Shown: positions 1 to 64,000 of the stretch, one piece after another
Position numbering within the stretch: the first letter of the stretch is position 1
Layout: each line of letters starts with the position of its first letter
NCBI GenBank assembly: GCA_963701855.1
Contig: CAVPBK010000012.1
Coordinates: 32,001-96,000, forward strand
Direction: 5' to 3'
Source of the DNA: Nitrospirota bacterium
GTDB taxonomy: Bacteria; Nitrospirota; Nitrospiria; Nitrospirales; Nitrospiraceae
DNA: 64,000 nt
Made by a program: the position numbers and the translations under genes
The notes under the pieces: generated by a model
The model's input: only the letters and a program-made list of their open reading frames with translations
What the model was told of the DNA's origin: nothing
Database searches by the model: none

Positions 1-42
1 AATAAACCTACTCTCATCGACCAACTTCTCATTCGGGCATAG
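1..42 (+). CDS. 3' end of a PilZ-like gene (partial; paralog of 12050..12436)
   Basis: Bases 1-58 nearly match 12395-12450, including the LIDQLLIRA-stop tail. Confidence 0.7.
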   Translation, partial: NKPTLIDQLLIRA

Positions 43-84
43 TTCGTCGATTGTTGTGTGGGGTAAAGGAAGGAGCCGGCCCGT

Positions 85-200
85 CACGTCTCGCTCATCT
101 ACGCCCCTTCCGCCACTCCCACGGCGGCACCGGCTGCGGATTAGCCCACAATCCCTAGTTCGTCTCTCGCGCTTCCTTCTCCAGCTTCTCAAGTACCGCT
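85..200 (-). pseudogene. Thermonuclease (SNase) 3' fragment
   Basis: Encodes LEKLEKEARET..GLWANPQPVPPWEWRK, matching the C-terminus of 16198..16704. Confidence 0.75.
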
Positions 201-582
201 GGGGAACCGTTGCCGCTCGGCAGTCAATGCATCTAATTGTGGACGGTTAGCGTGGTCAGTTGGATGCAGAAATCCCACTAAATCTATTCCAAACCCATCG
301 TCGCAGAAGACAGCCCGACGCAGATCTGCACCCCGTCTGCTATCGCGCCTACTCGCGAGCTTAGCGCACGACGGTTCGCGTCTATCAACTGGTGCGCCGG
401 GATTGGTTGGGAAAATTCGGAACTCTTTGGCGAAAACTTCCAGATATGAAATCCTCACTATCCTACCCCCAAGCGCACCGACTTATCAGGGTTGTAAGCG
501 CGAGTTGAACGCCATCACTCGATGTGCCAAGCAACGGTCTGCCCGTCATCGTATCCCTGAAAGTCGGTGCCCACTGGTCTCC

Positions 583-987
583 TCAGTGTTTAGCCAACCT
601 GCTATCCTGCGTTTCCGTTTCTTTATTGTTGATATCGTGAATGGCCAGCACGCTTGTCACACCACCGTTCGCTTTACCGAGTTTCGCCTCAATCCAATCT
701 CCTGGCTCGAATACGTGGCCGTTTCTCAGGGCTGCGGTGACTGGCAACTGCACTTCCTGCCCATTAAAGCGCTCAACGACAAGCGTATCGCCGTCCACGC
801 GCAGGACCTCGCCCTTGATGGTTTGAATGCCCTGCCGTTCTTCTTGACTACACTGCAGGAGATTCGGGAGACCACCTTTTCGACTGGCACAAGGGTCAAG
901 GCGAAATGCCTGCGATGCATCGGCCAGACTCAGGCACAGCACAACACCGCATGAGAGGACACCGATGATTTTTGGAAGGGATACCAT
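583..987 (-). CDS. Secreted small beta-rich protein (family of 13477..13767 and 13914..14285)
   Basis: GGAGG RBS, signal peptide, TIKGEVLRVDG...GDWIEAK motif shared with the paralogs. Confidence 0.75.
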   Translation of the reverse strand: MVSLPKIIGVLSCGVVLCLSLADASQAFRLDPCASRKGGLPNLLQCSQEERQGIQTIKGEVLRVDGDTLVVERFNGQEVQLPVTAALRNGHVFEPGDWIEAKLGKANGGVTSVLAIHDINNKETETQDSRLAKH

Positions 988-1080
988 GACAACCTCCTTG
1001 TTAATGATTGGTAGTTCGAAACCCGTGTCTTCCAACCCCCTGAGTTCGCCAGGGAGTCATATGACCTTTCATCTATACGT

Positions 1081-1593
1081 TTACACAACGGGTACATGAA
1101 TGAGTATCAGGGGATTTCTGAGAGTTCCTGGAAAAATACCTGAGCAGGCCTGTGGGAGAAGTGGATGCTCACGATAGGCAAACGGTACAAACACCGTAAA
1201 GGACAGCGCTGAAGCTCCGACAACCAGCGCGGCGAGATGCCGCACCCCTGGAATAAAGTATGCCACCAGCAGGGAATATTTGCCCCAATGGAGAACCCAG
1301 CGCTGTGCCTGGGCGAGGTGGTCAGGGCGAAGGTGAAGGTAGGGCCTCCACTTCGAGACAACTTGTACCCCAACAACACGTCCGAGGACATAGCTCAACG
1401 TAATCCCGCTGGCACTCCCCAGGAAGGCTGTGGCCAGCGCGGGCACGATGTGCAGTTTTTCTTTGAAACACAGATAGCCGACAAACGTCAGTAGCGTTTC
1501 GTCGGGTACTGGGAGTCCCACAATGCCCAGCACCAGTAAGACAAAGAGCATCTCATAGCCATATTGCGCAATCCAATCGATGCCAGTTTCCAT
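1081..1593 (-). CDS. DedA/VTT family membrane protein, C-terminus probably truncated
   Basis: GLPVPDETLLTFVGYL and FIPGVRH motifs; similarity is lost after PFAY. Confidence 0.8.
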   Translation of the reverse strand: METGIDWIAQYGYEMLFVLLVLGIVGLPVPDETLLTFVGYLCFKEKLHIVPALATAFLGSASGITLSYVLGRVVGVQVVSKWRPYLHLRPDHLAQAQRWVLHWGKYSLLVAYFIPGVRHLAALVVGASALSFTVFVPFAYREHPLLPQACSGIFPGTLRNPLILIHVPVV

Positions 1594-1675
1594 CTTGACA
1601 TGATCCCCATCAAGAAATTGATGGTCTCGACATTTCTTCCGTCGTCATTGGTGTTGACGCTAGGAGGAACAGATC

Positions 1676-1820
1676 TTAGTTACGACTGAGCTTGCGAAAT
1701 GCCCAGGGCGGGATCGGATCGGGGTCACCCACCAACCCACGTCTCGCTGCCCTTGGTTTGGCCTCCAACTTCTCCAGCATGGTATCTCCCGGCACATACT
1801 TCCAATACCACCAGCACAAT
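1676..1820 (-). pseudogene. Thermonuclease 3' fragment
   Basis: CWWYWKYVPGDTMLEKLEA...DPDPIPPW. Confidence 0.8.
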
Positions 1821-2036
1821 GGGATGGACAGAATGTCCGTCGCCGGACAACCTGTTCCCCCTGACATGGCATGACCACACCCTGTCTCGCCTCTGAACAT
1901 CTCTCTAACCGCCTGACAGTTTTGCGACTATTCATGATTGCGCCTGGAGCCTAACGTGGTGGCAGGCGATTTGCTGTTAACCCAACTTTCCAATTGCACG
2001 CGTTCTTACCCAATCGGATGAAAGGAGGATCGCCGC

Positions 2037-2600
2037 ATGCCTACTCTAGGATACATAGTCATTGCGATCTGTTTAGTCATGCTTCTGGGGTACGGGTATC
2101 TTCTTGTCCAGGTATTTCCGATTCTCCTGAAGACCAATGATGAGGCCGTGCAAGACGGCGCGATGGTGACGGCGCAGTTGCACATCACGCCGCAGGATAA
2201 CCTCACCACGACCTACAGCGAGACCGAGCAATTCATCCAAGGCCAGCATATTACCCGCCCCGCGATCGAGCAGCAGGTGGCCGGCATGCACCCGGGAGAG
2301 AGGAAAACATTTTCTCTGTCGGCGGAAGAAGGTTTTGGCCCCTACGATGAGACAAAACTTCAGAGTATCTCGATAGAACAATTGCCGCGTGAAGCCCGGG
2401 AAGGTGACATTATAGAAATTATAAATGATGACGCCGGTAAGGCCGGTAAGAGTGCCACGATCGTGAGTATCCTGCCGGAGAAGGCTGTGCTTGATCTCAA
2501 CCATCCCCTGGCTGGGAAACCGCTGAATGTCACGCTGGAGATCGTGAAGATTGAGAATCCAGATGAGAAGGCACAATCCCCTAACCGCTCCGCCAGGTGA
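2037..2600 (+). CDS. FKBP-type peptidyl-prolyl isomerase (SlyD-like) with N-terminal membrane anchor
   Basis: GMHPGERKTF..AEEGFG and DLNHPLAGKPL motifs; GGAGG RBS. Confidence 0.85.
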   Translation: MPTLGYIVIAICLVMLLGYGYLLVQVFPILLKTNDEAVQDGAMVTAQLHITPQDNLTTTYSETEQFIQGQHITRPAIEQQVAGMHPGERKTFSLSAEEGFGPYDETKLQSISIEQLPREAREGDIIEIINDDAGKAGKSATIVSILPEKAVLDLNHPLAGKPLNVTLEIVKIENPDEKAQSPNRSAR

Positions 2601-2629
2601 TGGTTGTATATCCTTAGGCGATGGACAAG

Positions 2630-3899
2630 TTAGATGGTTACGACCGGAAGTTCATTCCAATCAGTGGTGTAGGCGGGGGAACGCCGGTGAAACTGAGTCT
2701 TCCACGCCTTGGTGATACCGCTTGACGCATAGTGGAGGGTGCCAGCTCCCCACCGATTATTGATAGAATCGAGTGCGGACATGAGCCGCTTGGACTTCCG
2801 CCGGTCCTGGGAGTCGAACAGATCGGCCTGTGATTGACTGGCTGGAACAAGACCCGTCAGCATCACTCCCGCCTTCTTGTAGAGGTACCCGTCTCGATAA
2901 ATCGTCCGTATCCCCTGAAGCGCACACCTGATTAGCTCCGAGGTACTGTCAGTCACAACAGGCAGGTTTAGTGTTAGGGAGTTACTGTATTGTGGTCCTT
3001 CTCTGAACTCGTTTGTGGTGAGGCACACCGTCAACACCGTCGCGGCCAGTCGCTTCGCCTCTCAGTTTCTCCGCTACCCTCGATGTATAGACCGATACCG
3101 CCTCTTCCATTTCTGCAAGAGTGTTGATGAGCGTCCCAAAGGCGCGGGAGCAAGTGAGGGACTGCTTGGGCGAAGGACACTGTTCCAGATCCAGACAGGA
3201 TACCCCGCGCAATTCCATTACAAGACGAAGCCCCACAATTCCCATACGCTTCCTTATCCACTGGTCATCGACCCCGCGTAACTGGAAGGCAGTGGTGATG
3301 CCGTGTTGCTTCAACATGTGGGCATGGTTCCGTCCTATTCCCCACACGTCTTCCACGGCAACCCTGCCTAGCAATGCGTCTCGGTCCGGACAGGCGAGCA
3401 AGTCAAACACTCCTCCTGTATCAAGCGTCCGCTTTGCTATGCAGTTGGCAATCTTTGCGAGAGTCTTCGTCTCTGCAATACCGACTGAAACGGGAATGCC
3501 TGTCCATTGCTTCACGGTTCGACGTATTTGTCGCCCGTACTCGGTGAGATCACGTCTCTCAAAACCCACCAAACTCAAGAAGGCTTCGTCGATGGAATAG
3601 ACTTCGAGGTCTGAACAGAACTGTTCCAAGGTCTCCATGACACGTTGCGACATATCGCCGTAGAGCGTGTAGTTACTGGAGAACACATGGACTTGGTGTG
3701 CATGGAGCACCGGCGAGACCTGAAACTCAGGGACCCCCATCCCGATGCCTAACGCTTTCGCTTCGTTGGAGCGAGCGACTACGCAGCCGTCATTGTTAGA
3801 GAGGACGACAATTGGCAGACCGTTAAGCTTGGGGTTGAAGACCCGTTCGCATGAAGCATAGAAGTTGTTGCAATCGACAAGGGCAAAGATGGGAGGCAT
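2630..3899 (-). pseudogene. umuC: Y-family DNA polymerase V subunit, frameshifted near 3055
   Basis: LVDCNNFYASCE, YSIDEAF and C-terminal SPAYTT.W motifs split over ORFs 2982..3899 and 2630..3037. Confidence 0.9.
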
Positions 3900-3905
3900 T
3901 GGAAC

Positions 3906-4331
3906 TCAGAGGGCGTGAATGACGTTGGTGACAACTCCCCAGATTTCAAAGGACTGTTGAGCCTGAATCTCGATAGGGTGATAGTCCTTGTTAGCGGGGA
4001 GGAGGCGCAAGGCCTTGTCCCGCTGATAGAGCCGCTTGACTGTCAATTCTCCATCGAGTGCCGCCACGACCACATTACCGTCTACCGCTTCGAGTGACCG
4101 ATCCACGATGAGCAAGTCCCCTGAATGAATCCCCGCGCCGGTCATCGAGTCACCAGACACCCGCACAAAGAACGTGGCGGCGGGGTGTTTAATCAAGTGC
4201 CGGTTGAGATCGAGCTTGCCTTCGATATAGTCGTCAGCGGGAGAGGGAAAGCCTGCGGGGAGTCGGCCAAGGAACACCGGCAAGGCGTATCGCGTCGAGA
4301 GATCGGGGGCGTAGACAGTATCGACATTCAT
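3906..4331 (-). CDS. umuD: UmuD-like S24 autopeptidase
   Basis: AGFPSPADDY, VSGDSM and TVKR motifs; directly upstream of umuC. Confidence 0.92.
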   Translation of the reverse strand: MNVDTVYAPDLSTRYALPVFLGRLPAGFPSPADDYIEGKLDLNRHLIKHPAATFFVRVSGDSMTGAGIHSGDLLIVDRSLEAVDGNVVVAALDGELTVKRLYQRDKALRLLPANKDYHPIEIQAQQSFEIWGVVTNVIHAL

Positions 4332-4341
4332 AGGCGGTAGT

Positions 4342-5034
4342 CTAGCCCCATATCGAGACAGGCTCAAGACACTGTGGCGCGTCGTGGCGCGGGTTGTTAA
4401 CGAGGGTGCTCACAGGGTAGGCCATGAGTTCCTCGCTCGGATAAGGACGTAGGAAAGTATTGAGCGATTCTACTTGCAGGAAAGTCGGGTCAAGCCATTG
4501 GTCGTAGGACGTGGGAGCGAGAATCACCGGCATCCGGTTATGAATTGGCTGCATCAGTTCATTCGGCTCTGTCGTGATGATCGTACAGGTCTCAAGGGGT
4601 TGCCCTTCAGGAGGCGTCCAGTGCTCCCATAGCCCAGCAAAGGCGAAGGGCTGCTTGCTCCGTAGTCCAACCCACATTGGCTGCTTACGTGCGCCTTGCA
4701 CCTGCCATTCATAGAACCCCGTGGCAATCACCAGACACCGACGTTTCTTGAAGGCAGACCGAAAGGACGGTTTCTCCGCCACGGTCTCGGCTTTGGCGTT
4801 AATGCACTGATGCCCAATCTTGGGGTCTTTGGCCCAGGACGGGATCAACCCCCACCGAAGCATGACGAGTCTGCGCGTCGTGGTATCAGGCTCAATTCGT
4901 ATGGCTGCGACGGGTTGAGACGGCGCGATGTTGTAACGGGGTGCGAACAAAGGCGGATCGGTGAGTTCAAACTGTTGGGCAATCACCTCAGACGAGGCAG
5001 TTTGGCTAAAATGTCCACACCTGCTCTTGTACAT
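4342..5034 (-). CDS. SOS response-associated peptidase (SRAP/YedK family); native start codon appears mutated
   Basis: CGHF, RYNIAPSQ, INAKAET, GFYEW and IHNRMPVI motifs; the codon before Cys is AGG, not ATG. Confidence 0.88.
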   Translation of the reverse strand: MYKSRCGHFSQTASSEVIAQQFELTDPPLFAPRYNIAPSQPVAAIRIEPDTTTRRLVMLRWGLIPSWAKDPKIGHQCINAKAETVAEKPSFRSAFKKRRCLVIATGFYEWQVQGARKQPMWVGLRSKQPFAFAGLWEHWTPPEGQPLETCTIITTEPNELMQPIHNRMPVILAPTSYDQWLDPTFLQVESLNTFLRPYPSEELMAYPVSTLVNNPRHDAPQCLEPVSIWG

Positions 5035-5037
5035 TGT

Positions 5038-5066
5038 ACGCTAGGCCGTCCATGGGGAGGTGTCAA
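5038..5066 (-). promoter_or_regulatory. sigma70-like promoter, repeat family B (TTGACA-17-TAGCGT)
   Basis: Near-consensus hexamers; related copies at 8976-9004 and 20344-20372. Confidence 0.65.
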
Positions 5067-5075
5067 GGCGAGAAA

Positions 5076-5413
5076 CTAGCGTGTGCGATTGAGCGGCTCG
5101 AATGGCGTGTTGGGATTAAACCGATTCGCCGGGTTCAACGGATTCTGCGGGTTGTATTGATTAGCGGGATTGAACGGATTGTTGGGGCTATACCGATTCG
5201 CTGGATTCACTGGGTTCCCGGGATCATAGCGGTTTGCAGGGTTAAAGGGATTGTCAGGCGCATAGGTCGTGCTGGGTTCAGCGGGTTGTCCGGCGCATAC
5301 TTACTAGCCGGATTGAAGATGTTGTAGTCGCGCTCGTATTTCTCGTCAAACCCAGGATCGGCGAATGCGGGGGTGGCGAAGAGGAGTGAGCAGAAAAACA
5401 AGATCACCTCCAT
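5076..5413 (-). pseudogene. Secreted Asn/Pro-repeat protein (NPxNPANRY repeats), frameshifted
   Basis: Signal peptide plus 13-aa repeats that continue in another frame; second partial copy at 20382. Confidence 0.7.
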
Positions 5414-5515
5414 GGTGATACTCCTGGAGCGTACAATCAGAAGATTTAGCCTATTCCCCGCCTGGAGACGAGCGCAAGCGAGAAGGAACAGTTCCTGCCC
5501 CCTTCTTCTCTTCCC

Positions 5516-6493
5516 TCAACGAGTGTGAGCTGTTCGCACCACGACGAGTTTATCCGTTCCGGATTCTGCACCCCATACTTCGCCCGACCGCCCGAGAATT
5601 TGTCGAACATTAGCCCCGGGACTCGGAAACGAGAAGACCTCAAAGGTTTCTTGGGCCGGATCAAACTGCACCAGCGCGTTTGCCCCGAAGTCGCTCAGCC
5701 ACACTCGGTCCTGGTCATCCACGTACACGGCATACACCCCTGGGTTCTGACCTGGCAGGCGCCATTCGCGCCATTGCCCATTGCCGGGGTCATACATCGC
5801 CACCTGTCCCGTATTCCATTCGCTGACCCAGATGTGGCTGTGGCTGTCCGCCCAAACCCGACGAGCTCCTTGGCCTCTGGTGGGCGGTTCGAGGACCGTG
5901 GCCGCTCCGGTGTCTGGATCCACTCGTGCGATATAACTGCCCGCGAGCGATGCGTAATACACCATGCCATCAGGCGCTGTGGTGATGCCATACGGGCCCG
6001 TGCCCCGTGGTGCATCGAAGACCTGCACGCGATGGTTTTTCAGGTCCATGCTCCCGTAGATACCACCCTGTCCAGTGAACCAGAGCACCCTCCGACGATC
6101 GAAGGTGGCGGTATTGAGGTTGGTTCCTTCACGGCCTTTCGGCAGCGGAAAGACGTGTACTTCGTCCGTCTTCGGGTCCACTCGCACGATGGCATTCAGG
6201 CCACCGTCTGTGATCCAAGGCGCGCCGTCGGGTCCCACAATCACACCATGAGGCCGCGAGCCCTGGCCCAGCATAATATGACGCGTTTCCCCCGTGGTTG
6301 GATCGAGCCGGCCCAGCTCTCCGGTGGCCTGTGCCGTATACCACACCGTGCCATCCGGGGCTGGAGCAACATCATGCGGGCGCGACCCGGCAGGCACCGG
6401 GTATTCCTGAAGCGTCGTGGTCTTTCCAACAACATGAGGAACGTCAACAACACAGAGGACCACCGCCAGGCTCCAGAGCAGAAGATTCCGCAT
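5516..6493 (-). CDS. Virginiamycin B lyase (Vgb)-family beta-propeller protein
   Basis: Repeated PHDVAPAPDG.VW / PHGVIVGPDG.PW blades; signal peptide. Confidence 0.85.
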   Translation of the reverse strand: MRNLLLWSLAVVLCVVDVPHVVGKTTTLQEYPVPAGSRPHDVAPAPDGTVWYTAQATGELGRLDPTTGETRHIMLGQGSRPHGVIVGPDGAPWITDGGLNAIVRVDPKTDEVHVFPLPKGREGTNLNTATFDRRRVLWFTGQGGIYGSMDLKNHRVQVFDAPRGTGPYGITTAPDGMVYYASLAGSYIARVDPDTGAATVLEPPTRGQGARRVWADSHSHIWVSEWNTGQVAMYDPGNGQWREWRLPGQNPGVYAVYVDDQDRVWLSDFGANALVQFDPAQETFEVFSFPSPGANVRQILGRSGEVWGAESGTDKLVVVRTAHTR

Positions 6494-6580
6494 GCGATTC
6501 GCCTTCCTTTCGGAATCACCCCGATGCACGATGGCAGGATCTCGCGGAGCGTACGAGTATCGGGAGGGCGCTGAGGCACA

Positions 6581-7462
6581 TTAGGCGATACCGTATTGTT
6601 TAAACCAGTTCTGCAATCGCCTCCACCCATCCTCCGCCTGTTCCTTTCTGTAGCTAGGCCGATAGTCCGCATAGAATCCATGCGGGGTATGAGGATAGAC
6701 CACGATCCGAGAGGGGCTTCCCACTGTTTGCAACGCGTGCCGCATCTGCTCGACGGTGTCGAGCGGGATTCCGCGATCGTCCGCGCCATAGAGCCCCAAC
6801 ACCGGGGCTTTGAGGGATGACGCCTCGTCGAGGGGGTGGGTCGGTTGCAGGGCGCTGGGTGTGCCAACAAGCCGCCCATACCAGGCCACCCCTGCCTTCA
6901 GTGTGGGATTGTGTGCCGCATACAGCCACACAATTCTTCCTCCCCAACAGAAGCCCGTGATGCCGAGTTTCTCGACGTTCCCTTCCCCTGACTCGGTGGC
7001 CCACGCCACGGCGGCATCGAGATCGGCCAATACCTGCGCATCCGGCACTTGTGAGACCACCTTGGCGATAATCTCATCGATGTTGGACAGCGTCGAGACA
7101 TCACCATGGCGAGCATAGAGCTCAGGCGCGATCGCCAGATAGCCTAGCTTGGCGAATCGACGACAGATGTCCTTGATGTGTTCATGGACTCCGAATATTT
7201 CTTGTACCACGAGCACAACCGGCAGCGCGGTTCCTAGCTCGGGTCTCGCGCGATAGGCTGGAATGTAACCATCGCGGGTGCGGATCTTGATCTCCCCAGC
7301 CGTCAGCCCAATCTGGTCTGTCGTGAAGGTCTCGGCCGAGACCGGCCGCACGGCTAAGGCGAAACCTGCAGCCAGCGTCGCCATCACCAGGCCGCGACGC
7401 GTGATGGTTGCCGCTACGATGGAGTGGGGGGAGTGTCCGAGACTCCGGTCGTGATCTGCCAT
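6581..7462 (-). CDS. Dienelactone hydrolase family protein (Tat-like leader)
   Basis: VQEIFGV, GFCWGG and HGF motifs; TRRG leader. Confidence 0.92.
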
Positions 7463-7531
7463 GTCCCTTGCGTCGCCTCGTGGTGAAGATTGACCGGCCT
7501 CTGGAGACCTACACCATGTCCAGGTGATTCC

Positions 7532-7754
7532 TCATCTGCGCACAACTTCAGCACTCACGAAGACACGCTGCCCATTCGGCACACCGATCGTCAGCGAACA
7601 TATCTTCCCATCAGGCGGCGGCACATCGCCGAAGAGCCGCCAACCGAAAAGGAAGAGATTCCAGACGATGCCGTGGCCCCTCAGACAGCCCTGTACGAAA
7701 GGTCACGGGACAACACACAGGAACACCACGGTAGGGACGAATCGAACAGGGCAT
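7532..7754 (-). pseudogene. PilZ-domain gene remnant
   Basis: MPCSIRPYR..PVCCPVT...GIVWNL...GWRL.GD with a frameshift and early stop. Confidence 0.6.
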
Positions 7755-7775
7755 AGGAGCCTCGTATGGTGGCCC

Positions 7776-7804
7776 AGTTTAGGAGGGTGAGGATCAAACC
7801 GCAA
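7776..7804 (-). promoter_or_regulatory. Promoter module A, copy 1 (TTGCGG-17-TAAACT)
   Basis: Aligns with eight other copies in the island. Confidence 0.55.
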
Positions 7805-7839
7805 GACGGGGAACTGAGAAATGGTTGTTTTGAACCACG

Positions 7840-7935
7840 TTCAGGATAGTAATGCCGCTGAGGCGGATGCGTTCAAGGTGGTGGTTGTGCAGGACTTCGA
7901 GGAGCTGGCCATCGGAAATGTTGGCGGCGAGGTCG
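7840..7935 (-). pseudogene. Thermonuclease 5' fragment
   Basis: DG.LLEVLHNHHLERIRLSGI, matching the N-terminal part of the intact copy. Confidence 0.65.
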
Positions 7936-7995
7936 GTGGGGCGAGGAGTTTAGGTCCATTGCTCTCCTGGTCGTTTTTCTGCAGTGTCGGCACCC

Positions 7996-8922
7996 TCACA
8001 TCCCCCCTCGTTCAGCTCGGGGGATGGTGAGTTTCGCCTCAATAAACTCTCGATGTGCCAGCTTCAGGCTTTTCGCGATGAATAGAATCATCTTAATTTC
8101 CTCAGAAGACGTGGTCTGCGCCGCGTTGGCCACCTGAAATAAGACGCGCACGAAATCATTCCGTTCTTGGCGCGTGGTCTGATCAAAGAAATTCCTGGCC
8201 AGGCGAACGACATCCAATCCTTTGACCGCTTGCGAACACCCAATCTCGGTTACCAGATGGGCCTCAAGATCTGAAAGGGCCCAGCCTTCTTTCAGGGCCT
8301 GGGTCATTGTGCGCTTCTCTTCTGGCGCGACCTCGCGATCCGCCCATGCCACATGCGCCATCAGCCCAGCGGCTAAGCATAGCTTGCGGATCTGGGCATC
8401 GGGCAGGGTGACCTGCTGCCCGCGCTTTTCCAACTCGGTGACGAGATGGTAATACACGCGGTTTTTAATGAAATCATCTAACCGCTCTTCTCTACTGAGT
8501 TCAGCCCCAACTTTGCTTCGCCGTTTCCCCATCGCGCCGTGAATGGTTTTGGTGAGGTGTGCCAGTAGCCCGGTTGAGGCACCCTCCACATCGTGTTTGA
8601 CCTGCGCGAGGGCCGTGGCTTCTGCGGGCGTCAACGCACCATCCGCTTCTACCAGCCTCGTGACGGTGTCGATGACCAACTGCTTCTCTTCTGTCCAGCG
8701 AATGGCGCTGACCACCCGTTTCAGCAGTTCCTCCCGTTCCTCAGGAGTGACCGGCGAATCCATGTATATCTCAAGTTGTTGCCAATCCTCTCCGGTCAGG
8801 TCGGGAATTACAAAGAGCAGATCTTTGACGGCATTGCGTTCCTCATGGACAAGCGTTCCATCTGCCCAGGCGACCGCAATGACCAGTTTTGCGAGATCTA
8901 AAACAAATTGCTTCTCCGCCAT
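7996..8922 (-). CDS. TerB-family protein with two TerB-like domains
   Basis: VAWADG...EE and VAWADREVAPEEK repeats. Confidence 0.8.
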   Translation of the reverse strand: MAEKQFVLDLAKLVIAVAWADGTLVHEERNAVKDLLFVIPDLTGEDWQQLEIYMDSPVTPEEREELLKRVVSAIRWTEEKQLVIDTVTRLVEADGALTPAEATALAQVKHDVEGASTGLLAHLTKTIHGAMGKRRSKVGAELSREERLDDFIKNRVYYHLVTELEKRGQQVTLPDAQIRKLCLAAGLMAHVAWADREVAPEEKRTMTQALKEGWALSDLEAHLVTEIGCSQAVKGLDVVRLARNFFDQTTRQERNDFVRVLFQVANAAQTTSSEEIKMILFIAKSLKLAHREFIEAKLTIPRAERGGM

Positions 8923-8975
8923 CCGGCCCTCGGTTGCTTCGTGAAATCATCAGCGACAGATTATGATTCGGACCA

Positions 8976-9004
8976 AGGCTAGACGGCTCGTAAGGAGGTG
9001 TCAA
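8976..9004 (-). promoter_or_regulatory. Promoter family B copy (TTGACA-17-TAGCCT) upstream of the TerB gene
   Basis: Shares cgccTTGACAcctcc with 5038-5066. Confidence 0.65.
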
Positions 9005-9034
9005 GGCGGGTCGTCCAGGACCGTTGGTGGCTTT

Positions 9035-9170
9035 CTGCCTCTCCCTGCCGCCACTCCCACGGCGGCACCGGCTGCGGATCGGCCTACAATTCTCTCCTGG
9101 CTTCTCGCTCCTCCTTCTCCAACCCTTCCAGCACCGTATCCCCTGGCGCATACTTCCGATACCTCCAGCG
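9035..9170 (-). pseudogene. Thermonuclease 3' fragment
   Basis: YRKYAPGDTVLEGLEKEAREARR..ADPQPVPPWEW. Confidence 0.8.
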
Positions 9171-9199
9171 GGAATGAGACCATAATGGCTCTCTCTGAG

Positions 9200-10331
9200 T
9201 CATGAGTTCAATTCCAACTCTACCGTTGCTGTAGCGAAGGAGTACTCCAGTCGAGAGAGACAATCAGGCCTACGCTTGGTATCTTCCGTGCCGATACCAC
9301 TTCGAAAACGCGCCACGAGATGTTCTCTGGCTGAATTAGACTGGGCTTCCCACCAACTCGGACGAAAATATGTATTCTCTAAATGCTCACATGCGAGATG
9401 AAATGCGGCGTTTGCCATGGTGCCCTTGGGCAGCGCTCTAAATGAGTCAATAAAGAGTTCTGTGGGACCCTGAGACCTACCTGTCCAGCCTAGAACTGCG
9501 ATGGATTTCCCACCGACCACTGTGAGGTTAAAGCTAACGTGTTCAAACTCGCTCTCTCCTCGCGTGATGATTTGTAGTGCGTTACCATTGAAATCAAATT
9601 GAGGGTGAAAAGCCCCACAGGCGACTATGGGTAGGGCGCTTGAGAACATTACGCTATAAAACGAAAAATCATCGAAATTTCCGTTTAGGAATGCTGCATC
9701 ATACTTGCCCTTCCAGCCGTCAAGATCCCTAATGCCCCGTTTAATACCTTCACGAATGAGATGCAAAGATTGCTGCTTTGCGCACTGCATTTCAAATGGA
9801 TCGCCTTTATCTGCTTGCCTCTGAACTTCTATCGCGCGTAGCGCCGCGTCCTTCATGAGCCTTTCGTAACATATTGCTCTAAAGGAAAGCAGGAATGCAG
9901 CCTGTTTGTCCAAAGTGATTGAGGATTTTTCAATTGGTGAGAACAGTTCATCGTCATGAGCACCACAGAACCCCGTGAAGGTGGACGCATCCTTCACACC
10001 GCACAGACACGGAACAATTTTGCCGTCGTTCTTCACAATATTCTGAAAGCCGAGCTTAGGAGAAAGAACATGGCCCTCCTCCGCAATAGCCGCCAAGCCG
10101 CCCTTGCGTTGCACAGTATGCGCGCGAATGATGTTTTGGCTACAAGTCGCTGCGCTGGCTTGTGGGTGTAGACAGTAGCCTCGTGACATCTCCGCTCGTT
10201 GATCCGCTATCAGTTTTCCGATGGGATAGGCTTCTGATACTCGCGATCACGATGACATTTTTCCATTTCTTGCCCGATCCGCACCAGCAAAGGACATTGA
10301 CGGGCATTTGCATGCGGGGTTGCAGCAACAT
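9200..10331 (-). pseudogene. SEC-C motif-containing protein, frameshifted near the 5' end
   Basis: CWCGSGKKWK(K)CH lies in frames upstream of ORF 9200..10189; visibly more AT-rich than its flanks. Confidence 0.7.
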
Positions 10332-10419
10332 CGACGGGTTGAAATTTGCAATCAGGGATGGATGCACAGCTTTGATTTTCCTGTTAGCGTCTGGGTTCAG
10401 TGGGTCTCCGGAACAAAGG

Positions 10420-10600
10420 GTTAGGCTCTTGCAGGAGGCTGCTCGAGATGAAACTCGGTGATAATGTCGTAGCGGTCTTGCTTCATGCAGAGACCCTTCC
10501 GATTGAGCGCTTCCACAATCGCGGCAATCTCCCACATGTGTTGGAGACGGTCGCTTCCTCAATGCTCATGCTGTCGCGTTTGGGGTTTTGGTTACTCATT
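10420..10600 (-). pseudogene. 5' fragment of a conserved hypothetical gene (MSIEEATVSN.WEIA)
   Basis: Second copy at 15370-15445. Confidence 0.55.
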
Positions 10601-10642
10601 GTGTAACCTTGTCTACGGCGAAGGTTGCAAGTGACTGCACGA

Positions 10643-11035
10643 TCACTTCTTGCCGCAGGCAAATTCCCACAAAGTTTGACCGATACTTTCTGGCACAACT
10701 GGTTCCCACTTTTGTTCGTTCGAGTTGACCGAAACCACCGTACCGTTGCCCATATTGCCAGAGAACTGAGTGGCCGCAAGAGTCCTCGTGCGCTCTTCGG
10801 CACAACTAAATTCCCGTTGCTTTTTGGTAGACAAAAACGAGGTGTTCTCCACGGTTTGTACAGTCTTGAAATCGTTCAATTGCCACATCTTCACCAAATC
10901 CCCCTTGCGGCGCACGGTATCTGGATTGACGTAGGTAGTCATTCCAATCTGGTCGTTGCCACCAACCGCCACCCATTCTGCATACGCTGGTCCACTACTC
11001 AGCACCAGGAGTGTGATCAGGAACAGTCGTTTCAT
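10643..11035 (-). CDS. Surface-adhesin-E-like secreted protein, copy 1
   Basis: AEWV...PDTVRRKGDLVKMW...C...F.GNMG.G...W.P...ACGKK scaffold. Confidence 0.75.
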   Translation of the reverse strand: MKRLFLITLLVLSSGPAYAEWVAVGGNDQIGMTTYVNPDTVRRKGDLVKMWQLNDFKTVQTVENTSFLSTKKQREFSCAEERTRTLAATQFSGNMGNGTVVSVNSNEQKWEPVVPESIGQTLWEFACGKK

Positions 11036-11132
11036 GTGAATCCCTCTGCGGAAGGCATGGTCACGAGGCCTTGAAGGGGGAAGCGATGGTAATGGCGAAT
11101 TGAGAAGGGCATAGGGCCTCGCAGGGAAGCGC

Positions 11133-11162
11133 ATTCTAGTCGGATGTCGGCGTGAGGAGCAA
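11133..11162 (-). promoter_or_regulatory. Promoter module A, copy 2 (TTGCTC-18-TAGAAT)
   Basis: Followed by the shared tccctgcgaggcc..atgcccttctc leader. Confidence 0.55.
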
Positions 11163-11277
11163 GCGAGGGCACTAGGGGATTTCACAGTGCCGTAAATATC
11201 TGCGCAACCTTAACATTTAGCTCATCCCACGGTTCCCTATATGGCTGTTATTGAAACTGTCAGCAAGGAGGATGTAA

Positions 11278-11535
11278 ATGGCTGTTGCTGCCCCGTTTAT
11301 TCCGACAAGTCATGAGATGCCCTCAGCCTCGTGGAGGGGGACGACGTTACTCCCCTGTTGTTGTGTGTGCGGACTCGTTCGAGATGAGACCAGACCCGCA
11401 CATCATTCTCAGCGTTGGGTCATGCAGGGGACGTATCGAAATTTACATGGCGTGGAGCCGTCCAATTGCCTTTTGACTCATACCTACTGTCCAGAATGTT
11501 TATTACAAGCCCAGCATGGAATCAGGGCAGCCTAG
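11278..11535 (+). CDS. Small Cys-rich hypothetical protein
   Basis: GGAGG RBS; CCVC and YCPEC motifs. Confidence 0.65.
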   Translation: MAVAAPFIPTSHEMPSASWRGTTLLPCCCVCGLVRDETRPAHHSQRWVMQGTYRNLHGVEPSNCLLTHTYCPECLLQAQHGIRAA

Positions 11536-11571
11536 GGGCTTGCCCAGTGATTGAAAAGGAGGTAAGGAAGA

Positions 11572-11730
11572 ATGAACACAGAGAAGAAAGAGGAGTATGT
11601 CCAGCCAGTGCTCGTGAGGCACGAGTAGCTGCGGGATATTACTGCAAAGGCTTCTGGCGTTCATCTCTCAGCGTTTAGCTTAGGCCATTCCTATGGCCAT
11701 ACCATACCATCACCATCACCATGACAGATA
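11572..11730 (+). pseudogene. Lasso-RiPP-leader-like short peptide with an internal stop
   Basis: AAGGAGG RBS; MNTEKKEEYVQPVLVRHE*LRDITAKASG. Confidence 0.5.
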
Positions 11731-11818
11731 AGCCACTGGGAGGGTGGTCGATTCATGAGAGTCGGCTACCCACGTTTCTCCCGATGCGCGAGGGCACGGG
11801 GGCCTCGCAGGGAGGCCT

Positions 11819-11848
11819 ATTCTGGAAGGGAAGCGAAGGAAGGCCCAA
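11819..11848 (-). promoter_or_regulatory. Promoter module A, copy 3 (degenerate)
   Basis: TTGGGC-18-CAGAAT plus the shared leader. Confidence 0.4.
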
Positions 11849-12049
11849 GGGCGATCCGCGAGAGAATGGACGTAGTTGATCAACGGTCGAGAACTCGTGA
11901 CTTCCTCCACTTCCACGGTTCCACGGCGGCAACGGCTGGGGATCAGCTCTCTTATGTTTTCGGATCACCACTATTTTTGGTAAGTCCGCGCATCTCTTGA
12001 AGAATAGCCACGCCCCCCATTCCACTCCATCCTGCGCTACTATTATACG

Positions 12050-12436
12050 ATGGCTCAGTGGACACAACAGACCAGGGAAGATAGTCCGGGGTTTAATACG
12101 AGGTTTACTATTGACTGTGTGCTTCCGCTCGCTAGCACCCAGCTTCAAGCGGACGGGTGCGTGCTCGAAAATATAGAGGATGGACATAAGCTCATCACCC
12201 CTGAGTACCTGAGAGCAGGGGATCTTGTGAAAATCCAATTATGGTTGGAAGGTGAGGAGGCCTTTGTAGACATCCCGCTGGCGGTAGTCAGTAAGGTTCA
12301 GGCCCCTTGGATCACGGTAGGTGTGATCCGGGTGAGCCCACCTGACCAGTTAAGATTGAAACAATTTATCCAGACCCCAGCAGCCATACACATTAAAAAA
12401 CCTGCTCTCATCGACCAACTTCTCATTCGGGCATAG
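12050..12436 (+). CDS. PilZ-like domain protein
   Basis: RF...C...G.V.NI..G...GD.V.I.L.L pattern; 3' end duplicated at 1..42. Confidence 0.6.
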   Translation: MAQWTQQTREDSPGFNTRFTIDCVLPLASTQLQADGCVLENIEDGHKLITPEYLRAGDLVKIQLWLEGEEAFVDIPLAVVSKVQAPWITVGVIRVSPPDQLRLKQFIQTPAAIHIKKPALIDQLLIRA

Positions 12437-12479
12437 TTCGTCGATTGTTGTGGGGGGGTGGAATGAGCCGGCCCGTCAC

Positions 12480-12971
12480 GCGCCGCTCACCTACGCCCCT
12501 TTCGCCACTCCCACGGCGGCAGGGGATACGGGTCGGCCCACAGGCCTCGCCACGCTTCCGTGCCTCAGTCTCCAACTGTTCCAGCGCGACATTCCTCGGC
12601 ACATACTTCCGATACCACCAGCACCATCCGTCTTTGACCAACGTGTGATTCATGTTGGTGCCATCAGGCAGGATCACATCGGCAAGGGTGCGCTTGTACT
12701 TGTCGTAGCCGTGCGTCTGGATTGTGACTTCTTTGCCAAAGGCGAGGTCAGAGGCGGCCTGCTTTGCACGATGGCCGAAGGCTTGGCCTTTCTCAGGGCA
12801 GTCGATGCCACTGAGGCGGACACGCTCAGCATGGTGGCCATTCAGTACTTCGATGATGTCGTCATCGAGGACGGAGACAACGGGGCCGGTGAAGTCAGCG
12901 AAGGCCAGTGCAGGAAGAAGCGACAAGAATGTCGCGAATATGAGAGATGGCCGTATTGAGAAGGGTGTCAT
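12480..12971 (-). pseudogene. Thermonuclease family gene, frameshifted near the 3' end
   Basis: RVRLSGIDCPEKGQAFG, DKYKRTLADV; the PWEW tail is out of frame. Confidence 0.85.
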
Positions 12972-13476
12972 CGCTGTCTTTCGGCGGAACGCTCCAAACC
13001 GTGCCATGTCCATCGGGCACATAGCTAGCTGAAAACCGCACATCTCCCTCCTCCCTCTTAGACGCGGCAACCTTGGTCAGTCACGGGCTGACCCCCCGAC
13101 TCGCCATGATCCATCAAGGGTTATCGGCACTTCTCCTCCGTTGCTCCGCCACATGCCCGCCAAGGAATCCCCTAATTTCAACGGACTGCGACCAACGGAT
13201 TGAAGTGAACGAGGACGGCATGCTCTGTGCCTTACGACGATGCTGTAGGCACAATTCACGTGAGCAGTTTGAGGATTGTGCATATTTTTTTGAAAGGAGA
13301 CACACCATGACGATGATCGATGCGGTGTTGTTCAATGGTTCGCAGTATATCGTGTCGCTTGGACTCTTGGCCCTGGCGTGGGCAACGTTGCAGAGCAAAA
13401 ATACATGAACGCAGAGTTCGGCGGCGCGCACTGTTTGTAGCGTGAACGGTATTCACCACTAACCCAAGGAGGTCCC

Positions 13477-13767
13477 ATGATATCCATTCCCCAAGTTGGC
13501 AGCATCCTGTGTGGCATGGCGTTACTCTTGACTGCGTCCTACGCGGTCGCGCAAGCGCCGAATGACCCGACGCACAACCGGACCATCAAGGGCGACGTAG
13601 CGCGCATCGACTATGCGTACTATGTCGTCAAGGAGCAGGACGGCCGGGAAGTGCGCGTGCATGCAGATAAGACGACGCAGATGATGGGACAGCTCAAGCA
13701 GGGCGATCGTGTTGAAGCGGAAGTCACCGCTGAGAACCACATCCTGCGGATGCGTCCACTCCCCTGA
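13477..13767 (+). CDS. Secreted small beta-rich protein
   Basis: AAGGAGG RBS, signal peptide, TIKGDVARID...GDRVEAEV. Confidence 0.8.
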   Translation: MISIPQVGSILCGMALLLTASYAVAQAPNDPTHNRTIKGDVARIDYAYYVVKEQDGREVRVHADKTTQMMGQLKQGDRVEAEVTAENHILRMRPLP

Positions 13768-13777
13768 GTCAATCTCT

Positions 13778-13829
13778 CATGGCCGCGGAAGGATGTGTTT
13801 TTGAGCTAGCGCATCCTTCCGCGGCCATG
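13778..13829. terminator. Perfect 18-bp inverted repeat (hairpin) between paralogs
   Basis: catggccgcggaaggatg / catccttccgcggccatg. Confidence 0.6.
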
Positions 13830-13913
13830 GTCGACCTTGATGATCTTTTCCGAATAGGCGTGACCAATTCCCCACTCACTCGGTCTGCGCTTACAACAAC
13901 CAAGGAGGTTGCC

Positions 13914-14285
13914 ATGTTATCTATGCTGAAAGCCATCGGTGCTCTGTCTTGTGGTTTCGTGCTGTGCGTGAGTTTGCCCAACACCACACAGGCCATCAAC
14001 AATCTGGCGCAAGAATTGGAACAACAAGAAGCTGACGAGCAAGCCGACAGGCTATCCGGTGCGGTGAAACAAGAGAAGGAAACACCGACGGGCGCCATCA
14101 CAGTTCGAGGTGAAGTGTTACGCATTAAACGCAATAACTATTTGATCAGGAAATTTACTGGTGACGTAGAACACTTGCATCTCGACGACAACACTCAAAA
14201 GACCGAGACTATTCGCCAAGGGGATCGGATTGTGGCGAAGGTGGACGATCAGAGGCATGTGTTGCTGATTGGACCGATTCAATAA
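13914..14285 (+). CDS. Secreted small beta-rich protein
   Basis: AAGGAGG RBS; paralog of 583..987. Confidence 0.8.
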   Translation: MLSMLKAIGALSCGFVLCVSLPNTTQAINNLAQELEQQEADEQADRLSGAVKQEKETPTGAITVRGEVLRIKRNNYLIRKFTGDVEHLHLDDNTQKTETIRQGDRIVAKVDDQRHVLLIGPIQ

Positions 14286-14299
14286 ACCGTTCCACTGCC

Positions 14300-14774
14300 G
14301 GTGCTGCTGCGAGAGACCCACGGGGGGGTTAGGCGAGGGATCAGCCCAGAGACCTTGCTTGGCCTCCCGTGTGTTCGTCTTTAGCTTCTCCAGTTCCGTA
14401 TCGAGCGGCGCATACTTCCGATACCACCAGCACCAGCCGTCTTTGACCAGCATGTGATTGACGTTGGTACCATCCAGCAGGAGCACATCGGCTAGGGTGC
14501 GCTTGTACTTGTCGTAACCGTGCGTCTGAAGGGTCACGTCTTGGCCAAATGCGAGTGCTGAGGCCGACTGTTTGGCTTTTTGACCAAAGGCTTGGCCTTT
14601 CTCAGGGCAGTCGATGCCGCTGAGGCGGAAGCGTTCAGCATGGTGGCCGTTTAGCACTTCGATGGTGTCGCCGTCGAGAACACTGACGACAGGGCCAGTG
14701 AAGTCGGCGAAAGCGACGGTTGGCGGTAACAGTATCAGCGAGAGAACAACAACTAGGCGCAACTGGCGTGGCAT
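14300..14774 (-). pseudogene. Thermonuclease family gene with a disrupted C-terminus
   Basis: DGDTIEV, GIDCPE, DKYKRT motifs; the WEWRK tail is missing. Confidence 0.8.
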
Positions 14775-14895
14775 AGACAGGCCTTCCAGCATGGGGAATC
14801 GATAGCTCAGGCTGATCCCCTGGGCCTGCTCCCGCTGAGCAAGAGGATGAACCGGCTTGCCGAGCGCCTCTCCCTCACCGGGTTAGGTTGGGTGG

Positions 14896-15351
14896 TTATC
14901 CGAGTTTGTTAAGCTCGTCATCATGCTTTTTTAATAGGACTTCTGTTTGACGCATTCTCTCTTTACTGTCGCGATCACAGTGATCGAAATGTGCCCTGGC
15001 CTTGTCCCAATCTGAGCGGCTTACTACCTTGCGTTGTGGTATCCCTTTGTCATGGTAGTCAATCACAAAGACGCTGCCGTTCTCGGAGCACTTCTCCATG
15101 TCCTCAAGTTTCATATGCGTCCCAGCTATCCATGTCTCTTGAGTATAGCCGGTCTCAGGATTCAGTATGTGCGCGGTGACGGATTGATTACCTGACTTCA
15201 CCACTTTAAATACTCCTTCCTCCCCCTTTTGCATCTTCTCCCGCCACGCCTTCGTGACGACCACATCCTTCATGATGCCGTTTTCTTGTTCAATCTGAAT
15301 GGTCATCTTTTCGCCAAACATCGCATCAAATAATCCTGTACTAAACTTCAT
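14896..15351 (-). CDS. Hypothetical protein
   Basis: Open 151-aa ORF; no recognised motif. Confidence 0.6.
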   Translation of the reverse strand: MKFSTGLFDAMFGEKMTIQIEQENGIMKDVVVTKAWREKMQKGEEGVFKVVKSGNQSVTAHILNPETGYTQETWIAGTHMKLEDMEKCSENGSVFVIDYHDKGIPQRKVVSRSDWDKARAHFDHCDRDSKERMRQTEVLLKKHDDELNKLG

Positions 15352-15369
15352 CTCACCCCCATTGGTTAC

Positions 15370-15445
15370 ACGCAATCTCCCACATGTTGGAGACGGTGGC
15401 TTCTTCTATGGACATGATCTCGTGTTTGGGGAGTTGTCGTTCATG
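15370..15445 (-). pseudogene. 5' fragment of the MSIEEATVSNMWEIA hypothetical gene
   Basis: Matches about 10520-10570. Confidence 0.55.
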
Positions 15446-15550
15446 GCGTAAACTCGTGTTTTCTGTTTCACCACAGTCTGGACCTTGATCGTGTCGTAGG
15501 TGGCCTCCCGCACTGATGATACTCCTCTTGATCATCATGAACATTGACCG

Positions 15551-15934
15551 CTATCTCTCAGGACTATCCCGACAAGCTTTCCGCAAGGCCTGGTAGAGGG
15601 CCCGGTGGACCATGAGGAGATGTCGCTCGCTCGGTCTGGCATCCAGCTCTGCCTTGAGTATGTCCCGTATCTGATCGGAAGTCATTCCTGCAACGCAGGG
15701 GTTGATCCAGAACAAGCCTGGCGTCTTCAGTGTGGCAGCGAGATCTAACCCATCCGCGACACCCATGGCATACGTGGCTTGCTCGGTTTTATTTAGCCCC
15801 AACCAATCATTGCCACTCATGAACCCTTTGGGCACATGTGCTTCATCAAGGCCCATCTCGGCTGTGGAAGAGAGAGCAGTGCCGAGTAGTAATCCGAGAA
15901 CCAATGGCGCTAGCCCAAGAATGTATTTCAACAT
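15551..15934 (-). CDS. Secreted protein, possibly Rap1a-like immunity fold
   Basis: Signal peptide; SGND...YAMGVADG...C...T.DQI....RP.ERH pattern. Confidence 0.5.
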   Translation of the reverse strand: MLKYILGLAPLVLGLLLGTALSSTAEMGLDEAHVPKGFMSGNDWLGLNKTEQATYAMGVADGLDLAATLKTPGLFWINPCVAGMTSDQIRDILKAELDARPSERHLLMVHRALYQALRKACRDSPER

Positions 15935-16045
15935 ATGCCCTCCTCGGAAGACGCGGTCTCATGAGCAGTGATGCATGCTCGTCTCTTTGGTGTCATCCGT
16001 CACAAGAGCTGGCTTACCGAAAATAGAGGTCTCGCAGGGAGGCAT

Positions 16046-16074
16046 ATTGTAGGAAGGGGACGATCAAACCGCAA
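16046..16074 (-). promoter_or_regulatory. Promoter module A, copy 4 (TTGCGG-17-TACAAT)
   Basis: Near-consensus hexamers plus the shared leader. Confidence 0.65.
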
Positions 16075-16197
16075 GGCGGGGCGTGGGGAATTGGTGGTAT
16101 TGATTGGAGGAACTTTTCTGGATGGCAGGTTACTTTTCAGGTCTGGATAAACCTCTTACTGACAACTATGTGCCGATCGATTTCTTGTTGCGTCCAC

Positions 16198-16704
16198 TCA
16201 ACGGTTCAGTTTCCGCCACTCCCACGGCGGCACGGGTTGCGGATCAGCCCACAAGCCTTTCCTCGCTTGGCGTGCCTCCGCCTCTAGCTTCTCTAGGACT
16301 GTATCCCCTGGCTCATACTTGCGATACCACCAGCAACAACCGTCTTTGACAAGCGTCTGGTTGACGTTCGATCCATCGGACAGAAGCACATCGGCCAGAG
16401 TGCGCTTGTACTTGTCATAGCCGTGCGTCTGGAGCGTGACGTCTTTCCCAAAGACTAAGGCTGACGCAGCCTGCTTGGCCTGCTTGCCGAACGCTTGGCC
16501 TTTCTTCGGGCAATCGATGCCGCTGAGGCGGATACGCTCAGTATGGTGGCCGTTCAGGACTTCGATCGTGTCGCGGTCAATTACCCCGACGACTCTTCCG
16601 GTGAAGTCGGCAGCAAGGCCCAGAACCGGACACAGCAGAACGATGTAAATGAACCAAAGAATTACTGCGGCTAAGAACAAAGTGGAGGGCGGTAAGAACC
16701 TCAC
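16198..16704 (-). CDS. Thermonuclease (SNase-like) protein, full length
   Basis: DRDTIEV, RIRLSGIDCP, DKYKRTLA, GLWADPQPVPPWEWRK. Confidence 0.88.
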   Translation of the reverse strand: MRFLPPSTLFLAAVILWFIYIVLLCPVLGLAADFTGRVVGVIDRDTIEVLNGHHTERIRLSGIDCPKKGQAFGKQAKQAASALVFGKDVTLQTHGYDKYKRTLADVLLSDGSNVNQTLVKDGCCWWYRKYEPGDTVLEKLEAEARQARKGLWADPQPVPPWEWRKLNR

Positions 16705-16758
16705 AAATATTCTTCCTATGGGACCATGGCACAGCCATGGCAGCCTCCTGGCTGCCTC

Positions 16759-17157
16759 CTATGGACGAAACGACTTTGTCTGACGTTTTCGATCGCGGAC
16801 GACGAGTGAGGGGAGCCCCTCGTTGTCCACCGAGAGGACCAACCGTGTTTTGCCATCCACATCACGCACCTCTACTCCGGTGTCCTTGGAGATCCCGACC
16901 CGCACCCGCGCAGTATCAAACTCATCGCGCATGGTGAGGACCGGCTGCCCTTCGTCGTTGAAGGAAAGGGCGGCTCGCGTGTGCCCCTGTTGATCAATGA
17001 GGCGGAACTCCTTGGCACTGACGACGGCGGGCACCTCCCCTGCCGGTTCTTGCGCCGTGACAAGGCCTCCCCCGACCAGAAAGATGGCGACAATTCCGCC
17101 AAGCAGTCCAGATAGCATACTGACCGTGATGAGCACCCCTGTCTGTGGTCTGTCCAT
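16759..17157 (-). CDS. Membrane-anchored hypothetical protein
   Basis: RBS, N-terminal TM segment, AKEFRLID..G.TRA repeat-like pattern. Confidence 0.75.
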   Translation of the reverse strand: MDRPQTGVLITVSMLSGLLGGIVAIFLVGGGLVTAQEPAGEVPAVVSAKEFRLIDQQGHTRAALSFNDEGQPVLTMRDEFDTARVRVGISKDTGVEVRDVDGKTRLVLSVDNEGLPSLVVRDRKRQTKSFRP

Positions 17158-17374
17158 GAGTCTTCTCCTTATTGTTACGTGGTCTTCGTTGGCAGCGTTC
17201 CTCCTGGCACGTCTCTCAAGATGAACACATGAGGGAACTCACGCCACAGCTAGGTTGGCTATGAGGCGCTGCGTTCACGCTAAATTCTGTCATGCTATCA
17301 GCTTACGAGGGTAGGAGCGAAAGGAAACGCCTGGGCTATTTCTGTCCAATCCTCACAAAGGAAGGGAGGTTCCA

Positions 17375-17719
17375 TCAACAGAGTTGCACCGTGGCAACCG
17401 TCGTGTCGTCGTTGACATATACATAGAAGCAACCACGGCTCGCCGTGTGCGGAGACTGCTGCACGAACAAGACGGACCATTCTCTGGCGTGCGAGTCAAA
17501 AATCACGCTGGTGATGTCGTAGTCATAGAGCTTCTGCTGGATCACCTTCCGGGCTGCCGTTTTGGCGAGGGTGAGCACCTCAGGCTGGGTCAACTGCGAG
17601 GAACTCTTGCCGGGAGAGGCATCAGGGCCTGAGGGCTGGGTAGAGCGCACAACCGTCGGTGCAAGACCTGCAAGACACAGGACAAGACCGACAGCTCTGA
17701 GAACTGTCGTGGCTCTCAT
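17375..17719 (-). CDS. Secreted hypothetical protein
   Basis: Signal peptide; co-oriented with neighbours. Confidence 0.6.
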   Translation of the reverse strand: MRATTVLRAVGLVLCLAGLAPTVVRSTQPSGPDASPGKSSSQLTQPEVLTLAKTAARKVIQQKLYDYDITSVIFDSHAREWSVLFVQQSPHTASRGCFYVYVNDDTTVATVQLC

Positions 17720-17755
17720 GTGATAACGCTCCGCGTGTGATCTGGCGTTCCACGC

Positions 17756-18055
17756 CTACTTCTGCTTCGCCACAATCTTGTATTTGATCCCCTCATACGT
17801 GGCTCGTGGAAGAATCTTCTTCTGCACCAACTCATCTTTCCGTGCATACGGTCGGCCCTTAATGATCTTTTCAGAGTACGCATCGCTAATACCGGGGAGC
17901 GCCTTGAGTTGGTCGGCGGTGGCCGTGTTGAGGTCGAGGAGATCGTCTTTCTCAGCCGCAGCGAGGACAGGGCCGGGACTGAGCGGGACAGACACAATGA
18001 GTCCCGTGATGGCAAACAGAAAGAATGCGCCGATGAACACACGTAGACCAGTCAT
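17756..18055 (-). CDS. ComEA-like helix-hairpin-helix protein
   Basis: LDLNTATADQLKALPGI..KIIKGRPY. Confidence 0.88.
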   Translation of the reverse strand: MTGLRVFIGAFFLFAITGLIVSVPLSPGPVLAAAEKDDLLDLNTATADQLKALPGISDAYSEKIIKGRPYARKDELVQKKILPRATYEGIKYKIVAKQK

Positions 18056-18420
18056 GATGCTGTCTCCTTCATTGGTGTGAGATCGTTCCTCACTTGTCGA
18101 ACCTGGACCTCGATCTTCCGTGCAAGCGCCTGCCCCTGCCGACTGAGCGACAAACGCACGGCACGACTATCCGTGACCGAACGACGCTTCCTGACCCAGC
18201 GTTTCCCCGCGAGGTCCTTCGCTACCACACTCAACGTCGGGAGTGTCACGAGGAGCGCGGTTGCGGCATCCGTCAGCTTGGCATCCATGTGCCGTTGCAG
18301 ATAGAGGAGCACGCCCGCTTGGAGCGGTGTCACGCGGATCGAGTCCAATCGTCGTCTGAACTAGCCGTGCAACTGCAACACCAGTTCCAGGAGTGTCAGC
18401 GCCTCATGGCCATTGTGCAT
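18052..18420 (-). pseudogene. MarR-family regulator with an in-frame stop at 18361-18363
   Basis: VTPLQAGVLLYL...R.RS.TD.R.V.L.LS; TAG after LQLHG. Confidence 0.75.
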
Positions 18421-18507
18421 GACGCCTCGCATAGTTAGTGCCTCGTCCCCTTCGCTACCCGCTGCCCCACCTCAATAAGCCGCCTCAACCATTTGAGCAC
18501 TACGCGA

Positions 18508-18972
18508 TCACTTCTTGCCACATGCAAGTTTCCATTCCCGTTTACCAAGAGTTTCTGGTGCAATTGGTATCCACTGGCCTTCCGCTAAGCTTGACGAAAC
18601 CACCTTACCTTTTCCCATGTTGCCAGCCATCTCGAAAATTGAATTCGTCCGAACGCGCTCTCCTTTGCAGTCGTACTCACTTCGCATCTTCGTAGAAAAA
18701 ACAGCGTCGCGTCCCGTGGTTATAGGAGTCTTGTAGTCATACAAGAGCCATATCTTCACCAGATTTCCGTTGCGACGAATGGTGTCTGGATCGAAGTGCA
18801 CCGTCATCCCGTCGGCTTCGGTAAGCCTCACCCATTCCGCATTCGCTGGAACAGTATTCAGCAGTAGGAGAGTTGTCATTGCCCAGAAGCTCAAAAAGAA
18901 GAGTGGCCCCGCGTTGTTCGTAACGGCGCAGTGCGCAGGAAAGCGACGGTGTGGGCGAATCGAGAAGGGCAT
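18508..18972 (-). CDS. Adhesin-E-like protein, copy 2, fused behind a PilZ-gene 5' leader
   Basis: MPFSIRPHRRFPAHCAVT start, then AEWV...DPDTIRRNG...ACGKK. Confidence 0.72.
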   Translation of the reverse strand: MPFSIRPHRRFPAHCAVTNNAGPLFFLSFWAMTTLLLLNTVPANAEWVRLTEADGMTVHFDPDTIRRNGNLVKIWLLYDYKTPITTGRDAVFSTKMRSEYDCKGERVRTNSIFEMAGNMGKGKVVSSSLAEGQWIPIAPETLGKREWKLACGKK

Positions 18973-18994
18973 AGAGGCCTCGCAGGGAGAGGGT

Positions 18995-19024
18995 AGTGTA
19001 GGAGGGAAACGAACTATGGTGCAA
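18995..19024 (-). promoter_or_regulatory. Promoter module A, copy 5 (TTGCAC-18-TACACT)
   Basis: Aligns with the other copies. Confidence 0.6.
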
Positions 19025-19043
19025 GGGCCGATGCGATTGGTTA

Positions 19044-19292
19044 CTAGCGTCCTGGTCCAGTTGATGGCGGGATCGGGCCACGCCACGAGGCTTTGAGCAT
19101 CGCCACTGGTTGGTCTTTGTCAGGCCACCAGACGGTCAGTTCCCCATTGGTCTCCCGCACTTGCACCATGATGTCCCGAGATGGTGGGTCACGCCGAAAC
19201 CAGTAGCAGCCAGGTTGAGTGGGCGGCTCTGGGCTCCATTGGATATCCGTCGCTATTGGAGAGGGCTTACTGACCTTCGCCGTTGAATCCAT
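19044..19292 (-). CDS. Small Trp/Pro-rich hypothetical protein
   Basis: PTQPGCYWF...VRETNGELTVWWP; paralog fragment at 26344. Confidence 0.65.
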   Translation of the reverse strand: MDSTAKVSKPSPIATDIQWSPEPPTQPGCYWFRRDPPSRDIMVQVRETNGELTVWWPDKDQPVAMLKASWRGPIPPSTGPGR

Positions 19293-19616
19293 GCAGTGCC
19301 TCGAAAAAGCGGGTCTGACTGTACGACAGAATGCCGGGCTCTGCGGCTAGGGCAATCCCTCCAATCTCAAAAGGGAGGAATGGCCCGAGTTTCAGATTTC
19401 ATAGCCACTTCATGTGCCTGTCTCTATGTCATTCACGTCCTGACTCATACGCCTTCCTGCCCACTTCTGTCCCTATATGAGACTCTTGTCGGGCGGCAAA
19501 GCCTTGCCAGTCAAGGGATTTGACGCCATTCCCACGAATTGCGACGGGCTGTCGGCTCGATGGAAGAGTTAGGGGCACCCGTCGGTTCTCTCCAATGAGA
19601 CGTGCACCACGATTGA

Positions 19617-20129
19617 CTACATCCGAGAGTTGCCCATTAGCCAGCCATCGCGGCAGATGTCGCTGACGATAGAGGCGATGTCTTGAGGAGTTTTGATTAT
19701 GTGGCTTCGAGAAGCCTCCAAGAGCGGTAATTTGGGATCTGCTTTATCTAGGTCATACATCGAACACTCGTGGTCGGAAATGAGGATGACCCGGTGTACT
19801 AGGCTGCCAGGGGGTATCAGAAGACGGAGGAAGGCCACGTCCACCAACGCAAGGTTCTGAATGGCGTGCAGGGTTGCTTTGGGCTGGCCCGTTGGGGCTA
19901 GTACGACAAAGTCGCCGACGCTTCCGCTCTGTATCAATAGCTCCGTGGGGGAGTGAGGGGATGTTGTTGCTCTGTGTGCGGTGTACGCACTGTGCACTCT
20001 TTCGGAGAGTGCACATTCAGCATCCATCGTGCTGCTCAGTGACTTGTCGTCGTCAACGAGGGTGAGACGTGATGGCGGGCTGCGAAACGCAATGCCGCCC
20101 TTTGCCGTTTGCATCACCTTCCGATACAT
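19617..20129 (-). CDS. Hypothetical protein
   Basis: 170-aa ORF with no recognised motif. Confidence 0.45.
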   Translation of the reverse strand: MYRKVMQTAKGGIAFRSPPSRLTLVDDDKSLSSTMDAECALSERVHSAYTAHRATTSPHSPTELLIQSGSVGDFVVLAPTGQPKATLHAIQNLALVDVAFLRLLIPPGSLVHRVILISDHECSMYDLDKADPKLPLLEASRSHIIKTPQDIASIVSDICRDGWLMGNSRM

Positions 20130-20381
20130 GCTCTCGTGACCCCCCCCCTAAATTTTAAGTATGCTGCAGCCTACCCGTGCATACGCGCAAGTAAGCCAGA
20201 AACTGTGCCCGCCACCGCCTATATACCACCTCACGCCACTCACCGTCACCCCACGCGGCAACAAAAACCCCTTGTAACTATTGATGATCACAAGGGGCCT
20301 TTCATCGCAGGCAGTTGAGGGAGGATGTTTGTCTATACTCGAAAGACGAGTCCGTCCGTGGGGAGGTGTCAAGGCGAGAAA

Positions 20382-20600
20382 CTAGCGTGGGCGATTGAGC
20401 GGTTCGAATGGCGTATTGGGATTATACCGATTCGCCGAGTTCAACGGATTCTGTGGCTTGTATTGGTCGGCGGGATTGAATGGGTTAGTGGGACTGTAGC
20501 GATTCGCTGGATTGACCGGGTTTCCCGGATCATAGCGGTTCGCAGGGTTAAAAGGATTGTCTGGCGCGTAGGTCTGTGCGGGGTTCAGGGGTTGTCTGGC
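20382..20600 (-). pseudogene. 3' fragment of the Asn/Pro-repeat gene
   Basis: Near-duplicate of about 5052-5290, including the downstream flank. Confidence 0.75.
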
Positions 20601-20602
20601 GT

Positions 20603-20790
20603 CGGCGAAGAAGCGGGCCGAGCCATATACCAAGATTGTGGAAGAGTTACCGCAGATGCGAAGAGAAGCGGTGCAGTTAGTGCGGCAGGCAGTCGGCGCG
20701 GGACGACGCGTATATGCTCTGGTCAACAATCGGGCTGAAGGAAACACGCCTTTGACGGTTGAAGGACTTGTGGGGATGTTATTAAAATAA
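20603..20790 (+). pseudogene. DUF72-like gene 3' fragment
   Basis: AKKRAEPYTKIVEELPQMR...YALVNNRAEGNTPLTV..LVGML. Confidence 0.65.
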
Positions 20791-20826
20791 AGGCTCGGTT
20801 CCTTTCGGAGCCGAGCCTTTTATTTC
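20789..20826 (+). terminator. Rho-independent terminator-like hairpin
   Basis: aaggctcgg..ccgagcctt followed by ttattt; related copy near 29200. Confidence 0.65.
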
Positions 20827-20965
20827 AGATTCCGGCATGGTCGCACTGCATGCACACGAGGAGGCGAGTGTCCCTGCACAGGGCTTCCATAGCGGTTTCT
20901 GACCTAACGCCACACTGACTACACCCCGGTGATCCGCTCGCTCCGCTCAGGACGCACAGTCTCAA

Positions 20966-21352
20966 TCACCGCAGTGCCACCGTCGCGGCGGTGGGAGTCT
21001 TGAGAAGACGCCTTAGGGTGTGTCCCAGGAGATCCAGCGAGGAGCCTTTTACAATGAACTCGCTCACCCCCAGCGCACGAACCTGCTGCTCCGTCTCGGG
21101 GGTACTGTCCCCCGTTAACATGATCACCGGCTGCTTGAGATCGACACTGCGTATCTGCTTCAAGACCGTGACCCCATCGAGGTCCGGCATGTTCAGATCA
21201 AGCACAATGACATCGGGGTGTGCTTGGCGATACAGCTGTAGGCCCTTGCAACCGTTGTCGGCGAGTATCACATCATATCCCTGCTGACGGAGTAGCAGGT
21301 CGAGCAGCGTTCGAACGTTCGGTGCATCATCAATGACGAGAACCTTCGCCAT
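20966..21352 (-). CDS. Stand-alone response regulator receiver
   Basis: VLVIDD, DLNMPDLDG, MLTG, FIVK. Confidence 0.9.
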   Translation of the reverse strand: MAKVLVIDDAPNVRTLLDLLLRQQGYDVILADNGCKGLQLYRQAHPDVIVLDLNMPDLDGVTVLKQIRSVDLKQPVIMLTGDSTPETEQQVRALGVSEFIVKGSSLDLLGHTLRRLLKTPTAATVALR

Positions 21353-21382
21353 GGTTACCCTTTCCACAATTTAATACCGGCC

Positions 21383-21646
21383 TCAGCATTCGAGGCTTTG
21401 ACTCGCGCTTTCCCCATCGGCGACTCGACGTTGGACCGGAGTTACAACCCCTGGACGGAGTGCAATCTGATAGGTCGGGCAACCAAGTTGTCGCATCAAT
21501 ACCCCTCCATGCCTCGACATCCGATCCACGGCGGTAAATACCTGACTCCAACTGTAGCTTCGGGATAGGTGCACGACGACATCATCTAGGCAACAGGGGC
21601 CACCGCTCCGCAACTTTTCAATGATCGACTCTTCTAGGTGCGTCAT
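21383..21646 (-). CDS. Small hypothetical protein (paralog of 29338..29589)
   Basis: GGAGG RBS; SW..VF.AVD.MSR.G.V..RQ.G..TYQI shared motif. Confidence 0.7.
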   Translation of the reverse strand: MTHLEESIIEKLRSGGPCCLDDVVVHLSRSYSWSQVFTAVDRMSRHGGVLMRQLGCPTYQIALRPGVVTPVQRRVADGESASQSLEC

Positions 21647-21962
21647 GGGTAGAACCTCCGGGTGAAGTGAGGGGCATGAGAAAGCATGCGTGCAGACAGA
21701 AATGCGGCGCGTCGGAACTAGAATATGGCCTCACCCGCCGCCCTTTAGCGCGGATGATGAACCTGCCCACCTCCTCCATGCTGTCTTCTTTTATACACTT
21801 CTGCGAAAAATCTGAGTGGGTTTCCCACCCCTGCGTTGCTTAGATGAAGATCGGGTTGAATCTGCTGACTGAACAATTTTGACCAGATTGCCTTCCTCCT
21901 AGCCTGATGCAGTTTCTGCCCCTAGTACCAACTTGGCCTAGCGTTCTCAAGGGGAGCTGGCC

Positions 21963-23270
21963 ATGGGAGTCACACCGATGGCGACATTTAATCCCCAGAC
22001 GTTCCTCAAAGAGATCGGCAGCGAACGCCATGCTCAAAAAGGCCAGCCTAGGGCATGTGTGCGGCGCCGGTGCTATGGCTACGTCGAGATCGTCTCGTCC
22101 GTGCTCGATGCCTACGGGCGGCCCAAGCGCGATCACGTAGAACGGAAAATCAACGAGCAACAAGCGGACGTGGTCCGGCAGATCTTCCGCCTCTGCGCTG
22201 CCGGCAAAGGGATGGTGTCGATCGCCAAGCAACTGAACGATGAGGGTAAGCCGGCCCCACGAAATAGCCAGGGCCGTCAGATCTCCTGGAGCCCGTCGTC
22301 CGTGCGCAGCGTGCTCTTCCGGCCACTGTACCGCGGCATCGTGACATGGAACCGGACCAAGAAGCGCAATACCTGGGGCATTCAACAGCAGCGCAAACGC
22401 CCGGAGAAGGACTGGCTCAAGATCAGCATGCCGGAGCTTCAAATTGCCTCCGAAGCGGAATGGAGGGCTGCCCATGATCGGCTGACCGCAACGCGTGCCG
22501 TGTACTTACGCGGGACGAAAGGCGAGTTGTGGGGAAGGCCGGCCAGCACGCTCGATTCCAAGTACTTGCTCACAGGGCTGGTGAAGTGCGGCGCATGCGG
22601 AGGAAGTATCTATGTAAAGAGCAGCTCCCGGAAGGGAGAACGTGCGCTTTTCTATGGCTGTATGACCTTTCATCTTCGCGGACGGACCGCATGTGCCAAT
22701 AGTCTTCTGACGCCCATGGATCGGGCTAACGAGGAAGTGCTCCGCGTGCTCGAGCACGATGTGTTGCATCCGAACGTCATTGCGACGGTGGTGCGGAAGG
22801 CCGTGGATAAGTTTCGGACGTCGGAACGGGAATGGAAGGAACGCCGGGAGGCGCTACACAAGCAAATCTCCTCGATCGACATTGAGCTCGGGCGGCTCGT
22901 GGCAGCCATCTCATCCGGAGGAGACATCCCGGCACTGGTCGCGGCGGTCAAAATAGCGAATGACCGAAGAACAGTGCTGTCGCAGGATCTGGCGGAGGTC
23001 GATAGCCAACAACATTCGGACGCCGATTATGATCAGCTAGAAAAAGAACCGCGGGCACACTTCGAAGCGTCCTGGCAGACGATATTAACCAGGTTGTTCA
23101 GACTCGCCAGATCCTCCGAAAACTTCTCGGCCCGGACCGCCTCCCCTTCATCCCCATGACGAATGAGCGTGGCTCTCAGTATGAATTTAAAGGGACCGCT
23201 TCGATTGGGCGGTTAGTGGCTGGCCGTGCAAAGGCCCTGGTGTCCCCAACGGGACCCGTCAAACCAGGGA
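21963..23270 (+). pseudogene. Large serine recombinase lacking the catalytic N-terminal domain; frameshifted tail
   Basis: YGY, IAKQLN, Y.G...WN and LLTGLVKCGACG zinc ribbon; tail reads LVSPTG over the tRNA-like repeat. Confidence 0.85.
23237..23254. repeat. att-like 18-bp copy of the tRNA-Glu 3' end
   Basis: ctggtgtccccaacggga is identical to 39532-39549. Confidence 0.85.
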
Positions 23271-23323
23271 GCAACTATAGAGCACGCGCTTAGCTTCAAG
23301 CTCGAGCTGTTGGTGGTGGCCAC

Positions 23324-23731
23324 ATGAGCACCCGTCTAGCCCTCCCCGCCCGCCGCCACCACATCACACAGAAAGTGAAAATCGCCGGACAACGGACGCT
23401 CTACCTCAGCGTCCATGACGATGAACGGCCGGCAGAAATCTTTCTCAGAGTAAAGGGGTCCGACTGTTCCTCCGAATTGATCGGTCTCTACGACGTCATC
23501 GCCCGCCTAATGAGTTTGGCCCTGCAGTACGGTGCTCCACTTGAGAAGGTCGGGGATCTCCTCGCAGGGGCTAAATTTGCTCCATGCGGCCCGGTCTCTG
23601 GGCACGCTTACCTCAAACAATGTTCGAGTCTCCCGGATCTGATCGGTCGGCATCTCTTGGTGGCGTACTGCGATCGAGAGGAGTTGGCCCCTGCGCCTCT
23701 GTCTCCGGTCGAGAAAGAGTGTCCGAGATGA
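23324..23731 (+). CDS. Stand-alone TSCPD-like domain (class II ribonucleotide reductase C-terminal-like)
   Basis: P.EIFL...IARLMSLALQYG.P...F.P.G.V....SS..D pattern. Confidence 0.7.
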   Translation: MSTRLALPARRHHITQKVKIAGQRTLYLSVHDDERPAEIFLRVKGSDCSSELIGLYDVIARLMSLALQYGAPLEKVGDLLAGAKFAPCGPVSGHAYLKQCSSLPDLIGRHLLVAYCDREELAPAPLSPVEKECPR

Positions 23732-23773
23732 TTGGCGCCGACACACATTCTTTGTGAGGGAGAAAGGAGCATC

Positions 23774-24037
23774 ATGACCACCGTCAGACAACACAAGCGC
23801 TCTCGAGATTCTCGATCGACGGTCAACGCCATGCTGGACCAACCACGGCGGAGCCCCGCCTGGAAGCGGCGACGACAAGCCGCTCGGACGGTCTTCCGTC
23901 GATTTCTGAAAGAGGTGGATAGCTGGGAGAAGAATCCCCGCTATTTAGGCATGACGTTCCACGGAATCAAAGACGGCGATCGCTTGGGAGAGAAGCTGGT
24001 CCAGTTCGCTCGAGACGTGGTCGCGGGGCGCCGATGA
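23774..24037 (+). CDS. Basic hypothetical protein
   Basis: AAGGAG RBS; co-oriented in the phage-like cluster. Confidence 0.5.
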   Translation: MTTVRQHKRSRDSRSTVNAMLDQPRRSPAWKRRRQAARTVFRRFLKEVDSWEKNPRYLGMTFHGIKDGDRLGEKLVQFARDVVAGRR

Positions 24038-24156
24038 GTAGAGAGAAAAGCAAATCGCGGATGGGTTCAAGGACGCCGGGGCTCAAACGAAAACATGATG
24101 AAGCTGATCCCCCCATCGTATACAGAAATTCGGGTGGCTCCCGCGGTGAGATTCGC

Positions 24157-24585
24157 TTATTTGGGCGAAATGCCTGGTGGGAATGGTCCGGTGGCAGCCG
24201 GCAGTTGAAGCTGCTGGGCGCAGCGTCCAATGAGGGGCCAGGCTTGCTGCGCGAGCGCCTGCCCATCACGATGGCCTTCTCGTAGTTCCACTTGGGTGAG
24301 CTGAGTCAGAGCGACAAAATGCAACTCAAACCCTACGATCCGTTGAGCCAGGAGCGATTGTCGTGTGACGGTCAGAAAAAACTCCTGCTGATCAGGCCCC
24401 CCACTGAGGTGCGCCTCATAAGGAGAGTCGATGGCTTCGATCCCACGAAGGACGCAGTAGGAAAGGGCAGGAGCCGGGGCCGAAAAATTCCCAACCTGAG
24501 TCGTGGGCAGCTGACGAACCTCGGCCAGGCTCGCGACGCAGCCTGAGATCAGCAGGGCTAGACACAAGAGTGAGAGACGACGCAT
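24157..24585 (-). CDS. Putative lipoprotein
   Basis: Lipobox LISGC. Confidence 0.6.
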   Translation of the reverse strand: MRRLSLLCLALLISGCVASLAEVRQLPTTQVGNFSAPAPALSYCVLRGIEAIDSPYEAHLSGGPDQQEFFLTVTRQSLLAQRIVGFELHFVALTQLTQVELREGHRDGQALAQQAWPLIGRCAQQLQLPAATGPFPPGISPK

Positions 24586-24800
24586 GCAGGAAATCCTCGC
24601 ACAGCCCGCGGCCGGGCCCAAGCGTCATTACCGAAACATGACCCCAAGCACGGTGCCGGTCGCGACGATGACACCCCGGGCCAGCAATGCCTCGAAGAGC
24701 GAGCGCATTTCAGCCATGGTCTTTACCCCTTCATGTTGAAGATAGCGCCGATTGGGCATTTCGCAAACCTCGGAGTCACCCTAGAAGTGAAAGGAACATC

Positions 24801-25322
24801 ATGGGCGGTCTGACTCCGAAACAAGCGCGGTTTGTTCAAGAGTATCTCGTCGATGTGAACTCGACGCAGGCAGCAATTCGAGCTGGGTACAGCAAAAAGA
24901 CCGCGCAGGAGCAGTCGTCCAGGTTGTTATCAAATGTTATGGTTTCGGCGGCGGTTGCCAAAGAGCAGCACGCACTGGGGAGAAGAGGGGAGGCGGAGAA
25001 GGTGATCGCGGAGTTGGCGCTAATTGGTTTTGCCAACATGGGGGACTACGTGAATCTCTCTGATCCAGACAAACCAATGGTTGACCTTTCGAACCTCACC
25101 CCAAAGCAAGCATCAGCGATTGCAGCGGTCACGTACGAGAAGCGAGGGATAGAGCGACGTGTGAAGATCAAGCTACACGATAAGCTCAATGCCTTGGTGA
25201 CTCTCGGAAAGCATCTTGGGCTATTCAGTGAACGTCACTTACTCGGTGGTCTCGATGGCGGCGAGGTCAAGCAAGTCCATTCGATGGAAGTGGCGTTCGT
25301 CAAACCCCCGAGGTCACTATGA
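24801..25322 (+). CDS. Phage terminase small subunit
   Basis: LTPKQARFVQEYLVD.N.TQAAIRAGYS and KLHDK..AL..LGKHLGLF. Confidence 0.88.
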   Translation: MGGLTPKQARFVQEYLVDVNSTQAAIRAGYSKKTAQEQSSRLLSNVMVSAAVAKEQHALGRRGEAEKVIAELALIGFANMGDYVNLSDPDKPMVDLSNLTPKQASAIAAVTYEKRGIERRVKIKLHDKLNALVTLGKHLGLFSERHLLGGLDGGEVKQVHSMEVAFVKPPRSL

Positions 25323-25371
25323 AGGTCAGCTTCCCGACACGTTGGGGGAGGATGCGTAGAGTAGTCGGGAC

Positions 25372-26238
25372 TCACTGAGCCGGTGAAGAGGCCGGCCATC
25401 CCATGGCAAGGTCCGCCACGATCGTCCCAATGACGACTTTGGCCTTCATGCGAAGCGGAATCCGCCTCGCGTCATTGGTGAACCATACCCGAATGTTCCC
25501 CTGGTTGAGGAAGATACCTTGGAACGGCATCACGACCAACACCCGAATAGTTTCGATCGTACCCCATGCACCCCTGATGGTCTCAATCTTTTCCACGAGT
25601 ACGTCTAGCTGATAATTCTTTTTATCATGGTGCACATTCATCGTCAGAGACGACCCTGGGTAGGGCCGTAACTCACTGCGGGCATAGTAGAGACAGGAAA
25701 TGGCATCTTGAGTGTGTGGCAGGATCGGTAATGTTTCCGTCGACCCTCCTTTGACCTCTGTGACTGTGCCCTCTTTTTGATGAAAGCTGTACTCGATGTC
25801 TTCTTTCTTTTTTCCTTCTCGTCGCCGAAAGCTCAAGTGTTCTGGGAGCAAGGTCTCGGGATCCACCAGCGACTCCACCCGGTTATCCACGGGGAAAAAT
25901 TTCGTGATGGCAGGCCGCGACTGTGCGGTGGTCACCAATTTTAGAAGGGGAGGATTTCCGTCTGTCCCAGCAGTGACTCCCATGACTGCCGTCCCGGCCG
26001 TGATATTCAGCCAAGTGATCGTGTAGGTGAACTGTTCTCCGATGTGGAAGGGGCGCCCTGAAGGGAGCGGGCTGCTGTCCCCAGCCCACGAAACCGTCAG
26101 ATTCATGGAGCTCAGGATCAGGGCTACCAGTACGCGAACCACTCCGATGGGCACACAATAACCGCCACCCATTCGCGCTATTATCCTCGCCAGGGGTTCA
26201 CTTGAGACCGAAGATGGCGCAGATGAACCATGCCACAC
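25372..26238 (-). CDS. DUF3108-like protein (start uncertain)
   Basis: GE.FTY.I.W..ITAG..., VWFTND.RRIPLRM. Confidence 0.7.
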   Translation of the reverse strand: MWHGSSAPSSVSSEPLARIIARMGGGYCVPIGVVRVLVALILSSMNLTVSWAGDSSPLPSGRPFHIGEQFTYTITWLNITAGTAVMGVTAGTDGNPPLLKLVTTAQSRPAITKFFPVDNRVESLVDPETLLPEHLSFRRREGKKKEDIEYSFHQKEGTVTEVKGGSTETLPILPHTQDAISCLYYARSELRPYPGSSLTMNVHHDKKNYQLDVLVEKIETIRGAWGTIETIRVLVVMPFQGIFLNQGNIRVWFTNDARRIPLRMKAKVVIGTIVADLAMGWPASSPAQ

Positions 26239-26343
26239 ATCACTGAATCAATCCGTGCGATGAGCCCAATGCGGTTGGAGGAGCTGGGAAATCCAAGTCA
26301 GTAGAGGGATCCGAACTGCTGTGGCCCTTGATGCGCGGTGTAT

Positions 26344-26560
26344 CTACCTTGGTTCCTGGGCAACTTGATGCACCAGTTGCCAATCGCCTTTGAGTTGGGT
26401 GACCGCTTTATCACACTGGGGCCACCAGACGGTCAACTCGCCATTTTTCTCGCGGACTTCCACTTTGATCGCCTTGGCCATGGTCTTCGACTGAAACCAA
26501 TAGACTCCTGGTCTCGTCGGAAACTCGGTCCCCCGCCAGAAGGAGGCTGTCAAGAAAAGT
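26344..26560 (-). pseudogene. Partial paralog of 19044..19292
   Basis: PTRPGVYWFQ...VREKNGELTVWWP. Confidence 0.6.
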
Positions 26561-26997
26561 CTTATGGCCCTCACGAGGCGAGATACGACAGCTCCTTCAC
26601 GATCTTTCAATACCAGCAGTTCCATCATGCCATCTCGATACGAAGGCCCGGTCCTTCTCGGAGCCGGGCCTTCACCGATCAAAACTCCATCAGAATTCCG
26701 ATGGCGTTCACGGCTCGTTCACAACGCGTCCGCTGTGGCCGTGTTCCCATCGCGTTTTCTGACATACCACATCGTCCTGGATCCGCGAGAAAAGGGCCAC
26801 TAGGGAACACCCTAGTGATGGGCCGTTTCCAGCCTTATGAGCCATCCGCCCTCCTATATTTTATTTATCTGGTCACCTGGGCTGCCTGTGCAAGTCCAGG
26901 TCTTTGGTGAACCGAGCTGGACTCAAACCAGATACAAGATTCGGTCGTAACAAATGCTCGTATAGCAGAGCGATTGTTCCGCTCATTCTAACGGCTC

Positions 26998-27040
26998 CTC
27001 TTCCGCCACTCCCACGGCGCTCCTTCAGGTTCATCCACGG
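26998..27040 (-). pseudogene. Very short thermonuclease 3' remnant
   Basis: ttccgccactcccacggcg (PWEWRK), as in the other copies. Confidence 0.5.
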
Positions 27041-27135
27041 GCTGGCTGGTATGAGCTGGTCGCAGGTTCGGAATTTTCAACCTTCAACAACACCGTAACC
27101 CCCCTCGATTGACTCCTACGTGCAAGCCGCCCTCC

Positions 27136-28895
27136 TCATCCAAAGGCCGTGAGATTCCCAGGGGTTTGCCTTATGCGATAGGCCATCGCATGGTCCGACA
27201 TCCCACGGAAGTGTTCCATTCCGACGAGAACACAGGTGTGCCCATCTCTGATGGCTGTATCTTGGAAATGGTGCAAATATTCCATGGTCGTGTGGTCAAC
27301 GATCTTGCCGGCCAAAATAAGCATATAGTCGGCTTTGGTGCCTTCCGGGACCACGATCTTCTTGAGTTCCGCGTCGAGTTTCACCAGATTCATGCAGGTG
27401 ACTGACGAGAGGTAAATCTTGTAGGGATTCTTCATCTCACCGATAGTGCCCCGTAGTACTGCATTGGCCGCGACGGTCATCACCTCACGCGCACCACGGC
27501 CGTCCCCGATGCGGATGACCGGATTGCGGAACAATTCCTTGAGTGCGGCCCCCACCCCCTCAACTGGAGAGGCCTTTATGATATCTTTCGCGAGGATGAC
27601 CATTTTCGTCAGCGTACCGACAATCATCCCCTCCAGCAGGTCTGAGGTCGCTAACGTCACCACCAGATTGACCACGGCAATACAAATCTGTTCCTTACCC
27701 ACCGAGAAGATCCGGATGAAAACTTTGTGCGAGACCAGTTTCCATCCAACCCACATGAGCAGCGCCGCCAAGGCCGTTTTCGGGATTTGATTGATCAGGG
27801 TTGTGGCGTACAACAGGAAGAACAACTGAAAGATCGCATAATAGAAGTTGGCCCAGAGGGTGCGGCCCCCGACGAGCATGTTGGTCGTACTCTTCATTCC
27901 ACCGGGAATGATGGTCAACCCCCCCAACATACTGGAGCAGGTGTTGGAGACCCCCATGGCCCGCAAGGTGACATTGGGGTTCGACTTGCGTTTAAACGGA
28001 TCGATTTTATCGATAGCTTGGATCGTGGCAAGCGACTCGACCCCGTCGATCAGGGTCAGCGTAACAATGGTGACTAGGTAGCTCCACCATAATTCTGTTC
28101 GTTCCCAGGCCTCCGTCCAATGGGGAAAGACGATCCCATGTTCAAAGACATCGCTGGGGACCTTGATGAGATACTTCTCCTCGAGTCCGATGAGCCACGC
28201 CACCAAGCCGGACAGGCTGATCACGATCAGGGGCACCGGAATGAATTTCGTCCAGGGCTTCTGTATACGGGCGAGCATACTGGTAATAAAAAAAGGAGGA
28301 AGAGGCTCACGGCTCCGATGGCGAAGATCAGCGGTGTCATGTCCATGACCTGTTCGGGAATCAGCGAGATGGCTTTGGGAATGGATTTGATGGGTGGCGT
28401 GATGTACCCAACAAATGCCGGGACCTGTTTGATGATGATCAGGCTGCCGATCGCCATCAACATGCCTTCGACCACCGAGATGGGAAAAAACAGCGCGAAT
28501 CGCCCCGCATGGAAGATGCTTAAGATCACCTGCACGACGCCGACAATGCTGATGGCCACTAGCAAAAGTGGATAGCCCACCTCCAAATTTCCATTCCCCA
28601 ACAAGATCATGCCGGCCAAGATCGCCGGCGCCAGGCCGGCGGCCGGCCCGCTGATCGTGAGATAGGCCCCCCCGAGGAAGGGAAAGATAAAGCCGGCAAT
28701 GATCGCCGAAATCAGCCCGCAGACAGGAGGCGCACCGGAGGCAATCGCAATACCAAGCGAGAGCGGGATGCCCATCATGGCGATTTGCAGACCCGCCATG
28801 AGGTCGTACCGCCAATGCTTCAACCCCGCCACCCCGTTTTGGGGTTTCTCCTTTTCTGGAACATCGTGCTGCTCCGGGGTAATGTCTTCTGGCAT
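27136..28895 (-). pseudogene. SulP-family anion transporter, frameshifted at the poly-A run near 28290
   Basis: DLMAGL..PLSLGIAIASGAPP, ISGPAAG; the C-terminal half is in another frame. Confidence 0.88.
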
Positions 28896-29000
28896 ATATG
28901 ACCCTAGAATTTCGGCCCTAGGTCCGTGTTCTTTTCACATTCACCGCAGATTCTGGTCACCAGCAAGTCCTTCCTTTTCCTCTTCGAAGATCATGGCCGG

Positions 29001-29030
29001 ATTGTAGGAGGGAACCGAACGAAGGCGCAA
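29001..29030 (-). promoter_or_regulatory. Promoter module A, copy 6 (TTGCGC-18-TACAAT)
   Basis: Upstream of SulP; nearly identical to 36757-36786. Confidence 0.65.
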
Positions 29031-29067
29031 GGGCTACCGGCGCTACGTGGGGCACTAGCCATAGCGA

Positions 29068-29190
29068 GAGACGGTGGAGCTCGTTAGGAAGGGCCATCGC
29101 AGAGAATCGGCGAGCCTATGTGTTGGTCAATAATCGTGCGGAAGGTAATGCGCTGTTGACGGTGGAAGGGCTTGTGGGAATGCTACGCGA
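29068..29190 (+). pseudogene. DUF72-like 3' fragment
   Basis: RAYVLVNNRAEGNALLTVEGLVGML. Confidence 0.65.
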
Positions 29191-29199
29191 GGATACCCA

Positions 29200-29312
29200 A
29201 AGGCCCGACCCCCTTTCGGAGCCGAGCCATTTATTTCAGATTCCGCCATGGTCGCACTGCATGCCCATGGAGGCGAGTATGCCTGCAGAGGGCTTCCATA
29301 GCGGTTTCTGAT
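29200..29312. repeat. About 110-bp duplicate of 20790-20903
   Basis: cctttcggagccgagcc...agggcttccatagcggtttctga is shared. Confidence 0.8.
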
Positions 29313-29337
29313 CCAACGGGCGTTCGCTTCTCGCAGA

Positions 29338-29589
29338 CTACCTGCTCAGACTTGATTGCATCTCCTTCGCACTCGGTGCTGACATGAATTCTGTTAGCCG
29401 CGAGCCGAGTGAGATCTGATAGGTCGAGAAACCGACTTGACGAAGGAACACCCGCCCGTCCCTCGACATGCAATCTACAGCACCGAATACCTCTCCCCAA
29501 CTGAAATTAGGAAGGGCCGAGACGACCTCATCAAAACAGCGTGGATCACTCTGTAGCTTTTCAAGAATCGCTTCTTCTATGGGTAGCAT
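29338..29589 (-). CDS. Small hypothetical protein (paralog of 21383..21646)
   Basis: Shared protein motif and shared upstream region. Confidence 0.7.
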   Translation of the reverse strand: MLPIEEAILEKLQSDPRCFDEVVSALPNFSWGEVFGAVDCMSRDGRVFLRQVGFSTYQISLGSRLTEFMSAPSAKEMQSSLSR

Positions 29590-29699
29590 GGCGTGAGACC
29601 TCCGATTGAAGTGAGGTGCGCAGGTTACCGGGCATGCTAACAGGAGAGGGCGATGTGCGGAACTAGGAAATGGCCTACGAAACCTGCCAGGAGCCAGAA

Positions 29700-29810
29700 T
29701 GTTTCAGTACAGCTGGTGCGCCAGGCTGTCGGAGCGCGTATGTCCTGGTCAACAATCGGGCGGATGGCAACGCCGTTGACGGTGCAAGGCCTTGTGGGGA
29801 TGTTGCGGGG
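29700..29810 (+). pseudogene. DUF72-like 3' fragment
   Basis: VQLVRQAVG..AYVLVNNRADG..PLTVQGLVGML. Confidence 0.65.
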
Positions 29811-29831
29811 CGGGGATTGTGGAGGGATTGT

Positions 29832-30074
29832 TCATTCACCGCCCATCCCTGGAAACTTGCCTTGAGCCAATTTCTGCATCATCTCCATGAGTTGCTGCGT
29901 TGCTTCATTGCCTTGGATATTGCGCATCTGTGCTGTGCGCGCCGTCTCTTGATCACAGGCGCTGATATGCACAGCGCGCCCACCAATTTTCTCCTCTGTG
30001 CGAATGTCTGTCACCACTAATGTCTTCCCATCCACAACGATGAGACTCCCTGTCTTTATTTCCACGTTCTCCAT
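29832..30074 (-). CDS. Small hypothetical protein
   Basis: GGGAG RBS; 80-aa ORF. Confidence 0.55.
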   Translation of the reverse strand: MENVEIKTGSLIVVDGKTLVVTDIRTEEKIGGRAVHISACDQETARTAQMRNIQGNEATQQLMEMMQKLAQGKFPGMGGE

Positions 30075-30839
30075 GTCTGTACTCCCTTTCTGTGATATTG
30101 GACATGACGGATAATAAGCAAGACGGGGAATGTGGTTCAAGCGAAGAACGGAAGTTTGGTACCTTTCCCCTCCGTTATCGTTTCACCTTTCCTCTCAAGG
30201 TACTCGTCCTTCCCTCATCTTTTACCATGAGCCGAACGGTAGTGCGCGTGGGGCGCAGAAGCAAATAAAGAAAGGTGGCACATGCCATAAGGTAAACACC
30301 CAAGCCAAGATGTTCCATAATTCACCCTCCCTTTCGCTAAACAAGCTAACCAACCAACATTAGTCACGCATTAGTAGAAGATTAAATGGAACTTATGCAT
30401 CGGTAGAAGGACGAAGGGACCGCGCCGTTGACGGTGCAGGCGCTCTCTGAAATGCTGCGACGTTAAGTGAAGTTTGCGATTGCTCAGTGAAGCCTATGGC
30501 GCAGATCCTGAAGACGTGGGAGGCGTAAGGCGAAAACGCGAAACGTCGATGAAGGCAGAGGGGGGTTAGGCGGGCGCCAATATTTTGTAGTACACAACCC
30601 GGCCCTGCTTTCTGCAAGTGAAGCAGATTCCTTCTTCTCCTAAGACCAGTTCATTATTTTGTGAGGGACGGCTGGCATCAATAAATGTCAAGTGGGAGCA
30701 TCTCACAAGTGGAAGCCTTCCACTACCGTAAGTGTTTCACCCTATACCACGCTTCTGGGGAATATCCCACGATCATCGAGACCGAGTACATTCCACCTAC
30801 ACAACGCATTCTTCACCACTAACTAACCGGAGGTTCATT

Positions 30840-31088
30840 ATGACCAAGATCGAGACCGACCACATCGATACCGCCATCTATTCCCTCGCGACAGTCACCG
30901 ATACGGCGAACGGTGCTGTACGGGAACAACTGATAGGGATTATCCAACAGCTCTCGGATCTCGCCGGAGCACGTACGAATGTTCGCGTCTGGCTCCACGA
31001 ATTCAATCCCTCTATCCCAGTCGAAGCACCTACGGCAGTAGCAGACGCCGCCGCACAGGAGTTCGACGAGACGATGGCCGGAAAGTAG
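30840..31088 (+). CDS. Small acidic hypothetical protein
   Basis: GGAGG RBS; upstream of the polymerase-like gene. Confidence 0.6.
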   Translation: MTKIETDHIDTAIYSLATVTDTANGAVREQLIGIIQQLSDLAGARTNVRVWLHEFNPSIPVEAPTAVADAAAQEFDETMAGK

Positions 31089-31465
31089 CGAACATGACAC
31101 GCGCCGGTTGCTCTGGCCAGGGCTTCCGGCGAAGTTCTTCCCATCACCGCATAGCGCACAACGCAGTTCTCGACAACAACAACTCGGTCGGAGAGACGCC
31201 CGCAAACCGCGAGGCCGGGGGACTAACTGGTCTTTTCACGTCTCTCCAACTACATCACCACTGAAAATGGGAGCATCTCGGAACATGAACGACAAGACAT
31301 TCGATCAGGTAGAAGCGGAAGAATCCCGCCGACACCATCGGGCTATGAACATCACGCCAAAGGAACACGCAATTCAACGGGCCATCGCCAAGCGTAACGC
31401 GAAGGAGAAACTCGCCGCACCAGTCACCACGGCACCGATCCTCCCGGCTCCTGCACCGACTGTCG

Positions 31466-32776
31466 ATGAAGAATCACACAGTCAACTTGTACCCGGAAGT
31501 CCACTTCGACTTCTACCGAATCCCACACTCGCCCGCTATGCATACCGTCATCGACTTCTACTTCTCCAAGTGGAAGACCTACGAAGAGGGACAACGACGG
31601 CGGGCACTCAAAGCGGATAGTATCCCGGCGTACCGTCTCATGCTCGGTGTATTGTTGGCCAACCTACAGCACGCGAAGGTCACGGGCCGTAAAGGTGGAG
31701 TGTACACGTCACGGTCGAAGGCGATCCTAGGACGATCAGAACCTAGATACTGGCCGGTGGAATTCAATGAACGCTTCATTACGCTCCTCGACGGTCTCAC
31801 CGACATGAACGTAATTCTCCAACAGGTTGGTATGTGGCACGGTGATCGAACGATCATCAACGGGACTCGTCACTTGTGGGATACCATGCGACGGCAGCAC
31901 GCCTTGCATGAATGCGACACCACAGCGAATCGGGTTCGACAAGAGGTCTGTCTTCTGAAGTCTTCCAAGGAGTGGGATGCCGACAGCCCCATCGAACCAA
32001 ATGAGCTGCTAGAGTACGAAGACACCGCACTGACAATCCGCTACCGACAAGAGGTCCGCAGCATCAATGCGTATCTTGAAGGGGATGCAATCCAGCTCAC
32101 CCCGGACGGTCGGTTCATCGACCAGCGGGATTGTTTCGTACAGCGGCAATTCATCAACGGTCGGTTCGATCACGGTGGACGCTTGAAGAACGGATACTGG
32201 AACAATGGAGCGATGACGAGCGCCGAACACTTCGCCAGGATCAGACCGAAGGGCGAACGTCCGGTGAAGCTCGACTTCAGGTCGATCCAGATGCACTTGC
32301 TTTACATGACGGCAGGACTTCACGCCCCCACATCGAAGGTTGCCGGGGGTGATCTGTACGCTATCCCCGGTCTCGATCCATCCTCACGACCAGGGATAAA
32401 GAAGATCATCGCTGCCAGTACGTTTCATCCGCATGCACTCAAGCGGTTTCCCAGAAAAGACCGGGAAGCTTCTCTCCTCTCACGATCAGGGAAAGGGGTT
32501 CAAGTTCGTCTGGTCAAAGATCGTAGAAGCCCACGCTCCCATCGCATCATCTCCTCGGTAACGGCATCGGGTACGGCCTACAGTTCCAGGAGAGTACCCT
32601 GATGGTCACGCTTCTACTTAGAGATGAAGAAACTCAACTATCCCAGTCTCCCGATCCATGACTGTCTTCTCGTCTCTCGCTCTGACGCCTTTGAGGTCCA
32701 GACGGTGATGGAGAATATCAGTGAAGGATTCACTCGATCAGGGGTCATACCTATGGGGAGAGAAGAGAGGGGATAG
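31466..32776 (+). pseudogene. Minimal PolA/T7-RNAP-superfamily polymerase (TV-Pol-like), frameshifted in the last third
   Basis: DHGGRL, motif A LDFRS, motif B RPGIK, then LQFQES and motif C LPIHDC (32654) in shifted frames. Confidence 0.7.
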
Positions 32777-32864
32777 CTCTCTGTTCTCTCTTGGGTACGG
32801 GGTCTGATCCAGAGGGGAGCTAGCGTACCCTAGCACGGAGGATAACCTACGCTCCCCTAGACCA

Positions 32865-33018
32865 GGGTGATAGTAACAGGGTCGAAATCATGGACTTCCC
32901 CAAGAATAACGATGAGTTGAGATTTTGAGCCAGGTTTACTATCACCCCCAGGAGAGCATGCGACCCCCCACCTTGACCGATACACTATCACCCCTTGGTG
33001 AGCCTGCGACCCCCACCT
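32865..33018. repeat. Iteron-like cluster: two direct repeats of about 35 bp plus an inverted 12-mer
   Basis: actatcacccc..gag..tgcgaccccc(c)acct at 32938 and 32984; gggtgatagtaa (32865) is the inverse of 32936-32947. Confidence 0.7.
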
Positions 33019-33133
33019 AAACCAGAGGGGCCGGTGATCTTACCGGCTCCCTCGTGCTAGCTGTCGTTACACCAAATACGAAACGAAGTAGAAACCCGTT
33101 ACACAAATCTTGAAACGAATGAGGAGATCCCCC

Positions 33134-33463
33134 ATGCCTAAAACCACAACCGAGCGAGTACAAGCGTTCCGCGCTCGACAAGCCGTCAAGACCGCACCGG
33201 CCAAGACAGCCGGGAAGCGTGTCACCCGCCTCCTTGTTGATCATCCGGAGAAGAGGGCGAAGTTCGATGCCTTTATGATTCAGATGAATAGGGAGCTGCA
33301 GATAGTAAACGCCAAGCCGCAAAGCCGATCACCGCGTAGCAACGTCTACTTCCCAGGGTTCCGCTGCTTCTTCTCGTCTTGGATTCTGTCTGATCGAGCG
33401 AATGATATACCACGCGAGTACTCTTTAAGCAGCCCACCACACTTAAGCTTAGTATGCATGTGA
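33134..33463 (+). CDS. Small basic hypothetical protein (true end uncertain)
   Basis: GAGGAG RBS; T.TERVQAFRARQ motif; overlaps the convergent SIR2-like tail. Confidence 0.5.
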   Translation: MPKTTTERVQAFRARQAVKTAPAKTAGKRVTRLLVDHPEKRAKFDAFMIQMNRELQIVNAKPQSRSPRSNVYFPGFRCFFSSWILSDRANDIPREYSLSSPPHLSLVCM

Positions 33464-33933
33464 ATATTTCCCACAGGAATTCCACTCTTAGATTCCAACT
33501 CAGCAGAAATATCCTTGGCATCACTCTCTGATATGCCATACGCCGTTGCAAATATTCGACGGTGGCTAAACATCTCTGGGGGTGTGGAACTTGGCAACAA
33601 GAGATCTACATTCAAGTGGTGGAAGGCAAAGCCAAGGAACACAAGCCTGTGTGACGACTTAATCTTCAATCGGATGGATTTCACGTCACTCGAAAGCTCA
33701 TCGGTCACTTCCGTAAACGTCTTAATCTGACTGGCCAGCGCGAGAAGCTGTTCCGGAGGCGGAGTCGCCCCGAACCCAATCGCATTGGTCTGACCAAGCC
33801 AATGGAGTGATCCGACAGTGCCGTAGGGGCGGTAGATTTCAAGCTTCTTAAGCAATGAGGCCGCGTCCGATTCGTGCATAAAGTAGTAGTTTTGGAGTCC
33901 GTAATATAGGTACTGCTCGATGCAGCGATCATA

Positions 33934-34477
33934 AATGAAGCTCCCCGCAGCAAGCTGCGGGGTATCACAGAACTAAAACATCCGGAGCTGACGAAGATCT
34001 TCCTGAGGCTGCCCTTGCCGCTGCACGTACCGTTCGACAGTCTGCCAGTTTGCCCGTTCCCCTACCGTGGCCACGTAGTACCCATCGGTCCAAAACTCCC
34101 CGCCCCACAGTACCCGCTTCACCGCGGGCTTTCGGCGAAAGATCTCCCGCGCCGTGATGCTCTTGAATATCTGCACAATCCGGCCTGGAGCTACTTTCGG
34201 ATGTGCACTGCAGAGCAGATGGATATGATTCTTGTCCGTCCCGATCGCCTCCATCTCGATCGGAAACCGTTCCGCGATCTCTGCCGCCGTCTCCTGGATA
34301 ATCGTCGTCACCACCTCATCCAACAGCGATTTCCGGTATTTCACGGGAAAAACAATATGGTAGTGGATTTGCCACGCACAGTGCGCTCCCTTTCTGCCTG
34401 CCTCGTCCCTCTGGTCCGCCATACTCCAGAGGGTACCAGAAAAGATTGTCCCCGTAGCAAGCTACGGGGAATCACAA
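33934..34477 (-). mobile_element. IS200/IS605-family element (tnpA only)
   Basis: Subterminal hairpins ccccgcagcaagctgcgggg (33943) and ccccgtagcaagctacgggg (34450); no target duplication. Confidence 0.92.
33973..34422 (-). CDS. tnpA: Y1 HUH transposase
   Basis: YHIVFPVKYR, HIH, FW..GYY, Y..RQ motifs. Confidence 0.95.
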   Translation of the reverse strand: MADQRDEAGRKGAHCAWQIHYHIVFPVKYRKSLLDEVVTTIIQETAAEIAERFPIEMEAIGTDKNHIHLLCSAHPKVAPGRIVQIFKSITAREIFRRKPAVKRVLWGGEFWTDGYYVATVGERANWQTVERYVQRQGQPQEDLRQLRMF

Positions 34478-35032
34478 GTTGAAAATCACGAGAACAACCG
34501 AACTTAGGCGCTCTTCAAGATCTGAGCGTCTGCAATTTCCAAGAAGGTGGCGAAAGAAATTGTTGAACCATGTGCTCTCAAGCCGCTCAAAGTTCATCGG
34601 ACCGTTGACGTGGACCGGCATAAAGAGAGTACTCTTCGACTCTGCTTCAAGAATTGTACGAACAATTGCAAGCTTCCCGCATAACTCAATCGCTTTGTCA
34701 CCGTTATGAATATCCAGGAAGGTGTCAATCGAGCCCGCCTGTGGCATTGCGTCATGGATGCGATAACTCGCCTGATGAAGTAAGTCTAAGTGGTCTGGAC
34801 GTGTAGGTTCTTTGGATGCCGCCAATTTAAGTGCGTCCCAAATGTGGCCGTCGCCGCTGACTCTTCGATAGAGTTGTTCAAACCGAAGATCGAGAGCCGT
34901 AGCTATTAAACTCCTGAGTTCGGAGCCGATGGGCAGGCCTACTTCGTTGCTTGCCCCTGCGCCGATAATGAAGACGGTCTTTTGAGTCTCTTTAATGGGT
35001 GAAGGGTCGCTCATCGGAGCCTCTCCGAGGGA

Positions 35033-35133
35033 GGCCCATTCTAGAAGGGTTACGAACGATGGCGCAAGGGCCGCAGGCGCGGAAGTCGGAACATCCGAAC
35101 GGGCGAACTGCGGAGTTCAATGAGGACAGTGAG
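35033..35133 (-). repeat. About 100-bp repeat containing promoter module A, copy 7 (TTGCGC-18-TAGAAT)
   Basis: Close match to 36278-36378; upstream of the SIR2-like gene. Confidence 0.85.
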
Positions 35134-35148
35134 GAGTAGGGTAGGCGA

Positions 35149-35553
35149 TTACTTCTTGCCGCACGTAACCTTCAAAATGCTTTGACCAATAGTTCCAGGT
35201 GCAATTGGACTCCACTTACCTTCATCGGAGTTGTTCACAAGCATATCGCCGGTTGCCATATTGTGCGAGAATCTTGTATACGCAAGTTGACGATAGCTTT
35301 CTTCCACGCAGTCCACTTGCACTTGCATACGGTCGGACAAATAGAAGACCGTGGTGTCCCCCGCTCTTTGAGCCAGCTTAAAGTCGAATAAGAACCACAT
35401 CTTCACCAGATCCCCTTTTCGTCGGATGGTCTCGGGGTCAGCGTACAACGTATACCCCTTGGCACCATCAGTGTAGCCAATTTCCACCCACTCCGCGTAC
35501 GCTGGCCCACCACACAGGAGAATCAGGAGTGTGATGAGGAGTGGTCGTGTCAT
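35149..35553 (-). CDS. Adhesin-E-like secreted protein, copy 3
   Basis: AEWV...DPETIRRKGDLVKMW...TCGKK. Confidence 0.78.
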   Translation of the reverse strand: MTRPLLITLLILLCGGPAYAEWVEIGYTDGAKGYTLYADPETIRRKGDLVKMWFLFDFKLAQRAGDTTVFYLSDRMQVQVDCVEESYRQLAYTRFSHNMATGDMLVNNSDEGKWSPIAPGTIGQSILKVTCGKK

Positions 35554-35597
35554 GCGAATTCCTCGGACTCAAAGTACACGGGACAGAGAAATTTCCT

Positions 35598-36248
35598 CTA
35601 CGGCTTTCTCTTTCTGGCTGGGACTCGCTTCCTAAGTTCTTTAATCTTTGAATCGTGCAGATAGACAGTTTCTATAATGTGTTCTGTGATATCCACAAGC
35701 GTGATCACATCAACAGTTTCTGGCGAGAAATCTCTATGAATCGTGGCATGCCCTGCCTCCAGGATGGTCTCCAATCTCTCGCGTTGAATTCGTGACACAT
35801 AGCCAAGCCCTTCGAATTTAGTAAGGTTCTTGACGAAACTTCCTTGGTCCCCTGATTTAGAAATCATGATCCTTTCAATCAGTGATCTAACCCCCATGGT
35901 TGCTAGCCTTCGAAGATCATTTTGAAGAGCTACATATATCTCACCCAGAAGGTCGCCTACAAATTGATCGACGGACGGGCGCCTCATTGCAGGGGAACTA
36001 AACCAATGGGGCCTAGGACGAGAGATAGCTGGTGGGAAGTATGTAATGGTTTCACCTTTATCTCCTGAAAACCACGAGGTATGCCGAAGTTTTATGCTAT
36101 CGCACCCCTGACACTTAAGCATTTCGTACTGGTTCCGGCCTGACAACTCTGAATAATCCTCATGCTCCCACGTTGTCTTTTCCGAATGAAGAACCTCGTG
36201 ATTGCGATCTCCGTTGCATAGATTACAGTGCGCTTTTGTTGAACTCAT
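35598..36248 (-). CDS. DUF4145 (HEPN-like) domain protein
   Basis: N-terminal CxxC pairs; LATMGVRSLIE...GHATIH. Confidence 0.7.
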   Translation of the reverse strand: MSSTKAHCNLCNGDRNHEVLHSEKTTWEHEDYSELSGRNQYEMLKCQGCDSIKLRHTSWFSGDKGETITYFPPAISRPRPHWFSSPAMRRPSVDQFVGDLLGEIYVALQNDLRRLATMGVRSLIERIMISKSGDQGSFVKNLTKFEGLGYVSRIQRERLETILEAGHATIHRDFSPETVDVITLVDITEHIIETVYLHDSKIKELRKRVPARKRKP

Positions 36249-36277
36249 TAGATTAGCCTATCCGGGAAAGATACCTT

Positions 36278-36378
36278 GGCCCATTCTAGAAGGGGTGCGA
36301 ACGACGGCGCAAGGGTCGCAGGCGCGGAAGTCGGAGCATCCTAACGGGCGAGCTGCGGAGTTCAACGAGGACAGCGAG
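36278..36378 (-). repeat. About 100-bp repeat containing promoter module A, copy 8
   Basis: Close match to 35033-35133; upstream of DUF4145. Confidence 0.85.
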
Positions 36379-36503
36379 TAGTCCGAACCTGTAGGAGCGA
36401 TGTCACCTGATGTCGTTCCTACTGGATGAAACTAGGGAACTTCCTGGTACCCTCTTGATCCGAACGGTCTACAATTCATGAGAATGATTTGAAAGAAAGT
36501 TAC

Positions 36504-36653
36504 ATGCCTCTAATAAGCTGTCCCAAGTGTGAGAGCGAAGTAAAGCCCATCGAGAGTTGGCGCATTACCGCTGACCTCAAAGTGGAAGAACCTCCTCAGC
36601 CCATGTGGGCCTGCCTCAATCCGACCTGCTTACACAAATGGCCAAAGTCGTAG
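36504..36653 (+). CDS. 49-aa zinc-ribbon-like protein (below the ORF-track cutoff)
   Basis: MPLISCPKCES...WACLNPTCLHKW. Confidence 0.55.
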   Translation: MPLISCPKCESEVKPIESWRITADLKVEEPPQPMWACLNPTCLHKWPKS

Positions 36654-36756
36654 ATTGGTTCATGCATCAGCTCGCGGAGAAGACCAAGCGTTTCAAGAAG
36701 TACAACACTAAGGCGCCAACTCTGAGGCTTCCTGTTTTTCTTCGACATCGGGCGAC

Positions 36757-36786
36757 ATTGTAGGAGGGAACCGAACGAACGCGCAA
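36757..36786 (-). promoter_or_regulatory. Promoter module A, copy 9 (TTGCGC-18-TACAAT)
   Basis: Matches 29001-29030; also abuts a DUF72 remnant (36795-36850). Confidence 0.65.
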
Positions 36787-36909
36787 GGGCCACCGGCGCG
36801 GGTCGGCGCACGCATGTCTCGGTGAACAATCAGGCGGAAGGAAACGCGCTTCCGCTCAGTGAGGTTCTTACCGAACCACGGAAGCCATCGCCGTTAACCG
36901 TGCAGAGGG

Positions 36910-37092
36910 TCAATCTAGAATGAGATGTCGGTGTTTGTTGGGCACTGATTCATCGCAGTCAACGCAGTAGAAGTTGCCCGTGAAACCGCCGAAGCCACTA
37001 GGCTCCAATTTTAGTGTGAGATGCTCACAGAGTGGTTGACCGCCGCGCTGAGACTCCATCATTCGTACCGCAGTAGCTTGAGCGTTCATCAT
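36910..37092 (-). CDS. Small Cys-containing hypothetical protein
   Basis: GGAGG RBS; CEH...YCVDC. Confidence 0.55.
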   Translation of the reverse strand: MMNAQATAVRMMESQRGGQPLCEHLTLKLEPSGFGGFTGNFYCVDCDESVPNKHRHLILD

Positions 37093-37239
37093 GATATCCT
37101 CCCCATGTTCTACAAGCCCAACTGTTCTAGACAATTCCAGTTGTTTGTACCGTTTATACAATTCGAAAGGGACTGGGGAGATCCCTAGTTTAACTGGTCA
37201 TGTGAATATGCTCAGGTCACCCCTTTGCCCGGTATTGAG

Positions 37240-37333
37240 TTCTCTTCAGAGCGCCAGCACCGTCACAACCTCCTCGTATCTCAACTTCTCCAATCCATCT
37301 CGCAGCAAACTCAGAGGGATGGTCTCCCTGTGT
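37240..37333 (-). pseudogene. Diverged duplicate of the integrase 3' end
   Basis: HRETIPLSLLRDGLEKLRYEEVVTVLAL versus 37864-37957. Confidence 0.85.
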
Positions 37334-37429
37334 AGGATTCCGACTACAGGCACAGCACCTAGGCTCGGCTTTCTATTGATTCCTTTCTAAATTGCTGTTC
37401 TAATTGCCTCCCAACCGGAGCATAGGCCG

Positions 37430-37861
37430 ATGCCTCCGTACCCCGAACTTCCCACCACGCGAGTTCTCCTCATTGACGGAAGCCACAGTCAATGTGTGTA
37501 CTGGGCAGATCAGTTGAAGCGCTGCTCCCCGCATTATCAGATCGTGGAAGCCTCGGATGGCCAATCAGGGCTGGACCTCTACCGCTCTCAGCGGATTGAT
37601 TGCGTGGTGCTCGAAGTCGCACTGCCCGATGATTCGGGCTTCACGACATTGGTAGAGTTAGTCCCCATCGCCAGCAAGCCGCAGGTGCCTGTGATTGTGC
37701 TCACGCAGATTCCCCATCGAAGCGTCTGGCAGATAGCCCAGGACAATGGGGCGTATGCCTGTTTCCACAAACTCCAGACAACGGGCGAGGATTTGGACAG
37801 AGCCATTCAGCGTGCGGTGGCGTTTGTTGGGCAGATGCCGAAGGAAGATCGGCCCATCTAA
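37430..37861 (+). CDS. Atypical stand-alone receiver domain protein
   Basis: VLLIDG...CVVLEVALPDDSG (Glu at the usual phospho-Asp position). Confidence 0.75.
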   Translation: MPPYPELPTTRVLLIDGSHSQCVYWADQLKRCSPHYQIVEASDGQSGLDLYRSQRIDCVVLEVALPDDSGFTTLVELVPIASKPQVPVIVLTQIPHRSVWQIAQDNGAYACFHKLQTTGEDLDRAIQRAVAFVGQMPKEDRPI

Positions 37862-37870
37862 TCGTTCTCT

Positions 37871-39435
37871 TCAGAGTGCCAGCATCTTCACCACTTCCTC
37901 GTACCTCAACTTCTCCAATCCCTCCCGCAACAGACTCAACGGTATGGTCTCTCTGTGAACGTACGTCTGCCCCTGAACATTCGCCGCAGAGTGTCCGGCG
38001 ATGATCTCGCAGAGATTTTGAGCGCAGCCAGCTCCTATGAGTTTGCTTATCCCTCCGTGCCGCAAACTATGCAGCACAAGAGCAGGATCAGTCAGACCGG
38101 CTTTCGTAACCAACCGACTGAAGACCTTTCCTACCGCATCACTGAATCCATTCGCTCCGTGCTTCAGCGTTGGGAACAGCCGTGCATGACCAGACGCCTT
38201 GATTTCCTCCACGTACTCCATGAATCCACGCTGGATCAAACTTGAATGGATCGGCACTCGTCTTTTACTCCCTTCGTTCTTCAGGCTTTGCTCCGCCCCT
38301 TCATCGGTGATACTCAGGAACGGGATATCCTCCGCCACGCCAATATCCTTGATTGCGAGTTGCCCCGCTTCCTCCCGCCTGCAGACTTGGAACAGACAGA
38401 GCAGCGGAAGCCAGTAGTTTGCCGCGTTGGTCCTGCGTTGCTGCATGAACGCCTGCGAGCCAAACACGGCCAACAGCTCAGCATCAGTAAACGGTCTACG
38501 CTTGGTTGCTTGTTTCTTCGCTTGCTGTTTGTTCGGCGCAAGACCACGGACGGGATTAAATCCATCAACGATGAAGCCTTGTTGCTCTGCCCATTTGAAG
38601 AGGCCTGAGAGGGATGACAAGTGTTTGATGCAGGTTGCCAGCGACAGACCGCGAGTCTGAAGCATGTGCTCTTTGTACGTGCGACAGTCGGCCTTCGTGA
38701 GCGACCCGATAGGCCGGTCACCACCTACGACCTCCACGAATCGTTCGAGTTCCGACTTCACTTGTGAGTCAGTACGTGCGGCCCGCGTGTTTTCTTGGAA
38801 GTACAGTTTGACGACCTCAGAGAAGGGTTTGCTTGGTGATGGCTTGGTCGGTGTCAATGGCGGAGCCACGGTAGGACGTGATGGTGGACGTTCGAGATAG
38901 TTGCCATCCCACCGAGCTTGATCAATGCGGAGCACGTCTTGCTTGGCAACCAACAGACGCCGACAAAGCCTCTTAAACTCATCGCTGTCATGTGCCAACA
39001 GAGGGAACCCCGCAGCCGTCAATACTGCATCCGCTTCCTTCTCGATAAGCTGATAATCCGAACCCAGTAATGCACACTCGACCTCCTGGCGTTGGTCCGC
39101 TAGTACTTCGGTCACGTTGTCTCGGTACTCGTCACTGATTGGGGCATTCAGCGCCCGCAATCTTCTGCCTCGTCAAGCTCCGCAGTCATCCAGCGTGTGA
39201 CCAGTTCTTCTCGTTGGTCGTTAGTCATGTAGGCTCCCTTGATCTTGAGTGTAAGAAACAGCCGATGAATCCTGGCCGTCCATTGAGCGGAACGGATCAC
39301 GGCCAGCTCACGATCAATCGTCCTGAGAGACCGCCACAGTTGCCTGCGACCCTTGAAATACGGTTGGAGTCTGCCAGGGATGAAGGCGCGATGGTAGAGA
39401 ATCTTGTCTTTGAACCGGGGAAATACGGTAGCCAT
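37871..39435 (-). pseudogene. Tyrosine integrase with a DUF6538-like N-terminus; single frameshift near 39160
   Basis: CRREE, KN, HSLRH, AGH and Y catalytic set intact; LWRSLRT N-terminal motif. Confidence 0.88.
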
Positions 39436-39532
39436 AATACCTCCAAAGTGGGTAGCTAATGGGTAGCTCTACCGATTCTCTGGAGGTTTGAACGCTGAAA
39501 CGCCGCTCTGGTGGCTGCGTTGAGGCGTGTTC

Positions 39533-39610
39533 TGGTGTCCCCAACGGGATTTGAACCCGTGTTACTGCCTTGAAAGGGCAATGTCCTAGGCCAGGCTAGA
39601 CGATGGGGAC
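39533..39610 (-). tRNA. tRNA-Glu (TTC)
   Basis: Full cloverleaf, CT-TTC-AA anticodon loop, GGTTCAAATCC T arm, encoded CCA. Confidence 0.97.
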
Positions 39611-39760
39611 CAAACAGCGTCGACAAAAATGAGCAGGTCTCATACCATACTTCAGGCTCATGTGTCACTAGAAGACGCGGCAGGTTTCACGGCAGCCTGT
39701 CGCGTTTCTTCTTCGGTTTCGGTAGGATAAACTACCTCAAATGTATTAGAGCCTCCAGTC

Positions 39761-40267
39761 ATGACCCAAGGAGTACGACTCATGACAAGACCCCAATTCG
39801 CATTGCACAGATCACTGCTGCTCGTAGCCTGCTGCCTGATAGGAGCCGGTTGTGCCCACGATACTTACCAAGAGCGGGCAACCCTGATTAAGAATCATGC
39901 TGACGCATTCTATGACAGTCTGAAAGCTAACCGAGTGGAATCTGCAATCCGGGAAAATGAACAGATTGAAGCAATGGCGAGCCAGATGGGAGATACCGTC
40001 AGGAAGCGGGCCGGACAACAAGGCACCGCAGCGGTTGAACGGGAGTTTGCCTTGATGACCACTGCCAACGAAGCCGCAGCCACAAACTGGCTCGCGCTGG
40101 GCCAATACTTCACCATCAAGCGCCAATACCCCCAAGCCCGCGCCACCTATCGACGCGTGATCGACACCTATACGAATCCCACAGACCGGCCCTACCGAGA
40201 ACAGGCGCTGCGCGCCTTGAAAGATTTGGACATGCTCAATCCACCCACAACAACGACAAATCCGTGA
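39761..40267 (+). CDS. Lipoprotein with a TPR-like C-terminus
   Basis: Lipobox GAGC; LGQY...Y.QA...Y. Confidence 0.7.
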   Translation: MTQGVRLMTRPQFALHRSLLLVACCLIGAGCAHDTYQERATLIKNHADAFYDSLKANRVESAIRENEQIEAMASQMGDTVRKRAGQQGTAAVEREFALMTTANEAAATNWLALGQYFTIKRQYPQARATYRRVIDTYTNPTDRPYREQALRALKDLDMLNPPTTTTNP

Positions 40268-40821
40268 ACGTCACCCGTCCCCTGCGCCGATTCTCTCGAA
40301 TACTTCTCGGCGGGCTCCTGTTATTCAGCTGGGGATGCGTCCACCGAATTCACGTCACTCCTGCGCCCTCAGCTGTTTCGCCCGTCGCCATCGCGCACTC
40401 GCTACAAGTCATTGTGCCATTTCTCGCAGTGGAAGGGGCCGATCACATGCCGGGCATCCTCTTGCTTGAGTGGCCGGCACAGGATCTTCGAACTGCCGCG
40501 ATCAACTATATTCAATCGCATCAGTCATTTGCCTCGGTAAGTGACAAACCGGCCGATCTAACCTTGACCATCAAGGCCTGGCTGACAATGCGATCCCGCA
40601 ACCACTACCACTACAATCTGCGCCTGGAGTCAGGCCTGGGTCCTTCGGAGAAACTGCCGACCAAGTCTTATCTGGTGGAAAAGGAAACGGTGGGATCGAG
40701 CGTTCGGTGGGTCACGGCTTCGGATCAGACCCCCATTGCGGAAGCGGTCCAAGCCGCTCTGGACGATCTGCTCTCGCAAATCGAAGCCGATCATCTTTTA
40801 TATAGAAATGGCCTGCGCTGA
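40264..40821 (+). CDS. Putative lipoprotein
   Basis: SWGC lipobox; GTGA overlap with the upstream gene. Confidence 0.7.
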   Translation: MNVTRPLRRFSRILLGGLLLFSWGCVHRIHVTPAPSAVSPVAIAHSLQVIVPFLAVEGADHMPGILLLEWPAQDLRTAAINYIQSHQSFASVSDKPADLTLTIKAWLTMRSRNHYHYNLRLESGLGPSEKLPTKSYLVEKETVGSSVRWVTASDQTPIAEAVQAALDDLLSQIEADHLLYRNGLR

Positions 40822-40916
40822 AAAAAATGGCAGAGGCCGGGAGGGTACGGAAAAATCAATTCGGCAGAGCAGAGCATCGATGGCCCGCACGCCTGGGACG
40901 AGAGAAATATATCCCC

Positions 40917-41135
40917 GCAGGAATGCTTAAAAAGTCCGTCCAGCACGGTCGCAGCCGATGAAAGCACCGGAGACGTAGCATTTATCACTCGCCCACCCAA
41001 GCTGCCAAGCCAGCTTGTTCTCCGACTGGGCTACGTTGAGGATGCGTTCGAGGCAAGAACGACGCATGGGAAAAGGCGCATCCCTGCCTCGCCGGGGTCT
41101 GGCCGGTGAGAAGAGCGAGTGTTTCAGTATCCTGC
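40917..41135. mobile_element. MITE-like intergenic element
   Basis: Imperfect terminal IRs gcaggaatgcttaaa / tttcagtatcctgc; related end at 43185-43213. Confidence 0.55.
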
Positions 41136-41368
41136 TAGGAGGTTCGAGACCGTCGGTCGAAGAGGCGCATCGCAAGACATCCGGCTGCCACACCTGCCGC
41201 AACCATTGCGCCGACTATCCAACCGGAAGAGAAACCTGTCCCTCGCGATTTACGACGTCGAAGGTCCCGACTCAGGTTCGGCATATGGGATTCCGGCCCG
41301 AGCCATTCATCCTCTGATGAGCGGGCCGAGCCCCTCTTGAAGAGAATGGTTGTCCTTCTTTCACTCAT
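41135..41368 (-). CDS. Small membrane-anchored hypothetical protein
   Basis: C-terminal hydrophobic helix. Confidence 0.45.
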   Translation of the reverse strand: MSERRTTILFKRGSARSSEDEWLGPESHMPNLSRDLRRRKSRGTGFSSGWIVGAMVAAGVAAGCLAMRLFDRRSRTS

Positions 41369-41433
41369 GATTCCCCTACCTCTCTGCAAGCCTACCCATA
41401 CCAATCCCACTAAAACAGCCTGAGCGGCAGATC

Positions 41434-42126
41434 CTAGGCAGACCGAGAACTAGTGTAGTTTGCCCAGGTCTCATTCACTTGGGTAATCGGAGCCGGTTCG
41501 TACACATGGCAATCAAGACGTAGCGAACGGTCGCCAAGAGGAACGTTCAGATAATCACAGTGATGCGGACGATCGGCATTGTCGTGTTGATTGGGGCGAA
41601 AGTTGTGACAGGACACACACATCCTCGCGACAGAAATCTCTCCCTGTTCTTGGAGACTACGAATGACCTTTACCAGGGATCTAAGGAGGGAGACCTGCTC
41701 CGGTGCCGAGAGTGCCTCCGTCGCAGTTGCCAGCCGATCTGGCATACGGGAAGTGGGTGCGCAGGACCGATTCCCTTTGGCCGTCAAATACGCCATCACA
41801 ACCCGTCCATCGCTCATGTCACGACGCCGTCGAACCAACTGTTTCCGTTCGAGCGTAGCGATGACTTCCGACGCTGTCGGGAGCCTGACGGCCAACTCGT
41901 GCGCTACTGTGGAAACTTGCGCACGCTGCCCGGGCTTGGACCGAAGAAGCGTGAGAACCTGCCGCTGTAAGGGGCCAAGCCCTGCTCGACCTTCTCGCCG
42001 CCACGTCCGGCTTTTCATCGCCAGCCCAATCTTTTCTAGGCCGGCCGCCAGCTGAGTCGTCAACGCAACCGCATCCTGTAACCTCGCCGACTTCTTCTTG
42101 CTACCGAGCGTGCGCTGTTCAGCCAT
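41434..42126 (-). CDS. MarR-family regulator with a Cys-rich C-terminus
   Basis: Winged-HTH DGRVV..LT.KG; C..C....HHC...C. Confidence 0.85.
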   Translation of the reverse strand: MAEQRTLGSKKKSARLQDAVALTTQLAAGLEKIGLAMKSRTWRREGRAGLGPLQRQVLTLLRSKPGQRAQVSTVAHELAVRLPTASEVIATLERKQLVRRRRDMSDGRVVMAYLTAKGNRSCAPTSRMPDRLATATEALSAPEQVSLLRSLVKVIRSLQEQGEISVARMCVSCHNFRPNQHDNADRPHHCDYLNVPLGDRSLRLDCHVYEPAPITQVNETWANYTSSRSA

Positions 42127-42505
42127 GAAGCTCCTCCTTAAATACCAGTATTTCTTAAGTGTAGTGTGCCTACTATCCCCACGTCAAGATTCCGGATGGC
42201 CCATCGACCAGTACATAACACCAATGAGCGGGCCAGAGAGGGGAGTGATCGTAGGATGCCGACTAGCCCATAAGATGGAAGCAGAGGGATCGAATAGCAC
42301 CACCTGAATCCAGGATTTGCCAGAAATATTTCAGCGACGACTCACAACTAACCGCATCCGACAAGAGAACAGTCGCCCTGCCAAGCGGCCATTCGGTGCC
42401 GAAGGCTAGGTTGGGTGTCATCGGCTTGATCGCCTTGCTTCCCGATTGGCCAAACAGTATATCGATCAGGTCAGCGAGAGCAGGGAACGTGCGCAGATCA
42501 GCGGA

Positions 42506-43023
42506 TTAGAACGTCTCATCCAGTAGCGATTGGATCAGCCGTTCCGTTTCCTGATACCCGCCCTCACCGATCCGCACATGGCAAATCACGCCCTGCTCGT
42601 CGATGAGATACATCGAAGGCCAGTAACGATTGCCATAGCGATTCCACGTCGAGAAGTCGTTGTCGATGGGGATGGGAAAGCGGATGTCGTGTTTTGGATA
42701 TAATGCTTCACCTTCGCAAAGTCGTGGTCGTAGGAAATCTCCTGCGAATGCAGACCGATGATCACCAATCCCTTATCTGCATACTTCTGATGCCATTGCT
42801 TCACGTAGGGTTCGACATTTCTGCAGTTGTAGCAGCCGAAGGTCCAGAACTCGCCCATCACGACTTTGCCCTACAGGTCAGACAGATATAAGGGCACGCT
42901 GTTCAGCCAGGTCTGGTTCATAATGTCCGGTGCCTTCATACCGAATCCTGCATTGGCCACGAACCAGGTTACGAGCACCCCGGCCAAAAGCGCACTGATG
43001 CCGATCAGAATTCGCTGTACCAT
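42506..43023 (-). pseudogene. Redoxin (DipZ/TlpA-like), internal stop plus frameshift
   Basis: FWTFGCYNC, NRYWP..YLID..G. Confidence 0.82.
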
Positions 43024-43107
43024 GGTCCTCTCCTTGTTCACGCGCCACTCCCTCCCAACGGTCCTGGGTCTACTTCGCAATCGTGGTCTCCGGGGGAAAA
43101 TAGGGCT

Positions 43108-43213
43108 TTCTGGTTCTTCTGGTTAGTTTCGTTCAACCAAAAACCAGACAGACCAAACGAATCAAACAGACCAAATGGACCAGACTGGCTGGCGGACCTT
43201 TTCAGCATCCTGC
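43108..43213. repeat. Low-complexity ~9-bp repeats (accaRac) plus one MITE-like end
   Basis: aaccagacagaccaaac..agaccaaatggaccagac; ttttcagcatcctgc. Confidence 0.5.
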
Positions 43214-43729
43214 GCGGCGTTCTCCTGGCTCGTATAATCACGAAGCCGTCAATTACGAGAGACCGACTGACCGTGGTGAGCTACAAACTGCCGACACTGG
43301 CGAAGACAATTCATCCGCGAGGGAACGGTTCCTGAACGAGAGCGGAAGAGCCAGCCTCCTCATCAACTGGGGAAGGAAGTGAACTGTGGCCATGGTAGGA
43401 AAACGTAACCGGACATAGAGCAGCGTGCCCCCTATCAAGCTCCCGTTGGACGGATCGGTACCGAGAAGCCCCAGCTCAGGAGGCATATCGTGGCAGGATG
43501 CGACAGATCACACAGGATCAACTATACGTGAAGAAAAAGCTTGGAAGATTTGTAAGAAGTAGCCAATACGTGCGGTGAATTCCCTGCGATCGAAGCCATG
43601 CGCAAGGGATTGCAAGCGTCTCTTTACATAATATCTTAGTGTGAAGAGAGAACACCGCATCGGATTCTGACTTCCGTGCGGCAATTACTGTAGAAGACCT
43701 CATAAATAGGCTAAAGTCCCTCACCTAAC

Positions 43730-44266
43730 TCACCTCCGATCAATACCTGCCGGAAGAGAGGGGATATAATTGGCATCCACGAGGTCTTCCCACACTGCGT
43801 CATGAGCAGCCTGCATGCCTCTCCCTCGTACGTAGACCATCCTGAGAACGGGTTCTTTCCCGGGCGCTAAACCGGTCATCCGGCCGACGACAAGCATGTC
43901 GCCCCAATGGTGGTGTGCGTTTGGAAAACTCTGATAATCTCCCACAACAACCCAATACCAGCCGCCCTCGGGGTCGTCTGGGCTGGGCGGAAGTTGAGGC
44001 CGGTAATCCTGGTCAAGCGGACGATTCTTCACGTGCAACCAGAGGGCATCGTCTCGTTCTTCCTCCTCCAGGATAACGCCGCCCATTATGACAAGCCGGT
44101 CTCGAAAATCCTGGGATGCCGCGGTCAACTTCGACAGCGTGACGTTCGGCACTGCCTCGCGCAGATATTTTTTTGGCACCGGACTGCACCCAACAACGAC
44201 GCACAGGGCCAGGAACAAGACTGTCCAGCCACACCAAGTCTGCCCGGTTTCAGAGAACCATTGCAT
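43730..44266 (-). CDS. Slp-family outer-membrane lipoprotein
   Basis: VVGC lipobox; V.MGGVIL...PLD...RP. Confidence 0.7.
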   Translation of the reverse strand: MQWFSETGQTWCGWTVLFLALCVVVGCSPVPKKYLREAVPNVTLSKLTAASQDFRDRLVIMGGVILEEEERDDALWLHVKNRPLDQDYRPQLPPSPDDPEGGWYWVVVGDYQSFPNAHHHWGDMLVVGRMTGLAPGKEPVLRMVYVRGRGMQAAHDAVWEDLVDANYIPSLPAGIDRR

Positions 44267-44353
44267 GTCTCTATCCTTCCCACAGTTGAATACCAGGCCT
44301 ACACGACGGGATCGCCGCCCAAGCCGAATCCCGTCGATACCCCATCCAGCTCT

Positions 44354-44968
44354 TCAGAGGGCGCCGGCTGCCCTTGCGCTGTTCATAAACTGTTCGATGC
44401 AGTCCTTGATACCCCGCTTGATGAGCAGACCGCTATTCATCCAGTCGACAGACTGCTGAAGGCTGGAGCGGCACACCGAGGCGAAGCCCACGGCGCCCGT
44501 TTGATCGATCTTGAAGGTCGCCAGAACTTCAAATCGTTGCTCGACCTCTCCGATGTAATTGAGAAAGAAATGCTCGATCGTGCCCGACACGACCCGCGCC
44601 TCACCCGGCTGCACATGATAGCCCGAAAAGGCCAGCTCCTGCCTGACCGCATTCGTGAAAAATTCCCCGATATCCTGTGACAAATACAGAGCTTCGACGT
44701 CACGGGAACTCGACTCGAACTTTTTCTGCTTCATCAGCCCGGTCGGATGGCCGGCATAGAGGAACGGCGCGACCTGTATGGTTCCATTCCCTTTTAACGA
44801 GTTAGAGGGCTGATAATCCAGGTACAACACCCGTGGACAGCCGGAACTCAAGCACGCCAGGATGAGCAGCGCAGCCACCGGCCATCGATGTCGGAGAGCG
44901 GACATAGGAATCAGTATTGAACGCGGTACCGGAAAGGTCAAATGGATCGAACGAGCATTCATCAGCAA
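44354..44968 (-). CDS. Putative lipoprotein (start probably near 44905)
   Basis: SSGC lipobox. Confidence 0.65.
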   Translation of the reverse strand: MLMNARSIHLTFPVPRSILIPMSALRHRWPVAALLILACLSSGCPRVLYLDYQPSNSLKGNGTIQVAPFLYAGHPTGLMKQKKFESSSRDVEALYLSQDIGEFFTNAVRQELAFSGYHVQPGEARVVSGTIEHFFLNYIGEVEQRFEVLATFKIDQTGAVGFASVCRSSLQQSVDWMNSGLLIKRGIKDCIEQFMNSARAAGAL

Positions 44969-45359
44969 GAATGCGCCGAAAGCCTACGGAGAGACGGAGC
45001 GTCTGTCAATAGCGAAGACAGCGTGCGAGACGGACTTTGCTCATGCAGGTGATCCATGGTGTGCGGCAAACCGTTGGCGCAGGTGAAGACGATGCACCGG
45101 CGAGGGATAAAGCTTGGAGAGGCTCCTAAGTGCAGAGGAAACGAGACCAATCTGTTTGACATTGCGACGGCTGTGGATACAGAACGTGAATCGAGAGCCC
45201 GTACAAAATTGAAAATATAGATACAACAGAGCGTACGAAGTTGTACGTATAAGTAGTCGCCACAGTACTAAGTCATTGAAAATGCGATGCTGTCATGCTG
45301 GATCGCAATTTGCTAATCCCTCGTGCAAGTTCATTCACATAACGAGGGAGGACATAATT

Positions 45360-45539
45360 ATGGATTGCCCGAAGTGCAAAGGATTGATGATGTTGGAACG
45401 ATTCTCGGACTTTTTCCTGGCCTTCTATGCGTGGAAATGCATCAACTGCGGAGCAGTCATCGATCGAACGATCGCCGAAAATCGAAAAAACAGCCTCGCC
45501 GCCAAATCCACGAAGGAAGTTGAACCGGCCACGGTGTAA
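45360..45539 (+). CDS. Small zinc-ribbon protein
   Basis: GGAGG RBS; CPKC...CINCG. Confidence 0.8.
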   Translation: MDCPKCKGLMMLERFSDFFLAFYAWKCINCGAVIDRTIAENRKNSLAAKSTKEVEPATV

Positions 45540-46055
45540 CGCACGGGCTGGCAGATATCGGAGTTCCGGTATCGCACGTGAGGGGCTCGACCATGAGCGG
45601 GCCGGAACTCTTGGATACGTTCAAGGCAGTAACTGCCTCTGAACTACATTCTTCAGCCCGCACTCCACAATTGTTCATCGACTCTCACAGTCTTTTCTCC
45701 CCCTGTACGATACCGCATTGATCTGAACAGACTTTCTACTTAACGAGGTGAGGATCTGAGCGTGACGTCCTGACCGAGACCAGGAACCCACTCGCCTCGA
45801 TACCTTCTTGCATGGATTCCCTTTCGCATTTGGAATGGCGCTGGTGCGGCATACCTGGGCGAAGCAAGGGTCCCTATTTCTCGACGCTCGGCGTTCTACC
45901 TTTGTGCATACAACCGGATGGTGTCTCCACCGGTTCCAGCTGTATGATGGGACATTGACGATTTTGATGGAGTGATACAACGACGGCAAGGCTCGTTCCC
46001 CGCGAACGACCGTCGGCTTGCTTAATACGTCACGCTCAAAAGAAGGAGAATCGCA

Positions 46056-46790
46056 ATGACGGATGAAGACAGGCCTGCGGGGCGTCTCCTTTCCCGCCGT
46101 GAAGTCGTGGCATTTCTTGGCGCCGCCGGGGCGGTCTGGCTGATGGCCGGAAGTCTGAACCCTAGGTGGGCTGTTGCAGGTACGCCTGGAGCCTCATGTG
46201 TGGTCCGACCAGAGCAAACCGGAGGCCCCTATTTCGTCGACGAACGGTTAAATCGCTCCGACATTCGCTCGGATCCGACCGATGGACAATTGAAGTCCGG
46301 TACGCCACTGACTCTGACGCTACAGGTCTCGCGCCTCAACGCCGGAGAATGTCAGCCGCTGCCTGGATCCCAAATAGATATCTGGCATTGCGATGCGCAG
46401 GGCATCTACTCGGATGTGCAGGATCCTGGGTTCAACACCATCGGCCAGAAATTTTTACGGGGTTATCAAATCACCGACGCGCGCGGCGAAACTCGGTTCG
46501 TCACTGTGTACCCCGGCTGGTATCCGGGCCGGACGGTACATATTCACTTCAAGATTCGCACCGCACCTATGACTCAGCGAAGATTCGAGTTCACGTCGCA
46601 ATTGTACTTCGACGATGTGCTGACGGATCGCGTCCATGCTACCCCTCCATATGCCGCGAACGGGCCGCGCACCGCGCGAAATCAGCATGATTGGATCTTC
46701 CGACGTGGCGGGGATCAACTCATGCTGGCTCCGAAGATAACGACAGACGGATATGCGGCGACATTCGCGATCAGCCTACAGCTTCCTTGA
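46056..46790 (+). CDS. Intradiol ring-cleavage dioxygenase family protein, Tat-exported
   Basis: SRRE leader; GPYF, DIWHCDAQG.YS, PGWYPGRTVHIH. Confidence 0.9.
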   Translation: MTDEDRPAGRLLSRREVVAFLGAAGAVWLMAGSLNPRWAVAGTPGASCVVRPEQTGGPYFVDERLNRSDIRSDPTDGQLKSGTPLTLTLQVSRLNAGECQPLPGSQIDIWHCDAQGIYSDVQDPGFNTIGQKFLRGYQITDARGETRFVTVYPGWYPGRTVHIHFKIRTAPMTQRRFEFTSQLYFDDVLTDRVHATPPYAANGPRTARNQHDWIFRRGGDQLMLAPKITTDGYAATFAISLQLP

Positions 46791-46849
46791 AGAACTCTGC
46801 AATACACCGCGTCTCGCTTTCCTCGGCTTATGAGCAGGTGTTATCAATT

Positions 46850-47140
46850 CACATCGCGGCCGGCCCACCACGATTCGCGGCCATGGATCGGCAGGATCAC
46901 CCGTTAGACTGTCAATCCGTTGCAGTTGAAGGTCCAGGTCGGCCAGGGGTCTGTTAAAAATTCTATGCTGCTCATAACCAGCGGATGAACGGCGCCCGGA
47001 TACAGATTCGTTGAGAGTGGAATTGTCTGGCCGTCGATGTCACGCCATTCTTCGAGGTGGTTAACCAGGACAAACCGTTCGCTTGGTGGCATGCGCGCCG
47101 TCAGCAGGAGCTGCATGATACCGGCGTATATTCGCGCCTG
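46850..47140 (-). pseudogene. Glycogen debranching enzyme N-terminal remnant
   Basis: LLLTAR.PPSERFVLVNHLEE...LSTNLYPGAVHP; downstream of the GH63 gene. Confidence 0.6.
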
Positions 47141-47249
47141 CGACCGTGCCGGAGGATCCCCCTCTAGCGTTTGTCTCCAGCCACTCAAGACTCAATGCCC
47201 AGTCGAGATTCCGGCAGCCTTCGGCTCCAATCCCTCACACCTCACATCC

Positions 47250-49958
47250 TCACTCCCCGCTCTGCTGAATCAGTTTCGCCACCAGTCCCGTCCAACCCGT
47301 CTGATGACTCGCGCCGATGCCGGCTCCGTTGTCCCCGTGAAAGTATTCGTAGAACAGTATGTTGTTGCGCCAATGCGGATCGTCCTGCAACCGGTTCATT
47401 CTGCCAAACACCGGACGTTTCCCCTGGGCATTCTGAAGAAAGATGTGCGTCAAACGGCGTGAGATTTCGGCCGCCACTTGCCAGAGCGTGGATTGACGAC
47501 CCGACCCGGTCGGACACTCCACCCGATATTGATTGCCGAGAAAATAGTGAAACTTTTGCAGCGACTCGATCAGGAGATAGTTGACCGGGAACCAGATCGG
47601 TCCACGCCAATTCGAATTGCCTCCAAACAATCCTGTGCTGGATTCAGCCGGTTCGTAGTCCACACGATGTTCACGGCCCATGACCGAGACCACATAGGGA
47701 TGATCTTTGTGATAGCGCGAGAGCGCGCGAATGCCGTAGGGAGACAGAAACTCTTCTTCATCCAGCATGTACCGCAACACGGATTTCAGCCGATCACGAC
47801 TCACGAGTGAGAGAAATCTCCGCACACCTCCGTCGGCGGACTGCGTTTCCAGATGCTGTGCAAAGTCCGGCTTATTCTCGATGAACCACTGCATCCGGTG
47901 CTTGAAGCGAGGGAGGCTATCGATGAGCTCCGAGTCGAGCGTTTCCACGGCAAACAGGGGAATAAGCCCCACCATCGAGCGGACCTTCATATGTGTGGTT
48001 TCCCCATTCGGCAGATGCAGCACGTCGTAGAAAAAACCGTCTTTGCGGTCCCACAACTCGATCTTCTCACCGCCGATGTTGTTCATGGCGCGGCAGATGT
48101 AGACGAAGTGTTCGAAGAATTTGCTGGCTACGTCTTCGTAGGCCCGATTGTCTCGAGCGAGTTCCAGCGCGATCGTCAACATGTTGAGGCAATACATGCC
48201 CATCCAGCTGGTGGCGTCCGATTGTTCAATGTGGCCACCGGTCGGCAACGGCGCGCTTCTGTCGAAGACTCCGATGTTGTCGAGACCGAGAAAGCCGCCT
48301 TGGAAAATGTTTTTCCCATCGGCATCCTTGCGATTGATCCACCAGGTAAAATTCAGGAGTAATTTATGGAAGACACGTTCCAAGAATACACGATCGCCGA
48401 CACCTTTTCGTTTTTTTTCGATCTTGTAGATGCGCCAGGCGGCCCAAGCATGGACCGGCGGATTGACATCGCCGAGGGCCCATTCATAGGCGGGAATCTG
48501 TCCGTTCGGATGCATGTACCATTCACGCAGCATGAGGACGAGCTGATCCTTGGCAAACGTGGAGTCGACGAGTGCGAGCGGGATACAGTGGAACGCAAGA
48601 TCCCAGGCGGCGTACCAGGGGTACTCCCACTTGTCCGGCATCGAAATGACATCGGCATTATAGAGATGGGTCCAGTCGGAGTTGCGACCGTGGAGGCGCT
48701 CACGCGGCGGTTCCGGCATGCTCGGATCACCTTTGAGCCATCGATTGACGTCGTAGTGATAAAACTGTTTGCTCCAGAGCAGTCCGGCAAAGGCTTGCCG
48801 CTGCACACGGCGCGCATCTTCCGACAGATTGGTCGGCGCAAGGCTATCATAGAACTCATTCGCTTCCTTGAGGCGTGTCGTAAAGACGGTGTCGAAATCC
48901 TGTGTGGCAAACCCTGGGCTCTGCTCTTCGTTGGTTAATCGCAAGCGGATAGTCGTTGTCACGCCGGGCGCGAGCGTGAGTATATACTGGGCTGCAGCTT
49001 TGGTGCCCAGATGATCCGGATTGACCGCTTCCTTCTCGCCCTGCACGACATAATCGTGAAAACTATCCTTCACATACCGAGCGCCTTCTTGGTCACCATA
49101 GAGACGTCGGGTGTTGGTTTCATTTTCCGTAAAGAGCAGAGTGGGCTCGCCCTCGCAGAGTAGCCGGCGCAGGCCATAGGTCTCGTGCTGCGTCTCGATG
49201 ACGCTCATCTGGTTCATCGACTCTCCTTGCTTGAAACGGGGGCGCCGGATGTCCGATCCCCATGACCATGTGTTGCGATACCAGAGAGTTGGAAGCAGCG
49301 TGAGTTCGGCCTGCTCGGGTCCACGATTTACCACTTGGATACGGATGCAGAGATCTTCCGGCGTGGCCTTGGCATACTCCACAAAAACATCGAAGTAGCG
49401 ATTCTCGTCAAACACGCCGCTGTCGAGCAATTCAAACTCGAGATCTTGATGCCCCCGACGGCGATTCTCCTCAACCAGCCGAGTATAGGGGAATGGTGCT
49501 TGCGGGTACTTGTAGAGGTATTTCATGTAGGAATGCGTCGGCGTCGAATCGAGATAGAAGTAGCATTCCTTCACGTCCTCGCCGTGATTGCCTTCGTTGC
49601 CGGTGAGCCCGAAGACTCGTTCTTTCAAAATCGGATCGCGTCCGTTCCACAAAGCCACGGCGAAGCAGATCAGTTGATGGCGATCGCAGATGCCAGCGAG
49701 GCCGTCCTCGTTCCAGCGATAGGCGCGGGATCTGGCGTGATCATGGGGGAACGCTTCCCAAGGGGTCCCATGTGGACTGTAGTCCTCACGCACGGTTCCC
49801 CACGCCCGTTCGCTCAGATAGGGCCCCCAGCGTTTCCAATGACGCTGACGCTTCGCGTCCTCTTCAAGGCGTTGTTGTTCTGCCAGAATCGGTGGTTGAG
49901 AAGCGGAAGCAGTCTGACGATGAGAGGCCACACGACTCCTTCGGTAGAAACGTTGCAC
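47250..49958 (-). CDS. MGH1-like GH63 glucosidase
   Basis: [42 protein letters not shown]. Confidence 0.92.
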
Positions 49959-49998
49959 AACTAGAGTCGCCCTGCGGCGGAAAATCTAACAGTAGGCA

Positions 49999-50190
49999 AG
50001 CCTGCATTATTCATGACGGTTCGTCGCGAAATCGCGCAGTCGCATTGCGAGACGGGCACGCGGAGCCACGAGGCCCCGAGGCGTACTTAAACAGTACGTC
50101 GAAGGGGCGAGCGGCGAGCCTGCCTGCCAAAAGCTTGTCGCAGCAGCGAGTCCACGATTGCAGCAGAAGCGCTCATTAATAATGCAGGCT
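49999..50190. mobile_element. MITE-like element with 18-bp terminal inverted repeats
   Basis: agcctgcattattcatga / tcattaataatgcaggct (17 of 18 match); internal hairpin. Confidence 0.7.
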
Positions 50191-50433
50191 AATACTGAGC
50201 CCTGGATGTAGTCAAGCAAAGGCGATAGACCGATCAGCCGCCAGTGATGAAGAGAGGCCGCCCATCCTCGCCCCATGCAACGTTGAAAGTTGGTTACCCA
50301 GTCTCGAGCGTGCCGTCTGAAGCGATCACGCTCAGCCCGCTGAGCCGCACACCAAAGATGTTGCCCTTCGGCGAAATATGACCGCTCTTACAGAGCTTGG
50401 GGAGAAATGAAAATGGAAGAAGGGTATTGAAAA

Positions 50434-50470
50434 CTGGTGCGCCGGCTAGGGTTCGAACCCGTAACCCTCT
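50434..50470 (-). other. Degenerate tRNA 3'-end remnant (att-like)
   Basis: gggttcgaaccctagccggcgcacca on the minus strand; no 5' half. Confidence 0.5.
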
Positions 50471-50698
50471 TTGACTGATGATCGGCAGGCTCAGTAGTAC
50501 GGGCAATTTCTATTGCATTGCAGCCACGCCAGCCGGCCGAGTGCTGTGGGGACCAGGATGAATGGGCTCTGGTTGAGTGGTTGGGAAGGAAGATCAAGAA
50601 TGCCTGGCGAACTGGCGGGGCGGAGCCATGCTGAACTCCGCTAGCCGCCAGAACGTCGGGCGTTGTCAGTCCCAAAGACGCTGAAAAAACTACTTGCC

Positions 50699-50992
50699 CT
50701 ACTTAGCACCCTCGACCAATTTCCCGTCCAGCATTACGGCTTGGCCTTCCTGCAGCTGTATCTCTTTCCCGTCCTTCATCAACATCTTGCCGTTCATCAT
50801 GACCCTTGTCCCGTTGGACATGGTCGTCTCGCGATCCATACGGCCAATCTCTTTCCCTTCCGTCACCCTCACCATCTTGCCATTCTTCATCATGACGCCA
50901 TCCTTCTCGACGGCCATTGCAGGGACGGCAAGAAATGACAGGGACAAGCAGAGGCCAACAACTGCGAGTGTGATGTTTCTATAATTCACCAT
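50699..50992 (-). CDS. Secreted Met-rich protein (DUF6799-like)
   Basis: DGVMMKNGKM...MSNGT.VM.NG...KDG. Confidence 0.7.
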   Translation of the reverse strand: MVNYRNITLAVVGLCLSLSFLAVPAMAVEKDGVMMKNGKMVRVTEGKEIGRMDRETTMSNGTRVMMNGKMLMKDGKEIQLQEGQAVMLDGKLVEGAK

Positions 50993-51479
50993 GGCTACAA
51001 ACCTCCATTGATATGAATGAATGATGTGAATGAATTCTCCTTGACAACATTGAACCTGGAGCGGCAAGGAGGACCGCGTCCGGCTTGGGCGGATATGGGA
51101 CCGGCCTCATTGCCTGACTGCCACCGTTCGTCAAGGTCGAGGTCGTGCCATCTTCGATGTGGCTGGCTGCGTGAATGTTTTCGGGGTTGGTGAAGCGATA
51201 CGTGAGCCGGTGAGTCAGGCGAAAGTGGCTGCTGTAATAGCGAGCACAGATTCACAGCCGAGATTCGAAGAACAGGACCGCACATCACAAATTAACCGCC
51301 CGCCTTATCCGCAACGGGCAAGCTCATCGCGCGATGCGCGTGAATTTTCCGACGCGTTTCTTTAGCTGCAATGACACATTTAGATCAGCACATTATTTAC
51401 TAGTGACCTGGAGGCTGTCAAGTACACAGACTGAGGTGTTATACTATTGCCCAATCAGAAAAGCTAAGGAGCAGACACG

Positions 51480-51662
51480 ATGTTTGTACAGAGCATGGCC
51501 AAGACCGAGATGACCAGGTTTTGGCAGTCTATGTTTGACTACTGCCATGAAGATTACTCCTGCGTGCTTGGATGGGGCATGACAGGAATCGTGGTAGTCC
51601 TGGTAATCTTAGTCGGTTTGGGTTTAATGATGAAACGCATAAATGATAGAAATAGGGAATAA
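51480..51662 (+). CDS. Small membrane protein
   Basis: AAGGAG RBS; one TM helix. Confidence 0.45.
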   Translation: MFVQSMAKTEMTRFWQSMFDYCHEDYSCVLGWGMTGIVVVLVILVGLGLMMKRINDRNRE

Positions 51663-52054
51663 AAAAAGAGGGCCTAGCATCGTTTACCGGAAACTTTGCC
51701 AGGGTCAGCAGACGGGAACGGCGAACAAACTCACGGACACATTCTCTTGAAGCGATCTCCTAACTTACTGGAGCATTAGCGAATAAGAAGTGTTCAGGCG
51801 ATAGCCAGCCACAGCCCACCAGAATTCTATTGGATTGCTGCCCACGCGATTTCTACCGACATCAGAGTGATCCGAAGACAATACCTACCGCACCATCAAT
51901 GGATCTGGAACGGTTATCGTCCAGTCCGACGATGCAGAACTCATGATATCACTAAGCTGAAACGACACACGCGACGCAGTAAAGCCTTCTCTCCCACATC
52001 AAAATAACAAGTCCATAGAGCGCGGAAAAGAGACGCAAAAGATGTTGAAAGATG

Positions 52055-52091
52055 TGGTGAGCCGGCTGGGACTCGAACCCAGGACCCTCGC
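52055..52091 (-). repeat. att-like tRNA-Lys 3'-half repeat
   Basis: 37 bp identical to 60922-60958. Confidence 0.88.
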
Positions 52092-53146
52092 CCTAATAGC
52101 TCGAAAAGATGGATTCACACAAGGGCTTGGGTTTGTGAAGGTTTCCCCGTTTTCTCTGCTAGCAAGGACTTGAGATAAATCTAGAGATCCCATTAATTCT
52201 GTAGAATGCAAACCGTTGTGGAAATTTTTAGCACAAATTTAGCACGGCGACGTTCTTGCTTGGTGTTTTCGGCCTATCTATGGGGAGGAGCGCAAGATGT
52301 TGCTGGCCTACGCGATAACGTCGCGGCTCGCAAAGGTTGTGTTTGATCAGCTCAAAAAGCGGCGATTCGTTGATGGCAGCCAGACCCACCAGCTCTGCAT
52401 TTTGGAATTGCGTGATTTGTTTCACAGGAGTGTCCTTTCGCTGTTCGATTGGTTTGGTCCCTTCACCAACTCGATCTCATCCATGCGCCAGGTCTTGCCA
52501 AAATACGGCGAGCATTCACTTGATTTCCTGGACTGGTCGGCGAAGGGCCAACAGACCCTTCTTTCTTTGGCACTCCGGGAGCCTATACTTTTGCCAGAAT
52601 CTGGTCAATTCATAGGTACGCTCAGGTGTTGTCTTAGCGGGCGGAAATGGTTGTACGACCCTGCCGCCGTGCCCCGCTATATTGAATGCACTGCTCCACT
52701 TAATTCGTAGACAATTCCCTGAAGATTGCTAATCATCAATTCTACAGAGAATCCATTCTTTTCGAGTCTCCATTTCTAATGAGACAGCCGGGCGCACTCG
52801 ATCGTAGCTCTGGTAAGAGACCTCGGACGTCTTCCACTACGATGTGTTTAGAATATTTTCAGTGGGTTTGATATATCCAGCGGACTGAGCCACCTGTCTA
52901 TATTTTAAGCGGGGTACAACAGGCTAGCTGAAATTCGAATACCGCTGGTCTCCTGCCCGGAACACCTGCAAATATTGTGGCAACCAAACCCTCGAAAATT
53001 CAGTCGAGTCTTTTTCAAGAAAGACGATCGGACCTGTCTCCACCGAGTAACAGACTTTCCTTCACCCTATCCTAGGCGGTCTAGCCAAACTGCAGCGCAC
53101 CATGCAGATGATAGGCGTTGCAAGAAATTCTGCAATTCATTGACTG

Positions 53147-54817
53147 ATGAGTGTGCTTTGCTACGCTGCCCGGTACGTAACGCAGTTTGAACGTATTCGT
53201 CTAGTGCCCCTATCCAAGATCATCATGCGTCAGCGGCACAGATTGAACAATTGGTACTGCGCACTGTGTCTCTGCGCCATCGGGTTTGCGCTCGACCATG
53301 TCGCGTGGGCGCAGGCGCCGAATGAGACCTATGATTTCAGCATTTCGAAAGGGATCGTGGAGTTTGGTCGCGGACACTATACACAAGCCGCCGATCTGTT
53401 CGAACAGGCCCGACAAGCTGCACCGAACGATCCGGAAGCGATCGAATACCTCGGACAGACGCTGTTACGCCTCAAAAAGTATCATGAAGCCGAAACCCTC
53501 TTTCACGATCTGACAATGAGACAGCCGGCTCGTCCGCAAGCCTGGCTGGGACTGGCCATCTCACAAAGTCACCTCGGGAAATATCGCGAAGCGCTGGCAA
53601 CGCTTGATCAGGCCCAGAAACTCGATCCAGAGAATCCGCTCGTCTATTTCTACCAGGGAGTCGTCTCGCATGAACTGAAATCGTTCAGTCAGTCGTCCGC
53701 CTTGTTTTCCCGAGCCATGGCTCTCAGCCCTGACCTCACACCGACCGCTCGATATTACACGGGGATGTCGTACTACGAGCGTGGAATGATTGATCAGGGC
53801 CAAAAAGAAATAGAGGCGGCAATTGCCTCGGGCGAACCAGAGTCCGAACTTGCTCGAATCGCTCGTGAGGTTCTGCAGCAACGAACCGCGGTTCCTAAGG
53901 GCCCCAAACCGTGGGATCTGAATCTGAGCGTCAGCGGCCAGTACGATACCAATGTCGTATTGCTTCCCATCGGAACCCAACCTCCAGGCGGAACGTCGAG
54001 TATTTCGAAGAAGGACGACTTCCGCACTACATTCTACGCCCGCGGCGAATATCGACCGATTCAAACTGCCGGGTGGACGGCAGGAGTCACGTACGGTTTT
54101 TATCAGACTTTGCAACAGACACTGACAGCATTCGACATCCAGGACCATGCGCCCTCGGCATTTGTTCAACATCAAATGGGCCGAGTGACGGCACGACTCC
54201 AATATGCCTTCGACTATGTGCGTGTCGGCCAGGATCCGTTTTTGCTCTCCAATGCCGTGCAACCGATCTTCACGATCGCCGAGACCAACAGTCTGTTCAC
54301 CCAGCTACAGTTCCGGTATCAGTACAAAGACTTCCAGGATGATCGCTTTGCTGGAAATTCCTTCAGGGACGGAAAGAACTGGTTGGCAGGCGTCACACAG
54401 TACGCCTACTTCGCCAATGGAACAGGACATGTACGGCTGGGCTATACTTTCGACACCGATAACACCGGCGGAGGAAATCCTTCGGTGGCGACACCGGGCG
54501 TTCAAACAAATGCCGATTGGGACTACCACGCGCATCGTCTATCGGTCGGATTGGGTGTGCCGGACTTCTGGACGTTGAAATCGAACTTCGCATTCGACTA
54601 CTACCACATGGATTACGATAACCCGAATTCTTTTTCAGCCGGCGGCACAACGAAGCGTCGCGATAACGTCATGTTCTTCACTGCCACGATTGGCCGTCCC
54701 CTCACCGATTGGCTCTCAATTGCAGCGGAATACAACTACACGAGAGATGAGTCCAACCTCACGGTGTTCAACTACGCCCGCAATATTTTCTCGCTCACCC
54801 TGAGTAGCCGCTTCTAA
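53147..54817 (+). CDS. TPR-repeat protein with a C-terminal outer-membrane beta-barrel
   Basis: N-terminal TPRs; YDTNV barrel start; terminal Phe. Confidence 0.8.
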   Translation: MSVLCYAARYVTQFERIRLVPLSKIIMRQRHRLNNWYCALCLCAIGFALDHVAWAQAPNETYDFSISKGIVEFGRGHYTQAADLFEQARQAAPNDPEAIEYLGQTLLRLKKYHEAETLFHDLTMRQPARPQAWLGLAISQSHLGKYREALATLDQAQKLDPENPLVYFYQGVVSHELKSFSQSSALFSRAMALSPDLTPTARYYTGMSYYERGMIDQGQKEIEAAIASGEPESELARIAREVLQQRTAVPKGPKPWDLNLSVSGQYDTNVVLLPIGTQPPGGTSSISKKDDFRTTFYARGEYRPIQTAGWTAGVTYGFYQTLQQTLTAFDIQDHAPSAFVQHQMGRVTARLQYAFDYVRVGQDPFLLSNAVQPIFTIAETNSLFTQLQFRYQYKDFQDDRFAGNSFRDGKNWLAGVTQYAYFANGTGHVRLGYTFDTDNTGGGNPSVATPGVQTNADWDYHAHRLSVGLGVPDFWTLKSNFAFDYYHMDYDNPNSFSAGGTTKRRDNVMFFTATIGRPLTDWLSIAAEYNYTRDESNLTVFNYARNIFSLTLSSRF

Positions 54818-55092
54818 GCCCTTCCAACCACCGACTCATTGTTCCATGACGCAAATTGTCGTACTAGGTGACAGAATACGTCGCTCAACTTATTGATAAC
54901 GCTACGAAAGAACTAACTCATTCGAACGGGGCCCTCAAAAGTTGGTCTCTGCGATGATCTGTCTTATCAATGGCTTGGCCAGAGGGCTGATCTCGCTCAA
55001 AAACCGCCGGTCTCGGTACATTTCGTGCCCATACGAGGGGCAGAGAAAACTCTTAGGCGACTGTTGTCTCTTGTCTACTGGGAGGGGAAATA

Positions 55093-56424
55093 ATGACAGC
55101 TCGAGGAATACTGTTAAGCCTCTTCGCAATTCCCTTGGCCTTTGGATCGTCCCTTGCTCTGGGGGCGGAGAGAGACCAGGACGGAATCGGGTTCTACACG
55201 GCAGTGTTGGGTCAAGCCAGTGTCACGCATCCCGGTGAAGATCGAGTCCTTCCAGTCAAGCTCCATGACGAGGTGTTGTTCAAAGATGTGATTCAGACCC
55301 AACACGAATCGCGCACAAAAGCGTTGTTTCAAGATGACAGCATGCTGACTGTGGGAGAAAACAGTCGGGTGGAGATCGACGAGTACATATTCAACCCGGA
55401 AAAGAACGTCCGGCGGGCTGTTGTGAAACTTATGCAAGGCCAAGTGCGGGCCCTGGTGAGCAAAGTGTTTAAAGCGAATGGGTCAAGATTCGAGATCCAT
55501 ACTCCCTCGGCTGTCGCGGCAGCCCGGGGAACCTATTTCACCGTCTGGGTCGAAAATGGACAGTCGGGCATTATCAACATTGGTGAGAAGGGACGCGTTG
55601 ATTTTACGTCGGGTGGAATGACGGTTGCCGTTGATCCCGGATTCTTCTCGATCGCCCTTGAAGGTCACGCTCCATCGGCCCCTCTGCCGCATCATCTTGG
55701 CCTAAAAGGCCATGACCCGATGGGCAATGATCAGTCGGAAGCGACGGTGAAGACCGCCGACAAGAAGACTGCTTCAACGCACTTGATATTTCACGATCAA
55801 GGTCAGAATGTAATTCGCCCGATCGAGAAGGCCGAACTGACCATGGCATCCTCTCCGGCTGGACTCACTCGGGCATTGACGGCCGTTGAGCTGACGACAC
55901 TGCGCGAAGCGCCTCTCGTTGAATTGCCGGCGCAGGTGCTCCAGGCATTGAACCTTGATGCGCGCTTGATGAAGGCGCTGACAACCTTGACCAATCGACC
56001 CACCGGGTCTCTTGTAGGAAGCAGCGGAGGAACGACGGCTGTGGCGACGGGAACGCTCACGACCGGGACTCTCACTGTTGGATCTGTCTCTGTGGGAACG
56101 ACGTCACCTTCTGGAGGAACTGTTTCCGTGGGGTCTCTTTCCGTGGGGTCCGTTTCTGTTGGATCTACGGTTGTAGCTCCATTGACTACCGTCGTCTCAA
56201 CCGTAGTTGCCCCGGTGACTCCGCTAATTTCATCGGTCGTGGCGCCTGTAGCCCCCCTGATCTCAACTGTTATAGCCCCCGTGGCACCCATCATCACAAC
56301 TGTTGTGGCACCGGTGGCTCCAGTCATCGCACCGATCGTGGCTCCGGTGACCCCGGTTGTCACTACGATACTCGCAACTCCGCCCGCTGTCCTCAACGGC
56401 GCATTGAGTCTGCTGAAACACTAG
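55093..56424 (+). CDS. FecR-domain protein with a repetitive C-terminal tail
   Basis: D.IQT...F.DDS.L.VGENS, TPSAVAAARGT.F. Confidence 0.85.
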   Translation: MTARGILLSLFAIPLAFGSSLALGAERDQDGIGFYTAVLGQASVTHPGEDRVLPVKLHDEVLFKDVIQTQHESRTKALFQDDSMLTVGENSRVEIDEYIFNPEKNVRRAVVKLMQGQVRALVSKVFKANGSRFEIHTPSAVAAARGTYFTVWVENGQSGIINIGEKGRVDFTSGGMTVAVDPGFFSIALEGHAPSAPLPHHLGLKGHDPMGNDQSEATVKTADKKTASTHLIFHDQGQNVIRPIEKAELTMASSPAGLTRALTAVELTTLREAPLVELPAQVLQALNLDARLMKALTTLTNRPTGSLVGSSGGTTAVATGTLTTGTLTVGSVSVGTTSPSGGTVSVGSLSVGSVSVGSTVVAPLTTVVSTVVAPVTPLISSVVAPVAPLISTVIAPVAPIITTVVAPVAPVIAPIVAPVTPVVTTILATPPAVLNGALSLLKH

Positions 56425-56449
56425 CGTCTTGCGGCGATCGACGAGATGT

Positions 56450-56484
56450 CTGCGGCCCTTGGCTCAATCGGCCAAGGGCCGCAG
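56450..56484 (+). terminator. 14-bp stem hairpin after the FecR gene
   Basis: ctgcggcccttggc / gccaagggccgcag. Confidence 0.55.
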
Positions 56485-56489
56485 TTGTT

Positions 56490-58745
56490 ATGGTCGGTAA
56501 TCCCTCTGGAAGGGAGGACGATGCGCACTGTGCAAATTGTCTTGTCCCCCTAATACAACCAGGCACAATGATACCCAATGAACGGAACGCCTGCTCCCAA
56601 TCCTTGAAGGGTAAACAACGTCTCGTGAAATTCTCAGCAGACAACAACCCGGGAGTCGGGTTTCGACTCGGACTCGGCCTGGGCGTGGCCGTCACGATCG
56701 GTTTGGCATTTCTGACGTGGCTGGCCCCCAACATCGTCGTGCGTCTCGACAATACCGCCTTGGATTTTCAATTCCGCCTGCGGGGCGAACGAAATCCTGG
56801 GCAGGAAGTCGTGCTCGTGTTGGTCGACGAGAAAAGCCTCAAAGAGATTGGACGATGGCCCTGGCCTCGCGACAAGCAAGCGCGTCTCGTCGATCAGATT
56901 TACGCAGGCGAGCCGGCTGTGCTTGGCCTCGATATTATCTACGCCGAACCGGAAGAATCCGACGCGATCCGTAATATCAAGTCATGGTTGGCTGCGGCAC
57001 AGCAGAAGGAACCGTTATCCAACAAAGTGCTCGGACTGTTGAAAGCCCGCCTCCAAGCCTTAGACACAGATCAGCAATTGGCCCAGAGCTTGACGCGAGC
57101 AGGCGCAGTCGTGCTGGCTATGCCATTTTTCTTGCCGGAGAGCCAGATAACCGGCTCATTGCCCGACACAGCCCGAGCGGTTCCGGAATACCTACTGAAG
57201 AGTGAGTTCATGCTCGTGAAGCAGACGAAGTCTGCTGAAGAGTCTCACCCCTATGAAGCGGCGGCCATGCTTCCCCCACTCGGCACATTTGCACAACAGG
57301 CAACGGGTCTCGGGCATGTCTATCGATTGTCCGACCATGATGGCGTCACCCGTCGCGAGGTGCTCGCCCTGCGCCACGGAGATGCCTACTATCCCTCTTT
57401 TGCGCTGGAAGTCGCGCGGCTCTATCTCGGCCAGACCAGAGAGCATATGGCGCTCTTGCTTGGAGACGGAGTGCAGGTTGGCGCGACGCTCGTACCGACG
57501 GATCAAAGGCTTCGAATGCTCATTAATTACGCCGGTCGGGATCTGCGATTTCCCTGGGTGTCCGCGACCGATGTGATCCACCATCGAATCCCATCAGATC
57601 ACTTCCGGGGGAAGGCCGTTCTAGTCGGAACGGCTGCGTTGGGAACATACGATCAGCTCAGTACACCCTTCTCCGCCAATTTTTCTGGTGTCGAGAAGAA
57701 TGCCACCGTGATCGAAAATATTCTCCACGAACGGTTTCTGACCGCCGGACTCTGGACCGGCCCCGTCGAATTCGGCCTAGTCCTGTTCTTCGGATTCATG
57801 CTGACCTTTATCCTGCCACGAGTGCGTGCCATACATGGAACGTGGCTGGCAGCAGCGACCTGGATTGGATACGCGGGCACTGTGCAGGCGCTCTTTGTTG
57901 TGAAGGGGATTTGCCTGCCCGTCGTGATGCCGACCCTGACCATCGGATCAGTCTTCGTCGTGACCACAGTCCTCAACTATATGTTCAAGGAGCGCCAGGC
58001 TAGAGACATTCATTCCATGTTTGCCAGTTACGTCAGTCCTCGAATCGTGCAGGAACTGATGAAATCTCCTTCGAAGGCGACGTTAGGGGGACAGCGTAAA
58101 GAACTGACCATGCTGTTTTCCGATTTGGTCGGGTTTACCACGTTCAGTGAACATCGTCCGGCAGAAGACGTGGTCGATCAGCTGAATGAATATCTCAGCA
58201 CCATGACCGACGTGATTTTTCGGTGGAACGGGACGTTGGACAAATTCGTCGGGGACGAAATTGTCGTCTTCTGGGGGGCACCGCTGGACCAGCCGGACCA
58301 TGCCGAACTGGCCGTACAATGCGCATTGGAGATGCAGGCGCGATTGAAGGACCTGCAGGCCAGGTGGAAGTCGCAAGGAAAACCGATCCTCGAGAATGGG
58401 ATCGGCATCAACACGGGTGTGGCCTTGGTGGGGAATATCGGCGCGGAGGGCAAAAAAATGGATTACACCATGATCGGCGATCAGGTGAATCTGGCCGCGC
58501 GCTTCCAGGGACTGACCAGAATGCTGGACCATCCAATTCTGTTGACCGAGTTCACGGCATCAAAACTCGCATTGGGGTTGGGTCGCGAAAAGCCGGACGC
58601 GCAACGGGATGGACTCGACCACATCCAGCTCCGAAAGCTTCAAGTGGTCACCGTCAAGGGCCGACAAGCCCCGGTGGGAGCCTACACAGTGGAATGTCAG
58701 TCTGAGAGTGCGAAGCATGTGGAACGTGAAGCCACCGCGGGCTGA
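56490..58745 (+). CDS. CHASE2-domain class III adenylate cyclase (start uncertain)
   Basis: GRWPWPR; FSDLVGFT, DKFVGD, DYTMIGDQVNLAAR. Confidence 0.92.
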   Translation: MVGNPSGREDDAHCANCLVPLIQPGTMIPNERNACSQSLKGKQRLVKFSADNNPGVGFRLGLGLGVAVTIGLAFLTWLAPNIVVRLDNTALDFQFRLRGERNPGQEVVLVLVDEKSLKEIGRWPWPRDKQARLVDQIYAGEPAVLGLDIIYAEPEESDAIRNIKSWLAAAQQKEPLSNKVLGLLKARLQALDTDQQLAQSLTRAGAVVLAMPFFLPESQITGSLPDTARAVPEYLLKSEFMLVKQTKSAEESHPYEAAAMLPPLGTFAQQATGLGHVYRLSDHDGVTRREVLALRHGDAYYPSFALEVARLYLGQTREHMALLLGDGVQVGATLVPTDQRLRMLINYAGRDLRFPWVSATDVIHHRIPSDHFRGKAVLVGTAALGTYDQLSTPFSANFSGVEKNATVIENILHERFLTAGLWTGPVEFGLVLFFGFMLTFILPRVRAIHGTWLAAATWIGYAGTVQALFVVKGICLPVVMPTLTIGSVFVVTTVLNYMFKERQARDIHSMFASYVSPRIVQELMKSPSKATLGGQRKELTMLFSDLVGFTTFSEHRPAEDVVDQLNEYLSTMTDVIFRWNGTLDKFVGDEIVVFWGAPLDQPDHAELAVQCALEMQARLKDLQARWKSQGKPILENGIGINTGVALVGNIGAEGKKMDYTMIGDQVNLAARFQGLTRMLDHPILLTEFTASKLALGLGREKPDAQRDGLDHIQLRKLQVVTVKGRQAPVGAYTVECQSESAKHVEREATAG

Positions 58746-58760
58746 AAAGGAGGCCGCGGG

Positions 58761-60254
58761 TCAGGCGATCTTGCAGATCTTCGAACGAGGCTGAGTAACT
58801 TGGTAGACCTTTTGTCTCGTAAAGACATGCACAAGTTCCGAGTCTAGTTTTCCCTCCTTGCTCTGTCCCTCGAGATAGCTGAGCGCAGTGTCAGAAGAAA
58901 TAGCCGCTTTGTATGGCCGATCCGACGCTGTTAAGGCATCGTAGATATCGCAAATCGTCATCATGCGCGCCTGTAGCGGAATCTGATTGTGCAGCAACCC
59001 ACGGGGATAGCCACTGCCATCCAACTTTTCATGGTGGCTCCACGCGATCGACGGCACGTTTTTGAGCGATCTCGACCAGGGGATTTTTGACAAGAATTCA
59101 AACGTGTGAGCAACATGCCGCTCGATCTCTGTTCGTTCGGACTGGGTGAGAGTGCCCTGGAGCACCGATAGCGCGCCGACTTCCTCCTCCGTGAGAAAAG
59201 GACGGGGGCCATCGTAAGACCGGTATTCCAGCTGCGCGATTTCCTTCAACTTCACGACCTCGGCAGAGGATTGCGTAGTCGGCTGGTTACATTTCAGGAT
59301 GAACGAAAACATCTCGTCCACCTCTTTCGTCTGCTGGGCCAGGTGTCGATCCAGTTGTGCCAATAACGTCTGCTTTTTCCCTCCCCTTCTGGTTTCATGC
59401 ACCTCCAGCTTGCGACGTAACGTATCGGCTTCCAAAGTCCTCTTGATGAAATCGAACCTCGATTTGATGAGCTCCTGCTGGAGCTGATACAGCTTCCGTG
59501 CTTTAAGGAGAATGTGTTCACGAACTCCGACCTTGCCGAAGTCGTGAAGCACGGCGGCATAACGAAGCTCTTTGAGCTGTTCGACATTGAATCGAACGTC
59601 CGCATAGAGGCCGGAATCGCTTTGAGAGACCGCATCAGCCAGTCGGCACGTGAGGATGGCCACGCGTTGGCTATGCCCGCTGGTAGTGGGATCGCGGCTT
59701 TCAATGGCTTGAACACTGGCGGAAATAAACCCTTCGAACAAGTGATGAATTTCCTCGTAGAGATTGGCGTTCTCGATTGCGATGCCGACCTGATGACCAA
59801 GCGCGACAAAGGTCTGGAGATCGTCCTCGCCGAATGAATCCCCATTCTTGCGGTTGATGGCTTGGAGCACGCCTAGCAGATGGCCATGAGCCGTGACGGG
59901 CACACAGACCATGTTGCGTGTAACGAATCCACTAGCTTGGTCTACTTGACGGAAGAAACGGGTATCATGCTGGACATCGTTCACAATAATAGGTTCTCCG
60001 GTTCGAGCGACATGTCCTGCAATCCCTTGCCCGCGCCGAAAACGAGCCTCACGAACAGCCTCGCTCTTCTCGCCATGAGCCACATCGAAATACAATTCGC
60101 CAGCGGTCTCATCCAACAAGAGGAGCGAGCCGGCTTCGGCATTCATCAAGAGCGTGGCCGCTTCGATGGCACGCTTGCGGATGGTCGCGTGGTCAAGACT
60201 CGAATTCAGCAGAGCGCTGATTTCCTGAAGTTGTCGCAGGGTTGGATCTTTCAT
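58761..60254 (-). CDS. GAF plus HD-GYP phosphodiesterase
   Basis: GAF domain; HDFGK, HHEKLDGSGYP. Confidence 0.92.
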   Translation of the reverse strand: MKDPTLRQLQEISALLNSSLDHATIRKRAIEAATLLMNAEAGSLLLLDETAGELYFDVAHGEKSEAVREARFRRGQGIAGHVARTGEPIIVNDVQHDTRFFRQVDQASGFVTRNMVCVPVTAHGHLLGVLQAINRKNGDSFGEDDLQTFVALGHQVGIAIENANLYEEIHHLFEGFISASVQAIESRDPTTSGHSQRVAILTCRLADAVSQSDSGLYADVRFNVEQLKELRYAAVLHDFGKVGVREHILLKARKLYQLQQELIKSRFDFIKRTLEADTLRRKLEVHETRRGGKKQTLLAQLDRHLAQQTKEVDEMFSFILKCNQPTTQSSAEVVKLKEIAQLEYRSYDGPRPFLTEEEVGALSVLQGTLTQSERTEIERHVAHTFEFLSKIPWSRSLKNVPSIAWSHHEKLDGSGYPRGLLHNQIPLQARMMTICDIYDALTASDRPYKAAISSDTALSYLEGQSKEGKLDSELVHVFTRQKVYQVTQPRSKICKIA

Positions 60255-60421
60255 AATCTGGAATCCTGTACGCGACTGTGCGCAGAGTACTTTCTGGAAA
60301 CTGTAACACGGGCGGCATGTTTTGCACGGAAAAGTGCTGTTTGGAAGTAAAGGGGAAAGAGTGTGTTGTGCCCGGTTAAAAAGTAGACGGGTGGCTTATT
60401 CAGCTGGATGTATGAAGCCCA

Positions 60422-60910
60422 ATGAAATTATTCAAAACCCATCGTAGCGGAAGACAGCCGAGGGGAGTCCTGATGATGATGCAGAGTAAGAACGGCACTC
60501 ACCGCACGATCCCCTTAAATGCAACCGTATACGAGCTGCTCGCGGCCAAGCAAGCGACGACGAAAGCCGCACGCGGCCCCGTGTTCACAACCCCTCGCGG
60601 GAATGAACTTCGCGTACGGTACCTGGCTCGGGAGTTTTGCGAGGCGCGCGATCGGGCAGGCATTCCAGACTTCCGCTTTCACGACTTGCGGTACACGCTC
60701 ACCACACGCTTAGTGCAACGTGGCGTGGATTTGTACAAGGTACAATGTCTGCTCGGTCACAAGACCAGCCAGATGACGCAACGCTATGCGCATCATTCGC
60801 CGGAGAGTTTGCGAGAGGGTGTGAACGTGTTGGATGGGCCGCACCCGCAGCGAGTTAGCACACGGAGCGATTGTGACCGGTCTTACGAGAGCAAGAACGC
60901 TTGGAAGTGA
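60422..60910 (+). pseudogene. Tyrosine integrase C-terminal fragment
   Basis: KNG..R.IPL, FHDLR, LLGH, TQRY; the N-terminus is missing. Confidence 0.85.
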
Positions 60911-60921
60911 ATGATTGTAAA

Positions 60922-60968
60922 TGGTGAGCCGGCTGGGACTCGAACCCAGGACCCTCGCATTAAAAGAG
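60922..60968 (-). repeat. tRNA-Lys(TTT) 3' half, att-like
   Basis: CT-TTT-AA loop, T arm and ACCA present; 5' half absent. Confidence 0.85.
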
Positions 60969-61650
60969 CTACTCAGACACTTACTACTAAAGATGATCGA
61001 GTGAGACCAATTGATACGATCCCACTGAAGTCATGCAATATTTCTTTCCTCCACTCCATTACCATTTACGACCTAGACATATCTCTGATCGTCACCAAAA
61101 CCGCTACCGAACCGCAAAAAAACCGCTACCCATGAAAAGGTTCTACTGTGTCGAAGGCGAGGTTTGACTTTGGGCTATCTCCGCTTCTCCAGCGGTGACA
61201 CAGATCTCATAGGCATCAATCATGATTCTCAAAACATCTGGAGCCATTCCTGGGTGATATGGAGTGAAACAGAGTCAGCGGAGGATAGTACTGCTATACA
61301 ACCGTTTTACGACCGCAACTTATATCTAGTTCGAGTCCTGTCTGCACACAGGGTTCAAAAACCTCTCTCGAACTCAAGACTCGATAGGTCGATTTTTCCA
61401 GGGCTTTGACGTATCCTTCCGACTGTTCCAAAAACGAATCTTTCTGACAAGGAGCGTCAGCCCGTGAAGGAAAACCCGGAGGAGGAATCAATGAAATCAC
61501 GAGCAAACACCGACTCCTATTCCCCTATCCTCCAGCATTGTGTCGTCAACCTCCTAGGTGCAATCCGCACCGTCGTGAGCATTATGCGTAGGGCTAGCGT
61601 TCTGCAGTCCTGTCCTTGAGGCATCGGCGCTGCCCCCCGCAGATGAAGTA

Positions 61651-62613
61651 TTGCAGGAGCTGCAGATTTCGGACCGCGACCGGCAGAGAATCCGGGAGGG
61701 CGAAATTGTCACGTGGACGGCCACTGAAGGATCGGATCGGGAGCTGGCCCTCGGCATGGCCTTGTTGGTGAAGACAAAGACTGAGAATCTTACCGATCTC
61801 TTTCGTGAGGCGGCTACGTTTATGAACATCAAGGTGATCACTGGGTTTGGAAGGATTGGGAACATTGGGTTTGGAACGATTGAGAACGAAGGGTCAGTGG
61901 CCGATTTTGCAGGGGTGACGCTGGCTCCAAACGGAGAGAAAGAAGCCCGGCGCTACCTCAAAGGGGAACCGGGCGATGACCTGAATCTGGACGCCAAGGA
62001 GATGGCGGCCTTTCGGGCGCTGAACTCAGCCAGCAAGGACGGGGCGGTGCCGATTCAGAAGGTGGAGGCACTGATACGCGAGGGGTTGCTGGCGCGCTAC
62101 CAGGCCTATCACACGAAGGGATTGGCAGGCGTCGCGCCTTACGCACGCAAGAGCGGGCCTCACCTCCTCGCGAGCGACGAGCTGTCCATTGCTACAAAAC
62201 AATCGAAGCTCCTTGCGAAGTATCTCCCCTCCGTGTACGACGTACTCATCAAGTATCCGGCCACCACCTTAAGGCAAGGCGAGGAGCTCGAGGAACAGTT
62301 TTTGTGGATTAATAGCGAAGTCTTTGGGCGTCCGACCTTTGCCTTGTCTCACCGCCTACTCTTCCAGGTCGGCGAAGCCTATGTCTTCGTGGATCGCCAA
62401 TACTACGCCAGCCATGACTACAACTGCCTGCAACAAGGGGCGGCGGCGCTCCCAACGGAGGACGGCACGGTCGTCGTCTACCTCAGTCGTGTGTCGACCG
62501 AGCAGGTCGCCGGATTTGGATCCTCGATGAAGCATTCCGCGTCTCGTGTCCTGATGACGCCCTACTTCAAGGACTTGCTTGAGGCCCTTCGGGCGAAGGC
62601 CCAGAAGCAGTAG
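61651..62613 (+). CDS. Hypothetical protein (start probably further upstream)
   Basis: Long ORF; signal-like sequence just upstream. Confidence 0.65.
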   Translation: MQELQISDRDRQRIREGEIVTWTATEGSDRELALGMALLVKTKTENLTDLFREAATFMNIKVITGFGRIGNIGFGTIENEGSVADFAGVTLAPNGEKEARRYLKGEPGDDLNLDAKEMAAFRALNSASKDGAVPIQKVEALIREGLLARYQAYHTKGLAGVAPYARKSGPHLLASDELSIATKQSKLLAKYLPSVYDVLIKYPATTLRQGEELEEQFLWINSEVFGRPTFALSHRLLFQVGEAYVFVDRQYYASHDYNCLQQGAAALPTEDGTVVVYLSRVSTEQVAGFGSSMKHSASRVLMTPYFKDLLEALRAKAQKQ

Positions 62614-62837
62614 CGCGATGCTGAGGATGTTTTAAATCTTGGATTAGCTTAGGACATAAGCCAAAACGGGGTACTTTCTGGATAGACCAGGAAGTAAAAA
62701 TCAGTTCTTTTTGACCCCCCTGAATTCCAGCCTTTATCCTCAAGGAAATCACTATGATCATCGCGAGAGATATCACAAGCTATTTGACCCCCCTCAGGAA
62801 CCATCGGGTGGCAACAGTGAGAGGGGCAGGTTCCCGC

Positions 62838-63824
62838 TCATGAGTCATTTAGCAGGAGGACTTCTTCCATGAGTCGTTCGAGATCTTGGCTCATGAGATT
62901 GATGTCGGATTCGAGAAGATCCAACATGGCGGCTCGAGCACGAAGGTCTTCAATCTCAGAGGAGCCTCCCTCACCAAAAAACAGAGCCGTACGACGCTGC
63001 TCCAGCTCCGAACCTGCCTCCCCAAACCGACCGTCTTGACGCCAGCGGATGATGAGGGATTCTCGTAAGGACCGCTGCGCAGGATCGTCGGGTAACGGAC
63101 GGGTCAAGTGCCGCCATACTGAAGGAGGAATCAGCGCTGGTTCTTCAGGCGCCATCCACACCTCCTGCAAGAGGTTACGCGCGTGTCGAAAGTCATAGTG
63201 GGTGTCGTCGAAAAAAGCAGACAGGCCGAACCATGTTGCCACACTGCCTCCGAATATCGCAGCGGCGGCTGCGGCCGTTTCTTGCAATGCGAGTTCCAAT
63301 GCGCCAGCGACGATGCCGATCATGGCATCACCCACGATGGCGATGAGTGTGTATTGTCGAATGCGTTTGTCACGCACCTCGTGCAACCCATCCGCAAGCT
63401 GATCGGCTCGTTCTTCTTCGCAATCGGCTTCGGCAGCGGCTCTGGCGACATCCAGAAAGGCCAGTAATATGCGATTCGAGAGCTGTTGCTGCACGTGAAG
63501 GCGTTCGATGGTCATGGCCCCACCATGTTGATCCGCCTCTGCCTTCAGAATCGTCAGTTGCGCGAGGAGATCTTTGACGCCGATACTGTCGGCGATACTC
63601 TGGGATTGCGGAGAAAATCGCCCGGCAAGCACATCAGGATTGACTGGAAGGCGCTCCGAGCCAACAGGCATGCGAGAGAGGTTTTGGTTGAGAGATCGGT
63701 GAACGGGCGAGACAGGTCCGCACCGACGGTCCACAACCTCGGGGTGAAGCAGAGGGGTTGGTCTCGTAGCACACCCGGAGACGAGGCCCAACAGGAGTAC
63801 TGCGATAAGCAGGATGGTGGCCAC
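62838..63824 (-). CDS. Putative lipoprotein with a central hydrophobic hairpin
   Basis: VSGC lipobox; GAGG RBS. Confidence 0.7.
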   Translation of the reverse strand: MATILLIAVLLLGLVSGCATRPTPLLHPEVVDRRCGPVSPVHRSLNQNLSRMPVGSERLPVNPDVLAGRFSPQSQSIADSIGVKDLLAQLTILKAEADQHGGAMTIERLHVQQQLSNRILLAFLDVARAAAEADCEEERADQLADGLHEVRDKRIRQYTLIAIVGDAMIGIVAGALELALQETAAAAAAIFGGSVATWFGLSAFFDDTHYDFRHARNLLQEVWMAPEEPALIPPSVWRHLTRPLPDDPAQRSLRESLIIRWRQDGRFGEAGSELEQRRTALFFGEGGSSEIEDLRARAAMLDLLESDINLMSQDLERLMEEVLLLNDS

Positions 63825-64000
63825 TCAGTATCTTCCTCATGAGTACGCCAGACGAGTTTCGACTGGATGGGTTAGTCTCTTCGAAACCGCGTGGACTAAG
63901 CCTAAACCGTAGCGTGACGATAAGTATGCGTAGAATTAGACCGCGATAAACTAGGGGAAACCCTGGAGGGCAGAACAGTCCATCATTGGAATGGTATTCG

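Follow-up and report, generated by a model that had tools for sequence, protein, structure and literature searches.

Genetic organization of the tRNA-Glu islands

The analyzed DNA (64,000 nt; hereafter the window) is part of contig CAVPBK010000012.1 (assembly GCA_963701855.1; positions 32,001–96,000) of a Nitrospira genome. It contains stacked tRNA-Glu islands, which are chromosomal and lie beside conserved core genes. The island border is formed by a tRNA-Glu gene (39533..39610, minus strand), at the 3′ end of which homology to the core DNA of relatives ends; an Rfam scan gave tRNA as its only match. The DUF6538 and tyrosine integrase sequences of the youngest island occupy two ORFs (37871..39435, minus strand). 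A repeat of the tRNA-Glu 3′ end (23238..23254, minus strand), a remnant of an attachment site, separates two stacked islands, and a further such repeat lies outside the window (C12:23663). A large serine recombinase gene (21963..23159, plus strand) adjoins the remnant, and a terminase small subunit gene (terS; 24687..25322, plus strand), a hallmark of phage satellites, is also present. The window has thus kept an integrase, terS and a serine recombinase, and no replication genes were found in it. The recombinases and attachment repeats had been left out of the initial annotation. Three thermonuclease genes (12423–13070, 14118–14792 and 16198–16704; span 12423..16704, minus strand) and three further thermonuclease 3′ remnants (108–198, 1692–1819 and 9046–9173) were identified as well.

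These islands carry nine co-oriented copies of a short promoter-like module, all on the minus strand. The coordinates listed in the initial annotation (7776, 11133, 11819, 16046, 18995, 29001, 35038, 36283 and 36757) proved to be the last bases of the nine –10 hexamers. Each hexamer is preceded by a TTG-led –35 hexamer, with a spacer of 17 bp at 7776 and 16046 and of 18 bp at the other seven. The leader is retained, as had been noted, at 11133, 11819, 16046, 18995, 35038 and, in a degenerate form, 7776; the first codons of a PilZ gene also follow several copies (MPFSIR after 11133 and 18995, MPCSIR after 7776). The nine copies are 50–81% identical (mean 64%), and the median longest perfect run is 9 nt.

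Copy 1 (7535..7807; –10 TAAACT at 7776–7781) is followed by a frameshifted PilZ remnant. Copy 2 (11070..11165, right edge approximate; –10 TAGAAT at 11133–11138) has an MPFSIR stub and then an adhesin-E family gene (10643..11035; PF16747), whereas no clear ORF lies behind copy 3 (11795..11851), the –10 box of which is degenerate (CAGAAT). Copy 4 (16023..16077; TACAAT) lies just downstream of a thermonuclease gene and precedes an ORF with a hydrophobic N-terminus that is weakly Rap1a-like (15551..15934; Pfam E=0.0017, below cut-off). In copy 5 (18901..19027; TACACT), about 24 PilZ codons are in frame with adhesin-E, and this fusion opens a recurrent cargo string completed by MarR and helix-hairpin-helix genes (17756..18972). 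Copy 6 (28995..29043; TACAAT) comprises the promoter part only, abuts a plus-strand DUF72 3′ remnant and precedes a SulP gene split over two frames (27136..28895). Copy 7 (35014..35080; TAGAAT) supplies the ribosome-binding site (RBS) and ATG of a SIR2-like gene (33418..35014) interrupted by an IS200 element (about 33934–34484). Copy 8 (36278..36325; TAGAAT) shares 105 bp (90%) with copy 7, divergence beginning just past the –10 box, and heads a DUF4145 gene (35598..36248). Copy 9 (36755..36799; TACAAT), again the promoter part only, is followed by a 50-codon ORF.

The view that this cargo is unrelated was borne out in part. The DUF4145 assignment is solid, whereas the Rap1a and SIR2-like ones are weak: the latter protein had no Pfam match and no match among solved structures, and SIR2_2 was found on 10% of members in neighbouring Atlas clusters. 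Since adhesin-E lies behind both 11133 and 18995, the cargo of these two copies is not unrelated. PADLOC matched 1 of 18 cargo proteins, so the cargo does not consist mainly of known defence genes. Two segments of the window (~30.6–33.9 kb and 34.5–35.9 kb) had little or no cover in three of four DNA runs, with no joint across.

Structure and origin of the module

The module represents the 5′ part of a small PilZ gene and comprises a predicted –35 box, a spacer of 17–18 bp, a –10 box, an RBS and 0–100 PilZ codons. In a comparison of 189 copies, the position frequencies of the –10 box are T.97 A.98 C.69 A.97 A.97 T.97, and the spacer is 18 bp long in 131 copies and 17 bp in 40. Sequence information falls to near zero from ~17 bp upstream of the TTG, and an ATG is retained 18–27 nt past the –10 box in 144 of the 189 copies. 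At the level of sequence, the module thus has the form of a sigma70-type promoter repeat with an RBS and start codon. With only 3 of 6 positions of the –35 box in agreement with the E. coli consensus, a promoter scan based on that consensus called none of the copies. The same architecture was found upstream of 16 of the 46 tRNA/tmRNA genes of the source genome on the sense strand, compared with 4 on the antisense strand. The sigma70-type conservation, the resemblance to the genome's own tRNA upstream sites and the in-frame fusions suggest that the module may serve as an expression platform.

Among the PilZ fragments, 89 start at the gene start; 58 of these end within nt 20–80 and 16 are full length. 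The initial annotation had not recognized this PilZ origin, nor that the gene is carried on satellite-like islands that integrate at tRNA genes. This origin would account for odd Nitrospira proteins in which a PilZ-like leader is fused to unrelated domains, and caution is advised, as such N-termini are probably recombination scars.

A leader hairpin was considered and rejected, the inverted repeat showing 0 compensatory changes in 30 sequences. An AT-rich tract upstream of the –35 box is absent (44.9% AT, compared with an island average of 45.1%). A terminator stem-loop found no support either: a terminator-like site was located upstream of 7 of 187 copies, and its frequency among random windows was 1.8%.

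Distribution of the module

A profile built from the copies identified 42 modules in the source genome (E<0.01), 33 of them beyond the nine in the window; with the reversed genome, used as a chance control, no match below E=0.5 was obtained. The module is present in 54 of 60 genomes of the genus and in none of 120 genomes from other families. It lies mostly in island DNA and is not evenly spread through the core genome: the median distance of its copies to core interspersed repeats is 17 kb, whereas random points gave 5.6 kb. It is concentrated in plastic regions, before variable genes. A thermonuclease remnant occurs within 5 kb of 23 of the 42 copies (6% expected) and a tyrosine recombinase within 20 kb of 20 (14% expected), while neighbouring copies are co-oriented in 21 of 23 cases.

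In 8 of 9 relatives, no module was found in up to 20 kb beyond tRNA-Glu (one stretch covered only 2.6 kb); the site is thus not loaded in every case. No genome of the genus contains an extended portion of the window's array, the longest matches in other genomes being 1.2 and 1.0 kb. No match was obtained in a plasmid search, nor in viral contigs with the exact module pattern or the PilZ protein. The sole viral-contig match is a 10.9-kb database contig (L165) encoding an integrase, terS, DnaB, a replication initiator and a serine resolvase, with two module copies. Its 14 scanned ORFs included an integrase, replication genes and terS, and no capsid or tail gene was found among them, although the contig may be incomplete. 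This single contig places the module within the cargo arm of an element resembling phage satellites; the replication protein of L165 was matched in only 2 of 84 genomes of the genus. In the literature searched, mostly openly readable papers, no description of this module in Nitrospira was found.

Exchange of DNA at the module

The mobile islands of soil Nitrospira contain this short sequence, a predicted promoter plus gene start, dozens of times over, and the pattern across genomes shows that accessory genes are swapped, inserted and lost there. The proposal of the initial annotation that the module acts as a homology anchor is well supported by breakpoint enrichment over the control, by identity profiles that cross over inside the module, by recurring units and by one filled/empty pair. 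Alignments of shared DNA ended at modules 300 times and spanned them 46 times, compared with 681 ends and 1231 spans at random island points; these ratios overstate significance, since a module formed the centre of each fetched locus and related genomes are not independent samples. In pairs with common cargo (at least 85%), upstream homology was lost within 60 nt of the –10 box in 30 of 38 cases (15 independent groups). Cargo was also found to differ between genomes, as predicted: 35 of 43 pairs with common upstream DNA change cargo within 130 nt (11 independent groups).

Within a single genome, near-identical cargo also follows upstream regions that are unrelated (L039/L041, 100%). The first 600 nt of the cargo of copy 5 are, likewise, 96% identical to those of another copy (C3:161591), the upstream DNA being unrelated. 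In the opposite direction, the 462 bp upstream of copy 9 are 96% identical to C4:233565–234024, which diverges at the –10 box. Assembly chimeras formed at a short repeat could mimic such shuffling, since the majority of the genomes were assembled from metagenomes, and modules lie close to the ends of several contigs. We regard this explanation as extremely improbable: the copies are short and diverged, identical junctions recur in independent genomes, and the junctions at 29001, 36283 and 36757 were bridged by contigs of other DNA runs with 0–4 differences (one run may be the source sample).

The breakpoints are scattered over about 150 nt around the –10 box, the outermost lying 47 nt before it and 102 nt after it. 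This scatter argues against recognition of the –35/spacer core by an island tyrosine or serine recombinase, which would make the module a true integron analogue. Several features are compatible with such a cryptic site-specific system, namely the sharp left edge (7679 of 17766 pairs stop 25–30 nt upstream of the –10 box), conservation of the spacer beyond strict promoter need, recombinase genes adjoining many clusters, and copies too diverged for RecA. Nevertheless, the island recombinases already own tRNA attachment sites, the sole inverted repeat lacks covariation, and the absence of IntI noted initially was upheld (TIGR02249, best score 80.8 bits versus a cut-off of 265; genome 97% complete), which makes this system rather improbable.

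The combination of one sharp and one ragged end, as seen in the PilZ fragments, would also be expected if a one-ended or rolling-circle transposable element, with the module as its fixed end, carried along adjacent DNA of variable length. The common left extents, however, range from 5 to 47 nt with no single end base, neighbouring copies are predominantly co-oriented, the core genome is avoided, and the window's IS200 lies within a cargo gene and not at a module end. An element of this type is therefore very unlikely.

Recurrent cassettes and a filled/empty pair

Five families of module-to-module units recur, and both flanks differ in 7 of 14 pairs. A 438-bp module-headed cassette was found in 28 of 84 genomes of the genus; 18 of its 30 matches begin at the –35 box and none runs into either flank. 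Among 25 loci, this cassette has 17 left and 16 right flank families. In one filled/empty pair (C8:1524–4696 versus L021/L065), the 74-bp overlap is the module; an empty site was found in only 1 of 121 intervals tested. Four-combination cycles numbered none among 189 copies and one among 213. No module-to-module joint was present among the matches listed from four DNA runs, which also contained 151 loose ends. All 14 loci fetched for SulP relatives lack the module and have another start region, and both DUF4145 loci (2/2) lack it as well, in line with a capture of these genes behind the module.

Some of the cargo variety is of a simpler origin, which the initial annotation had overlooked, in that PilZ was deleted in front of an ancestral neighbour (e.g. 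a Sel1 gene) without any swapping. Passive erosion might explain the copies altogether: many related islands with a promoter-PilZ operon would have integrated and decayed, selection keeping the promoter and deletions pulling neighbours behind it, with copies that are by-products and no more recombinogenic than other repeated island gene ends. The PilZ-then-Sel1 arrangements and deletion variants, the stacking of islands indicated by the tRNA-Glu repeats, the about equally numerous thermonuclease and DUF72 remnants, the many broken cargo genes of the window and the location of 411 of 509 island breakpoints (81%) outside modules are all in agreement with this explanation. It is nevertheless unlikely, since deletion alone can neither place near-identical cargo behind unrelated upstream DNA (L039/L041; 18995/C3) nor account for one cassette in 17 left contexts together with the filled/empty pair. 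In addition, thermonuclease 3′ ends show no excess of breakpoints (3 of 509, versus 0.4% expected).

Proposed mechanism

Exchange by recombination is the reading that we consider fairly probable: the promoter, RBS and first codons of a small PilZ gene, from the cargo arm of phage-satellite-like elements that integrate at tRNA genes of the Nitrospiraceae, would have become the shared joint of a pool of cassettes. Illegitimate or microhomology recombination, or else a deletion of PilZ, may bring a foreign gene into place behind the module; the gene would thereby acquire a promoter, in many cases together with a start codon or an N-terminal leader. As their conservation suggests, selection would maintain the –35 box, –10 box and RBS, so that erosion of the flanks would halt at the –35 edge and a stub of PilZ would be left. 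Exchange is evident as a pattern across genomes: crossovers anywhere in the 50–130 bp of common sequence swap the DNA behind the predicted promoter, and between two co-oriented modules they delete or insert the intervening 0.2–8 kb unit. The arrays would travel from cell to cell with satellites, which would stack them at tRNA genes.

We propose that a dedicated integrase is not needed for exchange. With a mean identity of 64% and perfect runs of 9 nt, the window copies would be a poor substrate for RecA. The most likely enzyme would be a divergence-tolerant single-strand-annealing recombinase from helper phages, or RecA acting on more similar copies. RecT, Rad52/Rad22 and ERF recombinases were not found in the 97%-complete genome, and neither was ComEC.

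The module bears on how new genes may become expressed and rearranged in islands without integrons. As a joint whose copies can be counted, it yields concrete predictions on transcription starts, circles and crossover maps that can be tested in nitrifiers of ecological importance.

Comparison with known systems

Judging from its sequence, the module appears to work like the PeSL (promoter-early stem-loop) cassettes of T4, yet it is neither a PeSL nor an integron. Integrons are defined by IntI, attI and attC, and their cassettes depend on one Pc. The Nitrospira arrays are similarly co-oriented and composed of short, mostly single-gene units in many contexts; in contrast, they have no IntI and no fixed crossover base, and every unit has its own predicted promoter.

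PeSL cassettes are described in T4-type phages (PMC2839356, PMC4122927). According to the available sections of these papers, both systems have sigma70-type promoter repeats by the dozen, each closed by an RBS and a start codon (the promoter being predicted here) and concentrated in plastic regions before orphan genes, and both show gain, loss and replacement through repeat recombination without an integrase. Indels and replacements that break inside the repeat, one criterion for PeSL, were found in Nitrospira as well. Unlike PeSL, as those sections present them, the Nitrospira repeats are located in tRNA islands of a bacterial chromosome, stem from the 5′ part of a protein-coding gene, in many cases provide an N-terminal leader, and lack both the terminator stem-loop and the AT-rich upstream tract; mini-circles and measured promoter activity are reported for PeSL, whereas the module is known from sequence alone. 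The 2010 PeSL paper states that its authors had no evidence for this kind of plasticity among cellular organisms. It is conceivable, though we hold this only tentatively, that a lineage of soil Nitrospira uses the module for integrase-free, integron-like gene capture on its chromosome: promoter-headed cassettes would leave as small circles via module recombination and re-enter, already expressed, at any of up to ~40 modules, with phage satellites ferrying them between cells. The module would then be a cellular counterpart of phage PeSLs, arisen from the start of a gene of the c-di-GMP receptor family.

The excerpted text on PICI-like satellites and tycheposons (bioRxiv 10.1101/2020.12.28.424599) describes a tRNA-targeting integrase, partial tRNA repeats, terS, a DnaB helicase, a small serine recombinase and cargo, with islands built by stacking. 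These hallmarks and stacked islands also occur here, as does integration at a tRNA 3′ end with a direct repeat, a criterion for PICI-like elements; the likeness is one of gene content. A repeated promoter joint in the cargo is a Nitrospira feature, not described for tycheposons in that text.

Rad52-like phage recombinases, as summarized in the source (PMC3945230), carry out relaxed recombination, accepting diverged homology where mobile DNA recombines with remnants; in contrast to that case, none was found encoded in the source genome. The immunity arrays of the V. cholerae T6SS were built by homology-facilitated illegitimate recombination (PMC5361080, available text), and they illustrate that a conserved upstream anchor plus a non-homologous downstream junction can build arrays. 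They concern one locus and one functional class according to that text, whereas a Nitrospira genome can hold as many as 44 anchors with heterogeneous cargo, and ComEC was not found in the source genome. The S. aureus lpl cluster, according to the available part of the report (PMC2568036), shuffles at a conserved intragenic segment. It resembles the module in using a short conserved segment as a crossover site within an island, and differs in that lpl shuffling is confined to one paralogue family.

Identification of the module and its promoter signature

Nine co-oriented promoter copies had been proposed in the initial annotation, and each coordinate (7776, 11133, 11819, 16046, 18995, 29001, 35038, 36283 and 36757) was found to be the last base of a minus-strand -10 hexamer, preceded at 17 or 18 bp by a TTG-led hexamer. 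A profile made from these copies, with one refinement round, detected 42 copies in the window's genome at E<0.01 and, in the reversed genome, no match below E=0.5; alignment added one degenerate copy (C4:233565; C denotes contigs of this genome, C12 being that of the window). The proposed co-orientation also held: all 13 C12 copies are minus-strand, and among neighbours less than 15 kb apart 21 of 23 are co-oriented. Identity among the nine window copies is 64% and their perfect runs are short; genome-wide, 13 of 42 copies share at least 23 identical bases with a partner. Three window junctions are bridged, almost without differences, by contigs of other DNA runs, and an artefact is hardly credible as the source of the pattern.

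The module is the 5′ end of a PilZ transcription unit. Intact 110-aa PilZ genes still follow two copies (C6:1518665 and C6:1582413), and 89 of 106 PilZ-like DNA fragments in the genome and the fetched loci start where the gene does; of these 89, 58 stop within nt 20–80 and 16 are full length. In 189 distinct copies, T, A, A, A and T of the -10 box are conserved with position 3 free, the spacer is 18 bp (131 copies) or 17 bp (40), and information drops to about zero ~17 bp upstream of the TTG, a conservation that is partly built in since the copies were chosen by the profile. An ATG 18–27 nt after the -10 box is kept in 144 of them. The TTG/17–18/TAnnnT architecture also occurs upstream of tRNA/tmRNA genes (16 of 46 on the sense strand vs 4 antisense). 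These sequence features (conserved -10 box and spacer, kept ATG, shared architecture) make it likely that the module functions as a promoter. In four copies (window 29001 and 36757, C3:156445, and L124:4978 from a fetched locus) the ATG lies only 5–9 nt after the -10 box, as it would in leaderless transcripts.

Distribution and genomic location

The organism is a Nitrospira. Searching GTDB for the exact pattern gave 52 loci, namely 45 labelled Nitrospirota, 4 unlabelled and 3 on Acidobacteria-labelled contigs (L048, L049 and L072), the last reflecting mis-binning or transfer between phyla. The module is present in 54 of 60 genus genomes (0–44 copies each) and in 9 of 20 from the family, and is absent from all 120 genomes taken from other families. 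Within the window's genome, the copies stay clear of the core and are clustered near thermonuclease remnants and tyrosine recombinases.

The window's island begins at a tRNA-Glu 3′ end, where homology with relatives stops. This end is repeated at window 23241 and C12:23663, marking three or more stacked insertions, of which the first two hold four and six module copies. The island region carries genes for a tyrosine integrase and a large serine recombinase as well as terS. An IMG/VR contig (L165) encodes an integrase, terS, DnaB, an O-like replication initiator and a serine resolvase, with two module copies in its cargo arm; on this one contig, the gene set resembles that of PICI-like satellites/tycheposons as portrayed in passages of bioRxiv 10.1101/2020.12.28.424599.

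Thermonuclease sequences gave 29 matches in the genome, many of them 3′ halves only, and diverge directly past the C-terminal motif; those on C12 are all on the minus strand (window 108–198, 1692–1819, 9046–9173 and 12423–16704), and others lie in further islands. DUF72 3′ remnants are repeated on the plus strand (window 20599–20784, 29060–29193, 29699–29808, 30413–30459 and 36788–36858), the sole intact copy (C3:156711–157502) being divergent from a module copy. The island also contains a SRAP-umuD-umuC mutagenesis operon (window 2630–5034; umuC spans two ORFs) and a plus-strand 128-aa ORF (window 12050–12436) with no family match; on visual inspection this ORF looks PilZ-like, and its DNA is found again in many genomes of the genus, breaking off sharply at the stop codon. 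Three repeats like a tRNA 3′ end (50435–50479, 52055–52099 and 60922–60966), one of them adjoining an integrase fragment (60422–60910), have no full tRNA to go with them in the window and mark another set of stacked islands.

Probable exchange of flanking DNA at the module

The names given to the cargo genes were upheld; however, adhesin-E lies behind two copies, the Rap1a and SIR2 calls are weak, and SulP and the SIR2-like gene are broken. Many cargo ORFs are in-frame fusions, the PilZ leader at their start being followed by unrelated domains. Of 119 candidate downstream ORFs, 87 were scanned against Pfam; more than half of these have no match, and the matches of the remainder include adhesin-E, Sel1, Slp, PilZ, Usp, Abi-alpha, Cu/Zn-SOD, Crp, CsgG and pyruvate kinase. 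Relatives of SulP (14 of 14 loci) and DUF4145 (2 of 2) lack the module.

Grouped by flank, the 189 copies form 153 upstream and 147 downstream families. Where cargo is shared at ≥85%, upstream homology is lost within 60 nt of the -10 box in 30 of 38 pairs; identity is still close to background at the -35 box and is high once the -10 box is reached. Where upstream DNA is shared, cargo changes within 130 nt in 35 of 43 pairs, identity falling from 0.9 to background after the -10 box. These switches represent 15 (same cargo) and 11 (same upstream) independent groups. The window offers such cases: the cargo sequences at 18995 and C3:161591 agree at 96%, with the break at the -10 box. Copies 35038 and 36283 have upstream DNA in common and diverge after this box, and copy 36757 and C4 match over 462 bp (96%) and diverge at it.

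Between island loci, 300 alignments end at modules and 46 span them, compared to 681 and 1231 for random island points. Module windows contain 98 of 509 distinct alignment ends (6.7% expected) and, in a smaller test, 15 of 83 (6.3% expected); because all loci were retrieved by way of a module and are not mutually independent, these ratios are indications, not probabilities. The other 411 of 509 ends lie outside module windows, several module-Sel1 junctions look like PilZ deletions, and full PilZ genes have recurring downstream neighbours such as Sel1. Passive erosion would account for such junctions, but as an explanation of the whole it is rather unlikely.

Module-headed cassettes

Co-oriented modules delimit 74 intervals (median 1.2 kb). 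For 123 of 185 copies, a same-strand ORF ends no more than 150 nt upstream (41% for random windows), an excess expected for head-to-tail units. Five interval families recur as whole units, with both flanks different in 7 of 14 pairs. A 438-bp C3 unit, whose gene specifies a small membrane protein of unknown family, occurs in 28 of 84 genus genomes. Of its 30 matches, 18 start at the -35 box, 29 end between the gene stop and the PilZ stub of the second module, and none extends into a flank. Twenty-seven loci were examined, one of them a duplicate, and the 25 whose flanks were long enough represent 17 left and 16 right flank families. At three loci the gene has no module on either side, which suggests the pre-capture state. 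One-ended transposition is a very improbable origin of these patterns. Of 121 intervals, one gave a filled/empty pair: two C8 modules enclose 3172 bp that are absent from two fetched loci (L021/L065), where one module joins the same two flanks, the two alignments overlapping by 74 bp.

Repetition, island location, within-module crossovers, recurring module-headed units and this pair, all patterns in sequence, suggest that the module is probably the exchange joint of a promoter-headed cassette pool in islands. Selection would act on promoter activity, cargo would be captured by illegitimate joining, much as in the anchor-plus-illegitimate-junction models sketched in parts of PMC5361080, and arrays may pass through circular intermediates and be transported by satellites. 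Since crossovers are scattered in diverged 50–130 bp repeats, relaxed homologous recombination of the Rad52-like phage recombinase type, reported in PMC3945230, would fit. No RecT, Rad52/Rad22, ERF or ComEC match was found in the window's genome, so helper phages would have to supply such a recombinase. The rows shown for four DNA runs contained no module-to-module joint.

As initially claimed, no IntI was found in the window's genome, and the crossover position is not fixed; assignment to integrons was therefore rejected, and a cryptic site-specific system, in which such a position would be expected, is distinctly unlikely. The module works like the PeSL (promoter-early stem-loop) cassettes of T4-type phages, as these are presented in portions of PMC2839356 and PMC4122927, but is excluded from that class, lacking both terminator and AT-rich tract and not residing in a T4 phage. 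The 2010 PeSL paper (PMC2839356) reports having no evidence for plasticity of this kind in cellular organisms, and our literature search found no account of this Nitrospira module.

Other repeated sequences

The genome-wide core contains several hundred interspersed REP/MITE-like repeats of 100–200 bp with up to ~130 BLAST partners (in the window, 40877–41138, 43106–43213 and 49996–50192); no interspersed repeat of that copy number occurs in the C12 island. A second island promoter is repeated as well, TTGACA-led and with a C-rich spacer that is conserved; it is located at window 5031–5071 and 20337–20377 (weak copy 8974–9008) and also on C3, C6, C9, C11 and C14. It has 9 genome copies at E<1e-6, two preceding SRAP genes, and coincides with 10 of 509 breakpoints (0.6% expected). 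The 3′ part of a small ORF with NP-rich peptide repeats occurs twice (window 5043–5295 and 20349–20601), each time directly before this promoter repeat.
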